A stretch of DNA of 64,000 nt from a virus. The notes below the pieces were generated by a model. It was not told the origin of the DNA. It searched no databases and saw only the letters and a list, made by a program, of their open reading frames with translations. Shown here piece after piece: positions 1 through 64,000 of the stretch (positions within the stretch are counted from its first letter, which is position 1; every line of letters begins with the position of its first letter). Position numbers and translations under genes: made by a program. The DNA lies in the IMG/VR virus record IMGVR_UViG_3300031521_000021, positions 32,001 through 96,000 of that record; one strand, given 5' to 3'.

Positions 1-423
1 ATAAATCCCTAACATGCTTTGGTAAGAAAGATTATGCTGATGTTATTGCTTTTATATCTGTATTATATATTGGAGCAATGTTTTGTTTGAAAATAGGTTT
101 TTGGTATAATACTTTTATGAATAGTGCTTTTATGCAATTAATGTTTAAAATGTTTGGATAGATAGATACTTAATATATTTTAAAGAGTCAGAAATGGCTC
201 TTATTTTTTTGTTTAAATTTTTATAATATTGGAAATACTAATTTTATAATAGTAATAAAGTTACTAGTTTACAAAGTATTTTACAGATATAACTTTAAAC
301 TAGTCAATTAAGTTTACGTAGAATACGTTAAGTTTGTTCACCTTTAAGTCTCTAAAATTAAGGTTTATAAAAAATCCAATGGGGAGGGAATATGGGTGGG
401 TGATTATATAGGAGGTGTGAGCC

Positions 424-831
424 ATGACAAAGAAAACACATTTGGTAATTGGTACTTTGGTAAGTTTGCCAATAATGGGAAGTGTTACGGGACTAGTTGG
501 CGTATTTGGGATTCTAGGTTCTGTAGCTCCAGACATTGATTGTAAATTAGGTATGAGATTTCACAGAACATTTACACATGGATTATTCTTTCTAATGTTT
601 AGTAGTTTAGGGATTAGTGTTTTTAATAAGAATATAGCATTGATATGGTTTATAAATTATGCTAGTCACTTATTATTAGATAGTATTACTAAAGGTGGAG
701 TTCCTTTATTATATCCAATAGGTAGTAAATATGGATTAAGATTATTTACTACGGGTAAAATATTTGATAAGTTGATTGGCTTATTTGGAATATTTATGAT
801 AGGTTTATATATTGTTAGTTTAATTATATAA
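424..831 (+). CDS. Membrane-bound metal-dependent hydrolase (YdjM-like)
   Basis: Motifs TH, GSVAPDID, HRTFTH, SHLLLDSIT, GVPLLYP; hydrophobic segments; GGAGGTG RBS. Confidence 0.85.
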   Translation: MTKKTHLVIGTLVSLPIMGSVTGLVGVFGILGSVAPDIDCKLGMRFHRTFTHGLFFLMFSSLGISVFNKNIALIWFINYASHLLLDSITKGGVPLLYPIGSKYGLRLFTTGKIFDKLIGLFGIFMIGLYIVSLII

Positions 832-1047
832 GGTAGGGTACGATATATAGGTACTTAAATTCTATATTTAAAAACATGCCCCCTCCCATATATGGTAGAT
901 TTATAATTATATTTACCATAATTTACATCTAGAAAGTATTATACAAATTGGTTATAATTAAATTGTGTAAATTATATTTAATGTACTTTTTTGTTTTTTC
1001 AATATTTTATATCTATCAACCACTATAAAAAAATAAACCCTTATTAG

Positions 1048-1090
1048 GAAACCATTTTAAACTTTTATTAGTTTAAAATGGTTTCTTTTT
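1048..1090 (+). terminator. Intrinsic terminator hairpin
   Basis: GAAACCATTTTAAAC / GTTTAAAATGGTTTC inverted repeat followed by a T-run. Confidence 0.65.
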
Positions 1091-1421
1091 TGTTTGTAGA
1101 ATTATATTGATATTGTTTTTTATATGAGATTATTAAATTTAGACAGGCTTATTTGTGGATTGTAAGTAGGGTGTTATAAGTTTTAGGTAATTAGTAGTTG
1201 TGTGAAATTTAAATTGCTTAGAATTAATATTAGAGTGGTTAGGTTTGATTTGTGGAATTTTTTTATTTTTAGCTTGTATTGTAATTGACGATAACTATGT
1301 TTTAATAAATTAATAGAATTAAGTTGACAACAATTAGTAAAAGTTGTAAGATAGGAGTTGGACAAGTGTTTCTATTTGTTCAAAATATATTTACAGTTAA
1401 TAAATTAATAGAGGAAAGAGA

Positions 1422-2216
1422 GTGGTTAAAATGGGAGAAAAACTAGAAAAAGACAGATTAGAAAGAATAGGTATGAGTAAAATTATGAAATGTTGTGGAA
1501 AGGAGGCTATAATAGTTGAGTATAATGGATACAATGATATAGTAATTATGTTTAAAGAAACTGGAGAACAAATTGATACATCATATAAAGTATTTAAAAC
1601 TGGTAAAATAAAAAGTCATTTTTCTCCAACAGTTTATGGGGTTGGAATAGTTGGATTAGAGAAGACTAAAAATGGACATGATGTATTTTACAATAGTTAT
1701 ATACGTTGGAATAGTATGTTGAGAAGATGTTTTAGTGAAAAAGAAAAAGAAAGGAGTCCAGCATATAAAGATGTAATTTGTTGCAATGAATGGTTATATT
1801 ATAAAAATTTTAAAAACTGGTATAATGAAAATTATTATGAGATAGAAGGACAGAGAATGGCTTTAGATAAAGATATATTAATTAAGGGAAATAAGATATA
1901 CAGTCCTAATACCTGTATTTTTGTTCCTGAAAGGATTAATACTTTATTTGTTAATAGAAATCAACTTAGAGGTAAGCACCCTGTTGGAGTTAATTATTTT
2001 AAAAAAGGAAATAAAAAATATAGAGCACAATGTAATTATGAAGATAAGGGGAATATTACATTAGGTTTGTTTGATACACCAGAAAATGCTTTTTATTTAG
2101 GATATAAACCATTTAAAGAAAAATATATAAAAGAAGTAGCTGATGAATACAAATATAGAATTCCAGTTAAATTATATAATGCTATGTATCAATATGTAGT
2201 TGAAATTACTGATTAA
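1422..2216 (+). CDS. Phage homing-endonuclease-like protein with C-terminal AP2-like DNA-binding domain
   Basis: W..ML.RC, C.EW..Y.NF..W, LDKDIL..GNKIYSP.TC.FVP..IN, then PVGV...KYRAQC...LGLFDTPE.AF. Confidence 0.75.
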   Translation: MVKMGEKLEKDRLERIGMSKIMKCCGKEAIIVEYNGYNDIVIMFKETGEQIDTSYKVFKTGKIKSHFSPTVYGVGIVGLEKTKNGHDVFYNSYIRWNSMLRRCFSEKEKERSPAYKDVICCNEWLYYKNFKNWYNENYYEIEGQRMALDKDILIKGNKIYSPNTCIFVPERINTLFVNRNQLRGKHPVGVNYFKKGNKKYRAQCNYEDKGNITLGLFDTPENAFYLGYKPFKEKYIKEVADEYKYRIPVKLYNAMYQYVVEITD

Positions 2217-2259
2217 CACATATATAAATAAATTAATAGAATAATAAATACATATTTTA

Positions 2260-2299
2260 AATAGGTATCACGAGGAGCATGACTCGTGATACCTATTTT
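2260..2299 (+). terminator. Intrinsic terminator after the endonuclease gene
   Basis: AATAGGTATCACGAG / CTCGTGATACCTATT perfect stem plus T-run. Confidence 0.8.
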
Positions 2300-3870
2300 A
2301 TTGTGTCTAAAAATATGGTTCAAAGTAAGTCATATCAATGGTTTGAATAGGATTTATATAAGTGAGTTAGATATCTTTATTTAATGTAATATAGTAGTTA
2401 TCGTTCAATAGGTTGATATGACTAAGGTTGATGGTAATTGAATGAGTGATATTGTATATTTTTAATAGTTTAATTTATGTCAGACGTTGGTATGACTTGC
2501 CTAGTCGAGACACCTTACGATGTTAACGTTCGTATTTTTAGCCTTCGCTACCAAAATAATCCATATAGACGAGTACAACACATATGTTCATTTACTGAAC
2601 ATAAAGTTAACCCAAATATGTATTATACGCCCCCATCCAAGTAATACACTCATTCCAATAACTACCAAACCAACCTAAAACGATAAATATACCAAAAATT
2701 ACACACTTAAAACGCTACAAACCAGTGATACCAATGGTTACAACTTAACAGTGTGAAATACATATTTCATATATAAACATATCCTAATTATTGGTAGTTG
2801 TTTTACTGCTTTGATGGTCTGTATTTGCTCCAATATTAACTATTAGCATCTTAAAATCAATCTTTTATCTGCATATATAATAAGGAAGTAACAACCATAC
2901 AATTTTTAAAAGACGAACACTTTCTTTATATATTAGATTATTATTCGAATAGGAGTGTGGTTGCTCTCTGCAACACTTACTTACAATAAGTAACCTACTA
3001 ACACAACATAACTAATATATAATAACATCAACACAACTAATGATAAACAATGATATTAACTAACATAATTATATCTACTTACTAATAGTAACTAATAAGT
3101 ATACAACACTAACTATATTAAAGTACATCTATACAAAGGTATATGACTAACGCTTAAACATACTAATAATAGTAACTACAGACAACTATTAACATCAATA
3201 CATCAATACATTACAATACATCTATATAGTACTCTAACACAACCTTAATAACTCTACAATATACAATGATATACAGATACTAACATAACACTATATTAAT
3301 ATATATCTATATACTAAACAATCACAGTAATATAACAATGTACATATATAAGATACAACTGTATACAATACAAATACAACTAACAGTATTATGATTATAT
3401 CTATTATAACCAACCTAACAGACTAATACAACAACAAACAATCAAGACAACCAATTGCATTACTAACTACTATAAGACCTCACACAACGTCAACATGAAG
3501 CACAACATATTAATAACTCTATGAATAAGAATACTATATATAATCTATAGATGAACACTAACATATATTAAATGTAGAGAAGTATATAATGATATTGGAA
3601 CAACAAAGCGGTACATCAATAACAATCAATTAAGATGCACATATAAACGACTCTATAACAAACTAACTTATAACAGATGCAATACGTCATACAATCCACG
3701 TATACTGCTTTGTATTTGATATAATAGAGTAAACAATATACTTATAATATAATACATCTATACAACATTACTACAAACCCATAAAAGGACATAAGAAAAG
3801 AGCTACTATAAATTATATAATAACTCTATCAATCCAGTAAACTACATTCAATTATACTATTAACAACCTT
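2300..3870. other. About 1.6 kb non-coding region with a switch from G/T-rich to C/A-rich near 2.52-2.56 kb
   Basis: No ORF of 60 aa or more; visible strand-composition inversion; repeated GT(C/G)ATA(T/C)CAA motif. Confidence 0.7.
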
Positions 3871-3962
3871 AAAATAATTCATAAATAACTCTGTTTAATT
3901 CTATTAATTTGTTGCAATTACATAATAAAAGGAGTATAATTATAGATGTTGGAGGTATTAAA

Positions 3963-4091
3963 ATGAATAACAAAAAGAAACGTAAAACAAAACCTAAAGA
4001 ACCGATATCTAACATCACAAAGATATCATTAATCATTGCTTTAATAAATCTAATAAGTGCATTGATAGGCATGATTAGTAAATTTATTTAA
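3963..4091 (+). CDS. Small basic-then-hydrophobic membrane peptide (42 aa), type I toxin-like
   Basis: GGAGGT RBS before ATG 3963; MNNKKKRKTK followed by one TM helix; promoter TTGCAA...TATAAT upstream. Confidence 0.55.
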   Translation: MNNKKKRKTKPKEPISNITKISLIIALINLISALIGMISKFI

Positions 4092-4182
4092 AGCCAAATA
4101 GGGAAGCCTTAACAGGGTTTCTCTATCATATAAAAGTTTTACGTTTCTTCTATATAGATATTATATAACTGGAGGTGTTAGA

Positions 4183-4281
4183 ATGCAAGGCAATAAGAGA
4201 GATTTTAAGTTTTCAATCATAGCATTAGTTATTAGTATATTAGCGTTAGGAATAACTATTATCAGCTTATTTATTAAATAG
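4183..4281 (+). CDS. Small single-TM peptide MQGNKRDFKFSIIALVISILALGITIISLFIK (not in ORF track)
   Basis: GGAGGTG RBS, ATG 4183, TAG 4279-4281; hydrophobic core. Confidence 0.6.
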   Translation: MQGNKRDFKFSIIALVISILALGITIISLFIK

Positions 4282-4452
4282 AAATAACTGAGTTTTATTA
4301 TATTAATTTATTGACAATATTAAAATACAAGCGTATAATACTAAATATAGGAAGTAGTTACAACAGGACAAAGTTGTAACTTACATATTAAGAACGAAAC
4401 AAATTAATAAAAGCTACCTACTAATTATTAGAGGTTAAAGCAGTGAAAGGAA

Positions 4453-4761
4453 TTGATTAAAATGGAAAGAGTAATAAAAGAAGGAAATACAACAAAGTAT
4501 TATTTAGATGATAGATTATTAATAAGCATAGAAGAATTAGGAGATAACAGTTTTAAGGTTGAAAATCTTAGCGATATAATGACAGGATTCTATAAAAATT
4601 TAGACGAACATCATGGAGAGTATAGACTTGATAAATGTTATGATAAAAAGAAAAATAAGAATTTAAGAAGAAATAGTGGAATGTTTAAACATAATACACA
4701 ATGGTTCACTTATATTTTAGAAGAAAAAGGATTTGTTAAAAAATTATTACCAGTACGATAA
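4453..4761 (+). CDS. Hypothetical early protein
   Basis: Own TTGACA-17-TATAAT promoter (4312-4340) and RBS. Confidence 0.7.
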   Translation: MIKMERVIKEGNTTKYYLDDRLLISIEELGDNSFKVENLSDIMTGFYKNLDEHHGEYRLDKCYDKKKNKNLRRNSGMFKHNTQWFTYILEEKGFVKKLLPVR

Positions 4762-4868
4762 CTAATTCATACATAGATTTTCAATCTATTTTAAATATAA
4801 GCAAATAACACAATCCGTTAATATAGATAAAATATAATAAATTAATAAGATGAAAGAAGGAAATTAAA

Positions 4869-5224
4869 ATGAGTAAATGTGTATTATTAAATGGAAATAA
4901 ATCAGAAATTGTAGATTATAGTTTTAGAGAAATTGATATTAAAAAATATTTTGGAGTAGATGACTTTGACAGTATGGGATATCATTCTTTTGGTAAAGGA
5001 TATACTGCATGGTGGCAAGAAGAGAGGAGAGACCTACATCAATGGAAATAACAATGTATGCAGGTGCAAGTTATCCAATATTTATAGATAGTAAAGTATT
5101 AATCACTAATGAAGATATGACAGTTGAAGATGATGAAAAAGATAACCAAATAGATATAAAATTAACTGAACTAAAGAAACATTTTAATACTGAAAATTCA
5201 TTTTGGGCGTTAATGAAAAATTAA
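4869..5224 (+). pseudogene. Single gene split by a 5-bp GAGAG duplication
   Basis: GAGAGGAGAG at 5022-5031; removing one copy fuses ORFs 4869-5051 and 5009-5224 (…WWQEE-RPTSME…). Confidence 0.7.
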
Positions 5225-5316
5225 GATAGATTGTTTGGATAGAGTATAATTTCAAAAATAAATGAAGTTATACTCTTTAAGTGCATTATTGAAAGAAGGC
5301 TTGATAAGATGCTGAT

Positions 5317-6048
5317 ATGTTAAACATAAAGAAAGAAAATAAATACAAAAGGAGAATTAAAACAATGATACAACAGGGAATATATGAAATATTTAACACT
5401 AATACAAATAAAAGATATATTGGAAGTAGCAAAGATATAGAAAGAAGATGGGAAGAGCATAAAAGAATGTTGAAAAATAATAAACACCATTCAATTAAAA
5501 TTCAACGTTCATATAATAAAACAAAGGACAAGTCTATATTTGTATATAATATTCTTGAAATAGTTGAAGATTATTATATATTACATAAAAGAGAACAGTT
5601 TTATATTGATAAATATGATAGTTTTTATAATGGTTATAATTGCAGTATGGTTGATAGTATTATCTATTTTAATTATAAGACATTAACTAAAAGGCAAAAA
5701 GAATTAAAACAAAATATATATTATAATAATTATATGGAACTATATAATATATATAAAGATAATATTGAGATATCACAAACATACTTAAATAGAATGAATA
5801 GTAAACACTACTCTTGGATTCAATATAATAAAGCAATTCAAGTAATACTAGAATATGAAGCTTATTTTACCACTAAAGATTATTATATAAGATTTTGGGA
5901 TAAATTTTGCATGATTACAACTTATAACAGAAATCCATTAATAGAGTATTTATATACTACTAAATCAAGTGATATATATTTAAATAATATAAGTAAGAAT
6001 TTATGTTATTTGACCAATGAAGATAGAAAACAATATGAGTATAAATAA
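5317..6048 (+). CDS. GIY-YIG homing endonuclease family protein (likely start ATG 5365)
   Basis: GIYEIFN...KRYIGSS..IERRW..H...L....HHS, REQFYID...GYN. Confidence 0.9.
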   Translation: MLNIKKENKYKRRIKTMIQQGIYEIFNTNTNKRYIGSSKDIERRWEEHKRMLKNNKHHSIKIQRSYNKTKDKSIFVYNILEIVEDYYILHKREQFYIDKYDSFYNGYNCSMVDSIIYFNYKTLTKRQKELKQNIYYNNYMELYNIYKDNIEISQTYLNRMNSKHYSWIQYNKAIQVILEYEAYFTTKDYYIRFWDKFCMITTYNRNPLIEYLYTTKSSDIYLNNISKNLCYLTNEDRKQYEYK

Positions 6049-6077
6049 AATAATAGAAAGAAGGTAATAAAAGTAAT

Positions 6078-7118
6078 ATGAACATTAACAATCTAGGAAA
6101 TGGACAAATATTAAAAAATTATAAAGAATTATGTACAACCTTAGAAATTAAATCTACTACAAATGGAATAACTAAAAATAAACAACTGGAGGAATTAAAA
6201 TTGTATTGTAACTATGAAAAACAAGGCAATAAATTTGTTATAAAAGAAATATATGAAACTCCAATTGATCCAGTATTGACTATTGATGACTTATTAAAAA
6301 CTAAGAATAATAAATACATAAAACTACTTGCAAATATAATAGTAGAATACTTATATAATAATCCTGATGAAGTCAAAGAAGTACCTATAAGTAGGTTATT
6401 TGTAATGCTAGGAATAACAAATACTAACTACAATAGTGCTAATTACTATAGAAAGGAGCTAAGCCAACTATATGATATAAGACTTGCATCTATATATTAT
6501 TTTTACTCTAATACACGTATGGAGTTTAAAAGTATAATAGAAAGATGTTTAAATAATCTTAAAAATAGAAGAGTTTTAAATTGGTATAAAGTTGTAATGA
6601 TTAAAGATGAAAGAACAAAACAATTATACAAAGCAGATAAGGAAACAGAAAAATTTATAATTGATACTGAAAAAGAAGCTTTGCAATATTTAAATTTAAA
6701 TAATATGTATGAACTTATGAAAGATAGAAAGAAATTAAAAGAGTTTAATAAAATAATATATAAAGAAACTAATATCAATTATTTTTATGCTTATGATTTA
6801 GTAATAGGTGAAAAGGCTTTAAAAATTGAATATAATAATATACAGGAATATAAAGAAAACTTAAATAAATTGATTATTGATAGAACTACAAAAATTTTTA
6901 ATAAAGATAAATATAAACTTTTTGAAAATGATTATAAATTACTAAATGATATATTGATTAATTTTGCTAACAAAGAAGTTATTTTAAGTGATTTACAGAA
7001 TAAACATACTAACAATATAAAAGATTATAATTCCAGTAGAGAAATGTTAAACGAAAAATATAGACAAGAACAAAAAGAATTAAAAAGTATTTTCTTTGAT
7101 ATATATGATATTCAATAA
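6078..7118 (+). CDS. Hypothetical phage protein, possible DNA-binding/replication-initiator type
   Basis: 346 aa; N-terminal KNYKELC..LE...KQLEEL..YC.YEKQGNKFVIKEIY resembles a motif I recall from large Firmicutes phages; followed by structured non-coding DNA; function inferred. Confidence 0.4.
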   Translation: MNINNLGNGQILKNYKELCTTLEIKSTTNGITKNKQLEELKLYCNYEKQGNKFVIKEIYETPIDPVLTIDDLLKTKNNKYIKLLANIIVEYLYNNPDEVKEVPISRLFVMLGITNTNYNSANYYRKELSQLYDIRLASIYYFYSNTRMEFKSIIERCLNNLKNRRVLNWYKVVMIKDERTKQLYKADKETEKFIIDTEKEALQYLNLNNMYELMKDRKKLKEFNKIIYKETNINYFYAYDLVIGEKALKIEYNNIQEYKENLNKLIIDRTTKIFNKDKYKLFENDYKLLNDILINFANKEVILSDLQNKHTNNIKDYNSSREMLNEKYRQEQKELKSIFFDIYDIQ

Positions 7119-7129
7119 CAAATTAATAT

Positions 7130-7194
7130 AAAAGTTATACATTAAAAACCCTATTAGATGTTCTTATTAGGTATGTTTTAAATGTATAACTTTT
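7130..7194. repeat. Inverted repeat AAAAGTTATACATT / AATGTATAACTTTT
   Basis: Perfect 14-bp arms (20 bp with one mismatch) directly after the 346-aa gene. Confidence 0.8.
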
Positions 7195-7790
7195 TAACTT
7201 AAGATAAATATATTACTTGGATTGGCTACGTAGTAGACAAGACAAAGGCTTTGGTTCTTGTGCCTAGCAAGAACATATACTATAGTGAATATAAGTCTTG
7301 TAGCTAACGCTACGCTTTTCTTCCCTTATGGTCAGATAATTTATTTAACTTAAATTAGATACTTATTTACTGCCAAGAATTAATACTTTTAAGATTCCAT
7401 AGAAGTTCGGAAAAGTTAAAAATATTACTATATAATTGAGAATGAAAACCATATAAAAACCACCTTTTATAAGAACTTTGTTATATTAATTTATTAAATA
7501 ATGCTTGACTTACATATCTATATGATGTATTATAATATCAAGGAAACAAAGATAAAACACAAAAAGAAATATGGAATTGCTTATTCTCAGAAGCTTTTGG
7601 AGCATTTTGGAATGAATCTGAAATAATGAGAATAATAAGAGAATATATTCCTCAAATAATGAATATAGTAAATCATCCATGTTGTAAGGGTTGCGTTACT
7701 GTAATGGATAAATAAATTAATAATAATTGGAGAAGTGAAAACACTTCTCTTTTAAATATATTAATAAGTAATAAAGGAGGTGATAATATA

Positions 7791-8126
7791 ATGAAAATCT
7801 TTTATTGTCCTAAGTGTAATACATATGAAGAAAATTTTAAATTTGAGAATCTTAAACAAGAAAGGGAATTAACCACATGGATTAATCCAAGAGACGGCTA
7901 CGGAATGATTATAAAACATATAATGTGTCCAAGTTGTGGTAATGTTTTAAGTGGGATTATGGAAGCTAGAAGCAATGACAGAGATGAAGTGTCATACTTA
8001 AAAGGGACTATTGAAATGTATAACAAAGAATCTAAAGATGGTGGAATGATAAACGATGGTGAATTAAAATGGTTAATTGACGATATAAAAAGAAGAAAAG
8101 GACTACGAAAAATTGATATTGAGTAA
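7791..8126 (+). CDS. Zn-ribbon hypothetical protein (CPKC...CPSC), paralogue of 50696-51019
   Basis: Two CxxC motifs; near-identical N-terminal half to the 50696 ORF. Confidence 0.75.
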   Translation: MKIFYCPKCNTYEENFKFENLKQERELTTWINPRDGYGMIIKHIMCPSCGNVLSGIMEARSNDRDEVSYLKGTIEMYNKESKDGGMINDGELKWLIDDIKRRKGLRKIDIE

Positions 8127-9553
8127 GGAGGTGAACAGAATGGAAGAAAATAATATAAATAAATTAAGTACTCCGACATTAAAGGTAAAACAAATAGAAA
8201 TAGGCGAATCAACATTTCAAATATTATTTAAAAATATATCAGATGTTGATAAAAATAAAATAAAAAAATTTAATCATATGATATATGGACTACCTATTAT
8301 AATATCAGAGGATATAGATTTAATATTTAATCGAATGAAAATTAATTATAGTGATGGAACAAGTAAAATAATGAAAATATTTGACAAAAATTGGTTTATT
8401 GACTATAACAAGATAATTAACAAAGGGGCATGATTAGTTTGAAACCAACAAAAAAAGTACAAGAAATCAAAAACGAATTGAAAGTATATAAAACTCATTG
8501 TAATCAATACTCCATATGTAAAAATTCTAGCACAGATTATTGTTATAAGTGCAAAGAAAATAAAAAATTAAATAATTATTTTGAAGTAGTAAAAGAAAAT
8601 GATTTTTCAATTTATACTCAAAAAAAAGATATTATAAATAAAATCAATAAAATTTATATCAGTACAAAAATAGAAATTCAAGAAGAAAATTTATTATTAA
8701 TAGGATTCTTATCAAGCATATTTGAAGAGTACATAATTATAACTGTAAATAATATAGATAGATACAAAATTAAGAAAAATGATATTAAACAATTAAAAGT
8801 ATTTAATAAATAAATTATAAATATAAATAAAGGAGATAGATGAATAAATGAAAACAATTAAGAAAGTATTATTCAAAAAAGAATATGAATCACCAATAGC
8901 TTATGGCTATGAGAAGGAGCATAAGGTTAAGACCTACATAGAGGTAATAGCATGGTTTGATTTTAAAGAAGGATTAAGATTTAGTGTAGGAGTAGCAAAT
9001 GTATCATTCTGTTATAAAAACCCGTTTAAAGCATTTATAAGAGCATTAGAACATGAAAGTATAGGAATGCAAAAGTATCAACAAATGAAAGAAGATAGTA
9101 GGAAAGCTGGAGTTTATAAGAAGTTAGATATTGGATTTTTAAATCATACCGTAAATAATTGAATAATAATGGAAGGTTAAAAATGAAAAATATAATTAAA
9201 TTAGTAACAAGAGAATATATTATAAATACTTTGTTAGATAAAAACAATATTACTGAAGAAATTATGGATAAAATTTATATGAAACTTAAAAAGGATAATT
9301 CAGAATTAAATGATTATGGTTGGAAAGATTTATATTTAAGTGATATACAAAATATAATTGATAACCATATAAATATACTAAAATAAGTTTGAGGAGGTAT
9401 TAACATGAAATGGGTTTGCCCAAGGTGCAATAAGGAAAATGAAGACACTTTAGATATTATTCAAATGGAATATGTAGGATGTAGAGAATGTGATAAATTA
9501 TTTGAAATAGATTTAGATAACGACGGAAACATTGAATCTATAAAAGAGTTTTA
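8113..9553 (+). other. Run of short hypothetical genes (8113-8433, 8430-8813, 8848-9162, 9159-9386 and a small Zn-ribbon ORF at 9404)
   Basis: Co-oriented ORFs with GGAG RBS; no recognised domains. Confidence 0.65.
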
Positions 9554-10324
9554 ATAAATTGAAATGTTGTTAAATAAGAAATTACTTGAACTATAGAAAT
9601 ATAGTTCTTTTCTTTTGTTTAAGTATAGTTTAATAATCAATATTACTTTAAAACAACTCTTTTAAAAGCCTTGTGTATTAATAAATTAAAATATATAAAA
9701 ATGAAAAACAGAGTAATTTAAAGAAAACATGAGATAAATAAACAATAGTTATATTAATTTGTTTTAAATTACTCTGTTTAACCTTAAATGAACTTTTACA
9801 AATATAAGATATAATGTTAATATTAATACATAGACAAGGTGAACACAAACAAAACAAATTAATAGACAATACAAAAGCCACTCACTATGAAGGAGTTAAG
9901 GCAAATAAGGAGTAGATTAATATGAGTAACTATTGTAAAATAACTTTTATAGATGATACTGAAAGATTAGCAGAAAAGGACACCCTACAATTTTTATTAG
10001 GAGTTAAAACTGTTAAATCACAAATTTTTACATATAAATACCTAACAATCAAAGAACTTGAAGAAGAATTAACACCTATAATGTTTGTTTAACAAGTAAA
10101 TATAATTAACAAATTAATAGTAAATAAAAGTCTTAAATGACTTAAAAGGAGTTTGATTAATATGTTTAAATCAATATTCAGCAAAAAGAAAAAGGCAAGC
10201 GAAGTAAATTTTGATGATTTAACAAATAGATTATTAGACAAAAATAGTAAATTAGCGGAACAACTTAAAAGTAATAGTGCTAAATAATAATAAAATAATA
10301 TAGAATGAAGGAGTTTGATTAATT

Positions 10325-11140
10325 ATGGAAAATACAAATACAAATATAGATTATTCAACATTAACTAATGATGAACTATACATACAATATCAAGAAGCTA
10401 GAAACAATTTTTTCAGAGCTGAATTAGGAACTGATGAAGAGACAGAAGCAGAAAATACATTTAGAAAAATATCAAGAGAAGTTTCAGAACGTAAAAATTT
10501 TGACTTAGCAATGTATAAAATGCAATCACAATTACAAATAGAATCTTTAACTGTAATACAAGAGCAACCAAACCAAAATAAAACAAATTTGAAAGGAAGT
10601 AATAATATGAGAACAATAAGAGGATTAATTAAAAGTGCAGTAATAGCAGGAATAATTACAATAATGACAGTTATACCAACTATGGCAGATACAAACGATT
10701 CAAGTATATTAAATCATTATACTAACTCTAAAGGCGATGTAGTAACAGTATATAAAGATAAGACAACGTATATTAATAGTGATGTAAATATTCAATCCTT
10801 AGATTATTTAGATAATTCTGTTACAATTGAAAAAGATAGCCAGTTATATAAGTTTTATGTAGACGAGCCAAGAGAATATTACTTGAATGAAGCTATTAAC
10901 ATTACTTTTAATAATAATAATGAAATAATAGATTGTGTAGTAGATAGTAAACCACAAGTATATAATACTCAAATAGACTCAATTACAGACGATATAGCGA
11001 CTTTATCGGTTAACGGGAACAAATACACCTTTGAGAATACAGAAGGTTCTGACGGCTGGAATGTAGGTGAAAAATGCAAAGTAGTTATTCAGGATGGTAG
11101 GTTGTTAGAAGTACGACCAATACCACTAAGTGAGCGATAA
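10325..11140 (+). CDS. Hypothetical protein with an internal start (ATG 10607) giving a signal-peptide-bearing exported beta-rich protein
   Basis: GAAAGGAAG RBS before MRTIRGLIKSAVIAGIITIMTVIPTMA-DT. Confidence 0.6.
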   Translation: MENTNTNIDYSTLTNDELYIQYQEARNNFFRAELGTDEETEAENTFRKISREVSERKNFDLAMYKMQSQLQIESLTVIQEQPNQNKTNLKGSNNMRTIRGLIKSAVIAGIITIMTVIPTMADTNDSSILNHYTNSKGDVVTVYKDKTTYINSDVNIQSLDYLDNSVTIEKDSQLYKFYVDEPREYYLNEAINITFNNNNEIIDCVVDSKPQVYNTQIDSITDDIATLSVNGNKYTFENTEGSDGWNVGEKCKVVIQDGRLLEVRPIPLSER

Positions 11141-11683
11141 AATATATTATAATAATAAATATAAACATTGATAAATAATATAGGTTATGTCATATCCTTA
11201 AAAGGCAATAAGGAGCTTAAAATGAATAATAGAGATAATAGAAGATGGGTAAAAGTATGTCCTAGAAATTTTAGTAACCAATATTTTTTTGTAGGATTTG
11301 AAAATAAAGAACAAACAGAAAAATTTATAAATAAAGTAAATAATGAGCAGGATTCAAGTGCATACAGATGTAGAAAAAGTAAAGTTGAACAAATATACGA
11401 ATTTGAAGAAGTTATTGGATATTTTGATTTAAAGGGGATTTATACTATATATGGTACAGAAATAGACATATCAGATTTTATAGATTGTTTAAAATAAAAG
11501 AACTGTATTTCCAACAATTGTTAAAATTAGTATTTTATCTGAACTCAATCACAACATATAGTGTACAACCAAATATTAACATACTATATATTGTGTATTA
11601 AATAAATTAAGTTAATAAAAATTCAAGGAGATTAATTTCTCCTTTTTATCATATATAAAAAAACAAATTAAAGGAGTGATAAA

Positions 11684-12211
11684 ATGGGAAGAACATTAAC
11701 AAACGAATATATTAAGAAAGGGGATTATTATGAACTGCATATAAATGGTAGTATACATGGTAATAAAATAATAAAAATTGATTTTGATAGTTTAGAACAA
11801 GTCAAACAATATCACTGGGGTATTATTAAAGCTTGTAGATGCGATAAAGTATATTATTATGCTATGGCTTTAAGAGGAATGTTATTACATAGGTTTATAA
11901 TGAATGTAACAGATAGATTCGACATAGTAGACCATAAAAACGGTGATACCTTTGACGATAGGAAAGATAATTTAAAGGTATGTTCACAAAAAGAAAATGT
12001 TAGAAAATCAGAATTAAGTCTGAATAATACAAGTGGACATGTTGGAGTTTGTTGGTATAAGAATACTGGACAATGGCTATCATACATAATGGTAAATAGA
12101 AAAATTAAAAATCTTGGTTATTTTGACGATATTAATGAAGCTATAAAAGTAAGAGAAGAAGCAGAAATTACATATTTTGGTGAGTTTATACCACTAAAAA
12201 AGATAAATTAA
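11684..12211 (+). CDS. HNH homing endonuclease with AP2 domain
   Basis: LHRFIM...VDHKNGDTFDDRKDNL...EN; NTSGHVGV.W...W..YI.VN.K..NLGYF....EA...R..AE. Confidence 0.9.
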   Translation: MGRTLTNEYIKKGDYYELHINGSIHGNKIIKIDFDSLEQVKQYHWGIIKACRCDKVYYYAMALRGMLLHRFIMNVTDRFDIVDHKNGDTFDDRKDNLKVCSQKENVRKSELSLNNTSGHVGVCWYKNTGQWLSYIMVNRKIKNLGYFDDINEAIKVREEAEITYFGEFIPLKKIN

Positions 12212-12339
12212 AAACCCAATAAACTGATTATTTTAATCGAATATTATTTATATTAATTTGTTTAAATAGTTCTTGACTTACTATGTGATAAGAGTATAAT
12301 ATAGTTATAGGAACAAATTAATAAAAAATAAAAAGGAGT

Positions 12340-15183
12340 TTGATATATATGGAATTAGATTTATATTTTAAATTAAAAGAAGCGTATGAAACAACTACTG
12401 CAAATTTTAATAGATTTGAAAAGGCTATACATAAAATAAAATGGGATAAAAATTTTGAAGCAGATGGCGAAACATACTTTGTAAAAGGTAGATTTAGCTT
12501 AACTATTGAAAATATAAATCCATTTAAAGAACAATGGAAACCAACAGTTTTCACTTCTGATAATTCAATATTAGAATTTTAAGAGACTAGAGTAATCTAG
12601 TTTCTTTTATAAAATAAATTAAGAAAGAGAGTGTAAAAAATGAATAGAGAAGAAATCACAAGTAAATTACAAATAAAAAATATTGATGGTTTAAAGTTTG
12701 GAAATAATAAGGCTTATTGTATGCCTAAAGGATATGCCTTATATCATCCACAATTAGGATTTATAGGGTTAGGAAACAAGAACGAAGAATTCAACATTGA
12801 TTTACCTTATACGCCATGTGGAGGACGTAAGGCATTAAAGAGTATAATTGACGAAGGTGGCTTATTAACTTATGATAGTAATGAAGTAACATGGATAAAA
12901 TCATTAAATTAAAATAGGAGATGGAATTATGAATAATAATGAAAGAAAAATAGAGGTGTCAGTTACACCTCATCCTTGGGATAATAAAGATAATCCATAT
13001 TTTTGGTGTATATTGGATTGGGATAATAAAAATAAAACTTGGTTTAATAATGGTTTTGGATGGAGTAAATCAATAGAACTAGCATTTAAAGATGCAACCG
13101 ACTATTTAGAAAAATATAAAAATTAGTAAACTGGATTCACTCCAGTTTATCTTTTTGATGAAATATAATTGAAAATAATAATCAATAACAACTTAAAACA
13201 TAAGTTTTAAAAGAATTTTATCGAACAGTTCCTTTATTAATTTATTAAAAAGTTTAAAAAACCTATTGTAATATGATGTAGATATGGTATAATTATATTA
13301 ACAACAAGGAACAAATTAATAAATACATAGGAGTGAATTGTAATGGAAAGAAGTAATAAATTATCAGAGTTAACAGAAAGAGAAAATGCAATATTATGTT
13401 TTGGTGATAGATTTTATGAAGCAAACGATCACCAACGTGCGTTACAAAACGCTTTGGAAAATGAAAATATAGAAATAGACTATGAAGATGTTGTTAAGTG
13501 CAAAGGAATAGAAAAAGAATATGGAATGTGTGCAATGAATCATTATGTAATAAATATAAATAGTGAGGAAGATTACTTAATAATACAAGCAACAGAATAT
13601 TTTAAAAATATAAAATGGAAAGCATTAAAAGAATTATGGGATGAATATAAAATGAGAACAAAAGGTTATTCTAAGTTAAGAATTGGATATTGTTTAAATT
13701 ATCGTGATGACAATAATTGTTTTAAAACATTGTTTATAGTGACAGGAAATTTTTCGGAATTTAAAAAAGAAGTAAAAGCTAAACTAAAAGATAAATCAAA
13801 TAAACTAATTCAAAATTTTGGCGATATTAAATTAAGTTTGGAAGAAGTAAATAAATGTATATCTTATAACTAGTTGTCTTGTTAAATTATTAATTTTAAT
13901 TCTCGTTAATTTCTATTAATTTATTTCAAAAAGATATTTACAAACAAATTAATATATGTTAAAATAAATTTATCAGCTAATAGAAAATAAAATATAGGAG
14001 TGGTGATAAATGAAAAAAATTAGAGTAACAAATAGTAATCCAGCAGAAGGTCAAACAGGTTTAGAGGAATACATAGGAATGGAATTTGATACAGTTGAAA
14101 CATGGAAAACTAGAAATACAACTTTAGAAGATGGTCAAGTAGGTGTGGTATTAAGATGCAAGAATGATTTAAACCCAAAAGGACAATGGAGCATATTGAA
14201 TAAAGGTGAATATGAATTTATATAGAAGGAATTGAGGTTGTAGAAATACAACTTCTTTTTACAAATAGTAAATTAATCAAGTAGGAGGGGGACAAGATGT
14301 TAAGAGGAAGAGATAAAGAACTATATAAAAAATACAATATTGATCCAGATATTATTAATTGCAATACATACTTGGTACAAGACGAATATGGATTTGTTCA
14401 AAAACATGGAATTGAAATGGAAATAATCCCATTAAAAATAAGTATTAAGTGTGATATGTCAGATTCAATTACATTCAATTTTAAAAGATGCTTAATGATG
14501 GTTAGATGTATATTAGATAAGTATAATATATAACCTTAAATTAAATCTAGAATCAATTCTAAGGAATAACAGGATAGATCATATTACTATACAATTAAAC
14601 ATGCCCAGAGAGTCTATAAAGGGTAATGGAGTATTTATAAAATAAGAATTTTAAGTGGTGCTTTGTTATATTAATTTATTAAAATAGTTCTTGACTAAAA
14701 TCTGTATTAAGCTTATAATAAATATAACAAGTAAAACAAATTAAGCTAAAGGAGAGATTGATTATGGCTAGTAAAAATTTACAATATAAAGTTAATGGAG
14801 TACCTAACAAAGAGGATATAGAAAATTTTGATAAGGATAGTTCAATATTCTATAGATTTCAAAATCCTTATAATAGATTAACTAGTCGTAGCCAATCTTG
14901 GGGCATGATTTTTGGATCAAAGGCAGAAGCATTAAGAGATTGTGAAGAATGGGGAATGACAAAAGAGGAAGCTATACTAAATGGGAAATCATGTATGTTA
15001 ACTTTTGATGAGATTTTAAATTTCTCTAGTGAATTTTCTTATGATGATGTATTATTAATTTTTGAAGGTAGTGAAACAAATGAAACTGGACATGATGGTG
15101 AATTAGTAGCTACATATTATAAAAAAATTGCAGTATGGAATAAAATAGATGTATCAAATTATGCTAATAAAATTTATGAATAA
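12340..15183 (+). other. Short hypothetical early genes (12340, 12640, 12929, 13343, 14010, 14297, 14758) in separate promoter units
   Basis: Each unit has a sigma-A-like promoter, RBS and often a terminator hairpin. Confidence 0.7.
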
Positions 15184-15249
15184 AATTGTTTAAAATGATT
15201 AGTAAAAATAATTGCTAATCATTTTTTATTATTGTAAAATTAAGCAAGG

Positions 15250-15951
15250 GTGATAAAAATGAGTAGTAGCAAAGATTTAACAGGAAGTACAATAGGAAAC
15301 TTTGAATTGCTAGAGAGAAAGAGAGAAGATAAGCGCACATATTATTATTGTAAATGTAAATTATGTGATAATAAGAAATGGATAAGAGCAGACAGTTTGA
15401 AAGATAAAAGAATTAAGTCTTGTGGTTGTTATAATAATGAAAATAATTTATATAAAGCCAAAGATATTAAAAATAATAAATATGGAAGACTTATTGCATT
15501 GGAACTAACAAAAGAAAGGGTTAAGGATAATGGAAGTATAATTTGGAAATGTAAATGTGATTGTGAAAACATATGTTATGTATCAGAAAAAGATTTAGAA
15601 GGTAATAAAGTTAAAAGTTGTGGTTGTTTAGGAAATGAAAATTCTAAAATTAATATGCAAAAGGCTATTAAGGTACATCTAAAAGAGAATATAGTAGAAG
15701 GAACAAATATACCAGTAATAAGTAGAACAACGCTTAAATCGAATAATACAAGTGGTGTAACAGGTGTACAATGGGACAGTAGTAGGAATAAATGGAGAGC
15801 AACTATAACATTTAAGAAAAAAATTTATCATTTGGGTAGGTTTGAAAAAGATAAGAAAAACGATGCAATTAAAATTAGAAAAGAAGCAGAGAAAAAATTG
15901 TTTGGTGAGTTCTTAGAATGGTATGAAAGTATTAAAAATAAGGAGTTATAG
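15250..15951 (+). CDS. AP2-domain protein with repeated CxC...KSCGC modules (homing-endonuclease-associated)
   Basis: Two C.C..C...KSCGC repeats; NNTSGVTGV.W....KWRA.I.FKKK.YHLGRF...A...RKEAE. Confidence 0.85.
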   Translation: MIKMSSSKDLTGSTIGNFELLERKREDKRTYYYCKCKLCDNKKWIRADSLKDKRIKSCGCYNNENNLYKAKDIKNNKYGRLIALELTKERVKDNGSIIWKCKCDCENICYVSEKDLEGNKVKSCGCLGNENSKINMQKAIKVHLKENIVEGTNIPVISRTTLKSNNTSGVTGVQWDSSRNKWRATITFKKKIYHLGRFEKDKKNDAIKIRKEAEKKLFGEFLEWYESIKNKEL

Positions 15952-16826
15952 AAATATAAGTCCTTATTTAACCAGAACTAAATGAGAATGGAAACCAATT
16001 AAAAGTCAACTTTTATTTAAACTTTATTCTATTAATTTGTTGACAATGTATTGTATATTTGATATACTAGTATCAAGAAGTTAAACAAATTAAAAATAAT
16101 TAAAAGGCGGTATAAATTATGGAAAAAGTAAATTATGTTTTAGATGTAAAGAATTTAAATGAAGATGTAAAAGAGATGTTATTATCTTATGGTGGAGATT
16201 ACTGCAAAGATGATGTAAAAGTTGATGCTGAACAATACAACGTTATTATTACTCAATACATAGGAGAAGACGAATATAGATTTTATGGATTCAAGGTAGA
16301 AGGTAATATATATATTGGTAGAGTTCAATATATATCAGGATTTCCTAAAGATATGTATATAGATGAGTTCTTTAATTTTGGTCAAGTAATGTAATAAATT
16401 ATAATTATGAATGGAGTAGATAAATATGAAAGATAATAAATATATAGATTTTGATTTTGAAGGTTCAGCAAGTTACAATTGTGTTATGAGTGCAACAAAT
16501 GAACAATTATTAAATAGATTACCATATACAAAATACGCTGTAGAATATCATATAAAAGAAAATAATTTAGGACAAGTTAAATTCTTTACAGATGAACTAA
16601 ATCTAATTAAGAAAAAATTAAAACTATCATAAAGAACTCGAAAGGGTTCTTTTATTTTACTTAAAATATAATTGAAAACAATAATCAATATCCTTATAAA
16701 TACTCAGTTTTAATTGATTGTAGTTATGTTAATTTATTAAATATATGTTGCAATTGGTAAAGTATAGTAGTAAAATAAACTTGTACAATAAATTAAATAA
16801 ATTAAATGAAAGAAGGAGATACATAA

Positions 16827-17732
16827 ATGGAAAATGAAAATACACAAATTAAATGGGAAATCACAAAAGGTAATAAAGTTGAGTTATTAAACAATCATGT
16901 AGAAATTGAGGAATTATATGGAGGTTTTGGTTTTAAGGCAAGAATATTAACAGTACCACAAATTGCTAAATTACATGTTGATGATCCAAATAATAAAACC
17001 CAAATACAAGAAATGATAAAACTAATAAATAAAAATATTAATAATAATATAATATTGTCAAGTGGAGAAACTTATTTTGAATTTGGCATAGATATTATTG
17101 ATTTAAAACAGGGGAATGAGAATCACCTGTTTTCAGACTTAAAGAAAGCCAAGATATATACTCAGGCACAGATTGGAAATGCAAAGAATTTGTATATATT
17201 ATCAGAACAAGGTTACTCACTATTAATTAATTTAATGACGGATGCGAAATCTAAAATTATATATAAAAGTGTAATTAGAGATTACTTTAGGATGAAAGAA
17301 ATACTTTTAACTTCTGACGATACACAACAATACATGATGCGTTTAATGGGTATCAAGGAAAGAAAGAAAATGACGGATACAATTAAATACTATATAGATA
17401 GAGGTGATTTAGTAGAAACTAAATATTATCATCCTTATGCTTCAGAAACTAATTATATATACAAATTATTATTTAATATGACAAAAGATGAAATAGTAAA
17501 CTTTTTAGGTATAACCTTTAAAAACACTAATGATACATTAAGAAATTATCTATGTTATGATGATGTATCTGAAATAATGGATATTGAAAATAGAGTTTCA
17601 ATATATCAAGAAGATGGAAAAAGTTATGAAGAAATTAAAAGTAAATTAAAAAAACTATATACAATAACTAGAGTTCCGAAACTTGGAGAAAAAGACAATA
17701 CATTCATTAAACAACTATTGTTAAGAGGTTAA
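16827..17732 (+). CDS. ORF6N-domain antirepressor-like protein
   Basis: GGFG...ILT..QIA.LH...IN..IN.N...F..GIDIIDLK...YILSEQGY..L...M.D..S......RDYF.M. Confidence 0.7.
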   Translation: MENENTQIKWEITKGNKVELLNNHVEIEELYGGFGFKARILTVPQIAKLHVDDPNNKTQIQEMIKLINKNINNNIILSSGETYFEFGIDIIDLKQGNENHLFSDLKKAKIYTQAQIGNAKNLYILSEQGYSLLINLMTDAKSKIIYKSVIRDYFRMKEILLTSDDTQQYMMRLMGIKERKKMTDTIKYYIDRGDLVETKYYHPYASETNYIYKLLFNMTKDEIVNFLGITFKNTNDTLRNYLCYDDVSEIMDIENRVSIYQEDGKSYEEIKSKLKKLYTITRVPKLGEKDNTFIKQLLLRG

Positions 17733-17736
17733 ACTA

Positions 17737-20700
17737 ATGAGAATAACTAAAGTAAATAATAATATACTAAAGATAACAGACAAAGATAATATACAATATT
17801 TAGTATGTAGAGATGTTGATAAATTAAGAGAAGATAGAAGTTATTTTAATAGTGTAATTAGAAGACATTTACAAGAAATAAAAGCAAAATATATATTAAT
17901 GGCTTCAAAATCATTTTATGAATATGTTTTTCTTTTATATGATGATAGAGAAAAGTTTATAAAAGCATGTTGTGAACCTTCATCATTAAGATTAAATAGA
18001 GATGATTTATTAAAAATAGAATAGATGATAATTATTAAGAACCTTAGAAATAGGGTTCTTATGTTTTTGTAACTGAAAACAATAATTAATAACCAATTAA
18101 AAAACTTATTTTATTAAAAAATAATTCTGTTAATTCATTGAAAAGTATTGACTTAAAAGGACATTAGATTTATACTATATATAACAAGTAACAAATTAAT
18201 AATAAATGCTACCTACTCAATTGAGAGGTTAAAGCTTACATAAGGGAGTTTGATATTTATGAAAAATTTAGAAATGATTAAAAAAATGGTTGCAGAAGAT
18301 GTTCAAGAAGCTATGGATAAACTAATAGGAGTTTTAATAGAGTTAGAAGATGAAGATATGATTGACTCAGAAGAAGTTTTTTATAATAAATATTCAAATG
18401 GTGGGTTTTTCAAGTGTGAAGGAGTTATAACAAGTGATGATTTATATTTAACAGATAGATGTTATTATGAATATGAAGAAAACGAAAATGGTTCAATATT
18501 AGTTAAAGAGATAACAAAAGAATCTATAATGAATACTATAACAGAAATTGAAAATATACTAAAAGTTGCTTAATAGATAGGAACTGTTTTATAAAGTCCT
18601 TGTTTTAACTGGTTATTATTTTTTGTTAATTTATCAAAAAAAGTATTGAAATAAATAAATTAATAGAGTGTAATAAAGACATAAACATAGGATACATATG
18701 GAAGATTTAGAAAATATGATATAATAAAATTTAAGGAGTGATTAATAATGAGTAAAGTATTAATTCAATCAATTCAAGGGACTAAAATAACAGAAGTAGA
18801 AGGAAGTTTAAAAGAAGGGTATTCAAATATTTCTTATATTAAAGTAACTGATTTAGAAACAGGAAAAGAACTTGATTGGAAATTAGGTGTGTTCACACAA
18901 GGAAAGGGACAGGTTCTTACAAGAGAAGAAGCAGAGCAATTAAATAAAGATTATGGATTTATGTATTTAAATATTAACCCATATAAAGAAGATAATGATC
19001 TAACTGCAATATCATTATTAACTAAATTAGGTTATATCAGAGATTGGGATGTGGACGAATATGACAATAGATATCAAGAATATTTTGAGGGATATATTGT
19101 CATAGGGGAAATAGAATTAGAACAAGCTAAGAAGTTATCACAAGAATATCAAAAAGAATGTTATGTATATTAGAACTGGGGATAAAAACCAGTTCTTTTA
19201 TTTTGTTAAATCTATAATTTTATCTGTTGAATAAATAATATATACTTGGATATAAATTTAATATATAATTTAGTTATTATAAGGTGGTGAAATAATCAAT
19301 GACAATATTAATTAAAAATATCAATAATAGATGGGTGTATGATAATTTTATTCGAAAAACAGACTCACCAATATCTGAACAAAAAGAAAAAATGAATAAT
19401 TATTTAGAGCATGGATTAATAGATTTGATTTCTAAACATGTAAAGAAAGAATTTGATATAATACCTAAAAGGTTAGCTGTAGAATTTTTAGAGTCAGAGA
19501 ATGCTTTTAAAATAATTAGAATAGGAGTGCTATAACATTTAAGACTATCAGAAAATAAAATCTGTTAGTCTTTTATTGTGTTTGATAGTCTTAAACAACA
19601 AAACCGACTCACTACAATGTATCAGATTCAATTATAAGCCATATAGGTATATACTAAGACCTTTAAAATTTAAAACGCTTATACGGTCAATATGGGTTAT
19701 ATTTGTATTAGATTACATATAGTGTTGATAAAGCCAGTATTTTTAGCAGTAAAAAAAATAATTTAAAATATTTAAACAAATTAACAGAAAAAGTATTGTA
19801 TTATTATATATGATATGTTATACTTATATCAGAAGTTAAGTAACAGATAAAAAATAATTCTAAGGGGTTGGAAGTTATGAAGAGAATAGTTGATAGAGAC
19901 AAATGTGCAAAGTACATAGCAAAAAATAGTTTTTGTACATTCGAAAGAGCAAAAGATTATATAGATAATGGTGTTGAAACTTTAACATGGCTTAATATAA
20001 AACCTATAAAATGGGGAAAGTTTGAAATAGAATATAAGTAAGGGTGGGGAAGAAAAGTGAATAAAGTATATTCTGCATATTTAAATGAAGAACCAGTTAA
20101 AAAATTTGAAATATCTGAAAATGAATCAATTGAAACTGTTTATAAAAATTTTACAGAATACGGAATTAAAAAACTATCAGGTCATGTAGATTATTTTTAT
20201 GATGAATCCATTGAAGTAGGTAAGTTTTACTTAAGTAATGGAGTAGATAAATTATTCTTAAAAGAAGAAAAGTAATTATATTAAAATAAATATAAAAGAG
20301 GTTGATATATTATGATTTTAGAAAATAAATTTAGTAAAAATAGAAGTAGTATGGATTTAGAATATGATGAATTAGTTTATTTGTTGGATGATGCTGTATC
20401 AAAGAAATATGGAGTTTGGAAACAAAATGTTCCTATGAGTATAATTAAATATGTTTCAAGAAAATCAGAATTACTACCAAATGGAATGAGATAATAGGGG
20501 AAATAATTTTTAAAATTGAAGGAGTGTATTGATATGTATAAACAATTTGAGAATATAGAAATTTTAATAAAAGAAAATAAATTACAAGAAACCATTCAAA
20601 GTATGTTTATCTTAGCTAATGACTATACCGAGAAAACTAATGGATGGGAAAATAAAGAAGAAAATATGTGCGATAGATTATGTGGGGTATTTGCAGATAA

Positions 20701-21436
20701 AGAAACACTTGCTGGTATTATTGAACTTTATAAATATAAAGTATCTAAAAAGAGCGAAATCCAAAATGTCAATGATTTAGAAAATGATATATGTTACACA
20801 TGGGATTATCCAACCAAAAGGACAATTGGAATTAGTAATGTCACTGATAAAATGCTTTATAATGTACTAGATTACATGAAGAATTTTGTTGCAAACAGGT
20901 CTTAAAATATCTATTTTATGGTAAAGTTGGGTTTGAAAAATAGGGCATAAACGAGATATGAAAGGTTAAAAATCCATTAAAACAAATTAAGATAAATATA
21001 AAAAATAAATATTGACATGATTTGGTTAGTATGATAATATAATGGTAACAAGTTAAATAAATTAATTGAATGGAGAGTGCTACATATGAGTATGTATAAA
21101 TTTTTAAATAGTGAAGAAAAAATAGTAAAGGTAAATTTAAAATCTTTCAAGGAAGCAAAAGAGTATGCAGAAAAAAATAATTTAGTATCATTAACTATGG
21201 ATTATGAAAATTTTATAAAAGCATTTGATGATAAGATTAATAAATTAAAAGAACATGAAAAATATAACGATTTATTAATAATCACAGAACAAGCAAAATC
21301 AGATAATACAATGGGAGGAAGTACTGCAATTATAGCTCATGACTTTATAAAAAGAATTATAACTATGCCACTAGAGTATATTAAAGGTTGGTTAGATGAA
21401 AAAAATAATCTTGAATGGTTAGCAGACTACAAATAA
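17737..21436 (+). other. Short hypothetical genes (17737, 18250, 18748, 19299, 20057, 20312, 20516, 21077)
   Basis: RBS-preceded plus-strand ORFs, mostly with their own promoters. Confidence 0.65.
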
Positions 21437-21638
21437 AAAAATAATTTTGGTTGAAGTAGTATTACTTACCACTTGGTTTATAATCTTTCCAAGAGAATCG
21501 AAAAGATGTTTCTATACATAGGACAATCCTATTTGATATAGATTTAGAGTATAGTTCTAGAAAAAATAATTTTGGAATTATATTCTTTAAATAAAAAATA
21601 TTAAAAATAAATTAAGAGAATGAAGGAGAAATGGAACT

Positions 21639-22247
21639 ATGAAAGAATTAATAATACCAGTGAAATTTGAAAAAGGTGATACAATTTATACAACAAAACA
21701 AGTTAAAGAAGAAAAGGTTTGTCATATATGTGAAGGGAATAAGATAATTACATATAAGGATAAAGAAATGAGATGCCCTGAATGTAATGGACAAGGTGAA
21801 ATTACTTTAAGCAAAATTACTAATATAGTTATTGATGAACCATACGTAATATCATCAACTAAAATAAGCATGAGTAGTAGTGGTATTACTAATGTAAAAT
21901 ATCATGGTTATTGTGGTAGTACTAGACTAAACAGGTCTGATGTAAATTTATTTGCAACAAAAGAAGAAGCGCAGTCAAGATGTGACGAGTTAAATAAAGA
22001 AAAAATTTCTATCAATATTGCTGATATTATAATTCAAGATTCATTTTCACAACCATCAATAGAAAAAATTTCTGATAGATTAAATTATTATAAAGAACAT
22101 GGTAAATTTGAAAAAGATATTACAATCAATAAAGAAAAAATATTATTGGATGGTTATATAACATATTTACTTTGCAAGCTATTAAATATTAGCAGTCCAG
22201 TTAGGGCAATAGTTGAAGAAACTCCAGTAATAGGTTGTAGAATATAA
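21639..22247 (+). CDS. Protein with DnaJ-type CxxCxGxG zinc finger and C-terminal ParB/Srx-like motif
   Basis: CHICEG, CPECNGQG; ITIN...LLDGYITYL. Confidence 0.55.
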   Translation: MKELIIPVKFEKGDTIYTTKQVKEEKVCHICEGNKIITYKDKEMRCPECNGQGEITLSKITNIVIDEPYVISSTKISMSSSGITNVKYHGYCGSTRLNRSDVNLFATKEEAQSRCDELNKEKISINIADIIIQDSFSQPSIEKISDRLNYYKEHGKFEKDITINKEKILLDGYITYLLCKLLNISSPVRAIVEETPVIGCRI

Positions 22248-22342
22248 TATGTAGATTATATTTAAGAGTATATTTAGTTGGTACTCTTATGTAAGCATAT
22301 TAAAAAATATGTTAATAAATTAATAGATAGAAAGGAGACAAA

Positions 22343-23788
22343 ATGGGTAAAAAGAAAACTATTGAATTATCTGAAAATCAACTCGATAGTATTAAATCAG
22401 AAATATTAGAATGTAAAAGTAATATGGAAGATAATATATTAACTATTGGTAATTTACTTTTAAAAGTAAAATCAGCTTTAGGTCATGGATATTTTGGAGA
22501 ATGGTTAGAAAATGAAGTAGAATTTACACAAAGGTCAGCAAATAGATTTATGAAAACAGCAACAGAATTTTCAAATTCGCCAACGTTGTCTAATTTGGGA
22601 AAATCAAAAATGTTTGCTCTACTAGATATTAAAAAATATGATAGAGAAGATTTTATTAATGCAACCTATGAAATTGATGGAGAAGAAAAAACAGTGCAAG
22701 AAATGTCTGTAAGAGAACTAAATCAAGTAATAAAAGAGTATAAACAAGCTAATAAAAAGACTAAAAAAGATGACCAAGAAGACATACAAACTCCAACCGA
22801 TTTAATAATTCAGGAGGATATTTCTGATATTTGGGAAGATACAATAAGCTTAAATAAAGAATTACATATGAGAGTCGGCAGTGATGAAGACTTAGAAACA
22901 ACTTTAATTGCTAGATATAATGCAAATGAAATAACACATCAACAATTAATAGATGTAGTTGCTAAAGAAAAATTAAATTTACCTATTTTCTTTTATAAAG
23001 ATTCTTTAGAAGAATATTTAGATAGAAAGGATTATTATTCAGATTATGAACATTATGGAGATAAAAAATATTATAGCTTATTTGTCAAAGAGTTTGAATG
23101 GCAAGAAGCTATAAAATGTTATGATGAAAAAGAAGAAGATTCTATTGACTGGAGTAATAATAATCATGTAGGCAATAATTTATATCAACTTTCAGAAGCT
23201 TATGATGACAATGGATATGTGCATCTTTGCATATATAGAGATTATAGGTTACAAGGTGCGTTTTTAGATGGAGATTTAGACAATATAAAGGCTTTATGTA
23301 ATTATGACAATAACTTAGACTATGAACAATTAAAAGTCTTATATGAACAGCTAGAACAACAAATAAAGGGATATAAAGAAAGAAATATTATAAGAGAAGC
23401 AAAAGAGCAACAAGGACGAGAAAAGAAATATAAAGAACAAGAAAAATATAGAGAAGTACAAGAAAACTGGAAGACTAATTATCAAGTGTGGGCTTTTGGA
23501 AAATGGACTTTTGAAAGCATATGGGATAAAAATGGTAATGTGTACGATTATAAAGCATGGAATGATATGTCAACTTTTGTAAATGAACAAAGAACAAAAG
23601 CTTATAAGGATACATGGTCAAATATGTTAGGTGGTTCTAATTCATTAGTTATATATAATGAGGAAGAAAAAAACGTTGCAATAAAAATGAAGAGATTACT
23701 TTTTCGAAACTTTCACCCTGATGTATTTAAAGATGGGAATGGTCAAGAGATTGATTTAATAAATAAAATATTTAAAAATATAGAATAA
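22343..23788 (+). CDS. DUF3102-domain protein with C-terminal J-domain-like HPD motif
   Basis: IG..L..VK..LGHG.F.EWL..EVEFTQRSANRFM; MSVREL; C-terminal RLLFRNFHPDV. Confidence 0.75.
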   Translation: MGKKKTIELSENQLDSIKSEILECKSNMEDNILTIGNLLLKVKSALGHGYFGEWLENEVEFTQRSANRFMKTATEFSNSPTLSNLGKSKMFALLDIKKYDREDFINATYEIDGEEKTVQEMSVRELNQVIKEYKQANKKTKKDDQEDIQTPTDLIIQEDISDIWEDTISLNKELHMRVGSDEDLETTLIARYNANEITHQQLIDVVAKEKLNLPIFFYKDSLEEYLDRKDYYSDYEHYGDKKYYSLFVKEFEWQEAIKCYDEKEEDSIDWSNNNHVGNNLYQLSEAYDDNGYVHLCIYRDYRLQGAFLDGDLDNIKALCNYDNNLDYEQLKVLYEQLEQQIKGYKERNIIREAKEQQGREKKYKEQEKYREVQENWKTNYQVWAFGKWTFESIWDKNGNVYDYKAWNDMSTFVNEQRTKAYKDTWSNMLGGSNSLVIYNEEEKNVAIKMKRLLFRNFHPDVFKDGNGQEIDLINKIFKNIE

Positions 23789-23802
23789 AATAAAAAGGGG
23801 AA

Positions 23803-24621
23803 ATGAAAAAAATGAATAAACAAGTATTAAATGTGGAAAAGGAAACTGTAACAACGATAACAAGTGTGGAACTAGTAGAAATTATAAACGAATTTAGAAT
23901 GATTGAAAATGAAGCTACTGGGAAAAAATATACTGAATTAAGACATGATAGTTTTATGACAAAAATAAAAAAAGAGTTAGAAGTATTGAAATCAGTAGGT
24001 TTAAGTGCCGACCAAAATATTTTGGAGGGCGAATATACTGATAAAAACAATCAATTAAGACCATGTTTCTTACTTAATGCAAGTGGGATGAGAACTATGT
24101 TAAATTCAGAATCAACAATTGTCAGGGCTAAAACGGAACAATACATAAACAAATTAGAAAAACAAATTGAAGAATTAACTCAAAAGGATAAATTATATAT
24201 AGATTTAGGCAGAACTGGTGGAAGCAAAGCAATACTAATACATAAAGAATTAGCTGAAATTGAGATAAGTGAAGCAGTTGAAAAAGAAAAAGATGGGAAT
24301 GATAGAATACTAAATGGGGGACAAGTTGTAAAAGAATTAAAAATACCTTATTTAAATACTACAATTTTAAACGAATGGTTCTCTATAAATAATTTCGGAA
24401 CAATGGTTAAAATTAATGGATCTAAAAATAGAACATTCCAACCTAGTCAAAAATTCTTAGATATAATTGCAAAAAGTGGATATTGTTTAACTGGTAAAAC
24501 ACAAAAACAAGATAAAATAAAAGTTGTGTATACAAAAACTCTAGTAGATTATTTATTAGAAAATAGTATAGACAGTATTAAAAGATATACATTTGCTAAA
24601 ACTGGAAAAGAAATTGCATAA
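23803..24621 (+). CDS. Rha-like phage regulatory/antirepressor protein
   Basis: ITSVELVE.IN..R.......LRHD.F..KI..ELE; Y.D.NNQ.RPCF.L. Confidence 0.7.
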   Translation: MKKMNKQVLNVEKETVTTITSVELVEIINEFRMIENEATGKKYTELRHDSFMTKIKKELEVLKSVGLSADQNILEGEYTDKNNQLRPCFLLNASGMRTMLNSESTIVRAKTEQYINKLEKQIEELTQKDKLYIDLGRTGGSKAILIHKELAEIEISEAVEKEKDGNDRILNGGQVVKELKIPYLNTTILNEWFSINNFGTMVKINGSKNRTFQPSQKFLDIIAKSGYCLTGKTQKQDKIKVVYTKTLVDYLLENSIDSIKRYTFAKTGKEIA

Positions 24622-26228
24622 AAAATATTATCAAACAAACGTGAAAAATTATCAAAAATTCACGTTTGTTTGAATACTAACTATTGATAAAACTTATATT
24701 TTAACAAATTAATAGGAGGTTATAAAAATGAATTTTAATAATTTAGAAATAACATTAAATGATAAAAACAATATTGATTTTGGAATGGAGTTATTAAAAA
24801 TAAATGATATTTTATGTCAACGACTTGGTAAAAGGGTATTAGATAAAGCTATTAATAAAATTGTAAATAGTTTAGACAAAAATAATTGTATTGAAAATTA
24901 TAGAGAAACAATATTGCCTATAAATTATGTAAACATAAGATTAAGTAGTTTAAATTTAAATAGAGTATGTGAAAATATTAAATTATAAAGGAGTGATTAA
25001 GATGTTAGTGGTAAAAGTATATTCAAATGATAAACCATATGGTTATCTTGACAAAGAAAGATGGGATATTACAGAAAATATGAGCAATGCAATGATATTT
25101 AATGATAAAGAAATAGAAGAAGCTAAATATACTGCTGAAAGATTTGCTGATTGTTTTGATAGTGATGAAGAATATTGGACTACATGTAAAGTGGCTAGAT
25201 GGGAAGTAAAAGAAACTATAATTTGAGAATATGTTTGCTTGTGTAATTATAAAGGAGGATTAATATGGACAATAAAGATTATGGATACATAGAAAAAGAA
25301 TTTAAAAACCAAAAAGAGGATAATATGAAACCAGTTAAATTTACTAAATCATTATTAGATGGTTTATTTAAGAAATTTAATACTTATGCTTATACTGAAC
25401 TTTATTATGATTCGGAAGTAGACGACGATGATAGAAGTTATAAAGGTGAAAATATGACTGATGAAGAATGGGAACAATATAAGAACAATTATGATTCTAG
25501 AAGATTTAATAATTGGTGTGACCCTTATGAAGAAGGTATCTGGGGATTTACTAATCAAAGAATTAAGAAATTAATTATATATGAATTAAACAATCTTAAA
25601 AAGTATCAATATATTAATTTAAATGATATTAGATTTTATATGAATGAAACTGAAGAAAAAGTCAATATTTATTTTTATGGTAGAGATTTAGAAGACTTAC
25701 AATGTGATTATTGGTTTTGTTTTTATAAGTCAGAATCTAACAAATGTTTAATCTGTAAGAAAGGTTCTTGTTGGAAACATTCAAGATGTGGTGATAAGAA
25801 AATAAAAATTTTAAATTAGAAGATATAATAAAGGTTATTAAGATAAAAGGGAGCGAAAGTAATGAAAGTATATAGAATATGGATAGCTTATAAATCAAAA
25901 ACTAACATTAATACTTTGATACCATACAAAAGAAGACGTTTTGTGTTTCATAATGATGAAGAATGTGAGAATTATATAAGAAATAGAATTAAAAACGTTA
26001 TAAAAGATGTTTGGCATTTTTCAAGTGCAAGTTATGCAATATTAACAGAAAATGACACATATATAATTGGAAGAATAGTTGAGTAAAAATATATTAAAAC
26101 CACTTAAAATCTAAATTTGAAGTGGAATTGTTAAGGCTAGAGATAGCCTTATTTTTATGAATTAAAATATTTTATAATTCTATTAATTTGTTATTGCAAT
26201 AGTAAAAATACTATGATATACTAAATAC

Positions 26229-26262
26229 ATACATAAGAGATATACATAAGAGATATACATAA
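26229..26262 (+). repeat. 13-bp tandem repeat ATACATAAGAGAT (about 2.6 copies) in a 5' leader
   Basis: Read directly; follows promoter TTGCAA-17-TATACT. Confidence 0.8.
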
Positions 26263-26886
26263 TTCAAACAAATTAATAAAATAAAGGAGTGTTAATTATG
26301 AATGAAATTGTTAAACTAAACAATGAAAACTGTAATAAATGTCCTTTTAAACAATTAGAGATCGTATCTATCAATCCAGTTATAAAATCTTGTACCAGAT
26401 GTAAGGAGAATTAATAAGTATGACTGATTATGTAAGAAAAGTTCATCAAGTTTTAATAGAAGGAAAAGAAAAAATTATTATGGTTCATAAAAATATGTTA
26501 TCTAAAGATGATATAAAATTAATTAAAAAATTAGAAAAACTATATCATAAAAAGGTAAAATTAAGTTCATTACAAGAGATTATGAATAATAAAGACATTA
26601 ATGTTTGTATAGTAGAATAAATCAATAGAAAGGGTGTTAGAATATGTTTTTAGGTGGGACAACTGAACAATGGATTCAATTATTACAATATTGTATTATA
26701 GTATTAGTTTTAGGAACAGGATCGGTTATATTTAGTTGTATATTGACTAATAAAATATTATATAAGAAAAGGAAAAATAATTTTAAGGCTAAGACTAAAA
26801 AGAAAAGCTATTTTATAGATGTTGCTTAGTTCTGTTAAAACAGGAACTTTAATAGATTTAAATATAATAAGTTTAGGAGGGATGAC

Positions 26887-26961
26887 ATGAATAAAAATAA
26901 TATATATTTATTAATAATAGCAATATGTGCCTTTTGTATGATATTTATTAATATGAAATAA
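26887..26961 (+). CDS. 24-aa hydrophobic micro-protein MNKNNIYLLIIAICAFCMIFINMK
   Basis: AGGAGG RBS; own terminator AATCGTC-AGAGAT-GGCGATT-T-run. Confidence 0.5.
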   Translation: MNKNNIYLLIIAICAFCMIFINMK

Positions 26962-28093
26962 AATACTCATATTATATGAATGTAGAATCGTCAGAGATGG
27001 CGATTTTTCTTTTACAAAATTTAAAAATATTTTCCAAAAACTATTGATTTAATTCTATTAATTTGTTATACTTAATTCAAGAAGTAAATCAAATCTAAGA
27101 CGATTCAAGTTAGACATAATTTATTAAGTTAGTGCAATACTAACACACATATTTAAAATAAAAACAAATTTAAAAATTTAGTTTATAATTGGTAAATATA
27201 TAAAGTAATAAACTCACCAATATGGGAGTTAAATATAGAGGAGTGTATTATAAATGAATAATTTAGAATTAAACCAAATGAAAATTGATGGTGCTACAGA
27301 AAGATTAGTATCCAGTATTGAAAATTTAATGAATAGATTAAATGAGGAATTAGATATGATAAAAATTAATAAAGAAAAAGGATTAGATTATCAACCAAAT
27401 TCATTAGGAATAGTTCAAGATAAAGGAAGAGAGATAGATAATCTATGTGGACGTTTAGGTGGGTTATATGAAATGAAATCTATATTGGATGGTAGTAGTG
27501 ATTTACTTTGATAAATAGTTGTTGGAGGAGATAATCCTCCTTACATAGATAAAATATTAAATAGAATTGGAGGAATGATTAGAATGAATATATTAAATCT
27601 ATTTAAGAAAAAGAAAATTGTAGATATACCAAAAGAAGATCAAGAGTTAATTAAAATGGCTGAAGAAATGTTATTAAACAAAACAATACGAGCTAATAAT
27701 ATGGGTGGTGGGTTTGATAAAGTTAAGTTAATAAAATGCACAGGAATAATTACTGATGAATATTCAGATACAACGAGTAAGGATAGAAGAGTAAGATTTG
27801 AAACTGATGATAGTTGGATAAAAGGTGTTTCTTATGAAGATTATGAAATCATAAAAATGTATAATAATTATTTAAATACTGGAAAAATAAATTAAAACAA
27901 CTTAAAAATCAAATTTTAACAGGATGGAGGAATAAAATTTTGGGTAAAAATTGGGTTAGAAACCAAATAAGAAAACAATATAAAAGAGATAAACATGATG
28001 AAGAATATCAATTTCCAATGTGTCATAAGTGTGAGCAACGTGAATTTGTTGTAGAAAGACATACTGACATATGTAAATCGTTGAATAAAGATA

Positions 28094-28588
28094 TTGGACA
28101 ATCTGTATTCGGTAGGAATAGTCCAAAGTGTTGTCCTAAAAGAAATGAGATTAATAGGGGTGTTAATAATGAAAATAGTAGAAGAATCTATTAATAAACA
28201 AATTATAGAAACATATAAAGATGAATTATTTCTATTCGCTGAAACTGAAGAAGATTTGAAGGACAAACATATTCTAAAAGTTATTGATGAATATAATGAA
28301 GTAGTTTCCATTGCAATGTATAGTAATTTAGACAATGAAGAATTAGAGTTATACATAGATGGTAGTAAACAAAATAATGTAAAAGATACAATATGCAAAG
28401 GAATCTATTTAGATGCTATCACAAGTCTAAAGAAAGGCTATAATGTATGTAAATATATTATTGGTTATCTAATGGATAAGAACAAAACTATTTGGTGTTA
28501 TAGCTATTGTGATGCAGTTGAGTTTTGGAAGAATAAAATGAATTGGTTTGACTTAGGTGAAAATATTTTTGTTAATCAATTAAGTTAG
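28094..28588 (+). CDS. Probable GNAT-fold acetyltransferase-like protein (start probably near 28169)
   Basis: IYLDAITS.KKGY....I..L, then AVEFWKNKMNW resembling GNAT motifs A and B. Confidence 0.5.
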   Translation: MDNLYSVGIVQSVVLKEMRLIGVLIMKIVEESINKQIIETYKDELFLFAETEEDLKDKHILKVIDEYNEVVSIAMYSNLDNEELELYIDGSKQNNVKDTICKGIYLDAITSLKKGYNVCKYIIGYLMDKNKTIWCYSYCDAVEFWKNKMNWFDLGENIFVNQLS

Positions 28589-28893
28589 GAGGAAGAAAAA
28601 TGAAATATAATTTCTTTGAACAGATAATGAAAGTTTGTGATAATTATAATATAAATGCCACTTTAAAGTTCATAGGTGATGTTAATACAAAGATTAATGA
28701 ACTCATAGAACGTGGAATAAGTGAAAGTTGGATAAAAGAGAATATAGAAGTAATAGTTTTAAAATAAAAGTAAATAAATTAATAGAAACAGTATTGAAAT
28801 TATAACTGGAATATGATATATTGATAGTAGGAAATACATATCAAGTTAAGGAAGTTAATGTTAAAATAATATTTATGAGGATGGTGTGTTAAA

Positions 28894-31344
28894 ATGAAAG
28901 TTAAATTTATAAGAGATGAAGAATTTACACAAGAAACATGGTTAAATGAAAATGAAAAAGGACAAGTAATAACAATTCATAAAGGTGAGACTTTTAAAAC
29001 TGGATCATGGGGATATGGTGGTATAGAATCTGTTTTGACTAATAAAGGTGAATGGATTTGTGATGTAGATTGTAAAGAATTTAGTGAGTTATTCGAGATA
29101 CTTGAAGAAGAAAGGTTAAGAAGTGAAGATGGTTATCACTATATAAAGCAAGGATTAAGAGAAGGTATTATTGGAATATATGAATTAGGTTGGAAAACAT
29201 CTTGTGATTTTTATGATTTGACAGTTACGACAGTAGACGAAATTGTAAAAGGGTTAAAAGAAAAATATAATTTTGATGAAAATAAATCTTTAGTATTTAT
29301 CAATGAAAACATAAAAATAATAGTAACTTAAAACAAGAGTTTTATTAACTCTTTGAAATCAATTATCAATTGAAAGGAGATGAGAAAGATGTTAAATAAA
29401 ACAAAATACGAAAAACAATTAGAATTAATTGAACAAGCATTAAAAGAAAAATTAGAAGAACTACATAAATAAAATAAAAAGAATGGAGATAAAGGAATGA
29501 ACAAGAGAATTTATTATAAAAAACTAAATAAATTTATTAGTGAAAATATTGATAAAAAGTTATATGGAAAAATTGTATATCATGATGTGTGTAAAAATTG
29601 CGAATATAAAGATCCCAATTGTAGAATGGATTGTGATGGTATGCCTAGATATTTTAATTTTCAATTTTATAATAAAGAATTTGATAAATTTATGACGAAT
29701 GCATTAGGTAATACTATAGATTTTGACATTTCAGAAAAAAGAATAAATAATAAATTAATGCATTATGTATTAAGAGATAAAAATAAATATTTAAAAATAG
29801 TTTATAGTGAAGATTATATAACAGTTAAAAATAAATTTAGAATCAGTCCATTTGATTATGAAAAAGAATTAGTAGGTGTATTTGAAATTAAAGATAGAGG
29901 ATGGAAACTATAAAATAAGGAGGTATGTTAATTATGAATGGTGAAGAAACAATAAGAAAAGATATTAAAGAAATAGAAAAATTATTATATCAAGCTGAAC
30001 ACAATTTAAGAGGATATTACTCACTATTAGAGTGTATTGACGAAGCAGAAATGATAAAAGAAGAAATATTATCTTATGATTGCCATACTAATGAACACAT
30101 AAAGCGTATAGATTTATTAATTGAAAAATATGAGACTTTATCAGATGCTGAAGATACATATTATCAGCTAGAAGAAGATGGTGTATTTGATGATTGGGAT
30201 TAATTTAGAAAGAAGGTGAAAATATGAATTATAATTTAACACAAGAATTTGAAACTCTAGCTGATAACTATTCATACATAATTGATAGTAAAAATAATTT
30301 TATTGGATATATAAATGAATTTATTTCAGTTAAAGTAGGTGGAACATCGGCTTTAATAGGTGAAGATAAAGTTATCTTTAAACAAGCTAAGACTAGAAAA
30401 ACAGATAGTCAAGGGAGAAGTTATAGACCTATAATAATAATATATGTAGATAAACAAATTAAAGATGATAATATTAAAAAAGTTTATAGAGATTATAATG
30501 GAAACTATTACTACTCTTATAATGAAGAAGAAAATCCATATGTTTGTTCATTTGATGAATTACAATTGGGATATGGTAAATTACAAAAAAGAGAACTTGA
30601 AAAAACCGATAATATGGTTTTAGTTATTGGTCTTCAAGTTTGGGTATACTCAGAACGTTGGGACGATATTTTTCTAAATACAATTGAAAAAGTTGAATGC
30701 ACTCAAATATATACAAGAGAATATAAAAAAGCTATTCCAGTAAAATATATATTCCTAACTAAACAACAAGCAGATGAATTTAACAAAGATTATAAAATCA
30801 AGGTATATAATTCTTTGTTAAATGATAATGAATGGTTATGGACGGCTGAAGCTTATATAAGAGGAAGTATAAAGATTAATAGATGCGAAAAAAGATCATT
30901 GTTAAAAATTATGGATAAAATAGACAAGTCTACAATAACATTTAAAGAATATAAATTTGATAAAATATAGAACAAAAGGAGAATAAATAAATTATGGAAA
31001 CTTTAATGGAAGAGTTTATATCAACAATGCAAGATTTTGGTTTCAAATATACTATATCTGATAGAGATACTTTAACTAAGTATTTTTATAATAATAGAAA
31101 GTTTAAAATAACTGGAACAGAAGATATTTGTATTCGCAATGAAATAGTCACAATAAAATTACAAGAGGATTATGACGAGATAGAGTTTGAAATAATAAGT
31201 GAAGATTGTAAAGAACGATTTAATATAAGTAAAGAATGTACTATACATTATAATGTTGATAAGAGAGATATAGTTACTATTCAAATTTTCGATGTCTTTG
31301 AAAAGGGTTGTGAGCCAGATATGGAAATTACTTTTAGAAGATAG
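28894..31344 (+). other. Hypothetical genes (28894, 29497, 29925, 30224, 30994)
   Basis: RBS-preceded ORFs, no recognised domains. Confidence 0.65.
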
Positions 31345-31376
31345 TATTATTTATATTTCAAAAGGAGGTGGTGATC

Positions 31377-31557
31377 ATGAAACAAGATGTTATAAGAGAA
31401 GACTTAAAAAACTACTTGAAAGAGAATGGAATAAAATCCAAATTTATTACTCAAAAAATTTGGTATTTCAGCAAGTATGATAAGTTACTTTGTCAATAGT
31501 AAAAAGAATTTATTAGCGAATAAATTAAATCTAATTTCAAATATTATATACAAATAA
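31377..31557 (+). pseudogene. Frameshifted Cro/XRE-type HTH gene
   Basis: AGGAGGTG RBS; MKQDVIREDLKNYLKENGIKSKFITQK then, in the shifted frame, GISASMISYFVNSKKNL; extra base in AAAAAATTTGGT. Confidence 0.65.
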
Positions 31558-31585
31558 AATAAATTATAAAAGGAGAAATACAACT

Positions 31586-32977
31586 ATGAAAAAAGAATTA
31601 ATATTAAAACAATGGCAAAAAGACATTGTAGAAGATGAATCTAAAATAATAATGGCTAATATAAGTCGAGGAGGTAGTAAGACTTTTATATTAGCTAATA
31701 AAGTATTATATGAAAAGCCCAATATTGTTTTATACATAAGTAATTCTAAAGAATTAAAATTATTTGAAGAGCAATTCAATGAAATATTTAAATTAGATGA
31801 TGATATTAGAGAATCTGTAGAGTATTTTGAATGCAACCCAACCCATATTCTTATAAGATTTAAAACTAAAGCAACAATTATGATTTATAAAGAAGATACA
31901 ATTCCAAAGGATGTTGAAATAGATATGGTATTATTTGATGATTGCTTGCCTCAATTGGATATTAAAGCAGATAACTATGTATCTATATTTACTATTAAAT
32001 ATCCTATAATGAATCTATTTAATTGTAGAAAATATATTAGTTATTATGTTATAGGCATTAAAAAACTCGAAGAATCAGGATATTTAACCAAAGAGCAAAT
32101 AAAAGATACTAAACAGGATATTGGAGAGTTAGATTTTGATAAATACTTTGACCTTTGTGATGAATATAAGAAAATGTTTGAAGAAAAGCCAGTTCGAGGA
32201 TTAAGAAGAAAAGCTAATTTATATGAAGAAAGTGCTGGAAATTTTAAACCTAATAATATTTACCTAAATCAAAAAGAAAGAGATGTTATAAAAATTCAAA
32301 TGGAGCAAGTGTTATATAGTTTTGAAAACCAAGTAGATAGTTGTCTTAGAAAAAGTGAGTTACAACTAGCAAAAGTTAATCATAATGTGGTAGATACTAC
32401 TAGAAGTATTTTAAATAAGTTTGAAATTGCTGATTGTGAAGAACCAAAAACTTTTAATTATTACTTAACTATGGACTTAAATAGAGATGGAGAAAATAAA
32501 GCTATATTATTTTATCAATATGATAATGAATTAAAAATAGAAAAATTTATTTCTTTTGATGATAAAAAGTTGGGAGATATTGCACATAAACTTATTGATG
32601 AAATAAAGCCATATAAAAATGGTAAAATTATAATTCCTAATGTTGTATGGGGTCAGAATTTAATAGATTATATAAAAGCAGAAGGATTTGAAAATATTCT
32701 AGAATTAGATGGAAAAGATTTTAATAAATGTAACATTTATAATTTAGAATTATTTAATAATAAAAATTTAATATATAATTTATCAGAAAATAATAGAAAA
32801 GATTTTGATTACTATGCTGAATTTTCACAATTGAAAAAACAATTAGATAATTTAGTAATAAGAAGTAATTCAGAAGGTAGTCATATTATGCTTGATAGAA
32901 AAGATAATAGCATTGATAAATATTGGATTGTGATTGTATTTTTTACTTTTTATAAATTAGGCTTCAAAATAAAATAA
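31586..32977 (+). CDS. Degenerate terminase-large-subunit-like protein (ATPase-like N-terminus, RNase H-like C-terminus)
   Basis: LKQWQ...IMANISRGGSKT (Walker A-like), VLFDD (Walker B-like), YYLTMDLNR, C-terminal DK. Confidence 0.5.
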   Translation: MKKELILKQWQKDIVEDESKIIMANISRGGSKTFILANKVLYEKPNIVLYISNSKELKLFEEQFNEIFKLDDDIRESVEYFECNPTHILIRFKTKATIMIYKEDTIPKDVEIDMVLFDDCLPQLDIKADNYVSIFTIKYPIMNLFNCRKYISYYVIGIKKLEESGYLTKEQIKDTKQDIGELDFDKYFDLCDEYKKMFEEKPVRGLRRKANLYEESAGNFKPNNIYLNQKERDVIKIQMEQVLYSFENQVDSCLRKSELQLAKVNHNVVDTTRSILNKFEIADCEEPKTFNYYLTMDLNRDGENKAILFYQYDNELKIEKFISFDDKKLGDIAHKLIDEIKPYKNGKIIIPNVVWGQNLIDYIKAEGFENILELDGKDFNKCNIYNLELFNNKNLIYNLSENNRKDFDYYAEFSQLKKQLDNLVIRSNSEGSHIMLDRKDNSIDKYWIVIVFFTFYKLGFKIK

Positions 32978-33123
32978 ATTAAAGAGAATATACAAAAGAT
33001 AAAACCTCCTTGTGGGGTAATTCTAGTATATCTAATAGGTATTTTAGAATTAATTCACAAGTGAAAATCTCTGTGGATTATAAATATTATAGGTGACGAC
33101 TGAGCGTCAAAAGGAGAATTTTT

Positions 33124-36100
33124 ATGTTAAATAATGAACAACAAATTAAAAAATTAAATTCACTAATTAATTTGGTGAAACCAGCTATGGAACAACATGA
33201 TATTAAGAAAGTAAGGGATTTAAACAAGCTTTATGTTGAAACTCTTAGTTCTATGAATTGTGCAGTACCTAAAGAAGAAACATGGATTAATACATATCAT
33301 GAAGGTGTAGAAAGATGGTGTGATAAAGAATTTATGGAAGTTTCAGAAAACCCAGATAAACATGGCGAATTTACAGTATCTTTGTTACAGGATTTAGAAA
33401 GAATTAAAAGAGATATAAAGGCATTATGTAATAAATCCAGTATACCATTAGTTAAATCTTCATCAAATTATGAAATTGATTTTGGGGCAGAACTAGAAAA
33501 GAAAAGAGTTGCTAGGGATAAAACACAAGAGATATTCAATGCCACAATATTATCAAATGTGCCTTTAATTGAAAAAATGTTGAGAAGCAGATTTAAAGTT
33601 ATATCTGAAAATAAAAATGGATTTGAGGAATTAACTATTATTGAATATACTAATAATAGTTATACTCAAGAAATCAGGAAATATACTTTTAAATATGATG
33701 AAGTTCAATATAAATTAGGAGAATTAGTTGATATCACTAAAAAAGAACTGATTAAATTTGTATTTAGATTTATATCTTTAGATAATGATTACATAGTTTA
33801 ATGAAGTTAATTAAATTTACCGTTTTTATTAAATATCAGTTTATATAAGTCATAAATAAATTAGAACAATTAGTTAAATAAAATAAGAATCCTATGTTTA
33901 ATTGAACATTTAGAGATGTTTAACAATGATAATATGGGATTCTTATTTTATAAAATTATAATAGCAATATTAATAATAATTATGTATATATTTTACATTA
34001 AATGGTATAATAATAAATATATAAATTTGAAAGGGTGGATTTTATAATGGATATTAGTGTTTCTAGTGATAATACAGTTACTAACAGACATAAAGAAAGA
34101 GTAGAATGTTTACTAAATAAAGAGAATTTTAAATTAAAAAGTATTTCAGACAAGTGGTTTATTGGAACGTCTGATAGTCATACTGATAGGGTTTATATGG
34201 TTGATAAAAATACAAAGCAAGAATACTCTATTTGCTTCTTTGATAAAAAATATGGTTATGAATATAAGGTGTTTAAAAGAGAGCCTTTACCAGATTATGT
34301 TTATGATAAGATGATAAAACAACGTCCAGAATATAAGACAGGGGTTACTGAAATAGATAATGGAAATATAGAAATATTTATTCCAAGAAGAAAGAATTTA
34401 TTTGAAGAAATTATTGAACAACAAAAGCTAGAAGATAAGATTTTTAATTCGGGATTGTTTATTTTAAATGTTACATCAATGGATGATATTGATAATAACT
34501 CAATTCAAGTAATTAATGGTATTCATAAATGTATTATAATAAAAATGATGACAAAAAGTGATATTGATGCAACAGTAACCCACTTTAATATATTACGAGA
34601 GAAATTCCCTGATATAGAAGTATTCACATTGAAATGTAATTCATCTAAAGCAATAATTAGTGATGCATATGATTATTTAGAAAATAAGGGATATAATATT
34701 GAAACTGGAGTTAAACCAGTTAGTTTATAATAAAAATAGAAATGAGGCTATGTAAATGGAAAAGATAAAAACGTTAAGTTATAAAGAATGGGAAAAACTT
34801 AGTAATGCAAAAGATAAACAAGAAGAGTTTAAAAATATTCTAGGTTTAACGGGTAGATATATATTAGGTGATACCGCAGTATCAATTGAAAATTCTGAAA
34901 TATTAGGAGCTTATAAACACAGAGAAAATGGCAGAGACTTTTATTATATAGTTGTAAATATACTTAGTAAAGAACATGCTTTTGCTTGGTCTTTATTTGA
35001 AGTATTGACTAATGGTGAACAAAGAGAAAGAGATAAACAAAATTAAGAAGGCTGAAATATGTCTTCTTTTCTTTATTATATGGTGTTAAATAACTTGTAA
35101 TAAGCTTATAAAATCGGTATTTTAATAAAAAATATTTCTATTAATTTATTTAAAAAGTATTGCTTTATTGGTAAATAGTGCTATAATTATATTATCAGAT
35201 AAGGTATAAGCCATTCGGCAGTAACCAAAGAAAGCTATTCTTACTTTATAGCTGAATCAATACATATTTAATAAATTAATAGGTATATTAAAATAAGGAG
35301 AGTGAAATCATGGGATGGATAAACAAAGAAAATTTAAAGGTTAAAGAATTAAATGATTTACATCCAGCAGGAAAATTATTTGAGGGTGTGAATTATGATA
35401 GTGTAAAATATTTTAAAGATGATGATACAGATAAACTATGGGAAATTTCATTGTGTTCTGATGGAAGTTTTGATAAGAGGGTTAAACAATTAGAGAAGGC
35501 ACAGAAGGTTAGCAGTTTATTGAAAAGTTTTGTATTATAAGAGGAGGAGGGATTATTATGGGATCATTTAAAGTAAAGAATAATGATAAATTAAAAGGCA
35601 TATTTATTGGATTTGTTAAAGGTGAATATGTGGACTTGTTTACATACTGACAAAGAGTGAGATTAAATATTAATGATGTTGAACTAGTGGAGGTGTTATA
35701 AAATGTTAAAAAGAAAAATAGGAGACAACGTAAATATTAATCCATACACAAATATAACAGGAATAATTATAGATTCTAAAGAAATAACTCAACCTTTTAA
35801 TTCAAACTATGATTATATTGTAAAGTTCAATTGTTTAGTTGATATGGGTTGGGGTTGGCAAGAACAAGAATATTATAAAGATGATGAATTAGATAAACTA
35901 GAAAAGAATTGGAATATAATTAAAGGAAGCAAGTAAAATATTGATATTAAGAGGAGTTGTAAATAATGGACAAAAAATAATAACAAATAATAAAGATAGT
36001 TGGAAATTATATTTAAATGGTGAATTGATTGAAGATTATAAAACTGAACAGGAATTAAAGAATTTTTTAGCCAATCAAATTATCTATGAAGCTAAATTAA

Positions 36101-37670
36101 TAGCCATTAAAGAATTAATGATGTATCCATGCAGATATAAGGTTAATGGAAAATATGATTACGAAATTAATAAGGATCAATTGTTAGTGTATAGTAATTG
36201 GTATCAAGAAACAATTGAGAATTGTAAAACGTATGAGAAATGGTGGAATAATATAGATGATAAATTAGAAGAGTTAATGAAATCATAATTTCATTGGAAG
36301 TGAGGTAGTAGAAATGAATAATCAAAAAAGACCACCTAAAAAGAAAAATCAAAAACCTATAACTGGCGAAATATTTTATCCAACTACAGAAGAAGGAAAA
36401 AGACTTTTTAATGAAAGTAGTTCAACAGTAATGTTTGATATTTTAGAAAATAAACTTGGATCAGATGGATTAGATAAGCTTATGAAATTATATAAAGAAA
36501 AGAAGGGAGTAAAATAAAATGAATATAGATGATTTAGTAGTATATAATAATGATATAAGATTAAGGAAATTTGAAGATGGTAGAAAATACGCAATAATAT
36601 TAGATGTATATAGAGTTATGTCTTTAGAAGAAGATAATGGTTATATAGATGTAATTGATATTAATACCAATAGACCAGTTAAAGCTAGAAAAGATTGTTT
36701 AATTAAAGTTTATGGAGGTAATTAAAAATGAATATTAATGAAGGTTATTTAGAACAAAGAAAAATATGTAAGGATATGTATAGTTATTTAAATCAACTTT
36801 TAGATAAATTAGATGAAGATACGTCCAAAGAAATAAATAAAAAACTAGATGAATTTTATCTTAGAATGCAAAATGCTTAACTGAAATAAGTTGTTAAAAA
36901 CATTGGTTTATGGTAATAAAATAAATTAAATAATAAATGGAGGAATGAAAATGTTAAAAAATATTAAAACAATTAAATGTCCTATATGTGGGTGTGCTGA
37001 CATAGTAGAAGAAAGTGTAGAAACTAGTTCTCATACAGATGTTCTTACAATAAGAGAGCATTGTAATGGTACTAGATGGGAGTCTAGAAAATTCTTGTGT
37101 GGATATAAAACAAATTTCATACCAAATTTTTTAAGTGAAGAAAAAGATAAATATTGTGACTGTTCAAACGACCTTAAAGTTATTGCTAGAAAAGAGAAAG
37201 AAAAACAAGACAAAGAAAACTTTATAAAGTTATTAAATGAAAATAATATTTCAGAATCAATAATTGAAAAAGTTAAAAGATATTGCTTGTAAAACTATCA
37301 TTTTAATAATAAATTAGTGTTAGTTTTTAGAAAATATAACTTAAAAAGGGTTGTATTTTAGATGAGAATAGCATATAATTAGAATATAAACAAATTAATA
37401 AACATTTGGAGGTAATATATTATGAATAAAAACAAACAAGAAAATAAAAAGAATATTGATGAAATTATTTTTAAATTGTTTGAAACTATGGGGAAATTAC
37501 AAGGTGATTTAAATAAAGAGATGAATAAAATAGAAAAGTATGTAAAGAATAGAGAAGAATATAATCCAAATTTAGATTATGTAGAAAGAATGGGAAGCGA
37601 TATAATTTCTTTAGGAAAAGGACTTAATGAACTATATGAAATTAGAGATATATTAAATAGTGAAAAATAA
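33124..37670 (+). other. Hypothetical genes (33124, 34035, 34756, 35310, 35703, 35941, 36314, 36519, 36945, 37422)
   Basis: RBS-preceded ORFs; 37422 resembles 27254. Confidence 0.65.
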
Positions 37671-37774
37671 AATTAGTATTAACTTTTTGGCAATATAAGT
37701 AAAAAAATACTTGTATTGCTTGGAAAATTAATATATAATATAGATATAAACAAATTAATATAACAAAGAAAGGG

Positions 37775-38701
37775 TTGATTAATATGAAAGCTAGAACAAA
37801 TAAGTTACATGAATCAGCAGAAAACTTTTTAGATTATTTACATATGAAGAATTCAAGCGAAGGAACTGTGAAGGGTTATAGAAGCAACTTAAATATTTTC
37901 TTCGACTTTATAAAGACTTACAAAAAAGTAAGAATTATTGATAATGAAATAATTGAAAATATAAAACTAACTGACCTACATGCATTTCTTAACTATGCTG
38001 AGAAAGAGTTGGCAAATAGTCCAGCTACTCGTGCAAGAAAAGTTGCTTGTTTGCAATCTTATTACAATTATATATACAAGAAAGCGAAAATAGTAAGTGA
38101 AAATGTAGCTGAAGAATTAGATAGAATAAAAATTCCAGAAAAAGAAGTAATATATTTAAACAAGGAACAATCAAAAAAATTATTAGAATCAGTAACTAAA
38201 GCTAATCGAAACTATATTAGAGACTTATGTGTATTGACAATATTTTTAAATACAGGTTTAAGATTATCTGAATTACAAGGATTAAGAATTGATATGATAA
38301 AAGGGGATCAGCTTATTATTATAGGTAAAGGTATGAAAAAACGAGAAGTATTTTTAAATGATGAATGTTTAAATTCAATCAACAACTACTTAGAGAATAG
38401 AGATGAATATGATGTATCGGATGAAGATAAGAAATATTTATTTTTATCAATAAAAAAACGCAGAATGGCAAAAAATAGTATTGAAACCATGGTTAAAAAA
38501 TATTTAAAAATGTCAGGATTTGGAGAAGAATATCATACACATACTTTGAGAGCGAGTTTTTGTACTAATGTATATAATAGTGGAAAAGTAGGAATAAAAA
38601 CTGTGCGTGACCTTATGGGACATTCTAGTATATCTACTACACAAAAATATTTAGGGGTTACAGACGAAGATAAGAGAAATGCAGTCAAGAATATATATTA
38701 A
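37775..38701 (+). CDS. XerC/XerD-type tyrosine recombinase with catalytic residues present (start probably ATG 37784)
   Basis: SAM-like N-domain (S..T...Y...L..F; SPATRARK); TGLRLSEL, GKG.K.R, HTLR, LMGHSS, TQKY. Confidence 0.95.
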   Translation: MINMKARTNKLHESAENFLDYLHMKNSSEGTVKGYRSNLNIFFDFIKTYKKVRIIDNEIIENIKLTDLHAFLNYAEKELANSPATRARKVACLQSYYNYIYKKAKIVSENVAEELDRIKIPEKEVIYLNKEQSKKLLESVTKANRNYIRDLCVLTIFLNTGLRLSELQGLRIDMIKGDQLIIIGKGMKKREVFLNDECLNSINNYLENRDEYDVSDEDKKYLFLSIKKRRMAKNSIETMVKKYLKMSGFGEEYHTHTLRASFCTNVYNSGKVGIKTVRDLMGHSSISTTQKYLGVTDEDKRNAVKNIY

Positions 38702-38719
38702 GATAGAAAGGAGAATTAT

Positions 38720-41361
38720 ATGAATATCAAAGAAAGCGTTGAACAAGGAAAATTAATGAGATACTGTGCAACAAGTATACATGGTTATGTAGATATATTT
38801 GATAGAATTGAAGATATATATATGGGGTATCATTTTGCTTACTATGATAAGATTGAAGCTGAAGAATATAGTTATAAACTTGAAGAAAAATATCAAGATA
38901 ACTTAAAATAAATCTTTTATTTGGATATAATAGGAAAATAAAATTATGATATAATAATAGAATGAGGGGGTGAATATTTAATGTTAAAACCAATAAAAAT
39001 AAATCCTTATACATTACATTATGATAATGGATTTTCAAAGGTAAAAGAAATCAATGAAGAAGAACGATTATACTATAAAGAATGTAATGATAGATTTGGA
39101 TTTACTTATGTAATATATAATACAATCAGTCATGAAATTATAATTGATGGTGACGAGTATACAATAGTAAATGAAAATAATGTGGATATAATTAAAGCCA
39201 TTGAAAAATGGGCAGATGTAAAAATAGAAGAACTAAAAGGGAAAAAGTATTTAACTAAAATAATAAATGGAGAAAAATGTGCCTTATTTTAAAATTAAGG
39301 GAGGATAATAAAGTGCTTACAAATATAATTAAAAAACAAATAACAATAGACTATATCGAAGAATGCTTTTTTCAACGAAAAGCAGAATGGGAATATTTAA
39401 AAGAATATGATATAATATTTGACAATATCTTAGTAAATGCTATAAATATGATAAGACTAAAAAATCCTGAAGGATCACTTTCAGAAAATATTCAAGATTA
39501 TATTACAAATAAATTTTATAAAAATACTCATGGAGTTAGTAAAAGATACTCAAATAAAAATAAGAAAGTAAAATAGGAATTTTAAATGGAATATTATGGT
39601 ATAATTAAGGTTATAATATTAAAAAAATATATGGAGGTTATACAGATGTTAGATAAAAGCACATTGAAATATTTAATTGATTCAAGCTTAATTATGTTTG
39701 CCAAGGAATTATTAAGAGATAGTAATGAAATTTTTAAAGATTATAATGAAGGAGATTCTATTCCTGATTTACTAGAAGAAAATGAGACATTATCAACACT
39801 TGTATCGGATTTAGAAGAAGTTATAGATGGATTAGAGAATTTGGATAATTGTGAATTATATACTGAACATACCGAAGAGTTATATCATATAAGTCAAGAC
39901 CTTGAGTTTGATAGAATTGAAGATAAAAATGACTTTGAAGAGACTTTAAATGAATTGATTTCAGCATTAAGAAAAATAGATATATAATAAATAGGAGGGG
40001 ATTTAAAATGAAAGTATATGAAGCGAAGGCATGGTTTAATAACATTGAGATTAGAAATTATGAAGTTACAAAAGATACTGAAAAACAAATAAGATTTGAA
40101 AATGGAAGAACTTTAAATAAATCTGTAATTGGGAATTGTGATAGTGTTGGAACTGGTTACGGTTATACATTAGATGAAGCAGTACAATCAGTTAAAAATA
40201 ATATAATCAATGAAATATCGGAATGCGAAGCTAAAATAAAAAGATTAAAAAAAAAATTAGAACTTCCAATAATGGAGAAATAGTTTTGACTTAAAAATCT
40301 GATTTTAAAGCATTATTGAAAATAATTATCAATTAATAGGAGGAGATAATAAATGAATCATGAAAAAGGTAAATATTATAAAATTATACTGGATTTAATG
40401 GGAGTAAATTCAATAACTATAGAAGGTGGTATACCTTATCTATTTAAAGAACAGATTAAAGGGATATATAAATCTGTAGCTCATTATTTCAAAGAACCTC
40501 ATAGAGTAGATATTGAAGAGTTTAAGTTTTCAATGAGATGGGCTTTAGCTGATGTATTTGGTGGAGGGTGTGAAGTTGAAGAACCTATAGATTTATTTGA
40601 TGATATTAATAATGAAGATGATAAACGTTGTGACTTTTGTTTAAAAGAACCTAGAAACAATAAATTAAGTGATACTGTGGTGAATGGAAGCAACTTTAAA
40701 ATATGTGATGAATGTCTAATAAAACAAAAGAGCTTTTAAAATCTTAGATTTATTGATAGTTATTATCAATTAGAAAGGAGAAAATGAAAATGATTATATA
40801 TGTAGCAAGTAATGGGGAATATGAGGGAAGATATAATAGTTACGTTGGAGAAGATATAAAACAGGCAATACAAGTATTAGTTAATGAATCAGAGGACATG
40901 GATAGAATTGAAGCTTGGGAAAATGGTAGACAAATATGGGAGTACTGGTGTATTGGAATCACAAAAAAATCATCTATAGATGAAATCCTAAAAGATATTG
41001 ATAAAAATATATAGCTTTAAAATGTTACTTTCATTCAAACTAAAATATCCTTTCTTTAATAATTAATAGACATACATAATAAATTAAAAGAAATTAACAT
41101 TATGTGAAAGAGGAAATTAAAATGATAAATAATATAGTAAACTTGAAAATGAATAATGGAATCAATGTAAAGGTAGATAAGGGAGATATAAAAGTAAGTC
41201 AGTATGAAATTCAAGAGCATATTGAGGATTTGTTCAAGCATAAAAAACGATACAAATCAAAAGAAATCATAAGGCTTAGTGATATATGTGATTGTATGTG
41301 GAATATAATGTTTTGTGGTATAAATAAAGAGAATAGAGAAATGTCCTTTAAACTATGTTAG
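38720..41361 (+). other. Short hypothetical genes (38720, 38981, 39277, 39586, 40008, 40353, 40784, 41104), separated every one or two genes by TAAAA-N6-TTTTA sites
   Basis: ORFs with RBS; sites at 38903, 39568, 40291, 40736, 41017. Confidence 0.65.
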
Positions 41362-41639
41362 AATATAGAAAATATATTTTGCGAGGAGATTAATTATGAT
41401 ACGAGAAGGTACAAAAGTAGAAGGCATAAATATGAATGGTATTCAAATTGAAGTCACAGTAGAAAATGTGTTAAATATGTTTCAAGTAGCAATTGTAAAA
41501 ACTGGTGAAGATAGAACTAAAACAACTGAGACATATATTAGCGAACTAGAAGAAATAGAGTAGATTTAAATGAATATTTTATCTACAATTAGGAAATAAG
41601 CTAGAGACGTTAAAATTTTCTCTAGCTTTTTAAATTTAA

Positions 41640-41933
41640 TTAAATATAAAATTCAAAATGTTCTTGAGCTACATCTTCATAATTCACTTTATTTTTCTTC
41701 ATACAATTATTTATTTCACAATAATTGCATGAATGAAAGAGAATATCTTTTGGACAGATATTCAATGCAATAGCAATATCTAATAAGGTAGATAGTCTAG
41801 GAGAACGATTACGAACTATATTATCAGCTTCTAGCATTGCGATATATTGTTGACTTACTCCTATTTTTTCTGCAAGTTGAGATTGTGTCATTCTTCTTAA
41901 TATTCTATATTTTTTTATATACAATATATACAT
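41640..41933 (-). CDS. XRE-family HTH transcriptional regulator
   Basis: IKKYR..RRMTQSQLAEKIGVSQQYIAMLE...SPRLSTL.DIA.AL. Confidence 0.92.
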   Translation of the reverse strand: MYILYIKKYRILRRMTQSQLAEKIGVSQQYIAMLEADNIVRNRSPRLSTLLDIAIALNICPKDILFHSCNYCEINNCMKKNKVNYEDVAQEHFEFYI

Positions 41934-41945
41934 AACATCACCACT

Positions 41946-41996
41946 TTCGACAATATTCTATGGTTAAAAATAGTATATCATGAATAAAATGTCGAA
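41946..41996. promoter_or_regulatory. Two perfect Spo0A boxes in opposite orientation (TTCGACA 41946-41952, TGTCGAA 41990-41996)
   Basis: Match to TGNCGAA, directly upstream of the minus-strand XRE gene. Confidence 0.55.
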
Positions 41997-42163
41997 TCAA
42001 GTGGAAAATACAACCAATTATGAAAAATACAAATAACATTACAACGGCTGGTTGTACTATAGAGTACAAAATAGGTATATAATGAATATAGTGTTAAAAA
42101 AATAACAGGATGATAATGAAAATATACAGATAAAGAAATATCATAAATACCGATAAAAATAAC

Positions 42164-42219
42164 TTTACAGAACAAACGTTTGGTAGTAAAATATAATTAA
42201 GGATATAGAACAGACATTC
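42164..42219 (+). promoter_or_regulatory. Sigma-A promoter (TTTACA-17-TAAAAT) with LexA-like boxes GAAC-AAAC-GTTT and GAAC-AGAC-ATTC
   Basis: Firmicutes SOS box GAAC-N4-GTTY; first box lies in the -35/-10 spacer. Confidence 0.55.
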
Positions 42220-42272
42220 GTATTAAATTATGGAAATAAAAAAGACTAGATATTAATATTAATATCCAATCT

Positions 42273-42482
42273 TTATGGCATATCTTTTTTAAATTGTATT
42301 AAGTCACAAACATCACAATTAAAATATGTACAAAGTATATTTATATGTTCTCTTACTAAATGTTTAAAAGTATTACTCGCATAGCTACTTATCGTTCCTT
42401 GTCTTATTCCAGTAGCTTTAGCTAATTCTTTTTGATTTAGTTCATATTCTGCTATTAAAATATGAAGTCGCATTTTAACCAT
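42273..42482 (-). CDS. Cro/C1-type HTH regulator (YozG-like)
   Basis: RLHILIAE..LNQKELAKATGIRQGTIS.Y.....I..LC.YFNCDV.DLI. Confidence 0.9.
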   Translation of the reverse strand: MVKMRLHILIAEYELNQKELAKATGIRQGTISSYASNTFKHLVREHINILCTYFNCDVCDLIQFKKDMP

Positions 42483-42555
42483 TCGTTTGATTTCAACTCC
42501 TTTATATCTATTTTAAACTATATTGGATAATCTTTACACCAGTTTACAAAACCTA

Positions 42556-42590
42556 ATCCGATTATCGTATAAAATATCCGAATAATGGAT
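42556..42590. promoter_or_regulatory. Two imperfect 15-bp palindromes (ATCCG-N5-CGGAT-like) 20 bp apart; candidate operator
   Basis: ATCCGATTATCGTAT and ATCCGAATAATGGAT in the divergent intergenic region. Confidence 0.45.
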
Positions 42591-42757
42591 TGAATTATAA
42601 ATAATAATAAAGAAAATATAGGTATGAATATTATGGGAATATAGTTTAAAAATAACTTGACTATTTATATTAATTTGTTATACAATGAAATTACAAGAAA
42701 GTTATATGCATTAATTTGTTTATATAAATATTAAAAATAAAAGGGAGAGATTAGTAT

Positions 42758-43015
42758 ATGGAAATGAGAATTGAAAAAATGGGACAAGAATTAGGACAAG
42801 TAATAAGTATGGATGAATTTGAGTCCTTTCTATGGGGTAGTGAATTGGGAATACGAGTAATAAAGGAAAACAATATACCAAAAGAAATAGAAGTTGAAGA
42901 AATTATGGATAAATTAAATTTAGATACAATTCAAGAAATTTATTACATAAAAGAAAACAATTCAGTTAAAATTTTATTCGTAAATGGTTGTATTCATGAA
43001 CTTGAAAGAGTATAA
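42758..43015 (+). CDS. Hypothetical protein divergent from the HTH genes
   Basis: Promoter TTGACT-17-TACAAT, GGGAG RBS, terminator after. Confidence 0.7.
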   Translation: MEMRIEKMGQELGQVISMDEFESFLWGSELGIRVIKENNIPKEIEVEEIMDKLNLDTIQEIYYIKENNSVKILFVNGCIHELERV

Positions 43016-43084
43016 TTTAATTAAAGAAAATAAATTAAGCAAAGATTAAAATATCTTTGCTTTTTTGTTGCAATTATTTTTAAT

Positions 43085-44551
43085 TTGTTATATAATATAA
43101 TCATAGAAATAAATTATTTGAAAATAACAAAATTTAATAGAGGTGAATTAATTATGGAAGTAAAAACAATTAAAGAACTAATACCAGAAGAAAAACAATT
43201 TGATGTAATAGATAAAATAGTAGAAGAAGAATATGGAAATCAAAAATTAATAGATGCATTGATGGTTAAATTTAAAGAAAAGGGATTCCAAATTAGAATG
43301 GCTACAGCTTTACTAAGTGGAGATAAGCAATGGAGTGATATTCCTGAACTTGTTAAAGTAGCCTTTGTTGAAAGTGCAAAAGAAGGTTTAGAATGGGAAA
43401 TACTAGATGCAAACAAATGGTTTACAAATGATATATTGGCAAGTTATGATACAACAATAAATGATGAACCTAAGAAAGATGTATTAAGTTTTAAAAATGC
43501 AATAAAAATAGATGACTTTAATTATCTAATATATTGGGATTTAAAAAGTATATATGTTGGATTTAATAATGAATTATATATTTATAATTATGAAACTCAA
43601 CGTGAGCCAGAATATAAAACAATAGGAACGAGAAAAAAACCTATAATGACTTATTCATTAAATCCAAAAGCCGTGGATGAGATAGCTAGAGATATAATTA
43701 GTGGCGAATATGAAGAAGATATGTTAATATATAATGTTCTTTTAAAGAATCAAAAAATAACACCACAAGTAAGTATTAAAGAAACAAAACAAGAAGGAAT
43801 TGTTGATATTGAAGTTGTTCCCAATTATCAAAGAAATTCTAAAAACTATACAATTGTAAACCCTTTGGATGGATGGCACAGAACTCAAGCTGGAATTAGG
43901 GCATATGGAATAGCATTAAAGCAAGGTATTGAATTGAAAAGAGGATTTCCATTAAAGTTAGTAATGAGAGATTTAAAAGGTGCAAAACATATCGTAGACC
44001 AAATATTCAAAAGAAATGATACCAGTAGACAATGGACTCACAATTTGGCTAGTACTGATTATAATGAATTTATAGAATTATTAATTAATTCATCTAAAAT
44101 ACTTCAAGGTAAAGTTGTTACAACATATGATGAATACATGGCAATTCCTAGCATAACTTATTCTTATATATTAAGTGTTGCTACAGAAAGATTTACAACT
44201 ATTCCTGTAAATAGTAAACTTCAAAGAAAAATGGTTGCAGAAGGCATTGCTAATATTATTGATATGATTTTTGATTATCTATTGATGAAATATAAAGATA
44301 TGAAAAATTTGATAGAACAGACTCATCTTGTAGAACCGAATGTTTTTGTAGGTTATTTAGCTATAGCCGAACAAGTAAGAGAGCATGAAGACAAGTATGA
44401 AGATTATGTAATTAAAATAGGTGAAAAATTATGTTTATTAACAGAAGAACAACTAAAACCATTAAAATTAACATATAAAAATTTTAATTCTCAAGATGTG
44501 TATAAATTTTTTGAAAAAATTGCTAAAGAGGTGATTAATAGTGAAGAATAA
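43085..44551 (+). CDS. DndB/ParB-like DGxHR-domain protein, SPbeta YopQ (SroE)-like (start probably ATG 43154)
   Basis: YNYETQR, IVNPLDGWHR motif; overlaps the next, recombinase-like gene as in the SPbeta sro operon. Confidence 0.7.
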   Translation: MLYNIIIEINYLKITKFNRGELIMEVKTIKELIPEEKQFDVIDKIVEEEYGNQKLIDALMVKFKEKGFQIRMATALLSGDKQWSDIPELVKVAFVESAKEGLEWEILDANKWFTNDILASYDTTINDEPKKDVLSFKNAIKIDDFNYLIYWDLKSIYVGFNNELYIYNYETQREPEYKTIGTRKKPIMTYSLNPKAVDEIARDIISGEYEEDMLIYNVLLKNQKITPQVSIKETKQEGIVDIEVVPNYQRNSKNYTIVNPLDGWHRTQAGIRAYGIALKQGIELKRGFPLKLVMRDLKGAKHIVDQIFKRNDTSRQWTHNLASTDYNEFIELLINSSKILQGKVVTTYDEYMAIPSITYSYILSVATERFTTIPVNSKLQRKMVAEGIANIIDMIFDYLLMKYKDMKNLIEQTHLVEPNVFVGYLAIAEQVREHEDKYEDYVIKIGEKLCLLTEEQLKPLKLTYKNFNSQDVYKFFEKIAKEVINSEE

Positions 44552-45704
44552 ATATTTTGTAGGAAAAGAATATCACACATTAAAAGAAAAAAATGACATT
44601 TTAGAAAGTTATGATAAACTATATAAAAATAAACTAGATTTTTTAAATGAATTATATGATAATCAAAATACTTTGAAAAGATTATGGTCTACTTATATAA
44701 GACATATTCATCAACATGAATTATTATTAGAAAAAGATGCTATGTTTTTTGATGAAAATGAAGTAGATGAAGTTATAGCAAGCAAATTTACCTATTCATC
44801 TTCAACTAAACAAGGAATGTTATTCTTCATTAAAACTTATAAAACTTGGGGAATGGACAGAGGAGATATCCAAGGAAATAGTGCCGAAACATTAAATAAG
44901 AAAAATACAACTAAAACTTCAAAGAAAATTTTAGAAAATAAGTTATGGGGATTAGGAGAATTTTATAATCTATTGGTAGAAATAGAAAAGAAATCTACTT
45001 TTATTGGTGGAATAGCATTTCTTTTAGTTAGATATGGAATCGCAGGAAAACAATTAATTTATACTAGAAATGTTAGATGGGAAGATATTGATTATGAAAA
45101 AAAACAAGTTCATATAATTAATGAGAATGAGAAACTTGTTAGAATCGTTGATGTAGATGATAGATTTTTAGAATGGATAGATAAATATAAGAATGAAAAG
45201 TATCCAGCAGGTATTTCTTCAGGACGTATAATAGAAAAATCAAAACATTCTAGAAATGGAGATATAATTGAAAATTATAATACTATGAATAATAGAACTT
45301 TTAAAATTGCTAAAGATTTAATGATACCTAGAATATCTTTTGGAGATGTATTTAAATCAAGATATATGGATATGTTATTAGAAATTAGAGCAACTAGAAG
45401 ATTAACCACAGATGACTTTGAATGGGTGTTAATGAATTTTAGTGATAAATCTGCTAATATGACGATATATAATCTAAGAGAAATGTATGAGACAATAGCA
45501 AAAGAAGATGTTATAATGAAAAATAATTTAAGTCAGCCAACAAAATCACTTAAAGATCCCCATGCAAAAGAATTTGTAGAGAAATTACGCAAAGAAATGG
45601 GATATGAGGAATTTATAAATGGTGAAGATAAGTTTAACAACAAAGAAATAGAGTCAGAAGTACAAAAAGAAGTAAGTGCTGATTTAGATAAGGTTGAAAA
45701 TTAG
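44541..45704 (+). CDS. Tyrosine-recombinase-fold protein without the catalytic signature; YopR/MrpR (SroF)-like master repressor candidate
   Basis: LLVRYGIAG...VRWEDID (box I without R); no HxxR or LGH; E...EKD...F...EV N-terminal pattern; synteny with YopQ-like gene. Confidence 0.7.
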   Translation: MKNKYFVGKEYHTLKEKNDILESYDKLYKNKLDFLNELYDNQNTLKRLWSTYIRHIHQHELLLEKDAMFFDENEVDEVIASKFTYSSSTKQGMLFFIKTYKTWGMDRGDIQGNSAETLNKKNTTKTSKKILENKLWGLGEFYNLLVEIEKKSTFIGGIAFLLVRYGIAGKQLIYTRNVRWEDIDYEKKQVHIINENEKLVRIVDVDDRFLEWIDKYKNEKYPAGISSGRIIEKSKHSRNGDIIENYNTMNNRTFKIAKDLMIPRISFGDVFKSRYMDMLLEIRATRRLTTDDFEWVLMNFSDKSANMTIYNLREMYETIAKEDVIMKNNLSQPTKSLKDPHAKEFVEKLRKEMGYEEFINGEDKFNNKEIESEVQKEVSADLDKVEN

Positions 45705-45814
45705 GTTGGAGCAAGTATCCATCCTTTTTTTGTTTGATTATATGGCTTAAACACTAGATTTGTGAGGGTATTAAAATAAATTAATATAAATATGAATTAT
45801 TTTTAGAAAAAGTG

Positions 45815-46021
45815 TTGACAATATATTCCGTAGGGTGTAATATAGAGTCATGGAAGAGATAAAAACAAATTAATAGAGAAACAAAAAAACATTTGAAAAA
45901 GTATTGACAGACTTGGAAACAAGTAGTAAACTAATATTCATAGGGAACAAGTTAATAAATTAAAACAATAAAAGAAAAAATATAAAAAAGTATTGACAGT
46001 GTTACCAAGTAGTGGTAAGAT
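45815..46021 (+). promoter_or_regulatory. Three tandem sigma-A promoters with exact 89-bp period
   Basis: TTGACA at 45815, 45904, 45993, each 17 bp from TAATAT, TAAACT, TAAGAT, each preceded by AAAAAGT(G/A). Confidence 0.85.
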
Positions 46022-46104
46022 AAGATTATAGAAATGAAATAGATTAATAGAAATAAAAAAGTAATTTTAAAGGGAAATTAAAAAAATTTATTAATTAAAG
46101 GAAG

Positions 46105-46881
46105 GTGGTCAGTATGTTAGATTTTAAAGAGCAACTGATGGCAATTAAGACAGAAATGGATAAAAAAGAATTAAAGAGTGATAAAATAATAGAAACAAAA
46201 GAAATTGTACATAGTAACATTAATAATCATAAAACTATGTATAATACTGAAAATAAAAAGATAATAGTTCGTCGTGCTGAGGTATACTGGAGTGACCTTC
46301 AAGGGTCTCAAGGATCAGAACAGGGAGGAGAAAGACCAGTTTTAATAATTCAAAATGATGTTGGTAATACATACAGTCCAACTACAATAGTAGCTGTTAT
46401 CACATCTCAATTAACTAAAGCAAAACTTCCTGTACATGTAGAATTGCAGAAAGAAATAAATAATATGCCACAAGATTCAGTAATATTATTTGAGCAAATA
46501 AGAACATTAGATAAGAGAAGATTAAAAGATAAAATATGTGAATTAGATGAATTAATGATGAAAAAAATTGACAAGGCAATAGGAACTTCTTTGGGTATAA
46601 AAGTAGCTGAACCAGAACAGGAAAAAACTTCAAAAACAGAAAAGGCTCCATTAGAAAAATTACATGAAAAATTGAGAAATAAAATTGAAGAAATGTTAGA
46701 TGATATATATACTTATGAAAAGGCTTTATGTAAAACAAGAAACGAAAGTTTAAGAAATAATTTAATTGAACAAAGAGAAGCGTTTTTATGGTTACTACAA
46801 AATTTTTGTGAAAATAATAAATTAAACTATAGAGATTATTATAAAAAATATAATCCAGAAAGAGAGACAGTTGCTATGTAA
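46105..46881 (+). CDS. mazF: MazF/PemK (NdoA-like) endoribonuclease with about 50-aa N-terminal and 90-aa C-terminal extensions
   Basis: VRRAEVYWSDL...GSEQGGERPVLIIQNDVGN.YSPT.IVA.ITSQ..KAKLP.HVE...DSVIL.EQIRTLDKRRL closely matches B. subtilis NdoA. Confidence 0.93.
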   Translation: MVSMLDFKEQLMAIKTEMDKKELKSDKIIETKEIVHSNINNHKTMYNTENKKIIVRRAEVYWSDLQGSQGSEQGGERPVLIIQNDVGNTYSPTTIVAVITSQLTKAKLPVHVELQKEINNMPQDSVILFEQIRTLDKRRLKDKICELDELMMKKIDKAIGTSLGIKVAEPEQEKTSKTEKAPLEKLHEKLRNKIEEMLDDIYTYEKALCKTRNESLRNNLIEQREAFLWLLQNFCENNKLNYRDYYKKYNPERETVAM

Positions 46882-46909
46882 AATAAAAATATGAAGTGGG
46901 TGCAATAAG

Positions 46910-47572
46910 ATGAAAACAAAGAGAACTATAAAAAAGAGGGTTTTGATAGATATATTTGATATATGGGATGATAAAATTAATGGCGGTGTTTATATTGCAA
47001 GAGATAAATTAAAAAAAATGTTTATGACAGAATACCCATTTTTAAAATACGAAGAAATTGAAGAAAAAAGGTTAATACTTCATAATTTAACTGTGGCAGA
47101 AATAGATATTGGAAAAGAAAAAGGATTGAAAATTTATGAAATGGAATCTGTAAAATTATATACATCAATATTAAAAAACGAAATGGATAAAGTCGAAGGA
47201 TATAAAGAAGGGGATACAGGTTTTTTATATGTGGGAGTTTTAAATAATTATACTGAAAGCCACAAAAAAGAATTAACAAAAAAAGAATTAATAGAAAATT
47301 ATACAACATGTTATAAAATATATGAAAAATATGAAAAGGAGAATGAATATGGACATTTATATAAATTAATAGCGAAATTTAATATCAATCTAGTAAAAGG
47401 AAATTTTTCCATACTTCTCAATATACTTGAGGAGTTGATACATAATAATGATGATACTGAATATAAAAGAAGTTTTAATGAATTAGAAAGGGAATTAAAA
47501 GAAACAAATAGCTTATTATATCAAAGAGTATCAACATTATTAAAACTAAATAAAAAATTGGAAATAATATAA
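46910..47572 (+). CDS. Helical TPR-like protein, candidate intracellular peptide receptor or antitoxin; no HTH seen
   Basis: Amphipathic helices with Asn-centred motifs (ILHNL, VLNNY, AKFNI); lies between mazF and a secreted peptide gene. Confidence 0.5.
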   Translation: MKTKRTIKKRVLIDIFDIWDDKINGGVYIARDKLKKMFMTEYPFLKYEEIEEKRLILHNLTVAEIDIGKEKGLKIYEMESVKLYTSILKNEMDKVEGYKEGDTGFLYVGVLNNYTESHKKELTKKELIENYTTCYKIYEKYEKENEYGHLYKLIAKFNINLVKGNFSILLNILEELIHNNDDTEYKRSFNELERELKETNSLLYQRVSTLLKLNKKLEII

Positions 47573-47579
47573 GACAAAT

Positions 47580-47648
47580 CTTTCATATATGTATCAATTA
47601 ATATAGATGTAATTAAAAAAATCTATATTAACAATACATATATGAAAG
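47580..47648 (+). promoter_or_regulatory. Long interrupted hairpin reaching the RBS of the peptide gene
   Basis: CTTTCATATATGTAT...TTAATATAGAT pairs with ATCTATATTAA...ATACATATATGAAAG. Confidence 0.75.
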
Positions 47649-47659
47649 AGGTGAAACGA

Positions 47660-47764
47660 ATGAAAAAAAGAACTATAAAGGCAACCTTAATAGTAATAGC
47701 TATATATGCAACTATGATTTTATCAACAATTGTTGCAAGCGCTGGTAGTATAGGGAGAGGATAA
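47660..47764 (+). CDS. 34-aa secreted signalling pre-peptide MKKRTIKATLIVIAIYATMILSTIVASAGSIGRG (AimP/Phr-like; not in ORF track)
   Basis: GAGGTG RBS; basic N-region, hydrophobic H-region, A-S-A cleavage site, leaving C-terminal hexapeptide GSIGRG. Confidence 0.8.
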   Translation: MKKRTIKATLIVIAIYATMILSTIVASAGSIGRG

Positions 47765-47782
47765 TTAAGTACATAAGACAAA

Positions 47783-47814
47783 AAAGAGTAGACAGATAGT
47801 TTTGTCTACTCTTT
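47783..47814 (+). terminator. Terminator after the peptide gene (possibly bidirectional)
   Basis: AAAGAGTAGACA / TGTCTACTCTTT stem with flanking A and T runs. Confidence 0.8.
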
Positions 47815-47924
47815 AAAATTACAAATAAATTAATAAAAATATTTGTAATAATTCTATTGACTTCTTAAAGTGGTAGGATTATACTATCAATATAAATAAA
47901 TTAACAGAAATGAGGTGAAATGAA

Positions 47925-48044
47925 ATGATAAAAGTTATAATATTTACATTTGGATTAATGGTATTAAACAACTTGGTAAAAATACATATGAAATCGGATA
48001 TAATTGAACAAGCTATATTAGATGAACTTAAGATAATAAAGTAG
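47925..48044 (+). CDS. 39-aa small protein MIKVIIFTFGLMVLNNLVKIHMKSDIIEQAILDELKIIK (not in ORF track)
   Basis: Promoter TTGACT-17-TATACT, GAGGTG RBS. Confidence 0.55.
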   Translation: MIKVIIFTFGLMVLNNLVKIHMKSDIIEQAILDELKIIK

Positions 48045-48079
48045 CAGTTAACGAATTAAAGAAAAAACTAGGAGGATAT

Positions 48080-49330
48080 ATGGATAATACAGACTATAAA
48101 AAACTCTATAATGAAGTAAAAAAAGAATTACAATTAAATAAGAGAACAATAGAAAAATCAAATCTTAAATTAAATAAGTATTATAATGATAATAAGGAAA
48201 GAGATGATTTTATTCAAAATTTAAAAGCAGAGATTACAAATCTAAATAAAATCATAGAGGACAAAGATAATTACAATAAAATAAAAGATGTGAAAATTAT
48301 TGAATTATCAAGTATGAATCAAGGGATAGATACTATAATTGTAAGTAATAATAAGTTAAAAAAAGAAATAAATAAACAACAACATGTAATTGATAAATTA
48401 CAATCTGAAAGCAAGAAAATTAATATATTAAGCAATGATGATAAAGATAAATTAAAAAAGATCATTAATCAAAATAAAAGTCTATCAAATGAAATATTAG
48501 GATTAAAAAATAAGAATGAGTCATTGAAAAACTCATTAGAGGAACTGTTAAAAGAAAAAGATAGCTTTATAAATGTTCATACGAAAAAATTTAATAATTC
48601 TATATCTAGAATAATACATATGCTAAATTACAATCTGTCAATCAATAATGTTGAAGGTTATAGAAATATTAACTCTTTAGCAAGAAGGGTTGAAATATTT
48701 TTAGAAAGAAAAGATAAATATAAGCAAACCACAGATAATAATTTTACTGAAATAAGTAAAGAAGTATTGTTTGGATATGTATTTGAGGATTATAACAAAG
48801 CAACTTTTATAGATGTTGAAGGAAATAAATATTTAATTAGAGAATTAATTGGAAAAGTAAATATGGATGTTCCTGCGAAAGCAATATTAACAAGCGAAAA
48901 TAGTGTAATTATAAAAGAATTTTACAATGGAGATGTTATTGATATAAGTACAGATATTAAAAAATATAAAAAAGATGATAAGAATAAAACCGAAGAAGAA
49001 ATACTTGATAAAATAAAAGAAGATATAGTTCCAATTAATGATTGTAGTGTATTAATTGTTACTGGAAGAAATGAAAAACATTATAAAAAGTATTTAGAAT
49101 TATATGGTTTAAATATAACAACTTTTAATCCATTTGAGGAAAATATAAATTTGTTACCTGAAAAGATTAAATCACAAGATGTTATAATTATAATGAAGAA
49201 TGCAGTATCTCATGATGTTATGAAAAAGATAGATATATCTGATAATAAAATTCAAGTAATAGGAAGAGATAATATAAAATATATAGTTGCTAGAATAAGA
49301 TACTATATAATAAACAATAAATTAATATAA
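48080..49330 (+). CDS. Coiled-coil protein with C-terminal DUF2325-like domain
   Basis: Long K/E/N heptad region; VLIVTG...Y...LE.YG...LP.KIKS.DVII.....VSH..M. Confidence 0.7.
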   Translation: MDNTDYKKLYNEVKKELQLNKRTIEKSNLKLNKYYNDNKERDDFIQNLKAEITNLNKIIEDKDNYNKIKDVKIIELSSMNQGIDTIIVSNNKLKKEINKQQHVIDKLQSESKKINILSNDDKDKLKKIINQNKSLSNEILGLKNKNESLKNSLEELLKEKDSFINVHTKKFNNSISRIIHMLNYNLSINNVEGYRNINSLARRVEIFLERKDKYKQTTDNNFTEISKEVLFGYVFEDYNKATFIDVEGNKYLIRELIGKVNMDVPAKAILTSENSVIIKEFYNGDVIDISTDIKKYKKDDKNKTEEEILDKIKEDIVPINDCSVLIVTGRNEKHYKKYLELYGLNITTFNPFEENINLLPEKIKSQDVIIIMKNAVSHDVMKKIDISDNKIQVIGRDNIKYIVARIRYYIINNKLI

Positions 49331-49673
49331 CAAAGTTAACTTAAAATTGAGAATTTACTCAAAAACACATTGAAGGGAGGTGATAGTACATGATTATAGA
49401 TATTCTAAAGAAGCAAATTGAGAAACTATATCTAGGTTCAAAGAAAGTATATACAGATGATAGTTGGTTAACTCAAGATGAAATTGATAGGATAATTGAA
49501 ATAGCTAATAAGTTACAAAAATAATACTCTGAAAGGAGGAGGATGAAATAAACAGAAACACTAAAGGTGAATACCCATTATGGGTTAGTTTGAGGATATA
49601 TGGATGGTATCTTGAAATTAGCCTATAAGGATTAAAATACAAATAAATTAAGACAAAAATAAATAAAAGAAGG

Positions 49674-52580
49674 ATGATTAAAATGAATCAATTAGAAAGA
49701 ATAGGAAGAATACTAGGAATAAGTACAAATATGGACGAAAGCAGATTATGTCTAACAATTCAAGATAAGATTAAAGAAAAAGATAGTAAACTTAAGGAGA
49801 AAGATTTTTGTTATTATATGGTTAAGGCAAAAAATGAGAGATTAGAAAGTCAAGTACATAATTTAAAGAATGAATATGCTGAGAGTATAGGAATACAAGA
49901 GCATATGATGTTAAAGAATTCTCATGAAAGTTTGAAAAAGAATAATAAAAACCTTTTAGAAGAAAATTATAATTTAAGAACATCTATTGAACAGTATAGA
50001 GAAAATGACTTAAAAGATAGAATAAAGAAAATTCAGGGAGTGAGATAGATAAATGGAGGAAGGAACGTGTTTAAGAGATTGTATAGCTTATTTATTCAAT
50101 ATCCCTCAAGAAAATATTGAAAACTTTATTGAATATGATGATTGGTTAGATAGATTAGAAACTTTTGTTAAATCGTTAGGATACAAAATGATAAAACATG
50201 ATTATATTAATGAACTTGAAATTCCAGCAGATAAATATTTAGTTTGGGGAAAATCTGTAAGAGGTAATTATCATTCAGTAGTTCATAGTAAAGGACATTT
50301 GGCATTTGACTTTTTAGAAATTGGAGATAAGGCTAATGAATTTATAATTGATTATTATCATAAGGAATGTGACAAGTGGATACATGGAGTTAAAGATATT
50401 TACCAATATGTGTGGTTTGAAACAATAAAGGAGTGAGATAAAGATGGCAATTAGAGAAAGAACAAAGAAAAGAAGAAGTAAAATTTTTAAATGAAGTTGT
50501 ATTTGATGAGAGAAAGATTGATAAAGTAATTGAAGAAGTTGGGAAATATATACAAGATGATAAAAAGATAAAAGATGAATATATGACAAAATAATATTTA
50601 AAGAATGGCTTAAATAGGGACTTTAGGAAGTGGAATATTATGTTAAAAGGTGAATTTTAAAAGAAAATAAATTAATAGAAACGAGGAAAATAATTATGCA
50701 AAATATATTTTATTGTCCTAAATGTGGCAAGTATGAAGAGAATTTTAAATTTGAGAATCCAAGACAAGAAAGAGAGTTGACTACATGGGTTAACCTTAGA
50801 GATGGTTATGGTAGACATATAATGCATATTATATGTCCAAGTTGTAATAATGTATTAGCTGGAATTATGGACGTAACAGGATTTGATGAGGATGATATAT
50901 GGTATGCTAAAACAACAATAGATAAATATAATAAAGAATCAAAAGATAAAGGATATATTACAGATGGTAAATTAGAATGGTTGATTAATGATATTAAAAG
51001 CAAGAAAGGAATTGAATAAGATGAAAAGAGAATTAAGAGATAAACAAAGATTTTATGAAGATTATTCAGGATATAGTGAAGAAGAACTAGATAATAAGTT
51101 AAAAGAATTAGGAATAGATATTGATAATTTTTCTGAATACAATAGATATATGCCAATACATGAAGTTAAATCAATTATTATACAAAATGAATTATTTGAA
51201 TTAAGAGATAAAGGATAAATTAATAGAAGCAAATAAAATAAATGGAGGAATGTAAAAATGAAAAAAGAATTTGAAATGATATTAGAACAATCTAAAGAGG
51301 CACATAAAATAAATAAGGCAATACATAAACAAAGATTAGAACAGGAAAAATTAGATAAGCAATTAAAAGAAAAAGAGATAGAAGCTAAAAGGGAAAATAA
51401 AATTACTATAATTAACTATGAAACGGAGTGTTATTCTAAAGAATTATTAGAATTAATCAAGCAATATAAATTTAGCATTGAATCTTATGAAAGATTTGAA
51501 GATATAGATTATGATGATTATTGTCCAACCTTAGAAATATACTATTGTAATTTTGGTAATTGGAATTTTGAAATTAAAAACTTTAGTGATGTGGATATAG
51601 AAGAAGGTATATTTGCAATTGGAAAAGTAAAAAATATAACAACTAATGAAGAATTAGAGTTTTATTGTGATTTAGGTTGTAGAAATACTGGAAAAGATAA
51701 ATTAAATCATTTCCTAGATTTTATTACATATAACTCTTTACAAGAATATATTAGTGAAAAATATGAAAAATATGTTAAATTACCTAAGTTGCTCAAAGAA
51801 CAAGATTATAATATTGAAGAAATAAATTATTCATTCAAATTAAATGAACCACAAGGATATTTAAAACTAGGTGATAAATTATTTGTAAAAGTGTATAGAG
51901 CTTGGAGAGACGATTTTAAATTAGTTGTCACAAATGATTATAAATGGGACGTAAATTCTGCTAATGACAGTATAAAAAATATCTGGAGCAAGAAAGCATA
52001 TTTCTTTAATTATAACTCAATAGACGATATAAATGAACTTTGTAAATGTATTGAATCTTTTAAAGATGATCAAGCTGGTAGAATCGGCTATATTGAAGAT
52101 AATTTATATTATAACAATAATAATGTAATAAGATTTTTTGATGGACTAAAAACCGAAAAGAATAGAGAAGCATTTAATACTTATTTGATACAAATAGAGA
52201 ATCAAAATTATTGGGATAAAAGAGGATATGATGAAGATAATTCTCTAATAACAAATAAATATAAAGGTTTAGAAATGTATGTAAAAACAGAATTAACATT
52301 TAACGATGCACGTTCTTGGTCTGAGGGAAATTTAGTTAATAAATCAATTTTTACTGTTGAATATGATAAACGTAAAAATGCAGACAAAATAAAATTATCT
52401 ATAGATAATTACATATATGAATCAGAGGATGATATTTTAGAGTTTGATAATGATTCAGAAGAATGTAAACACAAGCCATCAGAAAGTACTATTGAGATAT
52501 ATGGTAATTTTACAGAGATATACTTAGTATTGGAAGAATATGTACATACTATGTTTAAAATTCATGAAATTGAAATTTAG
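49674..52580 (+). other. Hypothetical genes (49674, 50053, 50988, 51258)
   Basis: RBS-preceded ORFs. Confidence 0.65.
50696..51019 (+). CDS. Zn-ribbon hypothetical protein, paralogue of 7791-8126
   Basis: IFYCPKC..YEENFKFEN..QERELTTW.N.RDGYG shared. Confidence 0.75.
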   Translation: MQNIFYCPKCGKYEENFKFENPRQERELTTWVNLRDGYGRHIMHIICPSCNNVLAGIMDVTGFDEDDIWYAKTTIDKYNKESKDKGYITDGKLEWLINDIKSKKGIE

Positions 52581-52957
52581 AAATGGGGCTATTACTTAGT
52601 TATAGCCATTGAATATTACCATAAAATGGCTATTTTACCTAAATATTTTTCATAGTCTTTAGAACATTTTCTAACTTTTAATAGTATAAAATTAACAATA
52701 TATGGTATAATATATTAAGATTAAATTTTATTAGGGGTGTTTATATGGAAGATATAAGATATTTTTATATGTACAATAATGAAACTGAAAGTAGTTGTCC
52801 TTATTGTGGGAAAGAACTTAACGATTTAATTCCTAGTGGAGATGTAAATGATTTTTACAGATGTCCAAATTGTAAAGAAGACTTTAGAGTTATTAGACAA
52901 GAAGAAGATTAAATATAAAATCCCCAATATTGGGGGATTTGAAAGGACGAAATAAAT

Positions 52958-53300
52958 ATGATAAATTTTAAAAAGGAATTAATTGAAAAGAGAAAAGTTT
53001 TAGATGGTAATGTAAAAATATACAATTCTGTTGTAAGAGAGAATTTAGACGATATTAAAAAATTATTTAAAGATTCGGGATTTAAGATTAGTACAGAAAG
53101 AAAAAATAATAATAGCCTTACATTGCAATTAGGAACACATCAATATATTGATGAAAAATTTAAAAGATGAGAAAAAAGAAATGTTAAATAAATTTATAGA
53201 AAGTACTTTTAATGGATTAAAAAATGAATTGTTTCAAGAAGTATTAAAGAATAATTTAAATATTTCAGAAATTAGAAATAAATTAATAAAACTAAAATAA
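52958..53300 (+). pseudogene. Gene apparently frameshifted near 53162
   Basis: After TTTAAAAGAT the shifted frame continues (KDEKKEMLNKF...KLIKLK) to TAA at 53300. Confidence 0.5.
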
Positions 53301-53697
53301 CTTAAAAGAAGACTTTAAAGGGATTTTAAAATAATATGAGGAGGATTTACAATGAATATTAAATTAGAAGTAATTAGACTATATACAGAAGAAGAGAAGA
53401 AAAGTAATCCTATGTTTATAGGAGAAGAAGTTTTAATAGATACTTTTGAAGACATAAAAAATAATTACGAGATAAGACTTATCGATGAAAAGACTAAAAA
53501 TAGCGTTGTAATCAGCAGAGAGGGTTTAAAGAATTGTTATATTAGTTATGATAGTAGTTATTTTTTAAATAACAAAGATAAATTATAAGTAATAGCATAA
53601 TATAAAATCTCGTTTTTAAAGCCTTTTGGACAAGTAGAATAAGCAATGTGGGGAAGTTTAGGCTTCCCTTGAATTTGAAAATATAAGGAGAAAAACA

Positions 53698-54153
53698 ATG
53701 AAATTAAAAGATGTAGAAGATTTAGAATATCAAGGAAAATTAAGAGATTATATAAGTAAAACTGACACTTTTATGGGACATATAAAAGAATATATGAACA
53801 ATTTCAATATAGATGATATAGTAGATGACTTTAAAGAAAATTACAACTCTAATAAAATTATAAGTATTTCAGCTTACATTAGAAGTCTTAATGATAAAGT
53901 TGAGAATTATGAAAATATAAATGGGAACAAAATTCATAAAATATTATTTGAACATGGAGTTACTTATTTAGACGAAAAATTAAATAAGAAAAGAGTTAAA
54001 CAACAATTTATAGACAAAGGTTACTTTATAGAAAGCGATTTTATGCCAATAAAAGATAAAGACGCTGGGATACAAACTATAAGAACAACAATAACTAAAG
54101 AAGGACAAGAATGGTTGTTGGGTAGATTAAAAGAATTTAAATATGTTAAATAA
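53698..54153 (+). CDS. Phage antirepressor KilAC (ANT)-domain protein
   Basis: ISIS.Y...L...GNK..K.L.E.G...Q.FIDKGYF......TTITKEGQEWL. Confidence 0.75.
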   Translation: MKLKDVEDLEYQGKLRDYISKTDTFMGHIKEYMNNFNIDDIVDDFKENYNSNKIISISAYIRSLNDKVENYENINGNKIHKILFEHGVTYLDEKLNKKRVKQQFIDKGYFIESDFMPIKDKDAGIQTIRTTITKEGQEWLLGRLKEFKYVK

Positions 54154-54351
54154 ATTAATAGAAATAGTGTTGACAATAAGAAAATATAGGAATATAATAA
54201 TAAATGTAGACAAGTTAACAAATTAATATAAAGAAGGGAGATTAAAATGTTGAGTTGCAAAGGTTGTATGAATATACATAGAATATGAAGGTAGAAAATT
54301 AAAACAAGATTCAGGATATTGGAGAATAGGAAGAAAAAGTGATAGGAGGAA

Positions 54352-54843
54352 GTGTTAATGAGTAAGGAAGTAAATATTAGTGATGAAAAAATTGACTACA
54401 TAGAAACAAATTACTTAAAAAAATCTGATAAAGAATTAGCTGTTGAATTAGGATTGACAGAATCAACAGTGAAAAGTACAAGATATAAATGTGGATTTAA
54501 AAAACAGAGACAGACTTCAAATAATCAGTTAATAACAGAAGATGGTAAAAAGTGGTGTTGGTATTGCAATGAGTTCCATAATTTAAGTATGTTTAATAAA
54601 AACAAAAGTAAACCAAGTGGATATCAAGATGAATGTAAAATTGCAAACAAACAAATTACAATTGAAAGAAAACAAAAGAAAAATAAATTAAATAATGATA
54701 TAAAATATAAAATATGTGAAGATTGTGAAGAAGAATTACCAATTAATATGTTTATAAAAAATGTAAGCACAAGAGATGGATATTCTAATAAATGTAAAGT
54801 ATGTTTAAATAAAGATTCAAATAAAAAATTTAAAATAAATTAA
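54352..54843 (+). CDS. HTH plus two CxxC Zn-ribbon repeats (endonuclease-associated type)
   Basis: SDKELA.ELG.TESTV; K.C..C.E......F.KN....G....CK twice. Confidence 0.65.
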   Translation: MLMSKEVNISDEKIDYIETNYLKKSDKELAVELGLTESTVKSTRYKCGFKKQRQTSNNQLITEDGKKWCWYCNEFHNLSMFNKNKSKPSGYQDECKIANKQITIERKQKKNKLNNDIKYKICEDCEEELPINMFIKNVSTRDGYSNKCKVCLNKDSNKKFKIN

Positions 54844-54865
54844 AATATTTTTGTAGGTAGAAAAA

Positions 54866-55660
54866 ATGAACAATGATAATATAGCATCAATAATTTATTC
54901 AACAATGGAGTATGATAAATTTAAATTTATAAAATCAAATAGAGGAATCAATAGAAATAATGTAGAAAACTTAAAAGAAAGTATGAGTAAAAAAGCATTA
55001 CCAATTGCAGTAATAGTTAATGAGAAATATGAAATGATTGATGGGCAACATAGTTTTACATCTAGAAAAGAATTAGGGCTTCCCATCTTATATCAAATAG
55101 TAGAAGGTGCAGGAGAAGAAGAAATGATAACTTTAAATGTAAACAAGGCTAATTGGAAACCTGCCGATTATTTAAACTATTTTTGTAATAATCATTTTCC
55201 AGAATATAAAAATTTTCAAAGAATTAGAAATGAATATGGTGTTCAGATATCAGATTTACTAACCATTATAGATGAATTGAGTGATAATCCAATAGGCGAA
55301 AATGCTATAGGAAGAAAATTTAAAGAAGGTAACTTAGATATGTCTCAAGAACAAAAAATATTAAACTTTTTACATGATCTACAATTATTCAAAGAGTCAG
55401 AAAATTATTTAAGTACATATTTTATAAGAGCATTCTTGAGATTATATGTTTCTGATTTTTATGATAGTGAATTTATAGAATATAGAACAGGAATATGTAT
55501 TGATAGGATTAAAAATAATGAAAAGGGATATACTGATAAACAGTGTAGATTTTTAGCTGATATATACTCTTCTCCAAGAAAAGAAGTATTAGTAGCATAC
55601 AATGAGAATATAAAATCATTTTTTAAAATTGGAAAAAGTAAGAAAAGAAACATTCAATAA
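54866..55660 (+). CDS. ParB/Srx-like N-terminal domain protein
   Basis: Y.KF.F...NR.I...V..L.ESM......IVNE...IDGQH....ELGLP. Confidence 0.75.
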   Translation: MNNDNIASIIYSTMEYDKFKFIKSNRGINRNNVENLKESMSKKALPIAVIVNEKYEMIDGQHSFTSRKELGLPILYQIVEGAGEEEMITLNVNKANWKPADYLNYFCNNHFPEYKNFQRIRNEYGVQISDLLTIIDELSDNPIGENAIGRKFKEGNLDMSQEQKILNFLHDLQLFKESENYLSTYFIRAFLRLYVSDFYDSEFIEYRTGICIDRIKNNEKGYTDKQCRFLADIYSSPRKEVLVAYNENIKSFFKIGKSKKRNIQ

Positions 55661-57154
55661 AGGAGATGTGTAAATATGGGGTACTGGGCAAACCAACCAA
55701 TGGCAGGAGATTATCCTGAAGATATACAGGGAAATTTTAGAGATAGGTTATTAAATTTATTAAATAAAGAACTACTAGATAAATTTAATAGTGATATTCA
55801 AGATTTTGAAGTAGGTAAAATATATAACATGAGTGAAATGAATATTGATAAGTATGAAGAAAATATAAATGAATTTATAAATTGGTTACAAAATCAATGT
55901 GACACTAATGACGAAAATATCTTAAATGAAATTGCTAGTATTTATATAGAATCTGCTACAGAGAATGGATTTCATGGTGCAGATAAAAACCATATGGCAT
56001 TTATATTACCATTATCATTTTTAGATTGGGATATTAAATTAAATCCAAAATCAAAATTATCTAAATTCTTATTAAGAGTATTAAAATGTACAGATGGGGG
56101 TTCTGAAAACAGAGGATATCCAATAGAAGAAAATGCTTATCCGAAAGGTATAAATACTCCTAGCGACTTTATCAGAACCTATATAGACAAATGGGACGAT
56201 TTAGTCAGTGGCAAAGTTGTAATGAGAGATATTAAATCTACTAGCAATATTAAAGATATAAAGTTTGGAAATTTATTAAATACAAGATAATTGAGAAGAC
56301 ATTTATGTGTCTTCTTTTACTATATTCAAATCCCAATAAAACTCACATGTTAAAGGGTTTGTTAATAAATTAATGGAATAATACTTGCAATGTATTTTCT
56401 GATATGTTATACTTATATCAGAAATCAAGAACAAATTAAAAAATCAAAGGAGTTGTTAATAATGAATAATTGGATACATACAGGAGAAACTGAAACAGGC
56501 TTAGAAATTTGGGTTAAACAAGAAATATTAGATAGTGTAAAATATTTAAAGTATCAATATAGGGATTCTTATGGAAAGATATTTTGCAGTCATGAAATAA
56601 GTTTTAACCAAGTTAGATTATTGAATAGTTTAGTAGATACTATAGAATCTGAAAACGGGAAGTAATTTAAGTATATAAAAAATTAATATAAATAAAAAGG
56701 ATATTGATTAAAATGATAAAAATATTAATATTAAATGAAATGACACAAGGAGTAACAGAAAATAGTATCTATGATGTAATAATAACTGAATACTCTGATT
56801 CTGAAGGTCAACAATATGATAAAGATATCGCAGAAGATGAGACATTTTATTATATAGATGATGATAATAATGAAGGTTATGATTATAGAAATATTAAAAC
56901 TAAAGAATGTAATGTAGAAGGAAATGATTTTAAAATATTTGAATCTGATTTAGAAGTTGCTGAATATCTAATAAAGAAATATAAGTTAAATGTAGCAGTA
57001 ACTTTAAGTAAAACTAACGTTTAAAAATAATTTAAAAGGGGTAATTAGAAGACTTTAATTAGTCTTCTTTTTTATTGCTTATGATACACTTATATATTAT
57101 ACTAATATGGGTATAATAATATTAATATTATAGAATAAACTAAGGACGGATATT

Positions 57155-57967
57155 ATGGATAATAGGATCAAAAGAAAAATGTTTTACGAAGTTCTTCCAC
57201 AAACATCAACAAACAAAACAAATTGGGAAAAAGCTATAGGTTATAATGTACACTTTATTTTTCATGAATTTGAAGGTGATGTTAAAATTATTGATTGTAT
57301 ACAAAATCAACAAGTGATTATTTTTGAATATGAGGGTAATGATTATGATTTGAATTATTATAGTTTTATGAATTGCACTCTTAGTAAAATATTTGGATAT
57401 GAATATAGAGATGGTAAAAGTGAAAGACAATTAAGAGAAAAGAAAAAAAGAAAACAATCACTACAAATAAAAATAGGAGATATATTAAAAGATGATACTA
57501 GAGATATTAAAATTATAGATGAATGTTTAAAAACAAGAAAAAATGGAATAAAAGAAAATTTTCAATATTATAAATTTCATTGCAATATTTGTGAATATGA
57601 AGATTGGAGAGTAAAGATATCTTTAATAAATAATAAATGCAAATGCCCAAACTGTAAAAAGGTTTTATCAAAAGAAAACAGAAAGTTAAATATAGAAAAA
57701 TATAAAAACAAAAAAAAGATATTTCTTGAAAATTTGCCTAGATTGGAACAAGGTACACATAAAGGGAAAATTAATTGGGAAAAATCTGTAGGATATATGG
57801 TGCATTTTATATACAACGAATTTGAAGGAGATATTAAGATATTGAAATATAAAGTAAAAGAACAAGAGTTAATTATTAGATATAATGATAAAGAGTTTGA
57901 AATAAAACTAAACAGCATGAGAAGTTGTGCAATAGGTAAAATCTTTGAAAACTTAAAGAAGGTATAA
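57155..57967 (+). CDS. Protein with duplicated NWEK..GY.VHFI..EFEGD.KI domain and central Zn finger (endonuclease-associated type)
   Basis: Internal repeat at both termini; CNIC...CPNC between. Confidence 0.6.
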   Translation: MDNRIKRKMFYEVLPQTSTNKTNWEKAIGYNVHFIFHEFEGDVKIIDCIQNQQVIIFEYEGNDYDLNYYSFMNCTLSKIFGYEYRDGKSERQLREKKKRKQSLQIKIGDILKDDTRDIKIIDECLKTRKNGIKENFQYYKFHCNICEYEDWRVKISLINNKCKCPNCKKVLSKENRKLNIEKYKNKKKIFLENLPRLEQGTHKGKINWEKSVGYMVHFIYNEFEGDIKILKYKVKEQELIIRYNDKEFEIKLNSMRSCAIGKIFENLKKV

Positions 57968-58108
57968 AACCCTTCTTTTTCTGCATTATAAAGCATTAAG
58001 AAACCAAATAAAATTTGCAATTTATGGGAATATTTTATTGCATGTTAATCGAAAATGTATAAACCTTAAATAATAGATAATACTATTACTGTGAGGTGAA
58101 AATATATT

Positions 58109-58723
58109 ATGAAAGAAAAATGTAAGGCAGATAATTGTAATAAAGAACGATATGGTTTAAAGGAATATTGTAGAAAGCACTATTTGCAAATAAAGAATCA
58201 TGGCAGACTAACTCCTGAATTAGAAGTAAACCCCATTATTAAAGATAGTAGATGTTCTATTGATGGTTGTGATAAAAATGTTTACTCTAAAACCCTTTGT
58301 AAATATCATTATAATAAACAAAGATTTAAAAATCTAGAATTAAAGAATGAATTAGGGAATGACAATATTTCTATCTGTAAAGTAGAAGGGTGCAATGATA
58401 TAATTTTAGCTAAAGAATATTGCATAAGACATTATCATCAGTATTTAAACCATGGGAAGATAACACTTATTGAAAGAAGAATAAAATATCCAACAATTTG
58501 TAAAGTAAGTAGTTGCAATGAAAAATCTTATGGTAATGGTTACTGTAGAAGTCATTATAATAAATGGTATAATCATGGAGATACTTTGTATTCTAATGAT
58601 GTTAAAATAAAACATTGTAATATTAACGAATGTGACAGAAAATATTATGCTAAAGGATATTGTAGGAAACATTATTTAGAATTTATAATGAAGCCAAAAG
58701 AAATTAAGTTGAAAGAAAATTAA
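58109..58723 (+). CDS. Five tandem C-x4-C...C-x2-HY Zn-finger repeats, no nuclease domain
   Basis: CKADNC..YCRKHY, CSIDGC..LCKYHY, CKVEGC..YCIRHY, CKVSSC..YCRSHY, CNINEC..YCRKHY. Confidence 0.75.
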   Translation: MKEKCKADNCNKERYGLKEYCRKHYLQIKNHGRLTPELEVNPIIKDSRCSIDGCDKNVYSKTLCKYHYNKQRFKNLELKNELGNDNISICKVEGCNDIILAKEYCIRHYHQYLNHGKITLIERRIKYPTICKVSSCNEKSYGNGYCRSHYNKWYNHGDTLYSNDVKIKHCNINECDRKYYAKGYCRKHYLEFIMKPKEIKLKEN

Positions 58724-61700
58724 TTAAGCAAGGAAGTAAAATAATACTTCCTTATTTTTATAAAATATTTAAATAAATTAATAGAATTACTATTGCATTG
58801 ATTGGCAGTTTATGCTAATATTAGTTTAGACAAACAAATTAATATAAGAATGAAAGGAAAGTGTTAAAAATGAAAACTATTTATTTAATTAAAGAATTAT
58901 GTCCTATGTGGAATGATGGAACTGGTGTTGATTATAAGGTAATTAAACCATATGTTTTTGTAAAACAAGAAGAAGCCGAAGAATGTAGATGGGATTATGA
59001 ATACATATCTGCTGATAGAGTCTTATGTACTGAATATGAATTAATTAGTTTAGAAGTAGATGATGAAAATGAATTAAAAGAAATTATTGTTGAAGGTGAA
59101 TTAATTAAAATTTGGCAAATTATTAATGGAGATTACGAGAAAGAATTTAGATATGATATTCATTCATGGGAACAATTAGATTCAGCAGGAAGATTGAATT
59201 TTGAAAGTGATAATTCCGAAGATGAAGCTATTAGTAGATTAGAAGAATTAGATTATTTATATAGTGGAAGTGAATTTTATTAAAAGTGATGTATTAAATG
59301 AAGTTAGGAGGATTAAAATAATGGATAATGCAATGAAATCAATTATAGATAGAAGAACAGGTCACGCAGATATTTGGGAATGTAGCTTAGAAGAATTTGT
59401 TAAAAAGGTATTGCAGGAATGTAATAAACAACAAAAAGAAAATAATATAACTTATAAGATAATGAAACTATGTGCAAGTTTTTTAAGAATGAAATTCAAT
59501 GGAAAAGAATTAAAAGGAACGATAGAATATGAAGTTGCAAAAGCAATTGAAGAGTCAATGATATATTATACAAATGTATTAGGTGAAGATGACTAATTAT
59601 TAGAAAGGAAGGTTGAATTTTTATGTTAACACAAGAACAATTTAATAAAACAGAATTAGAACATGGTTGTGGATATTGGAATTTATGTTGGGAACATTCG
59701 TGTCCTTGTGCAATAACAACAGAAAGTGAAGCTATCTATAACAGTTTTATTGAAGAAAATAAAAGAATAGCAGAAGGATATGACACTTTTGATTATGATG
59801 ATATGATACATTATGAAAGATGCAGAGAATGTGGCAATTTACAAGAAGAAAATAATTTAATAGACGGGTTATGCTATTCTTGTTATGATGATTTAAGAGA
59901 AGAATTAAATGAAATTGATGAAGATAATTAATTGTAAAATATTGTTAAAAGACGTGTTTTAACTGAAAATTATTATCAATTAGAAAGGAGAAAGTTAAAT
60001 GAAAGAGTATGATAATTATTATAAGACAAAATCTAAAATGTTGTTAAATGTACACAAAGCAGTAATTAGGAGTTTGATTAATCATGGAGTATTAGAACAA
60101 GATGATAATATAAATAATGCTTTAAAAATTCTTGATGATGAAATAGAATTGAAAAAGAATGAAAATATTGATAAATTCAAACTAGAATATGATTGTATTT
60201 TAAGCAAGGAGGAAAATTAATGGATTTTAAAAAATTAAGAGAATTCACAGATACACATAATGCTGAAATATTAAAAATGTCTAACTTATATAATGTAGAT
60301 GAAAAATATTTAAAAAGATTGTGTCAAGAAATAGGATTTCAAACTAAATATACTTATTCAGATGCTATTATTTTAGTTAATGATGACTTAGGAAATGGAT
60401 TGAATATTAATCAAATAATTATTAAATATGGGTTAGATAAAGAATTAATTTAAGGAGCGAAGTTTAATGGAATGTATTAATTGTCCTAAATATAAAGAAT
60501 GGAGTTCTGATTCAGATATAGGAAATGAATGTTATTTATTAGGATTTTCTAATTTTAAAAAGTGGGAAAATTGTATATACATAAATGATGATGGAACTAT
60601 AAACCAAGAAGAATTAGATAAATGTCCATATTAATAAAACAAATTAACAGAAATAAATATAGACAAGCTAAAAGAAAAGTTGTAAGATATGATTAAGGAG
60701 GTAAAATTTATGAAGTTTACATACGAAATGAATGAACAAGAGAAAAAGGAATATATAGAAAAGAAAGGTAAGCAAAGAGCATATAATAAAATGAATGACA
60801 AATTAAAATACATAATGAAGGAGAAGATGGGCTATGAGAGAGTATAGTTTACAAGAAGTTTTTAATGAAGAAGAAGGAACAGAATTTAAGGTAAAATATG
60901 AAAAGGGGAGTTGTAATAGAGCAACAGTTAAATTGGTAGAAAAAGAAAAGGAATTTTTAAATAATCATACAAAATTAGTATGGAATAATGGTCAAGATAT
61001 TCAAATGAAAGAAGAATTTGTAACAGCTAAATTTATAAAAGTTCAAGAACCAGTATCTTTTAATGATGTAATTAATTCAAATAAGAAATGCAGTGTTGAA
61101 TTTAATGATTATCAACCAAATCATTATGAAACTCTTAGAGATATTATATTAATCTTAATTGACAGTTATGGAGAAACAGGATTGAAAAAAGCTATTAGAG
61201 AAGGAAAATGGTATTTAGAAAAAGAGTAATTGATAACAACTCTCAATAAATTACTGATTTTAACTGAAACTTAGCTTTGAAAATCGAAGCATAAGTGAGT
61301 ATTTGGAAGTATGAGAGAGTTTAAATTTATAAAAAAGGAGAATGGATTGTAATGGGAAGATGTAATGTAGAACATAATGGTAAGTGGGCTTCTTTTTCAT
61401 CTGTAATAGATGCTTTTATAACAGAGTTTATGGACAAGTCAAAATATGAGGAATGGAGAAAATTAGAATATGGTAAAAATCTTAGACCAATAGAATTTAA
61501 TGTAAAAACAATAAATGATGTTGCATTCTCAATACGTTTAAATAGAACACATGATGATGCTATGGAATGTTTAGCTGAAAGTGGTTTGTCAAAGAAAGAA
61601 TGTGAGCAATTAATGTATGACATAGAAACGGAATATTATGTTCCTATTGTAAAAGCTGGTGAAAAATTTGAATGTCCAAATTGTCATAAAGAAATAGAAA

Positions 61701-62142
61701 AAGGACAGATTGAATGTAAAGATGATAGTTGCTGTTTGGAATTTGTTTGGAGAGATTAAAATAAATTAATAGAAAGAAGGTAAAAGAAATGATAAAGAAA
61801 CTGTTATTGAAGTACAAGTTATATAGGAATAGTTATAAATGGTTTAAAGTAGATAAAAAAATAATTAATGAATATAGGAATACAACCAATAAGAATCGAG
61901 AATTAGATAATTTTTCTATACATATGAAACTTGTAAGATCTGTTCATTCTGGTCATATAACATCAATTAGAAATAATATAATGATTGTATTTTATGGATA
62001 TTTAATGTTAGAGATAGATTTGAATAAAAATAAGATTACAAATATAAATAACAATAAAGTAAACAAAAATGGTCATATAGATTTTAAGGTAAAAAAAGAT
62101 ATTACTAAAATATACAAGAGCGTATATGGAGGTGAAATTTAA

Positions 62143-62760
62143 ATGGCTAGGATATTAACTATTACAGGTGCTAGTTCTTCGGGTAAAGATGCAATTTTTA
62201 GTAGACTATTAAATAAAACTAATATATATCCCATTATATCTACGACTAATAGACCTATGAGACAAGGAGAAGAACAAGGAGTTCAATATAATTTTGTAAA
62301 TAATAATGAAATAGAATATATGTTAGATAATAATGAATTTATTGAATCAAGAGAATACAAGGTTGCAAGTGGACAAACTTGGTATTATGGAATTACTAAA
62401 AACGCAATAGACTTAAATAGTAGAAAAATATATGTAGTTATAGTGGATTTACAAGGTTTAAAACAATTAGAAAAATATATAGAAGAGCAAGGTCTAAAAA
62501 AAGATAAAACTATATTTTCTATATATATAAAAACTTCAGCACAAGAAAGATTAAAAAGGTCTTTAAATAGAGAAGGAAATCTAACAGATGGGCAATGTAA
62601 TGAAATAGCTAGAAGATACTTAGATGATAATATTAATGTGATTTCAGCAGAGAGTTATTGTAAAGAAATATTTTACAATGAAAAACTAGAAGACTTAGAT
62701 TATAGTGATAGATGGATCAAAACAGAAATAAATAGATGGATTAAAGATACGGAGGAATAA
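62143..62760 (+). CDS. gmk: Guanylate kinase-like protein
   Basis: P-loop GASSSGKD; STTNRPMR.GE..GV.Y.FV; F.E....W.YG; VD.QG. Confidence 0.9.
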   Translation: MARILTITGASSSGKDAIFSRLLNKTNIYPIISTTNRPMRQGEEQGVQYNFVNNNEIEYMLDNNEFIESREYKVASGQTWYYGITKNAIDLNSRKIYVVIVDLQGLKQLEKYIEEQGLKKDKTIFSIYIKTSAQERLKRSLNREGNLTDGQCNEIARRYLDDNINVISAESYCKEIFYNEKLEDLDYSDRWIKTEINRWIKDTEE

Positions 62761-63518
62761 GAAGTGGAATTTACAATTTACCAAATGATTAGTTTTCTAA
62801 ATAAAATAGAAAATAAGAACAGAAAATTTAAAAGGGTTGGAGATGATAAATTTATAGTCTTTAGAGGCGGATATAATGATTTATTAATTCAAGTAGGTGA
62901 AATAATCAGGGTATTTCCTATATTTAACTACACACAAGATAAATGGACATTAGAGGAAGAATAATGCAAGCAATAATATTTTCTGTAGGAGTTCCAGTAA
63001 TTTTATTTTTGATAGTACATTTTACAGAAAGACATAAATAAATTAAGATAACAATATAAATATGAAGGAGAATGATTGATATGAATAAAGAATTAAGAGA
63101 TGGATTAAAAAGAAATATAGTAGTAGGGTTACAAAGTTTTAAGTCTATTAATGAGGTATTAGAGGCTGATTATGAAAGGTATAAAACAAAAGGTCAAGGA
63201 TTTGGAACATCAGTATATAGAGGGAAAATAATATTATTAGATATTGAAAATGAACTAGATAAAGACTATGTTGATGATGAAAATGAAAGTCTATATGGTA
63301 ATGTTTTAAAACAAATAATAGCGATAAATGAAATGTTGGATGGTGAGTAATTATGGCAAGAGAGATTAAAGAGATTGAATTCACTAATATTGGGGACTAT
63401 AATACATGGATTGGAAATCAGTATAATTTCAATGATGCGTTTAGAATGATAAAACTTGATATTAAAGATGATGGAACTGTAAACGCACAATACATAGAAC
63501 TATATTAAAGGTGATTAT

Positions 63519-63752
63519 ATGAAAGTAATAGCATATGTAGGATTAGAGAGTACTACACCATTTGAAGTTGAAGTTACTGAAGAAGATATTAAGCAAGGTT
63601 ATGGTTTTGTTCCTTGCTTTGAATGTGAAGGTATAGGAATATGGGATTATTATCTTGAAGATTATTTTGATTATGAAAAAGAAATTCCAACAGGAAAAGA
63701 ATTTCAATGTATAAATTGTAAAGGTACTGGGAAAGTATTAATAAATTGTTAG
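63519..63752 (+). CDS. Small DnaJ-type Zn-finger protein
   Basis: CFECEGIG and CINCKGTG. Confidence 0.65.
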   Translation: MKVIAYVGLESTTPFEVEVTEEDIKQGYGFVPCFECEGIGIWDYYLEDYFDYEKEIPTGKEFQCINCKGTGKVLINC

Positions 63753-64000
63753 AGGAGAGATTTGAAATGAATAATTATGAAAAATTAGAAAGAATATATA
63801 AATTAATATTAAGTTACAAAGATGAATATGAAGATAAAATATCGCTGGAGACATTAAAAGTATCAAATGATATAAGAGAAATTAAAACTGTAGATGATTT
63901 ATTAGAGGATTTAGAAAATAATAAACCTGACTAAAAGCACTTAAAAAGTTAATTTAATTGGGTTTTAAATAAATTATATAAATAAAAAAGGAGCGTATAA

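Follow-up and report, generated by a model that had tools for sequence, protein, structure and literature searches.

The DNA analysed here, a 64,000-nt window of a 116.6-kb contig from an SPbeta-like phage, raises the question of what is marked by a short palindrome, TAAAA-N6-TTTTA, that recurs at the boundaries of its gene units. An earlier note had proposed an integron-like cassette array, served by a tyrosine recombinase encoded at 37775. The palindromes are best read, from sequence comparison, as putative protein-recognised boundary sites common to SPbeta-like phages; the more specific possibility that they serve a phage tyrosine recombinase as heterospecific crossover points, comparable with pdif modules or cassette exchange, we place at about 45%.

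Number, spacing and location of the palindromes

The window contains 22 exact copies of the motif, against 3.20 expected (s.d. 1.69); none of 100 dinucleotide shuffles reached 22, the largest count in a shuffled window being 8. Spacing is equally specific, as every other spacer length from 0 to 20 yields 1–6 copies and arms in reversed order only 6. Over the whole contig, 33 exact sites with a 6-bp spacer compare with 2–10 for other spacings, and 30 of these 33 are wholly non-coding (0–3 for other spacings) in a contig whose coding fraction is 77.5% by crude gene calls made for this analysis. The motif is real, and the unit-boundary placement that the note had described is borne out. At nine of the 33 contig sites, the TAA of the arm doubles as a stop codon; the five overlaps already described (ORF ends 20905, 29331, 37292, 40739 and 59283) match the ORF list.

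The same pattern extends to other genomes. Non-coding exact sites number 30, 36, 33, 26 and 38 in five genomes, versus 0–5 at other spacings, and near-sites in coding DNA are rarest at the 6-bp spacing in five of five genomes (tied lowest in G005). Observed and control counts are 43 and 11 in G005, 39 and 7 in G006, 43 and 6 in G007, 29 and 6 in G008, 16 and 1 in G009, 25 and 4 in G011, 34 and 2 in SPbeta, and 37 and 0 in BUCT082; G010 shows no motif excess (1 site versus 8 in the control).

Several details of the earlier description need amendment. The ten exact sites that it named are all present, one base to the right, because its coordinates took in a flanking base. Its 20 exact copies become 21 within the range it covered, with a further one, at 2852, outside that range, and the control locus at 41.6–49.3 kb, said to be empty, holds an exact site at 46054–46069. 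All 17 near-exact sites exist, but as a class they do not exceed other spacings: one-mismatch sites in non-coding contig DNA number 39, versus 17–53, and there is no excess in four relatives either. Only eight variants in the window are supported, in each of which the innermost arm base carries an A/T swap, and six of them have a same-centre site in some relative; those on the earlier list include 13883, 16697, 19207, 40737, 58009 and 61247.

The sites of the window, with the genomes sharing their six-base centre, are as follows.

2852..2867: exact site, centre TCAATC; G005, G006, G007
7454..7469: exact site, centre ACCACC; -35 TTGACT (7505) 51 nt on; homology begins at -1; G005, G011
9649..9664: exact site, centre CAACTC; G005, G011
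11522..11537: exact site, centre TTAGTA; HNH-AP2 gene 11684-12211 lies downstream; no same-centre partner found
13194..13209: exact site, centre CATAAG; terminator 13126-13150 ends 44 nt before; G005, G011
14638..14653: exact site, centre TAAGAA; -35 at 14691, 53 nt on; identical 16-mer in G005, G011, L056 and L060, flanking contexts differing
16000..16015: exact site, centre GTCAAC; -35 at 16040, 40 nt on; conserved island from -33 to +100 with non-homologous genes on either side; G005, G007, G011
18098..18113: exact site, centre AACTTA; 37 nt past terminator 18036-18061, -35 50 nt on; G005, G011, L058
20903..20918: exact site, centre TATCTA; TAA ends ORF 20516-20905; G006, G007
24688..24703: exact site, centre CTTATA; start codon 25 nt on, no intervening promoter; G005, G007
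27903..27918: exact site, centre ATCAAA; G005, G006, G007, G011
29329..29344: exact site, centre CAAGAG; TAA ends ORF 28894-29331; G005, G006, G007, G011
35109..35124: exact site, centre TCGGTA; G005, G006, G007 (arm variants), G011
37290..37305: exact site, centre CTATCA; TAA ends ORF 36945-37292; Xer-like gene lies downstream; no same-centre partner, G008 having the homologous upstream gene and no site
38904..38919: exact site, centre TAAATC; follows the Xer-like gene; G005, G006, G007 and G011 have an identical 16-mer in syntenic position, downstream flanks related, upstream unrelated
39569..39584: exact site, centre TAGGAA; overlaps the end of ORF 39277-39576, next start 2 nt on; G008
40292..40307: exact site, centre ATCTGA; G007, G008, G011; also G005 (TAAAT arm)
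46054..46069: exact site, centre AAGTAA; three tandem promoters on one side, MazF-like gene on the other; no other site is spanned by an HSP reaching at least 40 nt on both sides; G005, G011
50644..50659: exact site, centre GGTGAA; G005 (TAAAT arm), G011; three centre changes in G007
52622..52637: exact site, centre TGGCTA; G005, G007, G011
53603..53618: exact site, centre TCTCGT; G011
59946..59961: exact site, centre GACGTG; G007
13883..13898: variant TAAAT-N6-TTTTA; TATTAATTTATT 15 nt on; partner in G011
16697..16712: variant TAAAT-ACTCAG-TTTTA; centre found in exact sites of G005, L060, G011
19207..19222: variant TAAAT-CTATAA-TTTTA; partners in G006, G007
19750..19765: variant TAAAA-N6-ATTTA; membership doubtful, no partner
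40737..40752: variant TAAAA-TCTTAG-ATTTA; TAA ends ORF 40353-40739; G005, G008, G007
49342..49357: variant TAAAA-TTGAGA-ATTTA; doubtful member, no partner
58009..58024: variant TAAAA-TTTGCA-ATTTA; a block of 98.9% identity with G005 has its left edge here
61247..61262: variant TAAAT-TACTGA-TTTTA; partners in G005, G011

Dyad geometry and six-base centres

Pooling 182 unique sites gives the consensus W-S-C-N3-TAAAA-N6-TTTTA-N3-G-S-W, in which mirror preferences are independent and C/G is excluded at -6 and +21. The palindrome is a symmetric dif-like dyad of approximately 28 bp, with a 6-bp centre between 11-bp arms whose inner five bases, TAAAA/TTTTA, are constant across sites. Indeed, this 11-6-11, Xer/dif-like consensus upholds the tyrosine-recombinase core-site geometry put forward previously.

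A signal at the RNA level (a transcript hairpin, terminator or processing site) would suit the intercistronic position of the sites, some of which overlap stop codons. We nevertheless rejected the hairpin, an extremely improbable reading, because the folds are weak and compensatory changes are not enriched. The minimum free energy of 12 folded sites is 0 to -5.9 kcal/mol; the -5.9 helix forms without the arms, arm-paired folds reach at most -4, and in four of the 12 sites the best fold bypasses the arms. Complementarity is not raised at flanking or inner positions, non-coding DNA holds 4 compensated double variants against 12 mirror non-compensated ones, and no fixed T-run lies downstream of the sites.

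The centres behave otherwise than the constant arms. Between G000 and G005, 25 pairs of sites share a centre (random centres: mean 2.8, maximum 7), and all 25 form one collinear chain (shuffled positions: mean 9.6, maximum 12). G000 and G007 share 16 such pairs with a chain of 15, and G000 and G011 share 23, all collinear. Both 60-nt flanks are unalignable in 101 of 146 same-centre pairs. Best-match distances between centres are bimodal, with 25 identical versus 2.6 expected, and no excess at one mismatch (12 versus 22.9). When orthologous sites are ascertained by their flanks alone, which are approximately 81% identical, nine of ten have identical centres (P approx. 9e-5). Within one genome, repeated centres are scarce (1 versus 6.3 expected), and self-complementary centres are absent (0 of 261 versus 6.7 expected).

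The 6-bp centre is a locus-specific address. Spacers do differ from site to site, as remarked earlier, the centres being nearly unique within a genome, but their differences are not tolerated noise: centres are kept from genome to genome, and hardly any recurs inside a single genome. This argues against a reshuffling of units inside one genome and in favour of exchange restricted to cognate sites in different genomes. However, selection to hold centres for future exchange would be weak, so that their conservation needs either frequent horizontal flow or a second function.

Candidate recombinase, mosaic junctions and competing readings

Besides the sites, three genes of the window were characterised.

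37775..38701, + strand: Xer-family tyrosine recombinase, candidate enzyme (Pfam Phage_integrase, 2.8e-35)
43085..44551, + strand: YopQ/SroE-like protein (BLASTP 5e-9 to SPbeta YopQ), in all four first relatives
44541..45704, + strand: MrpR/YopR/SroF-like protein of integrase fold, probable repressor; homologs carry PF22822 and PF22823

The 37775-38701 protein resembles XerD (5e-25) and XerA (7e-24) by sequence, the XerC/XerA models remaining below their curated cut-offs, and has the full R..K..HxxR..H..Y set, whose catalytic R, K, HxxR, H and Y are conserved in four orthologs. Its gene, bracketed as proposed by sites 37290 and 38904, is conserved by synteny in G005, G006, G007 and G011, and the best-conserved palindrome lies just downstream of it in five genomes. 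Family, catalytic set and synteny thus favour the enzyme that had been proposed, whereas co-occurrence does not: G010 has an Xer-like gene (42% identical) and no motif excess, and G008, a record 59% complete, has the motif with only a weak and partial recombinase hit. The link between the palindromes and this protein is consequently weak. As for the 44541-45704 protein, its model (pLDDT 73) retrieves SroF, YopR and MrpR as the top seven PDB chains and a weak hhalign alignment pairs its Arg I position with Lys; it is not likely to be the reader of the palindromes.

Under the crossover reading, a tyrosine recombinase encoded by the phage would use the sites as crossover points, and the Xer-family protein is the first candidate for it. 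Strand exchange would require identical centres, so that sites of the same genome would be inert towards one another; each would instead react with the cognate site of a co-resident related phage or prophage, and two crossovers would exchange the intervening genes while retaining gene order. If so, the sites would be fixed joints for gene swapping between related phages.

Comparison of relatives supports part of the earlier expectation that breakpoints fall at the sites. Left ends of HSPs come within 12 nt of the start of a palindrome in 9 of 116 cases (1.1 expected) and, in the separate G011 comparison, in 8 of 42. Segments between conserved sites are fully replaced, among them 7454..9649 (2179 versus 671 bp) and 29329..35109 (5764 versus about 1050 bp), and peat contig L060, described below, adds a junction between two sites. 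Right ends do not follow, with 1 of 116 at palindromes (1.0 expected; G011, 0 of 42). They cluster near the leader motif or start codons (10 of 116 versus 3.8 expected), and left ends are also frequent near the leader motif (15 of 116 versus 3.7), so that the conserved unit is a regulatory island from palindrome to leader rather than a cassette running from one site to the next. Neighbouring genes have lost their adjacency at 12 of 29 palindrome junctions versus 85 of 322 others, an approximately twofold difference that rests on non-independent pairs and is not significant.

The main rival to crossover sites is regulatory and somewhat unlikely: a symmetric DNA-binding protein of phage or host would bind the dyads heading transcription units, as operator, roadblock or insulator, and mosaic joints would fall there since selection spares regulatory islands while genes change by other means. 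Sites are placed after terminators, at least eight early promoters have one 14–16 nt before the TATTAATTTRTT box and approximately 50 nt before the -35, a fixed distance that fits such a role, and within operons start codons follow 20–46 nt past the sites. The symmetric, independent half-site preferences, the avoidance of near-sites in coding DNA and the islands reaching the leader motif agree with it; SPbeta PaimR has a like order of palindrome, 14 nt, SPBRE and -35, and the dispersed operators of the integrase-fold repressor MrpR/SroF offer a precedent (PMC10516654). MrpR itself is an unlikely reader, as the ten ChAP-seq peaks given in that source all lie at SPBRE, against 34 SPbeta palindromes, and SroF is described as binding an asymmetric 26-bp box as a monomer (bioRxiv 10.1101/2025.11.27.690993). 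Regulation also leaves unexplained why centres differ from locus to locus yet are identical between deeply diverged genomes, and why repeated or self-complementary centres are nearly absent. The absence of self-complementary centres is equally unaccounted for if the sites, with the adjoining leader motif, are passive linkers joining modules through general, short-homology or template-switch recombination with no dedicated enzyme, as PeSL cassettes do in T4-type phages (PMC2839356). Such linkers are improbable: 16 identical bases are few for homologous recombination, and invariant arms with a symmetric 11-bp extension find no explanation. Yet the leader-centred homology ends speak for them, as does the 98.9% block 58001-58847, which stops directly after AACAAATTAATATAA; the crossover of peat contig L056 inside a shared UP/-35 stretch points to ordinary homology, paralogous cassettes are 75–85% identical over 50–80 nt, and for phi3T x SPbeta hybrids 15 of 16 are reported to be joined within stretches of homology (bioRxiv 10.1101/2020.05.06.055103).

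Excision, insertion and shuffling of 0.3–4 kb units between any sites of the genome by the 37775 recombinase, tolerating unlike spacers, is very unlikely. The parts of that proposal which stand are the boundary position, the recombinase-type geometry and the Xer-family gene, and peat contig L060, in which the left flank and the 14638-type site are followed by the right flank belonging to site 9649, does unite two sites with unlike centres. However, site order is strictly collinear between relatives (25/25, 15/16 and 23/23), the reverse of what shuffling does; an attC-type fold is absent, the recombinase, at 75 bits, stays below the integron-integrase cut-off of 265 bits, the sites extend across more than 80 kb, and internal paralogs are not bounded by sites.

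Comparison with known systems

For crossover sites, a close parallel is the pdif system (XerC/XerD) of Acinetobacter Rep_3/OrfX plasmids, in which many arm–6-bp spacer–arm sites separate accessory modules whose content varies between related replicons, and which is termed unique to Acinetobacter (PMC13141974). Here, the replicon is an SPbeta-like phage of Firmicutes, the candidate recombinase is single and phage-encoded, and the arms are symmetric, so that C and D modules do not alternate; the centres nearly all differ per genome while their order is conserved between genomes.

The PeSLs of T4-type phages are likewise repeated regulatory cassettes between small non-essential early genes in plastic regions, at which insertions, deletions and replacements of relatives end (PMC2839356), and the L056 crossover also lies inside a promoter cassette. 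Unlike the present sites, PeSLs are described as working by homology between copies and as able to form mini-circles within a genome (PMC2839356); here, centres are unique, order is conserved and the core is a 16–28-bp dyad rather than promoter plus terminator. Integron attC/attI sites with IntI share the position at gene boundaries, sometimes with a stop codon, and the nearby tyrosine recombinase gene, but the window sites lack the long imperfect palindrome folding as single-stranded DNA, the IntI signature, an attI/Pc platform and any sign of order change.

Within the same phage family, SPBRE (the SroF box) is also a dispersed intergenic site, read by the tyrosine-recombinase-fold MrpR (YopR, SroF), master repressor of SPbeta and phi3T (PMC10516654; bioRxiv 10.1101/2025.11.27.690993). 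A MrpR homolog is encoded here at 44541-45704; SPBRE, as derived in this analysis, is an asymmetric and fully conserved sequence unlike the palindromes, and its window counterpart is likely the AAYAAATTAAKA leader motif. The stoperators of the mycobacteriophage L5 repressor gp71 reportedly comprise approximately 30 sites in short intergenic spaces, some over stop or start codons, which resembles the present layout; they are said to be asymmetric 13-mers of one consensus, oriented with transcription, with no variable centre, whereas the palindromes are symmetric with a variable one. Finally, in cassette exchange with heterospecific lox or FRT sites, arms are identical and spacers differ, only cognate sites recombine, and a double crossover exchanges the intervening DNA with order kept. 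Identical arms and differing spacers recur here and, although lox/FRT exchange is an engineered laboratory method, the phage palindromes may, by analogy, be its natural counterpart.

A symmetrical site at the gene boundaries of an SPbeta-like phage

The palindrome TAAAA-N6-TTTTA occurs 22 times in exact form in the window, against 3.2 expected from dinucleotide shuffles, and this excess is confined to a 6-base spacing between the arms (1–6 occurrences at other spacings). Over the whole contig, 33 exact sites were counted at this spacing versus 2–10 at the others. Thirty of the 33 are wholly non-coding (0–3 at other spacings), non-coding DNA representing 22.5% of the sequence according to our own crude gene calls, and in nine of the 33 the TAA of the site doubles as the stop codon of the preceding gene. 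Dinucleotide shuffles, spacing scans and reversed-order controls thus rule out chance or base composition as the origin of the excess. The earlier note had also listed near-exact sites: these exist, but as a class they do not exceed background, since one-mismatch non-coding sites number 39 at the 6-base spacing versus 17–53 elsewhere, and the only variants gaining support, from orthology, carry an A/T swap in the arm base next to the centre. The same note had seen no site in the control locus; one is in fact present at 46054. Internal duplications bounded by sites were not seen.

The source of the window is a 116.6-kb virus contig (25% G+C; CheckV completeness 47%), which is an SPbeta-like phage. 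It encodes portal, terminase, TubZ/PhuZ-like and FtsK-like proteins, a YopQ homolog followed directly by a MrpR/YopR/SroF-family protein and, outside the window, a single-chain YonO-type RNA polymerase of 939 aa (L001:16628-19447, minus strand). This polymerase is 51% identical to its counterpart in Bacillus phage BUCT082, further relatives being found in c-st and Enterocloster phages (27–29%) and in SPbeta (YonO, 24%). Genes lie on the minus strand over approximately 26 kb and on the plus strand over the remaining 90 kb or so, including the entire window. No close relative was present in annotated phage or plasmid collections, and neither a viral-contig search with two single proteins as queries nor a genome-contig search with alignment A1 returned anything; one further genome (G001) overlaps the late region only. 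The stretch is contained in 24 peat-metagenome sequencing runs, with no RNA run among those listed. One member of the clade is, according to its source, Clostridium beijerinckii. As a separate observation, the region 2217-3962 (1.7 kb) lacks a credible ORF, is oddly A/C-rich on the plus strand, holds a single palindrome (2852) and has a negative GC skew inside an otherwise positive region.

Relatives were retrieved through three proteins. Those found through the YonO-like protein (48% identity; G002-G004) display no excess (motif versus reversed control: 7/10, 11/11 and 4/6), counts which rule out the motif as a general feature of YonO-encoding AT-rich phages. The four found through an alignment of SroF-like proteins (G005-G008; 53, 48, 45 and 30% identity) are rich in sites (43/11, 39/7, 43/6 and 29/6, respectively), and the sharp peak at six bases and the non-coding location are reproduced in each. 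Among the three found through the Xer-like protein, G009 (16/1) and G011 (25/4) are enriched and G010 (1/8) is not. SPbeta itself has 34 sites (control 2) and BUCT082 has 37 (control 0); 23 of these 37, compared by eye, share their centre with an SPbeta site in matching order, one being inverted. Since it is enriched in G005-G009, G011, SPbeta and BUCT082, the motif characterises SPbeta-like phages as a family, those of Bacillus and this AT-rich clade alike. The sites are unannotated in the SPbeta feature tables (NC_001884; 37.5-41.5 kb and 50-100 kb read), and no description of the motif was found in the literature searched. The SPbeta record does annotate two other palindromes, TTGTAATGCATTACAA and GTAAACCATATGGTTTAC, at 77856-77871 and 82394-82411, near yopM and yopS.

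A consensus was built from 182 unique sites pooled from five genomes and oriented by local gene direction. It is symmetric out to −6 and +21, defining an 11-6-11 dyad of 28 bp, which is the layout of Xer/dif sites. Indeed, C at −4 (27%; background C 7.5%) is mirrored by G at +19 (40%), S at −5 by S at +20 and T at +5 by A at +10, and positions −6 and +21 are A or T (C+G only about 6% and 3%). Between 7 and 20 kb, in the early region, a terminator is followed after about 40 nt by the palindrome, then by 14–16 nt, TATTAATTTRTT (the inverted form of a leader motif, AAYAAATTAAKA), about 9 nt, −35 TTGACT, a −10, AACAAATTAATA and the ribosome-binding site. Outside this region, the site lies 20–46 nt 5′ of the start codon with no promoter between; 14 of the 31 sites in the plus-strand region lie less than 80 nt from the next start, most without intervening promoter-like hexamers. 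Three paralogous genes also occur here, at 11684-12211 in the window and, past its end, at 96009-96572 and 99175-99699 of the contig; they look like free-standing homing-type endonucleases, as the one copy scanned (11684-12211) has an HNH_3 and a weak AP2 domain. One paralog is flanked by a palindrome on its 5′ side (11522) and by a variant site (12220) directly 3′ of its stop.

Several readings of the site were rejected. An intrinsic terminator or RNA hairpin (G+C-rich stem plus T-run) is ruled out by folding, complementarity and consensus. Twelve sites folded as RNA gave minimum free energies of 0 to −5.9 kcal/mol; the −5.9 kcal/mol fold leaves the arms unused, folds that pair the arms reach at most −4 kcal/mol in stability, and the best fold lacks arm pairing in four of the twelve. 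Pairing is limited to 5+5 bases per site, complementarity beside the arms or inside the centre does not exceed that of shuffles, and compensatory double changes show no enrichment (4 versus 12 mirror non-compensated ones, in non-coding DNA). Each half-site is conserved independently, the pattern of a DNA site read by protein. The 11 terminator-like sites in 7001-27000 are elements separate from the palindromes. A fixed-distance promoter element was likewise discarded, no −10-like signal, nor any other downstream promoter element, being found at a constant offset. In SPbeta, the YonO polymerase initiates at one site, upstream of yonK (PMC5467207). This single start and the scarcity of palindromes in the late region (3 in 26 kb) rule out a promoter of the YonO-type polymerase.

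Six-base centres as locus-specific addresses

The main result concerns the centres of the palindromes, which are locus-specific addresses. Pairs of sites with the same centre in two genomes are far above chance and collinear: our contig and G005 share 25 such pairs (random centres: mean 2.8, maximum 7), all 25 falling in a single collinear chain (shuffled positions: mean 9.6, maximum 12). Similarly, our contig and G007 share 16 pairs, 15 of them in one chain, G005 and G007 share 18, of which 17 form a chain, and our contig and G011 share 23, all collinear. With G008, the most distant genome, shared centres are at chance level (1–4 pairs). Of the 22 exact window sites, 19 share their centre with a site in one or more of G005-G008, as do 24 of all 30 window sites.

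Centres are either identical or unrelated. Between our contig and G005, identical centres number 25 versus 2.6 expected, with no excess of one-mismatch centres (12 versus 22.9 expected), and this bimodality is repeated with G006 and G007. When orthologs were defined by flanks alone (74–92% identical), the centre was identical in nine of ten cases (P ~9e-5 at 81% identity), and in five G005 sites the centre is unchanged while an arm has an A/T swap. Among 146 same-centre pairs, the 60-nt flanks are alignable on neither side in 101, downstream only in 31, upstream only in nine and on both sides in five. Centres are thus conserved more strongly than the DNA around them.

Centres are also nearly unique and always asymmetric: one true repeat within a genome (in G006) was found versus 6.3 expected (Poisson P ~0.013), seven further G006 repeats having been left out because they stem from the contig's terminal duplication, and none of 261 centres is self-complementary (6.7 expected, P ~0.001). 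As for this duplication, the first 19 kb or so of G006 (the IMG/VR record behind L014) are repeated at the contig end, its sites recurring about 210.2 kb apart; the contig most likely represents a circle that was assembled with overlapping ends.

Replaced segments and candidate proteins

From the window start to the contig end, only about 30 of some 170 genes have homologs in G005; the sites are nevertheless kept. Between one conserved site and the next, tblastx coverage varies from 0 to 90%, several of these segments being wholly different (0%) and unequal in length. In 9 of 116 nucleotide homology segments (HSPs), the left end is no more than 12 nt from the start of a palindrome (random 1.1, maximum 5), six of these ends being at 0–1 nt. 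Right ends coincide with palindromes at the random rate (1 of 116 versus 1.0) and are instead found near start codons (22 versus 5.6) or at the leader motif (10 versus 3.8). The same one-sidedness holds for homology blocks in G011 (left ends 8 of 42, right ends 0 of 42).

The block 58001-58847 (847 bp) is 98.9% identical to G005, against at most 80% identity, or none, elsewhere. It begins at the 58009 site, stops directly after AACAAATTAATATAA and carries a 204-aa zinc-finger-like protein (58109-58723; 98.5% amino-acid identity to G005). It is the most recent shared block and points to a very recent exchange. Where proteins are compared, neighbours have been separated at 12 of 29 palindrome junctions versus 85 of 322 others, a difference that is not significant and suggestive only. 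Fresh variants occur among small peat-metagenome contigs: in L060, a left flank and 14638-type site meet the right-hand flank of site 9649, the junction being the right edge of the dyad, and L058 lacks the gene 17737-18024. In L056, a 14638-type site and UP stretch are joined to the −35 of the 16827 promoter, a crossover in shared promoter sequence that points to ordinary homology. No circles or deletions within the genome were seen.

One enzyme encoded in the window is a candidate to act on the sites:

37775-38701, plus strand: Xer-family tyrosine recombinase, candidate enzyme (Pfam 2.8e-35; XerD 5e-25 and XerA 7e-24 by sequence)

The XerC, XerA and XerD models score below their curated cut-offs and far above the integron-integrase model (NCBIfam TIGR02249: 75.2 bits versus a curated cut-off of 265). 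The catalytic residues are all kept in four aligned orthologs, as is the position of the gene, approximately 5 kb upstream of the SroE/SroF-like pair. The best-conserved site, TAAAATAAATCTTTTA, follows this gene and is identical in our contig, G005, G006, G007 and G011. BUCT082 has a site 2 nt past an annotated integrase gene, and the SPbeta site with that same centre lies some 400 nt past yomM. The candidate is weakened by G010, where a 42%-identical homolog occurs without the sites, and by G008, which has sites with just a weak, partial recombinase match. To our knowledge, the SPbeta tyrosine recombinase genes yomM and yopP have no assigned role.

The SroF-like protein (44541-45704) was also considered. 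Six of the seven motif-rich genomes encode it (it was not found in the seventh, G009, a fragment), although four of the seven were selected by that very protein, and it is absent from motif-poor ones, neither G010 nor, for this subfamily, G002-G004 yielding a match. Its homologs carry PF22822 and PF22823, its gene adjoins the YopQ homolog, and its predicted fold, taken from an alignment-based model (the single-sequence model reached pLDDT 37), has 9rd5, 8bj6 and 8a0a as top matches. By hhalign, the Xer-like and SroF-like families match weakly (E 0.076). In SPbeta, ChAP-seq of MrpR gave ten peaks, all at the operator SPBRE (PMC10516654), and SroF of phi3T binds an asymmetric 26-bp box as a monomer (bioRxiv 10.1101/2025.11.27.690993). 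Ten peaks against 34 SPbeta palindromes, and a monomer on an asymmetric box, led us to reject this protein as the palindrome reader. The SroF-like box is instead likely to be the leader motif. Indeed, SPBRE, derived here from seven SPbeta upstream regions as caaatACAAAAAATATGTAT, lies before the −35 or directly 5′ of the ribosome-binding site, the positions of AAYAAATTAAKA and TATTAATTTRTT in the contig are the same, and SPbeta PaimR has both elements, in the order palindrome, 14 nt, SPBRE, −35.

The leader motif is more abundant than the palindrome (76 copies in the contig versus 5 for its control) and occurs throughout the window. It is co-oriented with genes directly upstream of ribosome-binding sites (e.g. 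12312-12323, 24704-24714, 58833-58847), and its inverted form lies directly upstream of early-promoter −35 elements (e.g. 7484-7495, 14669-14680). The exact motif abounds only in our contig and G005 (2–8 copies in G006-G008), related 9-mers recurring upstream of starts in G006-G008. Separately, 43085-47572 forms a single locus with the only four proteins of the contig common to all of G005-G008 (YopQ/SroE-like, MrpR/SroF-like, a 258-aa MazF/PemK-domain protein and a 209-aa protein), three tandem TTGACA promoters lying at 45705-46104, upstream of the MazF-like gene.

Proposed crossover sites, rival readings and known systems

Phage genomes are mosaic, yet their gene order is kept, and it is an old question whether joints at gene boundaries reflect chance plus selection or dedicated linker sequences. 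Tyrosine recombinases, for their part, require partner sites to match in the overlap region. We propose, with a probability of roughly 0.45, that the palindromes are heterospecific crossover sites, at which cognate loci of related genomes undergo exchange. A phage tyrosine recombinase would cross over solely between same-centre sites of two co-resident genomes, and accessory genes would reassort locus by locus, genome order being retained. This reading is favoured because identical arms with unique, asymmetric, locus-conserved centres fit the overlap rule, and because order is kept while contents change, homology begins at the dyad and the layout is of Xer type. The integron-like shuffling within one genome put forward in the earlier note is contradicted by the strict collinearity of the sites.

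Our estimate stops there because the evidence is indirect, the joints are one-sided and the association with an enzyme is weak; moreover, the selection that keeps the centres needs explaining. The fixed spacing between site and promoter elements also tempers the crossover reading and speaks for a regulatory or insulator site, which we hold to be the main rival, though less probable. The L056 junction, a crossover in ordinary homology, tempers it too; it would suit a passive linker, which seems to us less likely still. It is plausible, though somewhat less likely than not, that SPbeta-like phages, SPbeta included, carry a natural cassette-exchange system of some 30–45 dif-like sites with identical arms, heterospecific address-like centres and a phage tyrosine recombinase. 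If so, the system would embody, in one molecular form, the ‘linker sequences’ that the modular theory of phage evolution invokes. If a recombinase acts on the sites, they would represent the first equivalent in phages of the pdif module system, as well as a natural analogue of cassette exchange between heterospecific sites, and would give yomM and yopP a role. If a regulator reads them instead, the clade would have, alongside the MrpR/SroF operator, a new control element common to its members. Both readings are open to direct test in Bacillus subtilis, SPbeta (34 sites) being the genetically tractable model phage of the family.

Compared with integrons, the differences are numerous. Integrons rely on an IntI-type integrase, whereas the TIGR02249 match here is far below cut-off; attC is a long imperfect palindrome folding as single-stranded DNA, a fold not seen here; integron arrays adjoin the integrase gene and share attI and one promoter, whereas the sites here extend across more than 80 kb and many have promoters of their own; and cassette order is variable in integrons but site order is collinear in our relatives. 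The SPBRE/SroF box is asymmetric, has one consensus and is bound by a monomer, whereas the centre of the palindrome varies and SPbeta contains 34 palindromes against ten ChAP-seq peaks; a MrpR/SroF-family protein is encoded in the window. In PeSL elements, a strong early promoter and a terminator stem-loop are repeated between small genes and the copies recombine; the terminator-palindrome-UP-promoter layout at 7-20 kb and the L056 crossover within such a cassette are reminiscent of this, but many sites elsewhere lie close to the next start, mostly without promoter-like hexamers, and neither circles nor deletions within the genome were seen. The geometry is that of dif/pdif sites, two arms of about 11 bp around a 6-bp spacer, and, as for pdif, the modules between sites vary between related replicons. 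However, in dif/pdif distinct XerC and XerD arms orient the sites, and C and D modules alternate, whereas here the arms mirror each other and centres are never self-complementary, so that the orientation of a site can come only from its centre.

Follow-up and report, generated by a model that had tools for sequence, protein, structure and literature searches.

Whether a phage can carry a complete peptide-communication system whose output is its own endoribonuclease is the question raised by the locus described here. Arbitrium is the main paradigm of virus–virus communication so far, and its link to the host MazF has been worked out only recently. In the available parts of the reports on it, arbitrium acts through host MazEF beside the sro (yopM–R) repressor operon, and lysogeny is favoured by a UACAU(A)-specific MazF that leaves the sroF operon untouched. 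The window that we analysed is a stretch of 64,000 nucleotides; its source phage is large, very AT-rich (25% G+C) and from peat. On the plus strand, positions 46114–47764 form one cassette encoding a MazF with N- and C-terminal extensions (MazF-long), an all-helical 220-aa protein and a 34-aa open reading frame (ORF), directly 3′ of homologues of the SPβ/phi3T-type repressor genes (sroE/sroF-like; Table 1). Judged from its sequence, the cassette looks like an undescribed viral ‘chemical communication’ switch wired to the phage’s own toxin.

Table 1. Features of the cassette and of the adjoining repressor genes, in window coordinates.
Feature	Position	Strand	Basis or remark
SroE/YopQ-like gene, 488 aa, first of repressor pair	43085–44551	+	PHROG phrog_5732, E 6.6e-26
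SroF/MrpR(YopR)-like integrase-fold repressor candidate, 387 aa	44541–45704	+	Profile match to 9rd5_H/9rgl
Three tandem sigma-70-type promoter-like sites	45815–45843, 45904–45932, 45993–46021	+	TTGACA-17-TAnnnT, 89 bp apart
Extended MazF (MazF-long), 255 aa	46114–46881	+	Pfam PemK_toxin; PDB MazF chains
Stand-alone TPR-fold protein, candidate peptide receptor, 220 aa	46910–47572	+	AlphaFold2 model; structural matches
Long two-tier RNA hairpin, TPR stop to peptide ribosome-binding site (RBS)	47575–47653	+	dG -29.9 kcal/mol; z -8.4 vs shuffles
34-aa pre-peptide, predicted Sec-type leader and A-S-A site	47660–47764	+	MKKRTIKATLIVIAIYATMILSTIVASAGSIGRG; RBS and leader features; equivalents in 7/7 loci
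UACAUA (Bacillota MazF cut motif) between peptide stop and terminator stem	47770–47775	+	Motif
Terminator-like hairpin, 12-bp stem, ends unit	47783–47814	+	Stable hairpin 3′ of peptide gene, 7/7 loci

Conservation of the cassette and its extended MazF

All elements named in the preliminary description are found at the positions that it gives. It had called for a search, beyond the window, for the three-gene synteny with co-varying peptides. Searches yielded 16 close homologues and 52 family clusters; in the seven distinct related loci available for comparison, all bearing the TPR gene, the synteny was kept in every one: a SroF-like gene, mazF-long, a gene for a TPR protein of ~210 residues, a gene for a 29–38-aa pre-peptide and a hairpin follow one another in this order, and the peptide tails group with receptor clade. 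The gap between the mazF-long stop and the TPR start is 12–28 nt and that between the TPR and pre-peptide genes is 37–94 nt (7/7 loci each). Neither a promoter nor a terminator is visible at the mazF-long/TPR junction in any of the seven loci, and two to three promoter-like sites with conserved spacer motifs precede mazF in all of them. In three further cases, homologues of the MazF C-extension and of the TPR protein were found on contigs of equal length (4582, 28005 and 39562). Most of 10 homologue clusters that were checked derive from Logan or ENA rather than IMG/VR. In one relative, L016, the SroE/SroF-like genes are accompanied by a MazF-long of 265 aa; a tblastn search of it with 53 family members found no TPR or peptide gene (best E 0.18), so MazF-long is able to persist in their absence.

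The first gene is open from a GTG at 46105 (46105–46881), and its likely start is the ATG at 46114, which is preceded by GGAAGGTGG and yields the 255-aa form found in databases. An N-extension of ~50 residues precedes the PemK/MazF core, which a linker joins to a conserved helical hairpin at the C-terminus; the protein ends in a short tail with VAM as its last residues. Pfam PemK_toxin matches residues 56–162 (E 2.8e-31, 108.4 bits against a cut-off of 23.1 bits), and residues 54–165 match solved Bacillus and Staphylococcus MazF chains (E 3.5e-38); the core is up to about 61% identical to phage-record sequences (tblastn). Its GGERPVL and VITSQ stretches, which we take to contain the catalytic Arg and Thr/Ser positions of MazF, align with GGVRPVL and AITAQ of 4hke, and R74, T97 and S98 are invariant in six orthologues. 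On this sequence evidence the core is an NdoA-type MazF, as had been proposed together with the terminal extensions and the lack of mazE. Chromosomal MazF proteins (NdoA/EndoA of the EndoA–EndoAI pair) from B. anthracis, B. subtilis and S. aureus match residues 52–168 (E ~1e-38 to 1e-37); unlike MazF-long, canonical MazF has neither the ~50-aa N-extension nor the ~90-aa C-extension.

The C-extension is highly conserved among the six orthologues. Pfam gave nothing meaningful for the N- and C-extensions alone, and a protein atlas returned only generic helical hairpins for the C-extension. The model of the whole MazF-long is of low confidence (mean pLDDT 57.9), with the C-terminal hairpin reaching ~80. 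An upstream mazE is absent, because positions 45705–46104 hold no plus-strand ORF of at least 25 aa. The MazE model PF04014 had no match in the window’s record (47% complete) or in five related records, one of them 100% complete; this model may not cover RHH-type MazE, the type to which Bacillota MazE may belong.

DNA-level searches of phage and plasmid collections matched the MazF core alone. By tblastn, more than about half of MazF-long was covered in none of 90 cultured-phage records, and the TPR protein had no match in cultured phages. No prophage copy of the cassette appeared in two scans of genome contigs, and a viral scan with alignment A5 returned nothing. Literature searches, with accessible text of 10.1101/2025.11.23.689978, PMC10769878, 10.1101/2025.11.27.690993, PMC10075063, 10.64898/2026.08.06.743204 and 10.1101/2023.04.27.537455 among the sources, turned up no description of a MazF–TPR–peptide cassette; the supplementary receptor lists of RRNPP surveys could contain the family.

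The TPR-fold protein and the pre-peptide gene

The 220-aa protein belongs to no Pfam or PHROG family, and Pfam TPR models do not match it at E up to 1. Its AlphaFold2 model (mean pLDDT 90.1, pTM 0.85, ten helices) confidently adopts a TPR superhelix fold, which bears out the earlier reading of a helical, TPR-like protein without a helix-turn-helix (HTH) domain. The top structural matches are all TPR proteins, RRNPP receptors among them, and their Z-scores of 11–13 are shared with unrelated TPR proteins and are values that fold class by itself can produce among helical repeats. Pheromone-bound phi3T Rap (8rsv_A) aligns over 185 residues (Z 13.1, rmsd 5.7; Rap residues 168–365), followed by NprR (Z 12.4), RapI (Z 11.7) and PlcR (Z 11.2), and the alignments to Rap, NprR and PlcR fall solely on their C-terminal TPR halves. 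For the same protein, the protein atlas gave a ComR_TPR cluster at a score of 0.90, plus TPR models by structure. A Foldseek search with the model found no match at E up to 0.001, and a PDB profile search with the family found nothing related at E up to 10. The family comprises 52 clusters of 69–229 aa; as none exceeds 229 aa, the family search reveals no fused effector domain. A fusion of MazF with a TPR protein is likewise absent from these relatives and from the 120 long MazF proteins listed out of 2748.

RRNPP-type systems have been sought, in the sections of PMC10075063 available to us, by an adjacent pro-peptide gene of 10–100 aa, Sec secretion by a SignalP call and a receptor of 250–500 aa that matches TPR HMMs. 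An adjacent small pro-peptide gene is present in 7/7 loci. The candidate receptor, at 220 aa, is shorter than this range, as are all the family clusters, and it has neither of the N-terminal effectors of such receptors, an HTH or a Rap-type helical bundle. That the cassette has been missed so far would be explained by the default filter of RRNPP_detector, which takes 250–500-aa receptors matching TPR HMMs (PMC10075063, same sections).

The small ORF begins 87 nt past the TPR stop, and its ATG has GAGGTG 6 nt upstream. Four Lys or Arg residues within the first nine are followed by an uncharged stretch of 25 residues, and an A-S-A sequence occupies positions -3 to -1 of a putative cleavage site six residues before the stop, by a heuristic reading of the leader. 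The predicted released hexapeptide is GSIGRG. The preliminary description had placed a leader, an ASA site and a following terminator here, and in all seven loci the TPR gene is followed by an equivalent ORF that has its own RBS and leader, a recurrence beyond that expected by chance. Every equivalent has GAGGTG, GGAGGTG or TAGGTG 5–9 nt ahead of its ATG, a K/R-rich start, a hydrophobic core and small residues at -3/-1 exactly six residues ahead of the stop; the -1 residue is Ala in five loci and Ser in the two with GWG tails. The predicted tails are GSIGRG, GTSTRG, TGSPRG, TTGSKG, ISSGRG, SGGGWG and SGNGWG, and they sort by receptor clade into xxxx(R/K)G (five loci) and SGxGWG (two loci).

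RNA elements flank this gene on both sides. The 3′ arm of the upstream hairpin enters the Shine–Dalgarno region and carries UACAUA at 47635; a similar pre-RBS hairpin occurs in 5/7 loci, and RNAalifold yields 25 pairs, 13 of which show compensatory changes. Within 40 nt past the peptide stop, UACAUA is found in five of the seven loci (chance P ~4e-6), or in four of six if the window and the locus L001 are counted as one (P ~7e-5 by hand arithmetic, with a per-locus chance of 0.046).

SroE/SroF-like genes and the distribution of MazF sites

The SroE-like gene matches the phi3T gene annotated phi3T_96 (similar to SPβ yopQ; tblastn E 6e-6). For the gene that follows it, a profile of seven SroF-like orthologues aligns with PDB 9rd5_H/9rgl (E 1.3e-5, positions 35–314 against 16–306), codes that the accessible part of their source assigns to SroF of phi3T. 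This alignment indicates full-length homology between the gene at 44541–45704 and the solved SroF. Pfam MrpR_N_CB is matched by all seven orthologues (best E 6e-6); the window’s own protein scores 20.4 bits, below the curated cut-off of 27 bits.

UACAUA specificity is reported, in the available part of 10.64898/2026.08.06.743204, to be conserved among the MazF proteins of B. subtilis, Listeria and S. aureus, and from ~60% identity we assume it for MazF-long. Across the sroE/F-like genes of the seven loci, UACAUA is absent from 12,540 nt, against 6.9 +/- 2.2 expected under synonymous-codon resampling, and none of 2000 resamples was as low. The shorter UACAU occurs six times against 18.6 +/- 3.5 expected; in the window, the SroE-like gene contains a single UACAU and no UACAUA, and the SroF-like gene has no UACAU in 1164 nt. 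Reverse-complement control motifs in the same genes are not depleted (8 against 5.9 expected and 31 against 26.5 expected). In the other 44 ORFs of at least 200 aa in the window’s phage, UACAUA is enriched (47 against 27.8 expected).

We also considered whether the mazF and TPR genes are enriched in UACAU(A) as a sign of RNA-level selection. The enrichment was significant against codon shuffling, but not against the synonymous-codon null (14 against 11.7), and the idea was therefore dropped. UACAUA at a conserved His codon of the TPR gene is present in 7/7 loci, a weak signal (chance ~0.02 by hand calculation). The MazF-site statistics are in keeping with a logic that is driven by MazF and spares the repressor, similar to the one reported for phi3T, in which, as far as the accessible text goes, MazF activity promotes lysogeny and MazF spares the operon containing sroF. 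That the repressor genes avoid MazF sites is a prediction open to direct testing.

Proposed mechanism, related systems and alternatives

Taken as a whole, the locus may be a conserved phage cassette for peptide-based communication with the phage’s own MazF endoribonuclease as output, a reading that we regard as evenly poised between right and wrong. The communication system proposed in the preliminary description keeps the support of the three-gene unit in 7/7 loci, the TPR fold, the variable six-residue tails, the sroE/sroF context and the MazF-site statistics; an obligatory antitoxin role for the TPR protein does not fare as well, and L016, with its long MazF alone, counts against it. In the mechanism that we propose, Sec would export the 34-aa pre-peptide and signal peptidase would cleave it after ASA, releasing the hexapeptide (GSIGRG here). 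The hexapeptide would build up as more cells become infected or lysogenic, be re-imported and dock in the concave groove of the TPR-only protein. Lacking a DNA-binding or other effector domain, this protein would act on a protein partner, most likely MazF-long, whose gene ends 28 nt upstream; the contact would probably involve the conserved hairpin and tail at the C-terminus of MazF-long. Peptide binding would then alter the amount of free MazF activity. Active MazF would cut UACAUA-bearing phage transcripts, its own operon included, and spare the UACAUA-free sroE/sroF-like genes, so that the decision would tilt to lysogeny, as with host MazF in phi3T.

A more specific version of this mechanism, a ‘post-translational arbitrium’, is put forward tentatively, with chances appreciably worse than even. 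Here the TPR-only protein would be a minimal RRNPP-type sensor whose effector is supplied in trans by the MazF hairpin and tail; the imported hexapeptide would compete with or reshape this contact, and signalling would gate an RNase directly rather than transcription. Freed MazF would destroy UACAUA-rich messages, among them that of its own operon, from which it would take off the terminator hairpin, and the UACAUA-free sroE/sroF messages would survive, giving lysogeny. Prediction of a 1:1 complex of MazF-long with the TPR protein scored 0.16 and 0.01, where the mark is 0.32; these values count neither for nor against binding.

Arbitrium shares several elements with the cassette. Both are phage-encoded, both place a small pre-peptide gene after a receptor gene, with a C-terminal six-residue signal (receptor and signal being predicted as such in the cassette), and both neighbour sroE/sroF genes or homologues; phi3T AimP ends in SAIRGA, a sequence to be compared with the xxxxRG tails. 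In contrast to AimR, the candidate receptor is ~210 aa, has no HTH and lacks sequence homology to AimR (hhalign of the TPR family against phi3T AimR, probability 0.3%). The best tblastn match of phi3T AimR in the window’s record has E 0.32, and none of five related records matched in a search run without a positive control. No aimX-like gene turned up in the record: phi3T AimX gave a best E of 1.2 against it (tblastn), and the terminator-like hairpin directly follows the peptide gene. The MazF is extended and phage-borne, whereas arbitrium uses host MazF; no pro-region separates the peptide tail from the signal-peptidase-type site before it; and the cassette lies downstream of sroF, whereas the phi3T arbitrium genes lie upstream of the operon. 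CheckV puts the window’s record at only ~47% completeness, so other regulators may lie off the record. The cassette suggests that a separate large-phage lineage reached the logic of arbitrium with other parts, namely a half-size receptor, peptide release by signal peptidase only and a MazF of its own.

If the ‘post-translational arbitrium’ is true, the TPR protein would be the first demonstrated case of a quorum-sensing receptor in control of a nuclease of the toxin–antitoxin type, and the cassette a second, independently built communication system in SPβ-like phages. Confirmation of a peptide-gated RNase would add toxins to the transcription factors and phosphatases that are the known outputs of peptide quorum sensing, and would provide both a simple three-gene system for the MazF-based choice between lysis and lysogeny and compact, orthogonal peptide-controlled RNase switches.

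MazF-long can also be compared with CapRel(SJ46), a fused, self-inhibited toxin with a C-terminal helical appendage. In both, a toxin domain bears conserved helices at its C-terminal end, which could inhibit it in cis by folding back until a partner draws them away; the toxin fold of CapRel(SJ46) differs from that of MazF.

The Rap–Phr systems (B. subtilis, phage phi3T Rap and pLS20 Rap) resemble the cassette in another way, with a TPR receptor that does not bind DNA and acts on a protein partner (a partner action that we infer for the cassette) and a peptide gene just downstream. The TPR and peptide genes might accordingly form a self-contained Rap–Phr-like quorum-sensing pair with a target other than MazF-long, such as the SroE/SroF repressor complex, an antirepressor or a host regulator, and MazF-long might simply be a co-transcribed, separate effector or defence gene. 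We consider this unlikely, if still the strongest of the alternatives. Phage phi3T Rap was the best match in a second structural comparison, and L016 demonstrates that the parts are separable and that the MazF C-extension is retained without a TPR partner. Yet the TPR gene follows mazF-long closely in every locus, and the junction shows neither a promoter nor a terminator. Moreover, Rap proteins (~360–380 aa) hold their targets with an N-terminal helical bundle, whereas the cassette protein aligns to the C-terminal half only and has no such bundle.

Less likely again is a toxin–antitoxin or defence module without signalling. MazF-long would then act as toxin, perhaps held in check by its own C-terminal hairpin, with the TPR protein as antitoxin or sensor, and the small ORF would encode a mini-protein anchored in the membrane, such as an accessory factor or one for superinfection exclusion. 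MazF belongs to the classical type II toxins, prophage toxin–antitoxin modules often act in defence, and the long uncharged stretch of the leader (up to 25 residues) could remain in the membrane as an anchor, without cleavage. The small -3/-1 residues, the spacing of exactly six residues and the variable tails on conserved leaders in 7/7 loci are, however, the pattern of a signalling pro-peptide and not of a membrane protein, and most other functions would need an extracellular tail of more than six residues. The position of the cassette in the lysis–lysogeny region, next to repressor genes that avoid the MazF site, also argues against this reading.

Finally, it is very improbable that the small ORF is not a gene and that the likeness to a communication system arises from chance ORFs: although short ORFs are common in DNA of 25% G+C and none of the 22 sequencing runs that contain the stretch is on record as RNA, a strong, rightly spaced RBS is present in 7/7 loci, the leader features are conserved, a structured RNA element precedes the RBS and the frame is retained despite 25–60% protein divergence of the neighbouring genes. 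The locus and its diverged relatives are present in several peat metagenome runs (contigs of four DNA runs).

Layout and conservation of the cassette

The window spans bases 32001-96000 of a linear IMG/VR virus record (116,623 bp, 25% G+C, estimated completeness ~47%), and nearly every gene of the window is encoded on the + strand. Every element named in the preliminary description, a MazF, a helical protein, a small ORF and a terminator, was found, and mazE is absent as it had claimed, with no + strand ORF of at least 25 aa in the 400 bp upstream of mazF. It had proposed a search for three-gene synteny; among related loci, the same order was returned at 7/7 distinct loci holding a homologue of the 220-aa helical protein: the window, L001 (a 193,897-bp record), L002 (a 28,556-bp metagenome contig), L004 (229,129 bp, completeness estimate 100%), L005 (196,135 bp), L006 (115,375 bp) and L009, counted as one locus with L010, a second record carrying an identical stretch. 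The common order is a SroF-like gene (369-415 aa), promoters, the gene for an extended MazF (MazF-long), the TPR gene, the small ORF and a hairpin, with gaps of 12-28 nt between MazF-long and the TPR gene and 37-94 nt between the TPR gene and the small ORF. L015 breaks the pattern, with the SroF-like gene only, as does L016, which carries SroE/SroF-like genes and a 265-aa MazF-long; no TPR or peptide gene follows the latter, only ~430 bp without a long ORF. L016 is a natural 'MazF-only' variant and a useful comparison.

Features of the cassette and its surroundings
Feature	Locus	Coordinates	Strand	Details
TAAAA-N6-TTTTA palindromes	window	7453-63958		~40, as reported in the first-stage reading
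Tyrosine recombinase	window	37775-38701		Phage_integrase, E 2.8e-35; 4.4 kb 5′ of SroE-like gene
Promoter spacer region	window	45815-46021
Promoter-like sites (3)	window	45815, 45904, 45993	+	TTGACA, 17 nt, TAnnnT; 89 bp apart
MazF ORF	window	46105-46881	+	probable start ATG 46114 behind GGAAGGTGG, giving 255 aa
Helical-protein ORF	window	46910-47572	+	220 aa
Small ORF	window	47660-47764	+	34 aa; GAGGTG upstream
Terminator-like hairpin	window	47783-47814	+	12 bp stem
Promoter-like site of 416-aa gene	window	47857
39-aa ORF	window	47925-48044
39-aa ORF	L001	4938-5057
39-aa ORF	L002	4953-5072
39-aa ORF	L005	5552-5671
416-aa gene	window	48080-49330		C-terminal DUF2325 domain, E 2.1e-9
Broken MazF-long frame	L004	3985-4000		run of eight A
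'MazF-only' variant	L016	5674-6900		265-aa MazF-long

Two or three promoters stand in tandem 5′ of mazF at 7/7 loci. Their spacers are of conserved types, namely TTCCGTAGGG, the inverted repeat TTACCA-N5-TGGTAA and TTGGAAA (window, L001, L002, L004, L005, L006, L009), shared even by phages with only ~30% protein identity. The retention of these types at such divergence suggests that they may be separate operator sites for several regulators.

MazF-long, the TPR protein and the peptide gene

The Pfam family PemK_toxin spans residues 56-162 of MazF-long (E 2.8e-31), and this core matches the solved MazF proteins of B. anthracis, B. subtilis and S. aureus with E-values of 3.5e-38 to 3.3e-37. The core is flanked by extensions of ~50 residues at the N terminus and ~90 residues at the C terminus; among six orthologues, the C-terminal extension equals or exceeds the core in conservation and ends in VAM or IAM, and the ending is NAM, IAL or IAI in remoter loci. 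Of 90 cultured-phage records that match MazF, none covered more than about half of MazF-long. AlphaFold2 modelled the full-length protein poorly (mean pLDDT 57.9) but placed a helical hairpin at residues 185-234 with pLDDT ~80. A reasonable, if speculative, alternative reading is that this C-terminal hairpin acts as a cis-inhibitor of the toxin. In L004, the estimated-complete relative of 229 kb, the N-terminal extension and the core are in successive frames; the split at eight A may reflect either misassembly or a switch prone to slippage.

The 220-aa protein matches no family in Pfam or PHROG and has 16 close homologues. When 1.84 billion representatives were searched with a profile of this family, 52 clusters were returned, all of 69-229 aa; within that search, the family is therefore stand-alone, without a fused HTH or other domain. 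Its AlphaFold2 model is of high quality (pLDDT 90.1, pTM 0.85) and contains ten helices. Foldseek gave weak rows only, yet these were TPR proteins, and an exhaustive structural alignment matched TPR proteins throughout (top Z 12.7), with PlcR-PapR at rank 11 (Z 11.2). In a second structural comparison, the first match was the phage phi3T Rap with its pheromone (8rsv_A; Z 13.1, rmsd 5.7), in which 185 residues of the 220-aa protein align with Rap residues 168-365; NprR (12.4), RapI (11.7), PlcR (11.2) and pLS20 Rap (10.2) also scored, and these RRNPP Z scores are level with those of kinesin-light-chain-type TPRs and do not exceed what helical repeats reach by fold class. The fold is therefore predicted to be TPR and to correspond, as a fold, to the half of RRNPP receptors that binds peptide. 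These models and clusters agree with the earlier proposal of a TPR-like fold without HTH. Profile-to-profile comparison of the family with phi3T AimR was negative (probability 0.3%), and a PDB profile search gave no related entries; a protein atlas supplied leads only, to Bacillota hypothetical proteins (0.93) and ComR_TPR (0.90).

The 34-aa ORF, described previously as having a leader and the six-residue tail GSIGRG, is present with both, and a counterpart of 29-38 aa occurs at 7/7 loci. Each is preceded, 5-9 nt before its ATG, by GAGGTG, GGAGGTG or TAGGTG, and each product has a K/R-rich start, a hydrophobic core and small residues at -3 and -1 (A.A at three loci, V.A, C.A, I.S and V.S), exactly six residues from the stop. 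The tails are GSIGRG, GTSTRG, TGSPRG, TTGSKG and ISSGRG in the RG/KG receptor clade and SGGGWG and SGNGWG in the GWG clade, the TPR proteins of which are ~25-32% identical to that of the window. Across these seven pairs, a shared design with varying tails is what one would expect for a signalling pro-peptide and its receptor.

At all five RG/KG-clade loci, the sequence separating the TPR and peptide genes folds as a long two-tier hairpin (-24.7 to -32.8 kcal/mol; z -4.6 to -8.4 against shuffles), its 3′ arm extending into the Shine-Dalgarno region. RNAalifold kept 25 pairs, and compensatory changes occur in 13 of these. The hairpin is absent from the two GWG-clade loci, where the gaps are short. 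Its probable role is to restrict or time the translation of the peptide gene, or else to mark a site of processing.

Repressor genes and MazF sites

A profile of the seven upstream SroF-like proteins matched PDB entries 9rd5/9rgl over nearly their full length (E 1.3e-5); these entries are described as phi3T SroF in complexes with DNA and with its antirepressor (10.1101/2025.11.27.690993). MrpR_N_CB (Pfam) is matched in 7/7, and for the 488-aa gene before the sroF-like gene, the phi3T match is a gene whose annotation notes similarity to yopQ. The phi3T order is aimR-aimP-aimX, three small genes, then yopP-like, yopQ-like and yopR-like genes; its arbitrium genes thus lie 5′ of the yop-like genes, whereas the peptide cassette here lies 3′ of the sroF-like gene. 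No homologue of AimR or AimX was found in the window's record, ~47% complete, and none of AimR in five related records, one estimated complete, in a search run without a positive control. The placement of the tyrosine recombinase resembles that of the phi3T yopP-like integrase, which precedes yopQ/yopR. In the first-stage sequence reading, TAAAA-N6-TTTTA palindromes were seen at gene-unit boundaries; these could be repeated operators of the SroF-like repressor.

The Bacillota MazF cut site is reported as UACAU, more strictly UACAUA (10.64898/2026.08.06.743204), and in phi3T most phage mRNAs are reportedly degraded by MazF, the sroF-containing operon excepted (10.1101/2025.11.27.690993). We counted these sites on the assumption that MazF-long shares the Bacillota specificity.

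MazF-site counts against expectation
Genes	Motif	Observed	Expected	Null model
sroE/F-like, 7 loci, 12,540 nt	UACAUA	0	5.9 +/- 2.3	codon shuffle
sroE/F-like, 7 loci	UACAUA	0	6.9 +/- 2.2; 0/2000 resamples as low	synonymous-codon resampling
sroE/F-like, 7 loci	UACAU	6	18.6 +/- 3.5	synonymous-codon resampling
sroE/F-like, 7 loci	UACAUA reverse complement (control)	8	5.9	synonymous-codon resampling
sroE/F-like, 7 loci	UACAU reverse complement (control)	31	26.5	synonymous-codon resampling
Other 44 ORFs of at least 200 aa, window's phage	UACAUA	47	27.8	synonymous-codon resampling
mazF + TPR, 7 loci	UACAUA	14	11.7	synonymous-codon resampling

The MazF site is avoided in the sroE/F-like repressor genes, with the largest deficit, among 46 ORFs tested, in the sroF-like gene; because the loci are homologous, counts across them are partly dependent, although synonymous sites are saturated at 25-57% protein identity. 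The mazF and TPR genes have no protection from UACAUA. Codon usage and the encoded amino acids account for the apparent excess of UACAU(A) in these two genes against the codon shuffle. UACAUA also occurs after the stop codon of the peptide gene, ahead of the terminator stem, at 5/7 loci (chance P ~4e-6), or at 4/6 (P ~7e-5) when the near-identical window and L001 are counted once. Across the whole phage (ORFs of at least 200 aa), UACAU is enriched alongside UACAUA (94 versus 69.8 expected), which echoes the enrichment published for SPbeta and phi3T.

A candidate peptide switch

The evidence best fits a cassette for peptide communication that follows RRNPP logic, with a receptor that lacks an effector domain of its own. 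MazF-long, tightly coupled to and co-conserved with the TPR protein, would be its likely partner. The peptide would be exported, cleaved, re-imported and bound by the TPR protein, which may contact MazF-long, so that the peptide would free or silence the RNase. By analogy with phi3T, high peptide would give active MazF and promote lysogeny. A simple toxin-antitoxin relation of MazF-long and the TPR protein is doubtful, because L016 keeps MazF-long without the TPR protein.

A full-text literature search found no description of a MazF-TPR-peptide cassette. Standard RRNPP detection, as outlined in PMC10075063, takes receptors of 250-500 aa with a TPR HMM match; the 220-aa family is shorter and lacks such a match. 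Peptide quorum sensing of phages is of a known kind; the receptor format and the proposed output would be new.

The conserved 39-aa ORF found 3′ of the cassette at 4/7 loci has its own RBS and no Pfam family match; its product is hydrophobic in the N-terminal half and ends in ELKIIK or ALKIIK. The next large gene 3′ of the cassette encodes the 416-aa protein, the N-terminal part of which is a long coiled coil.
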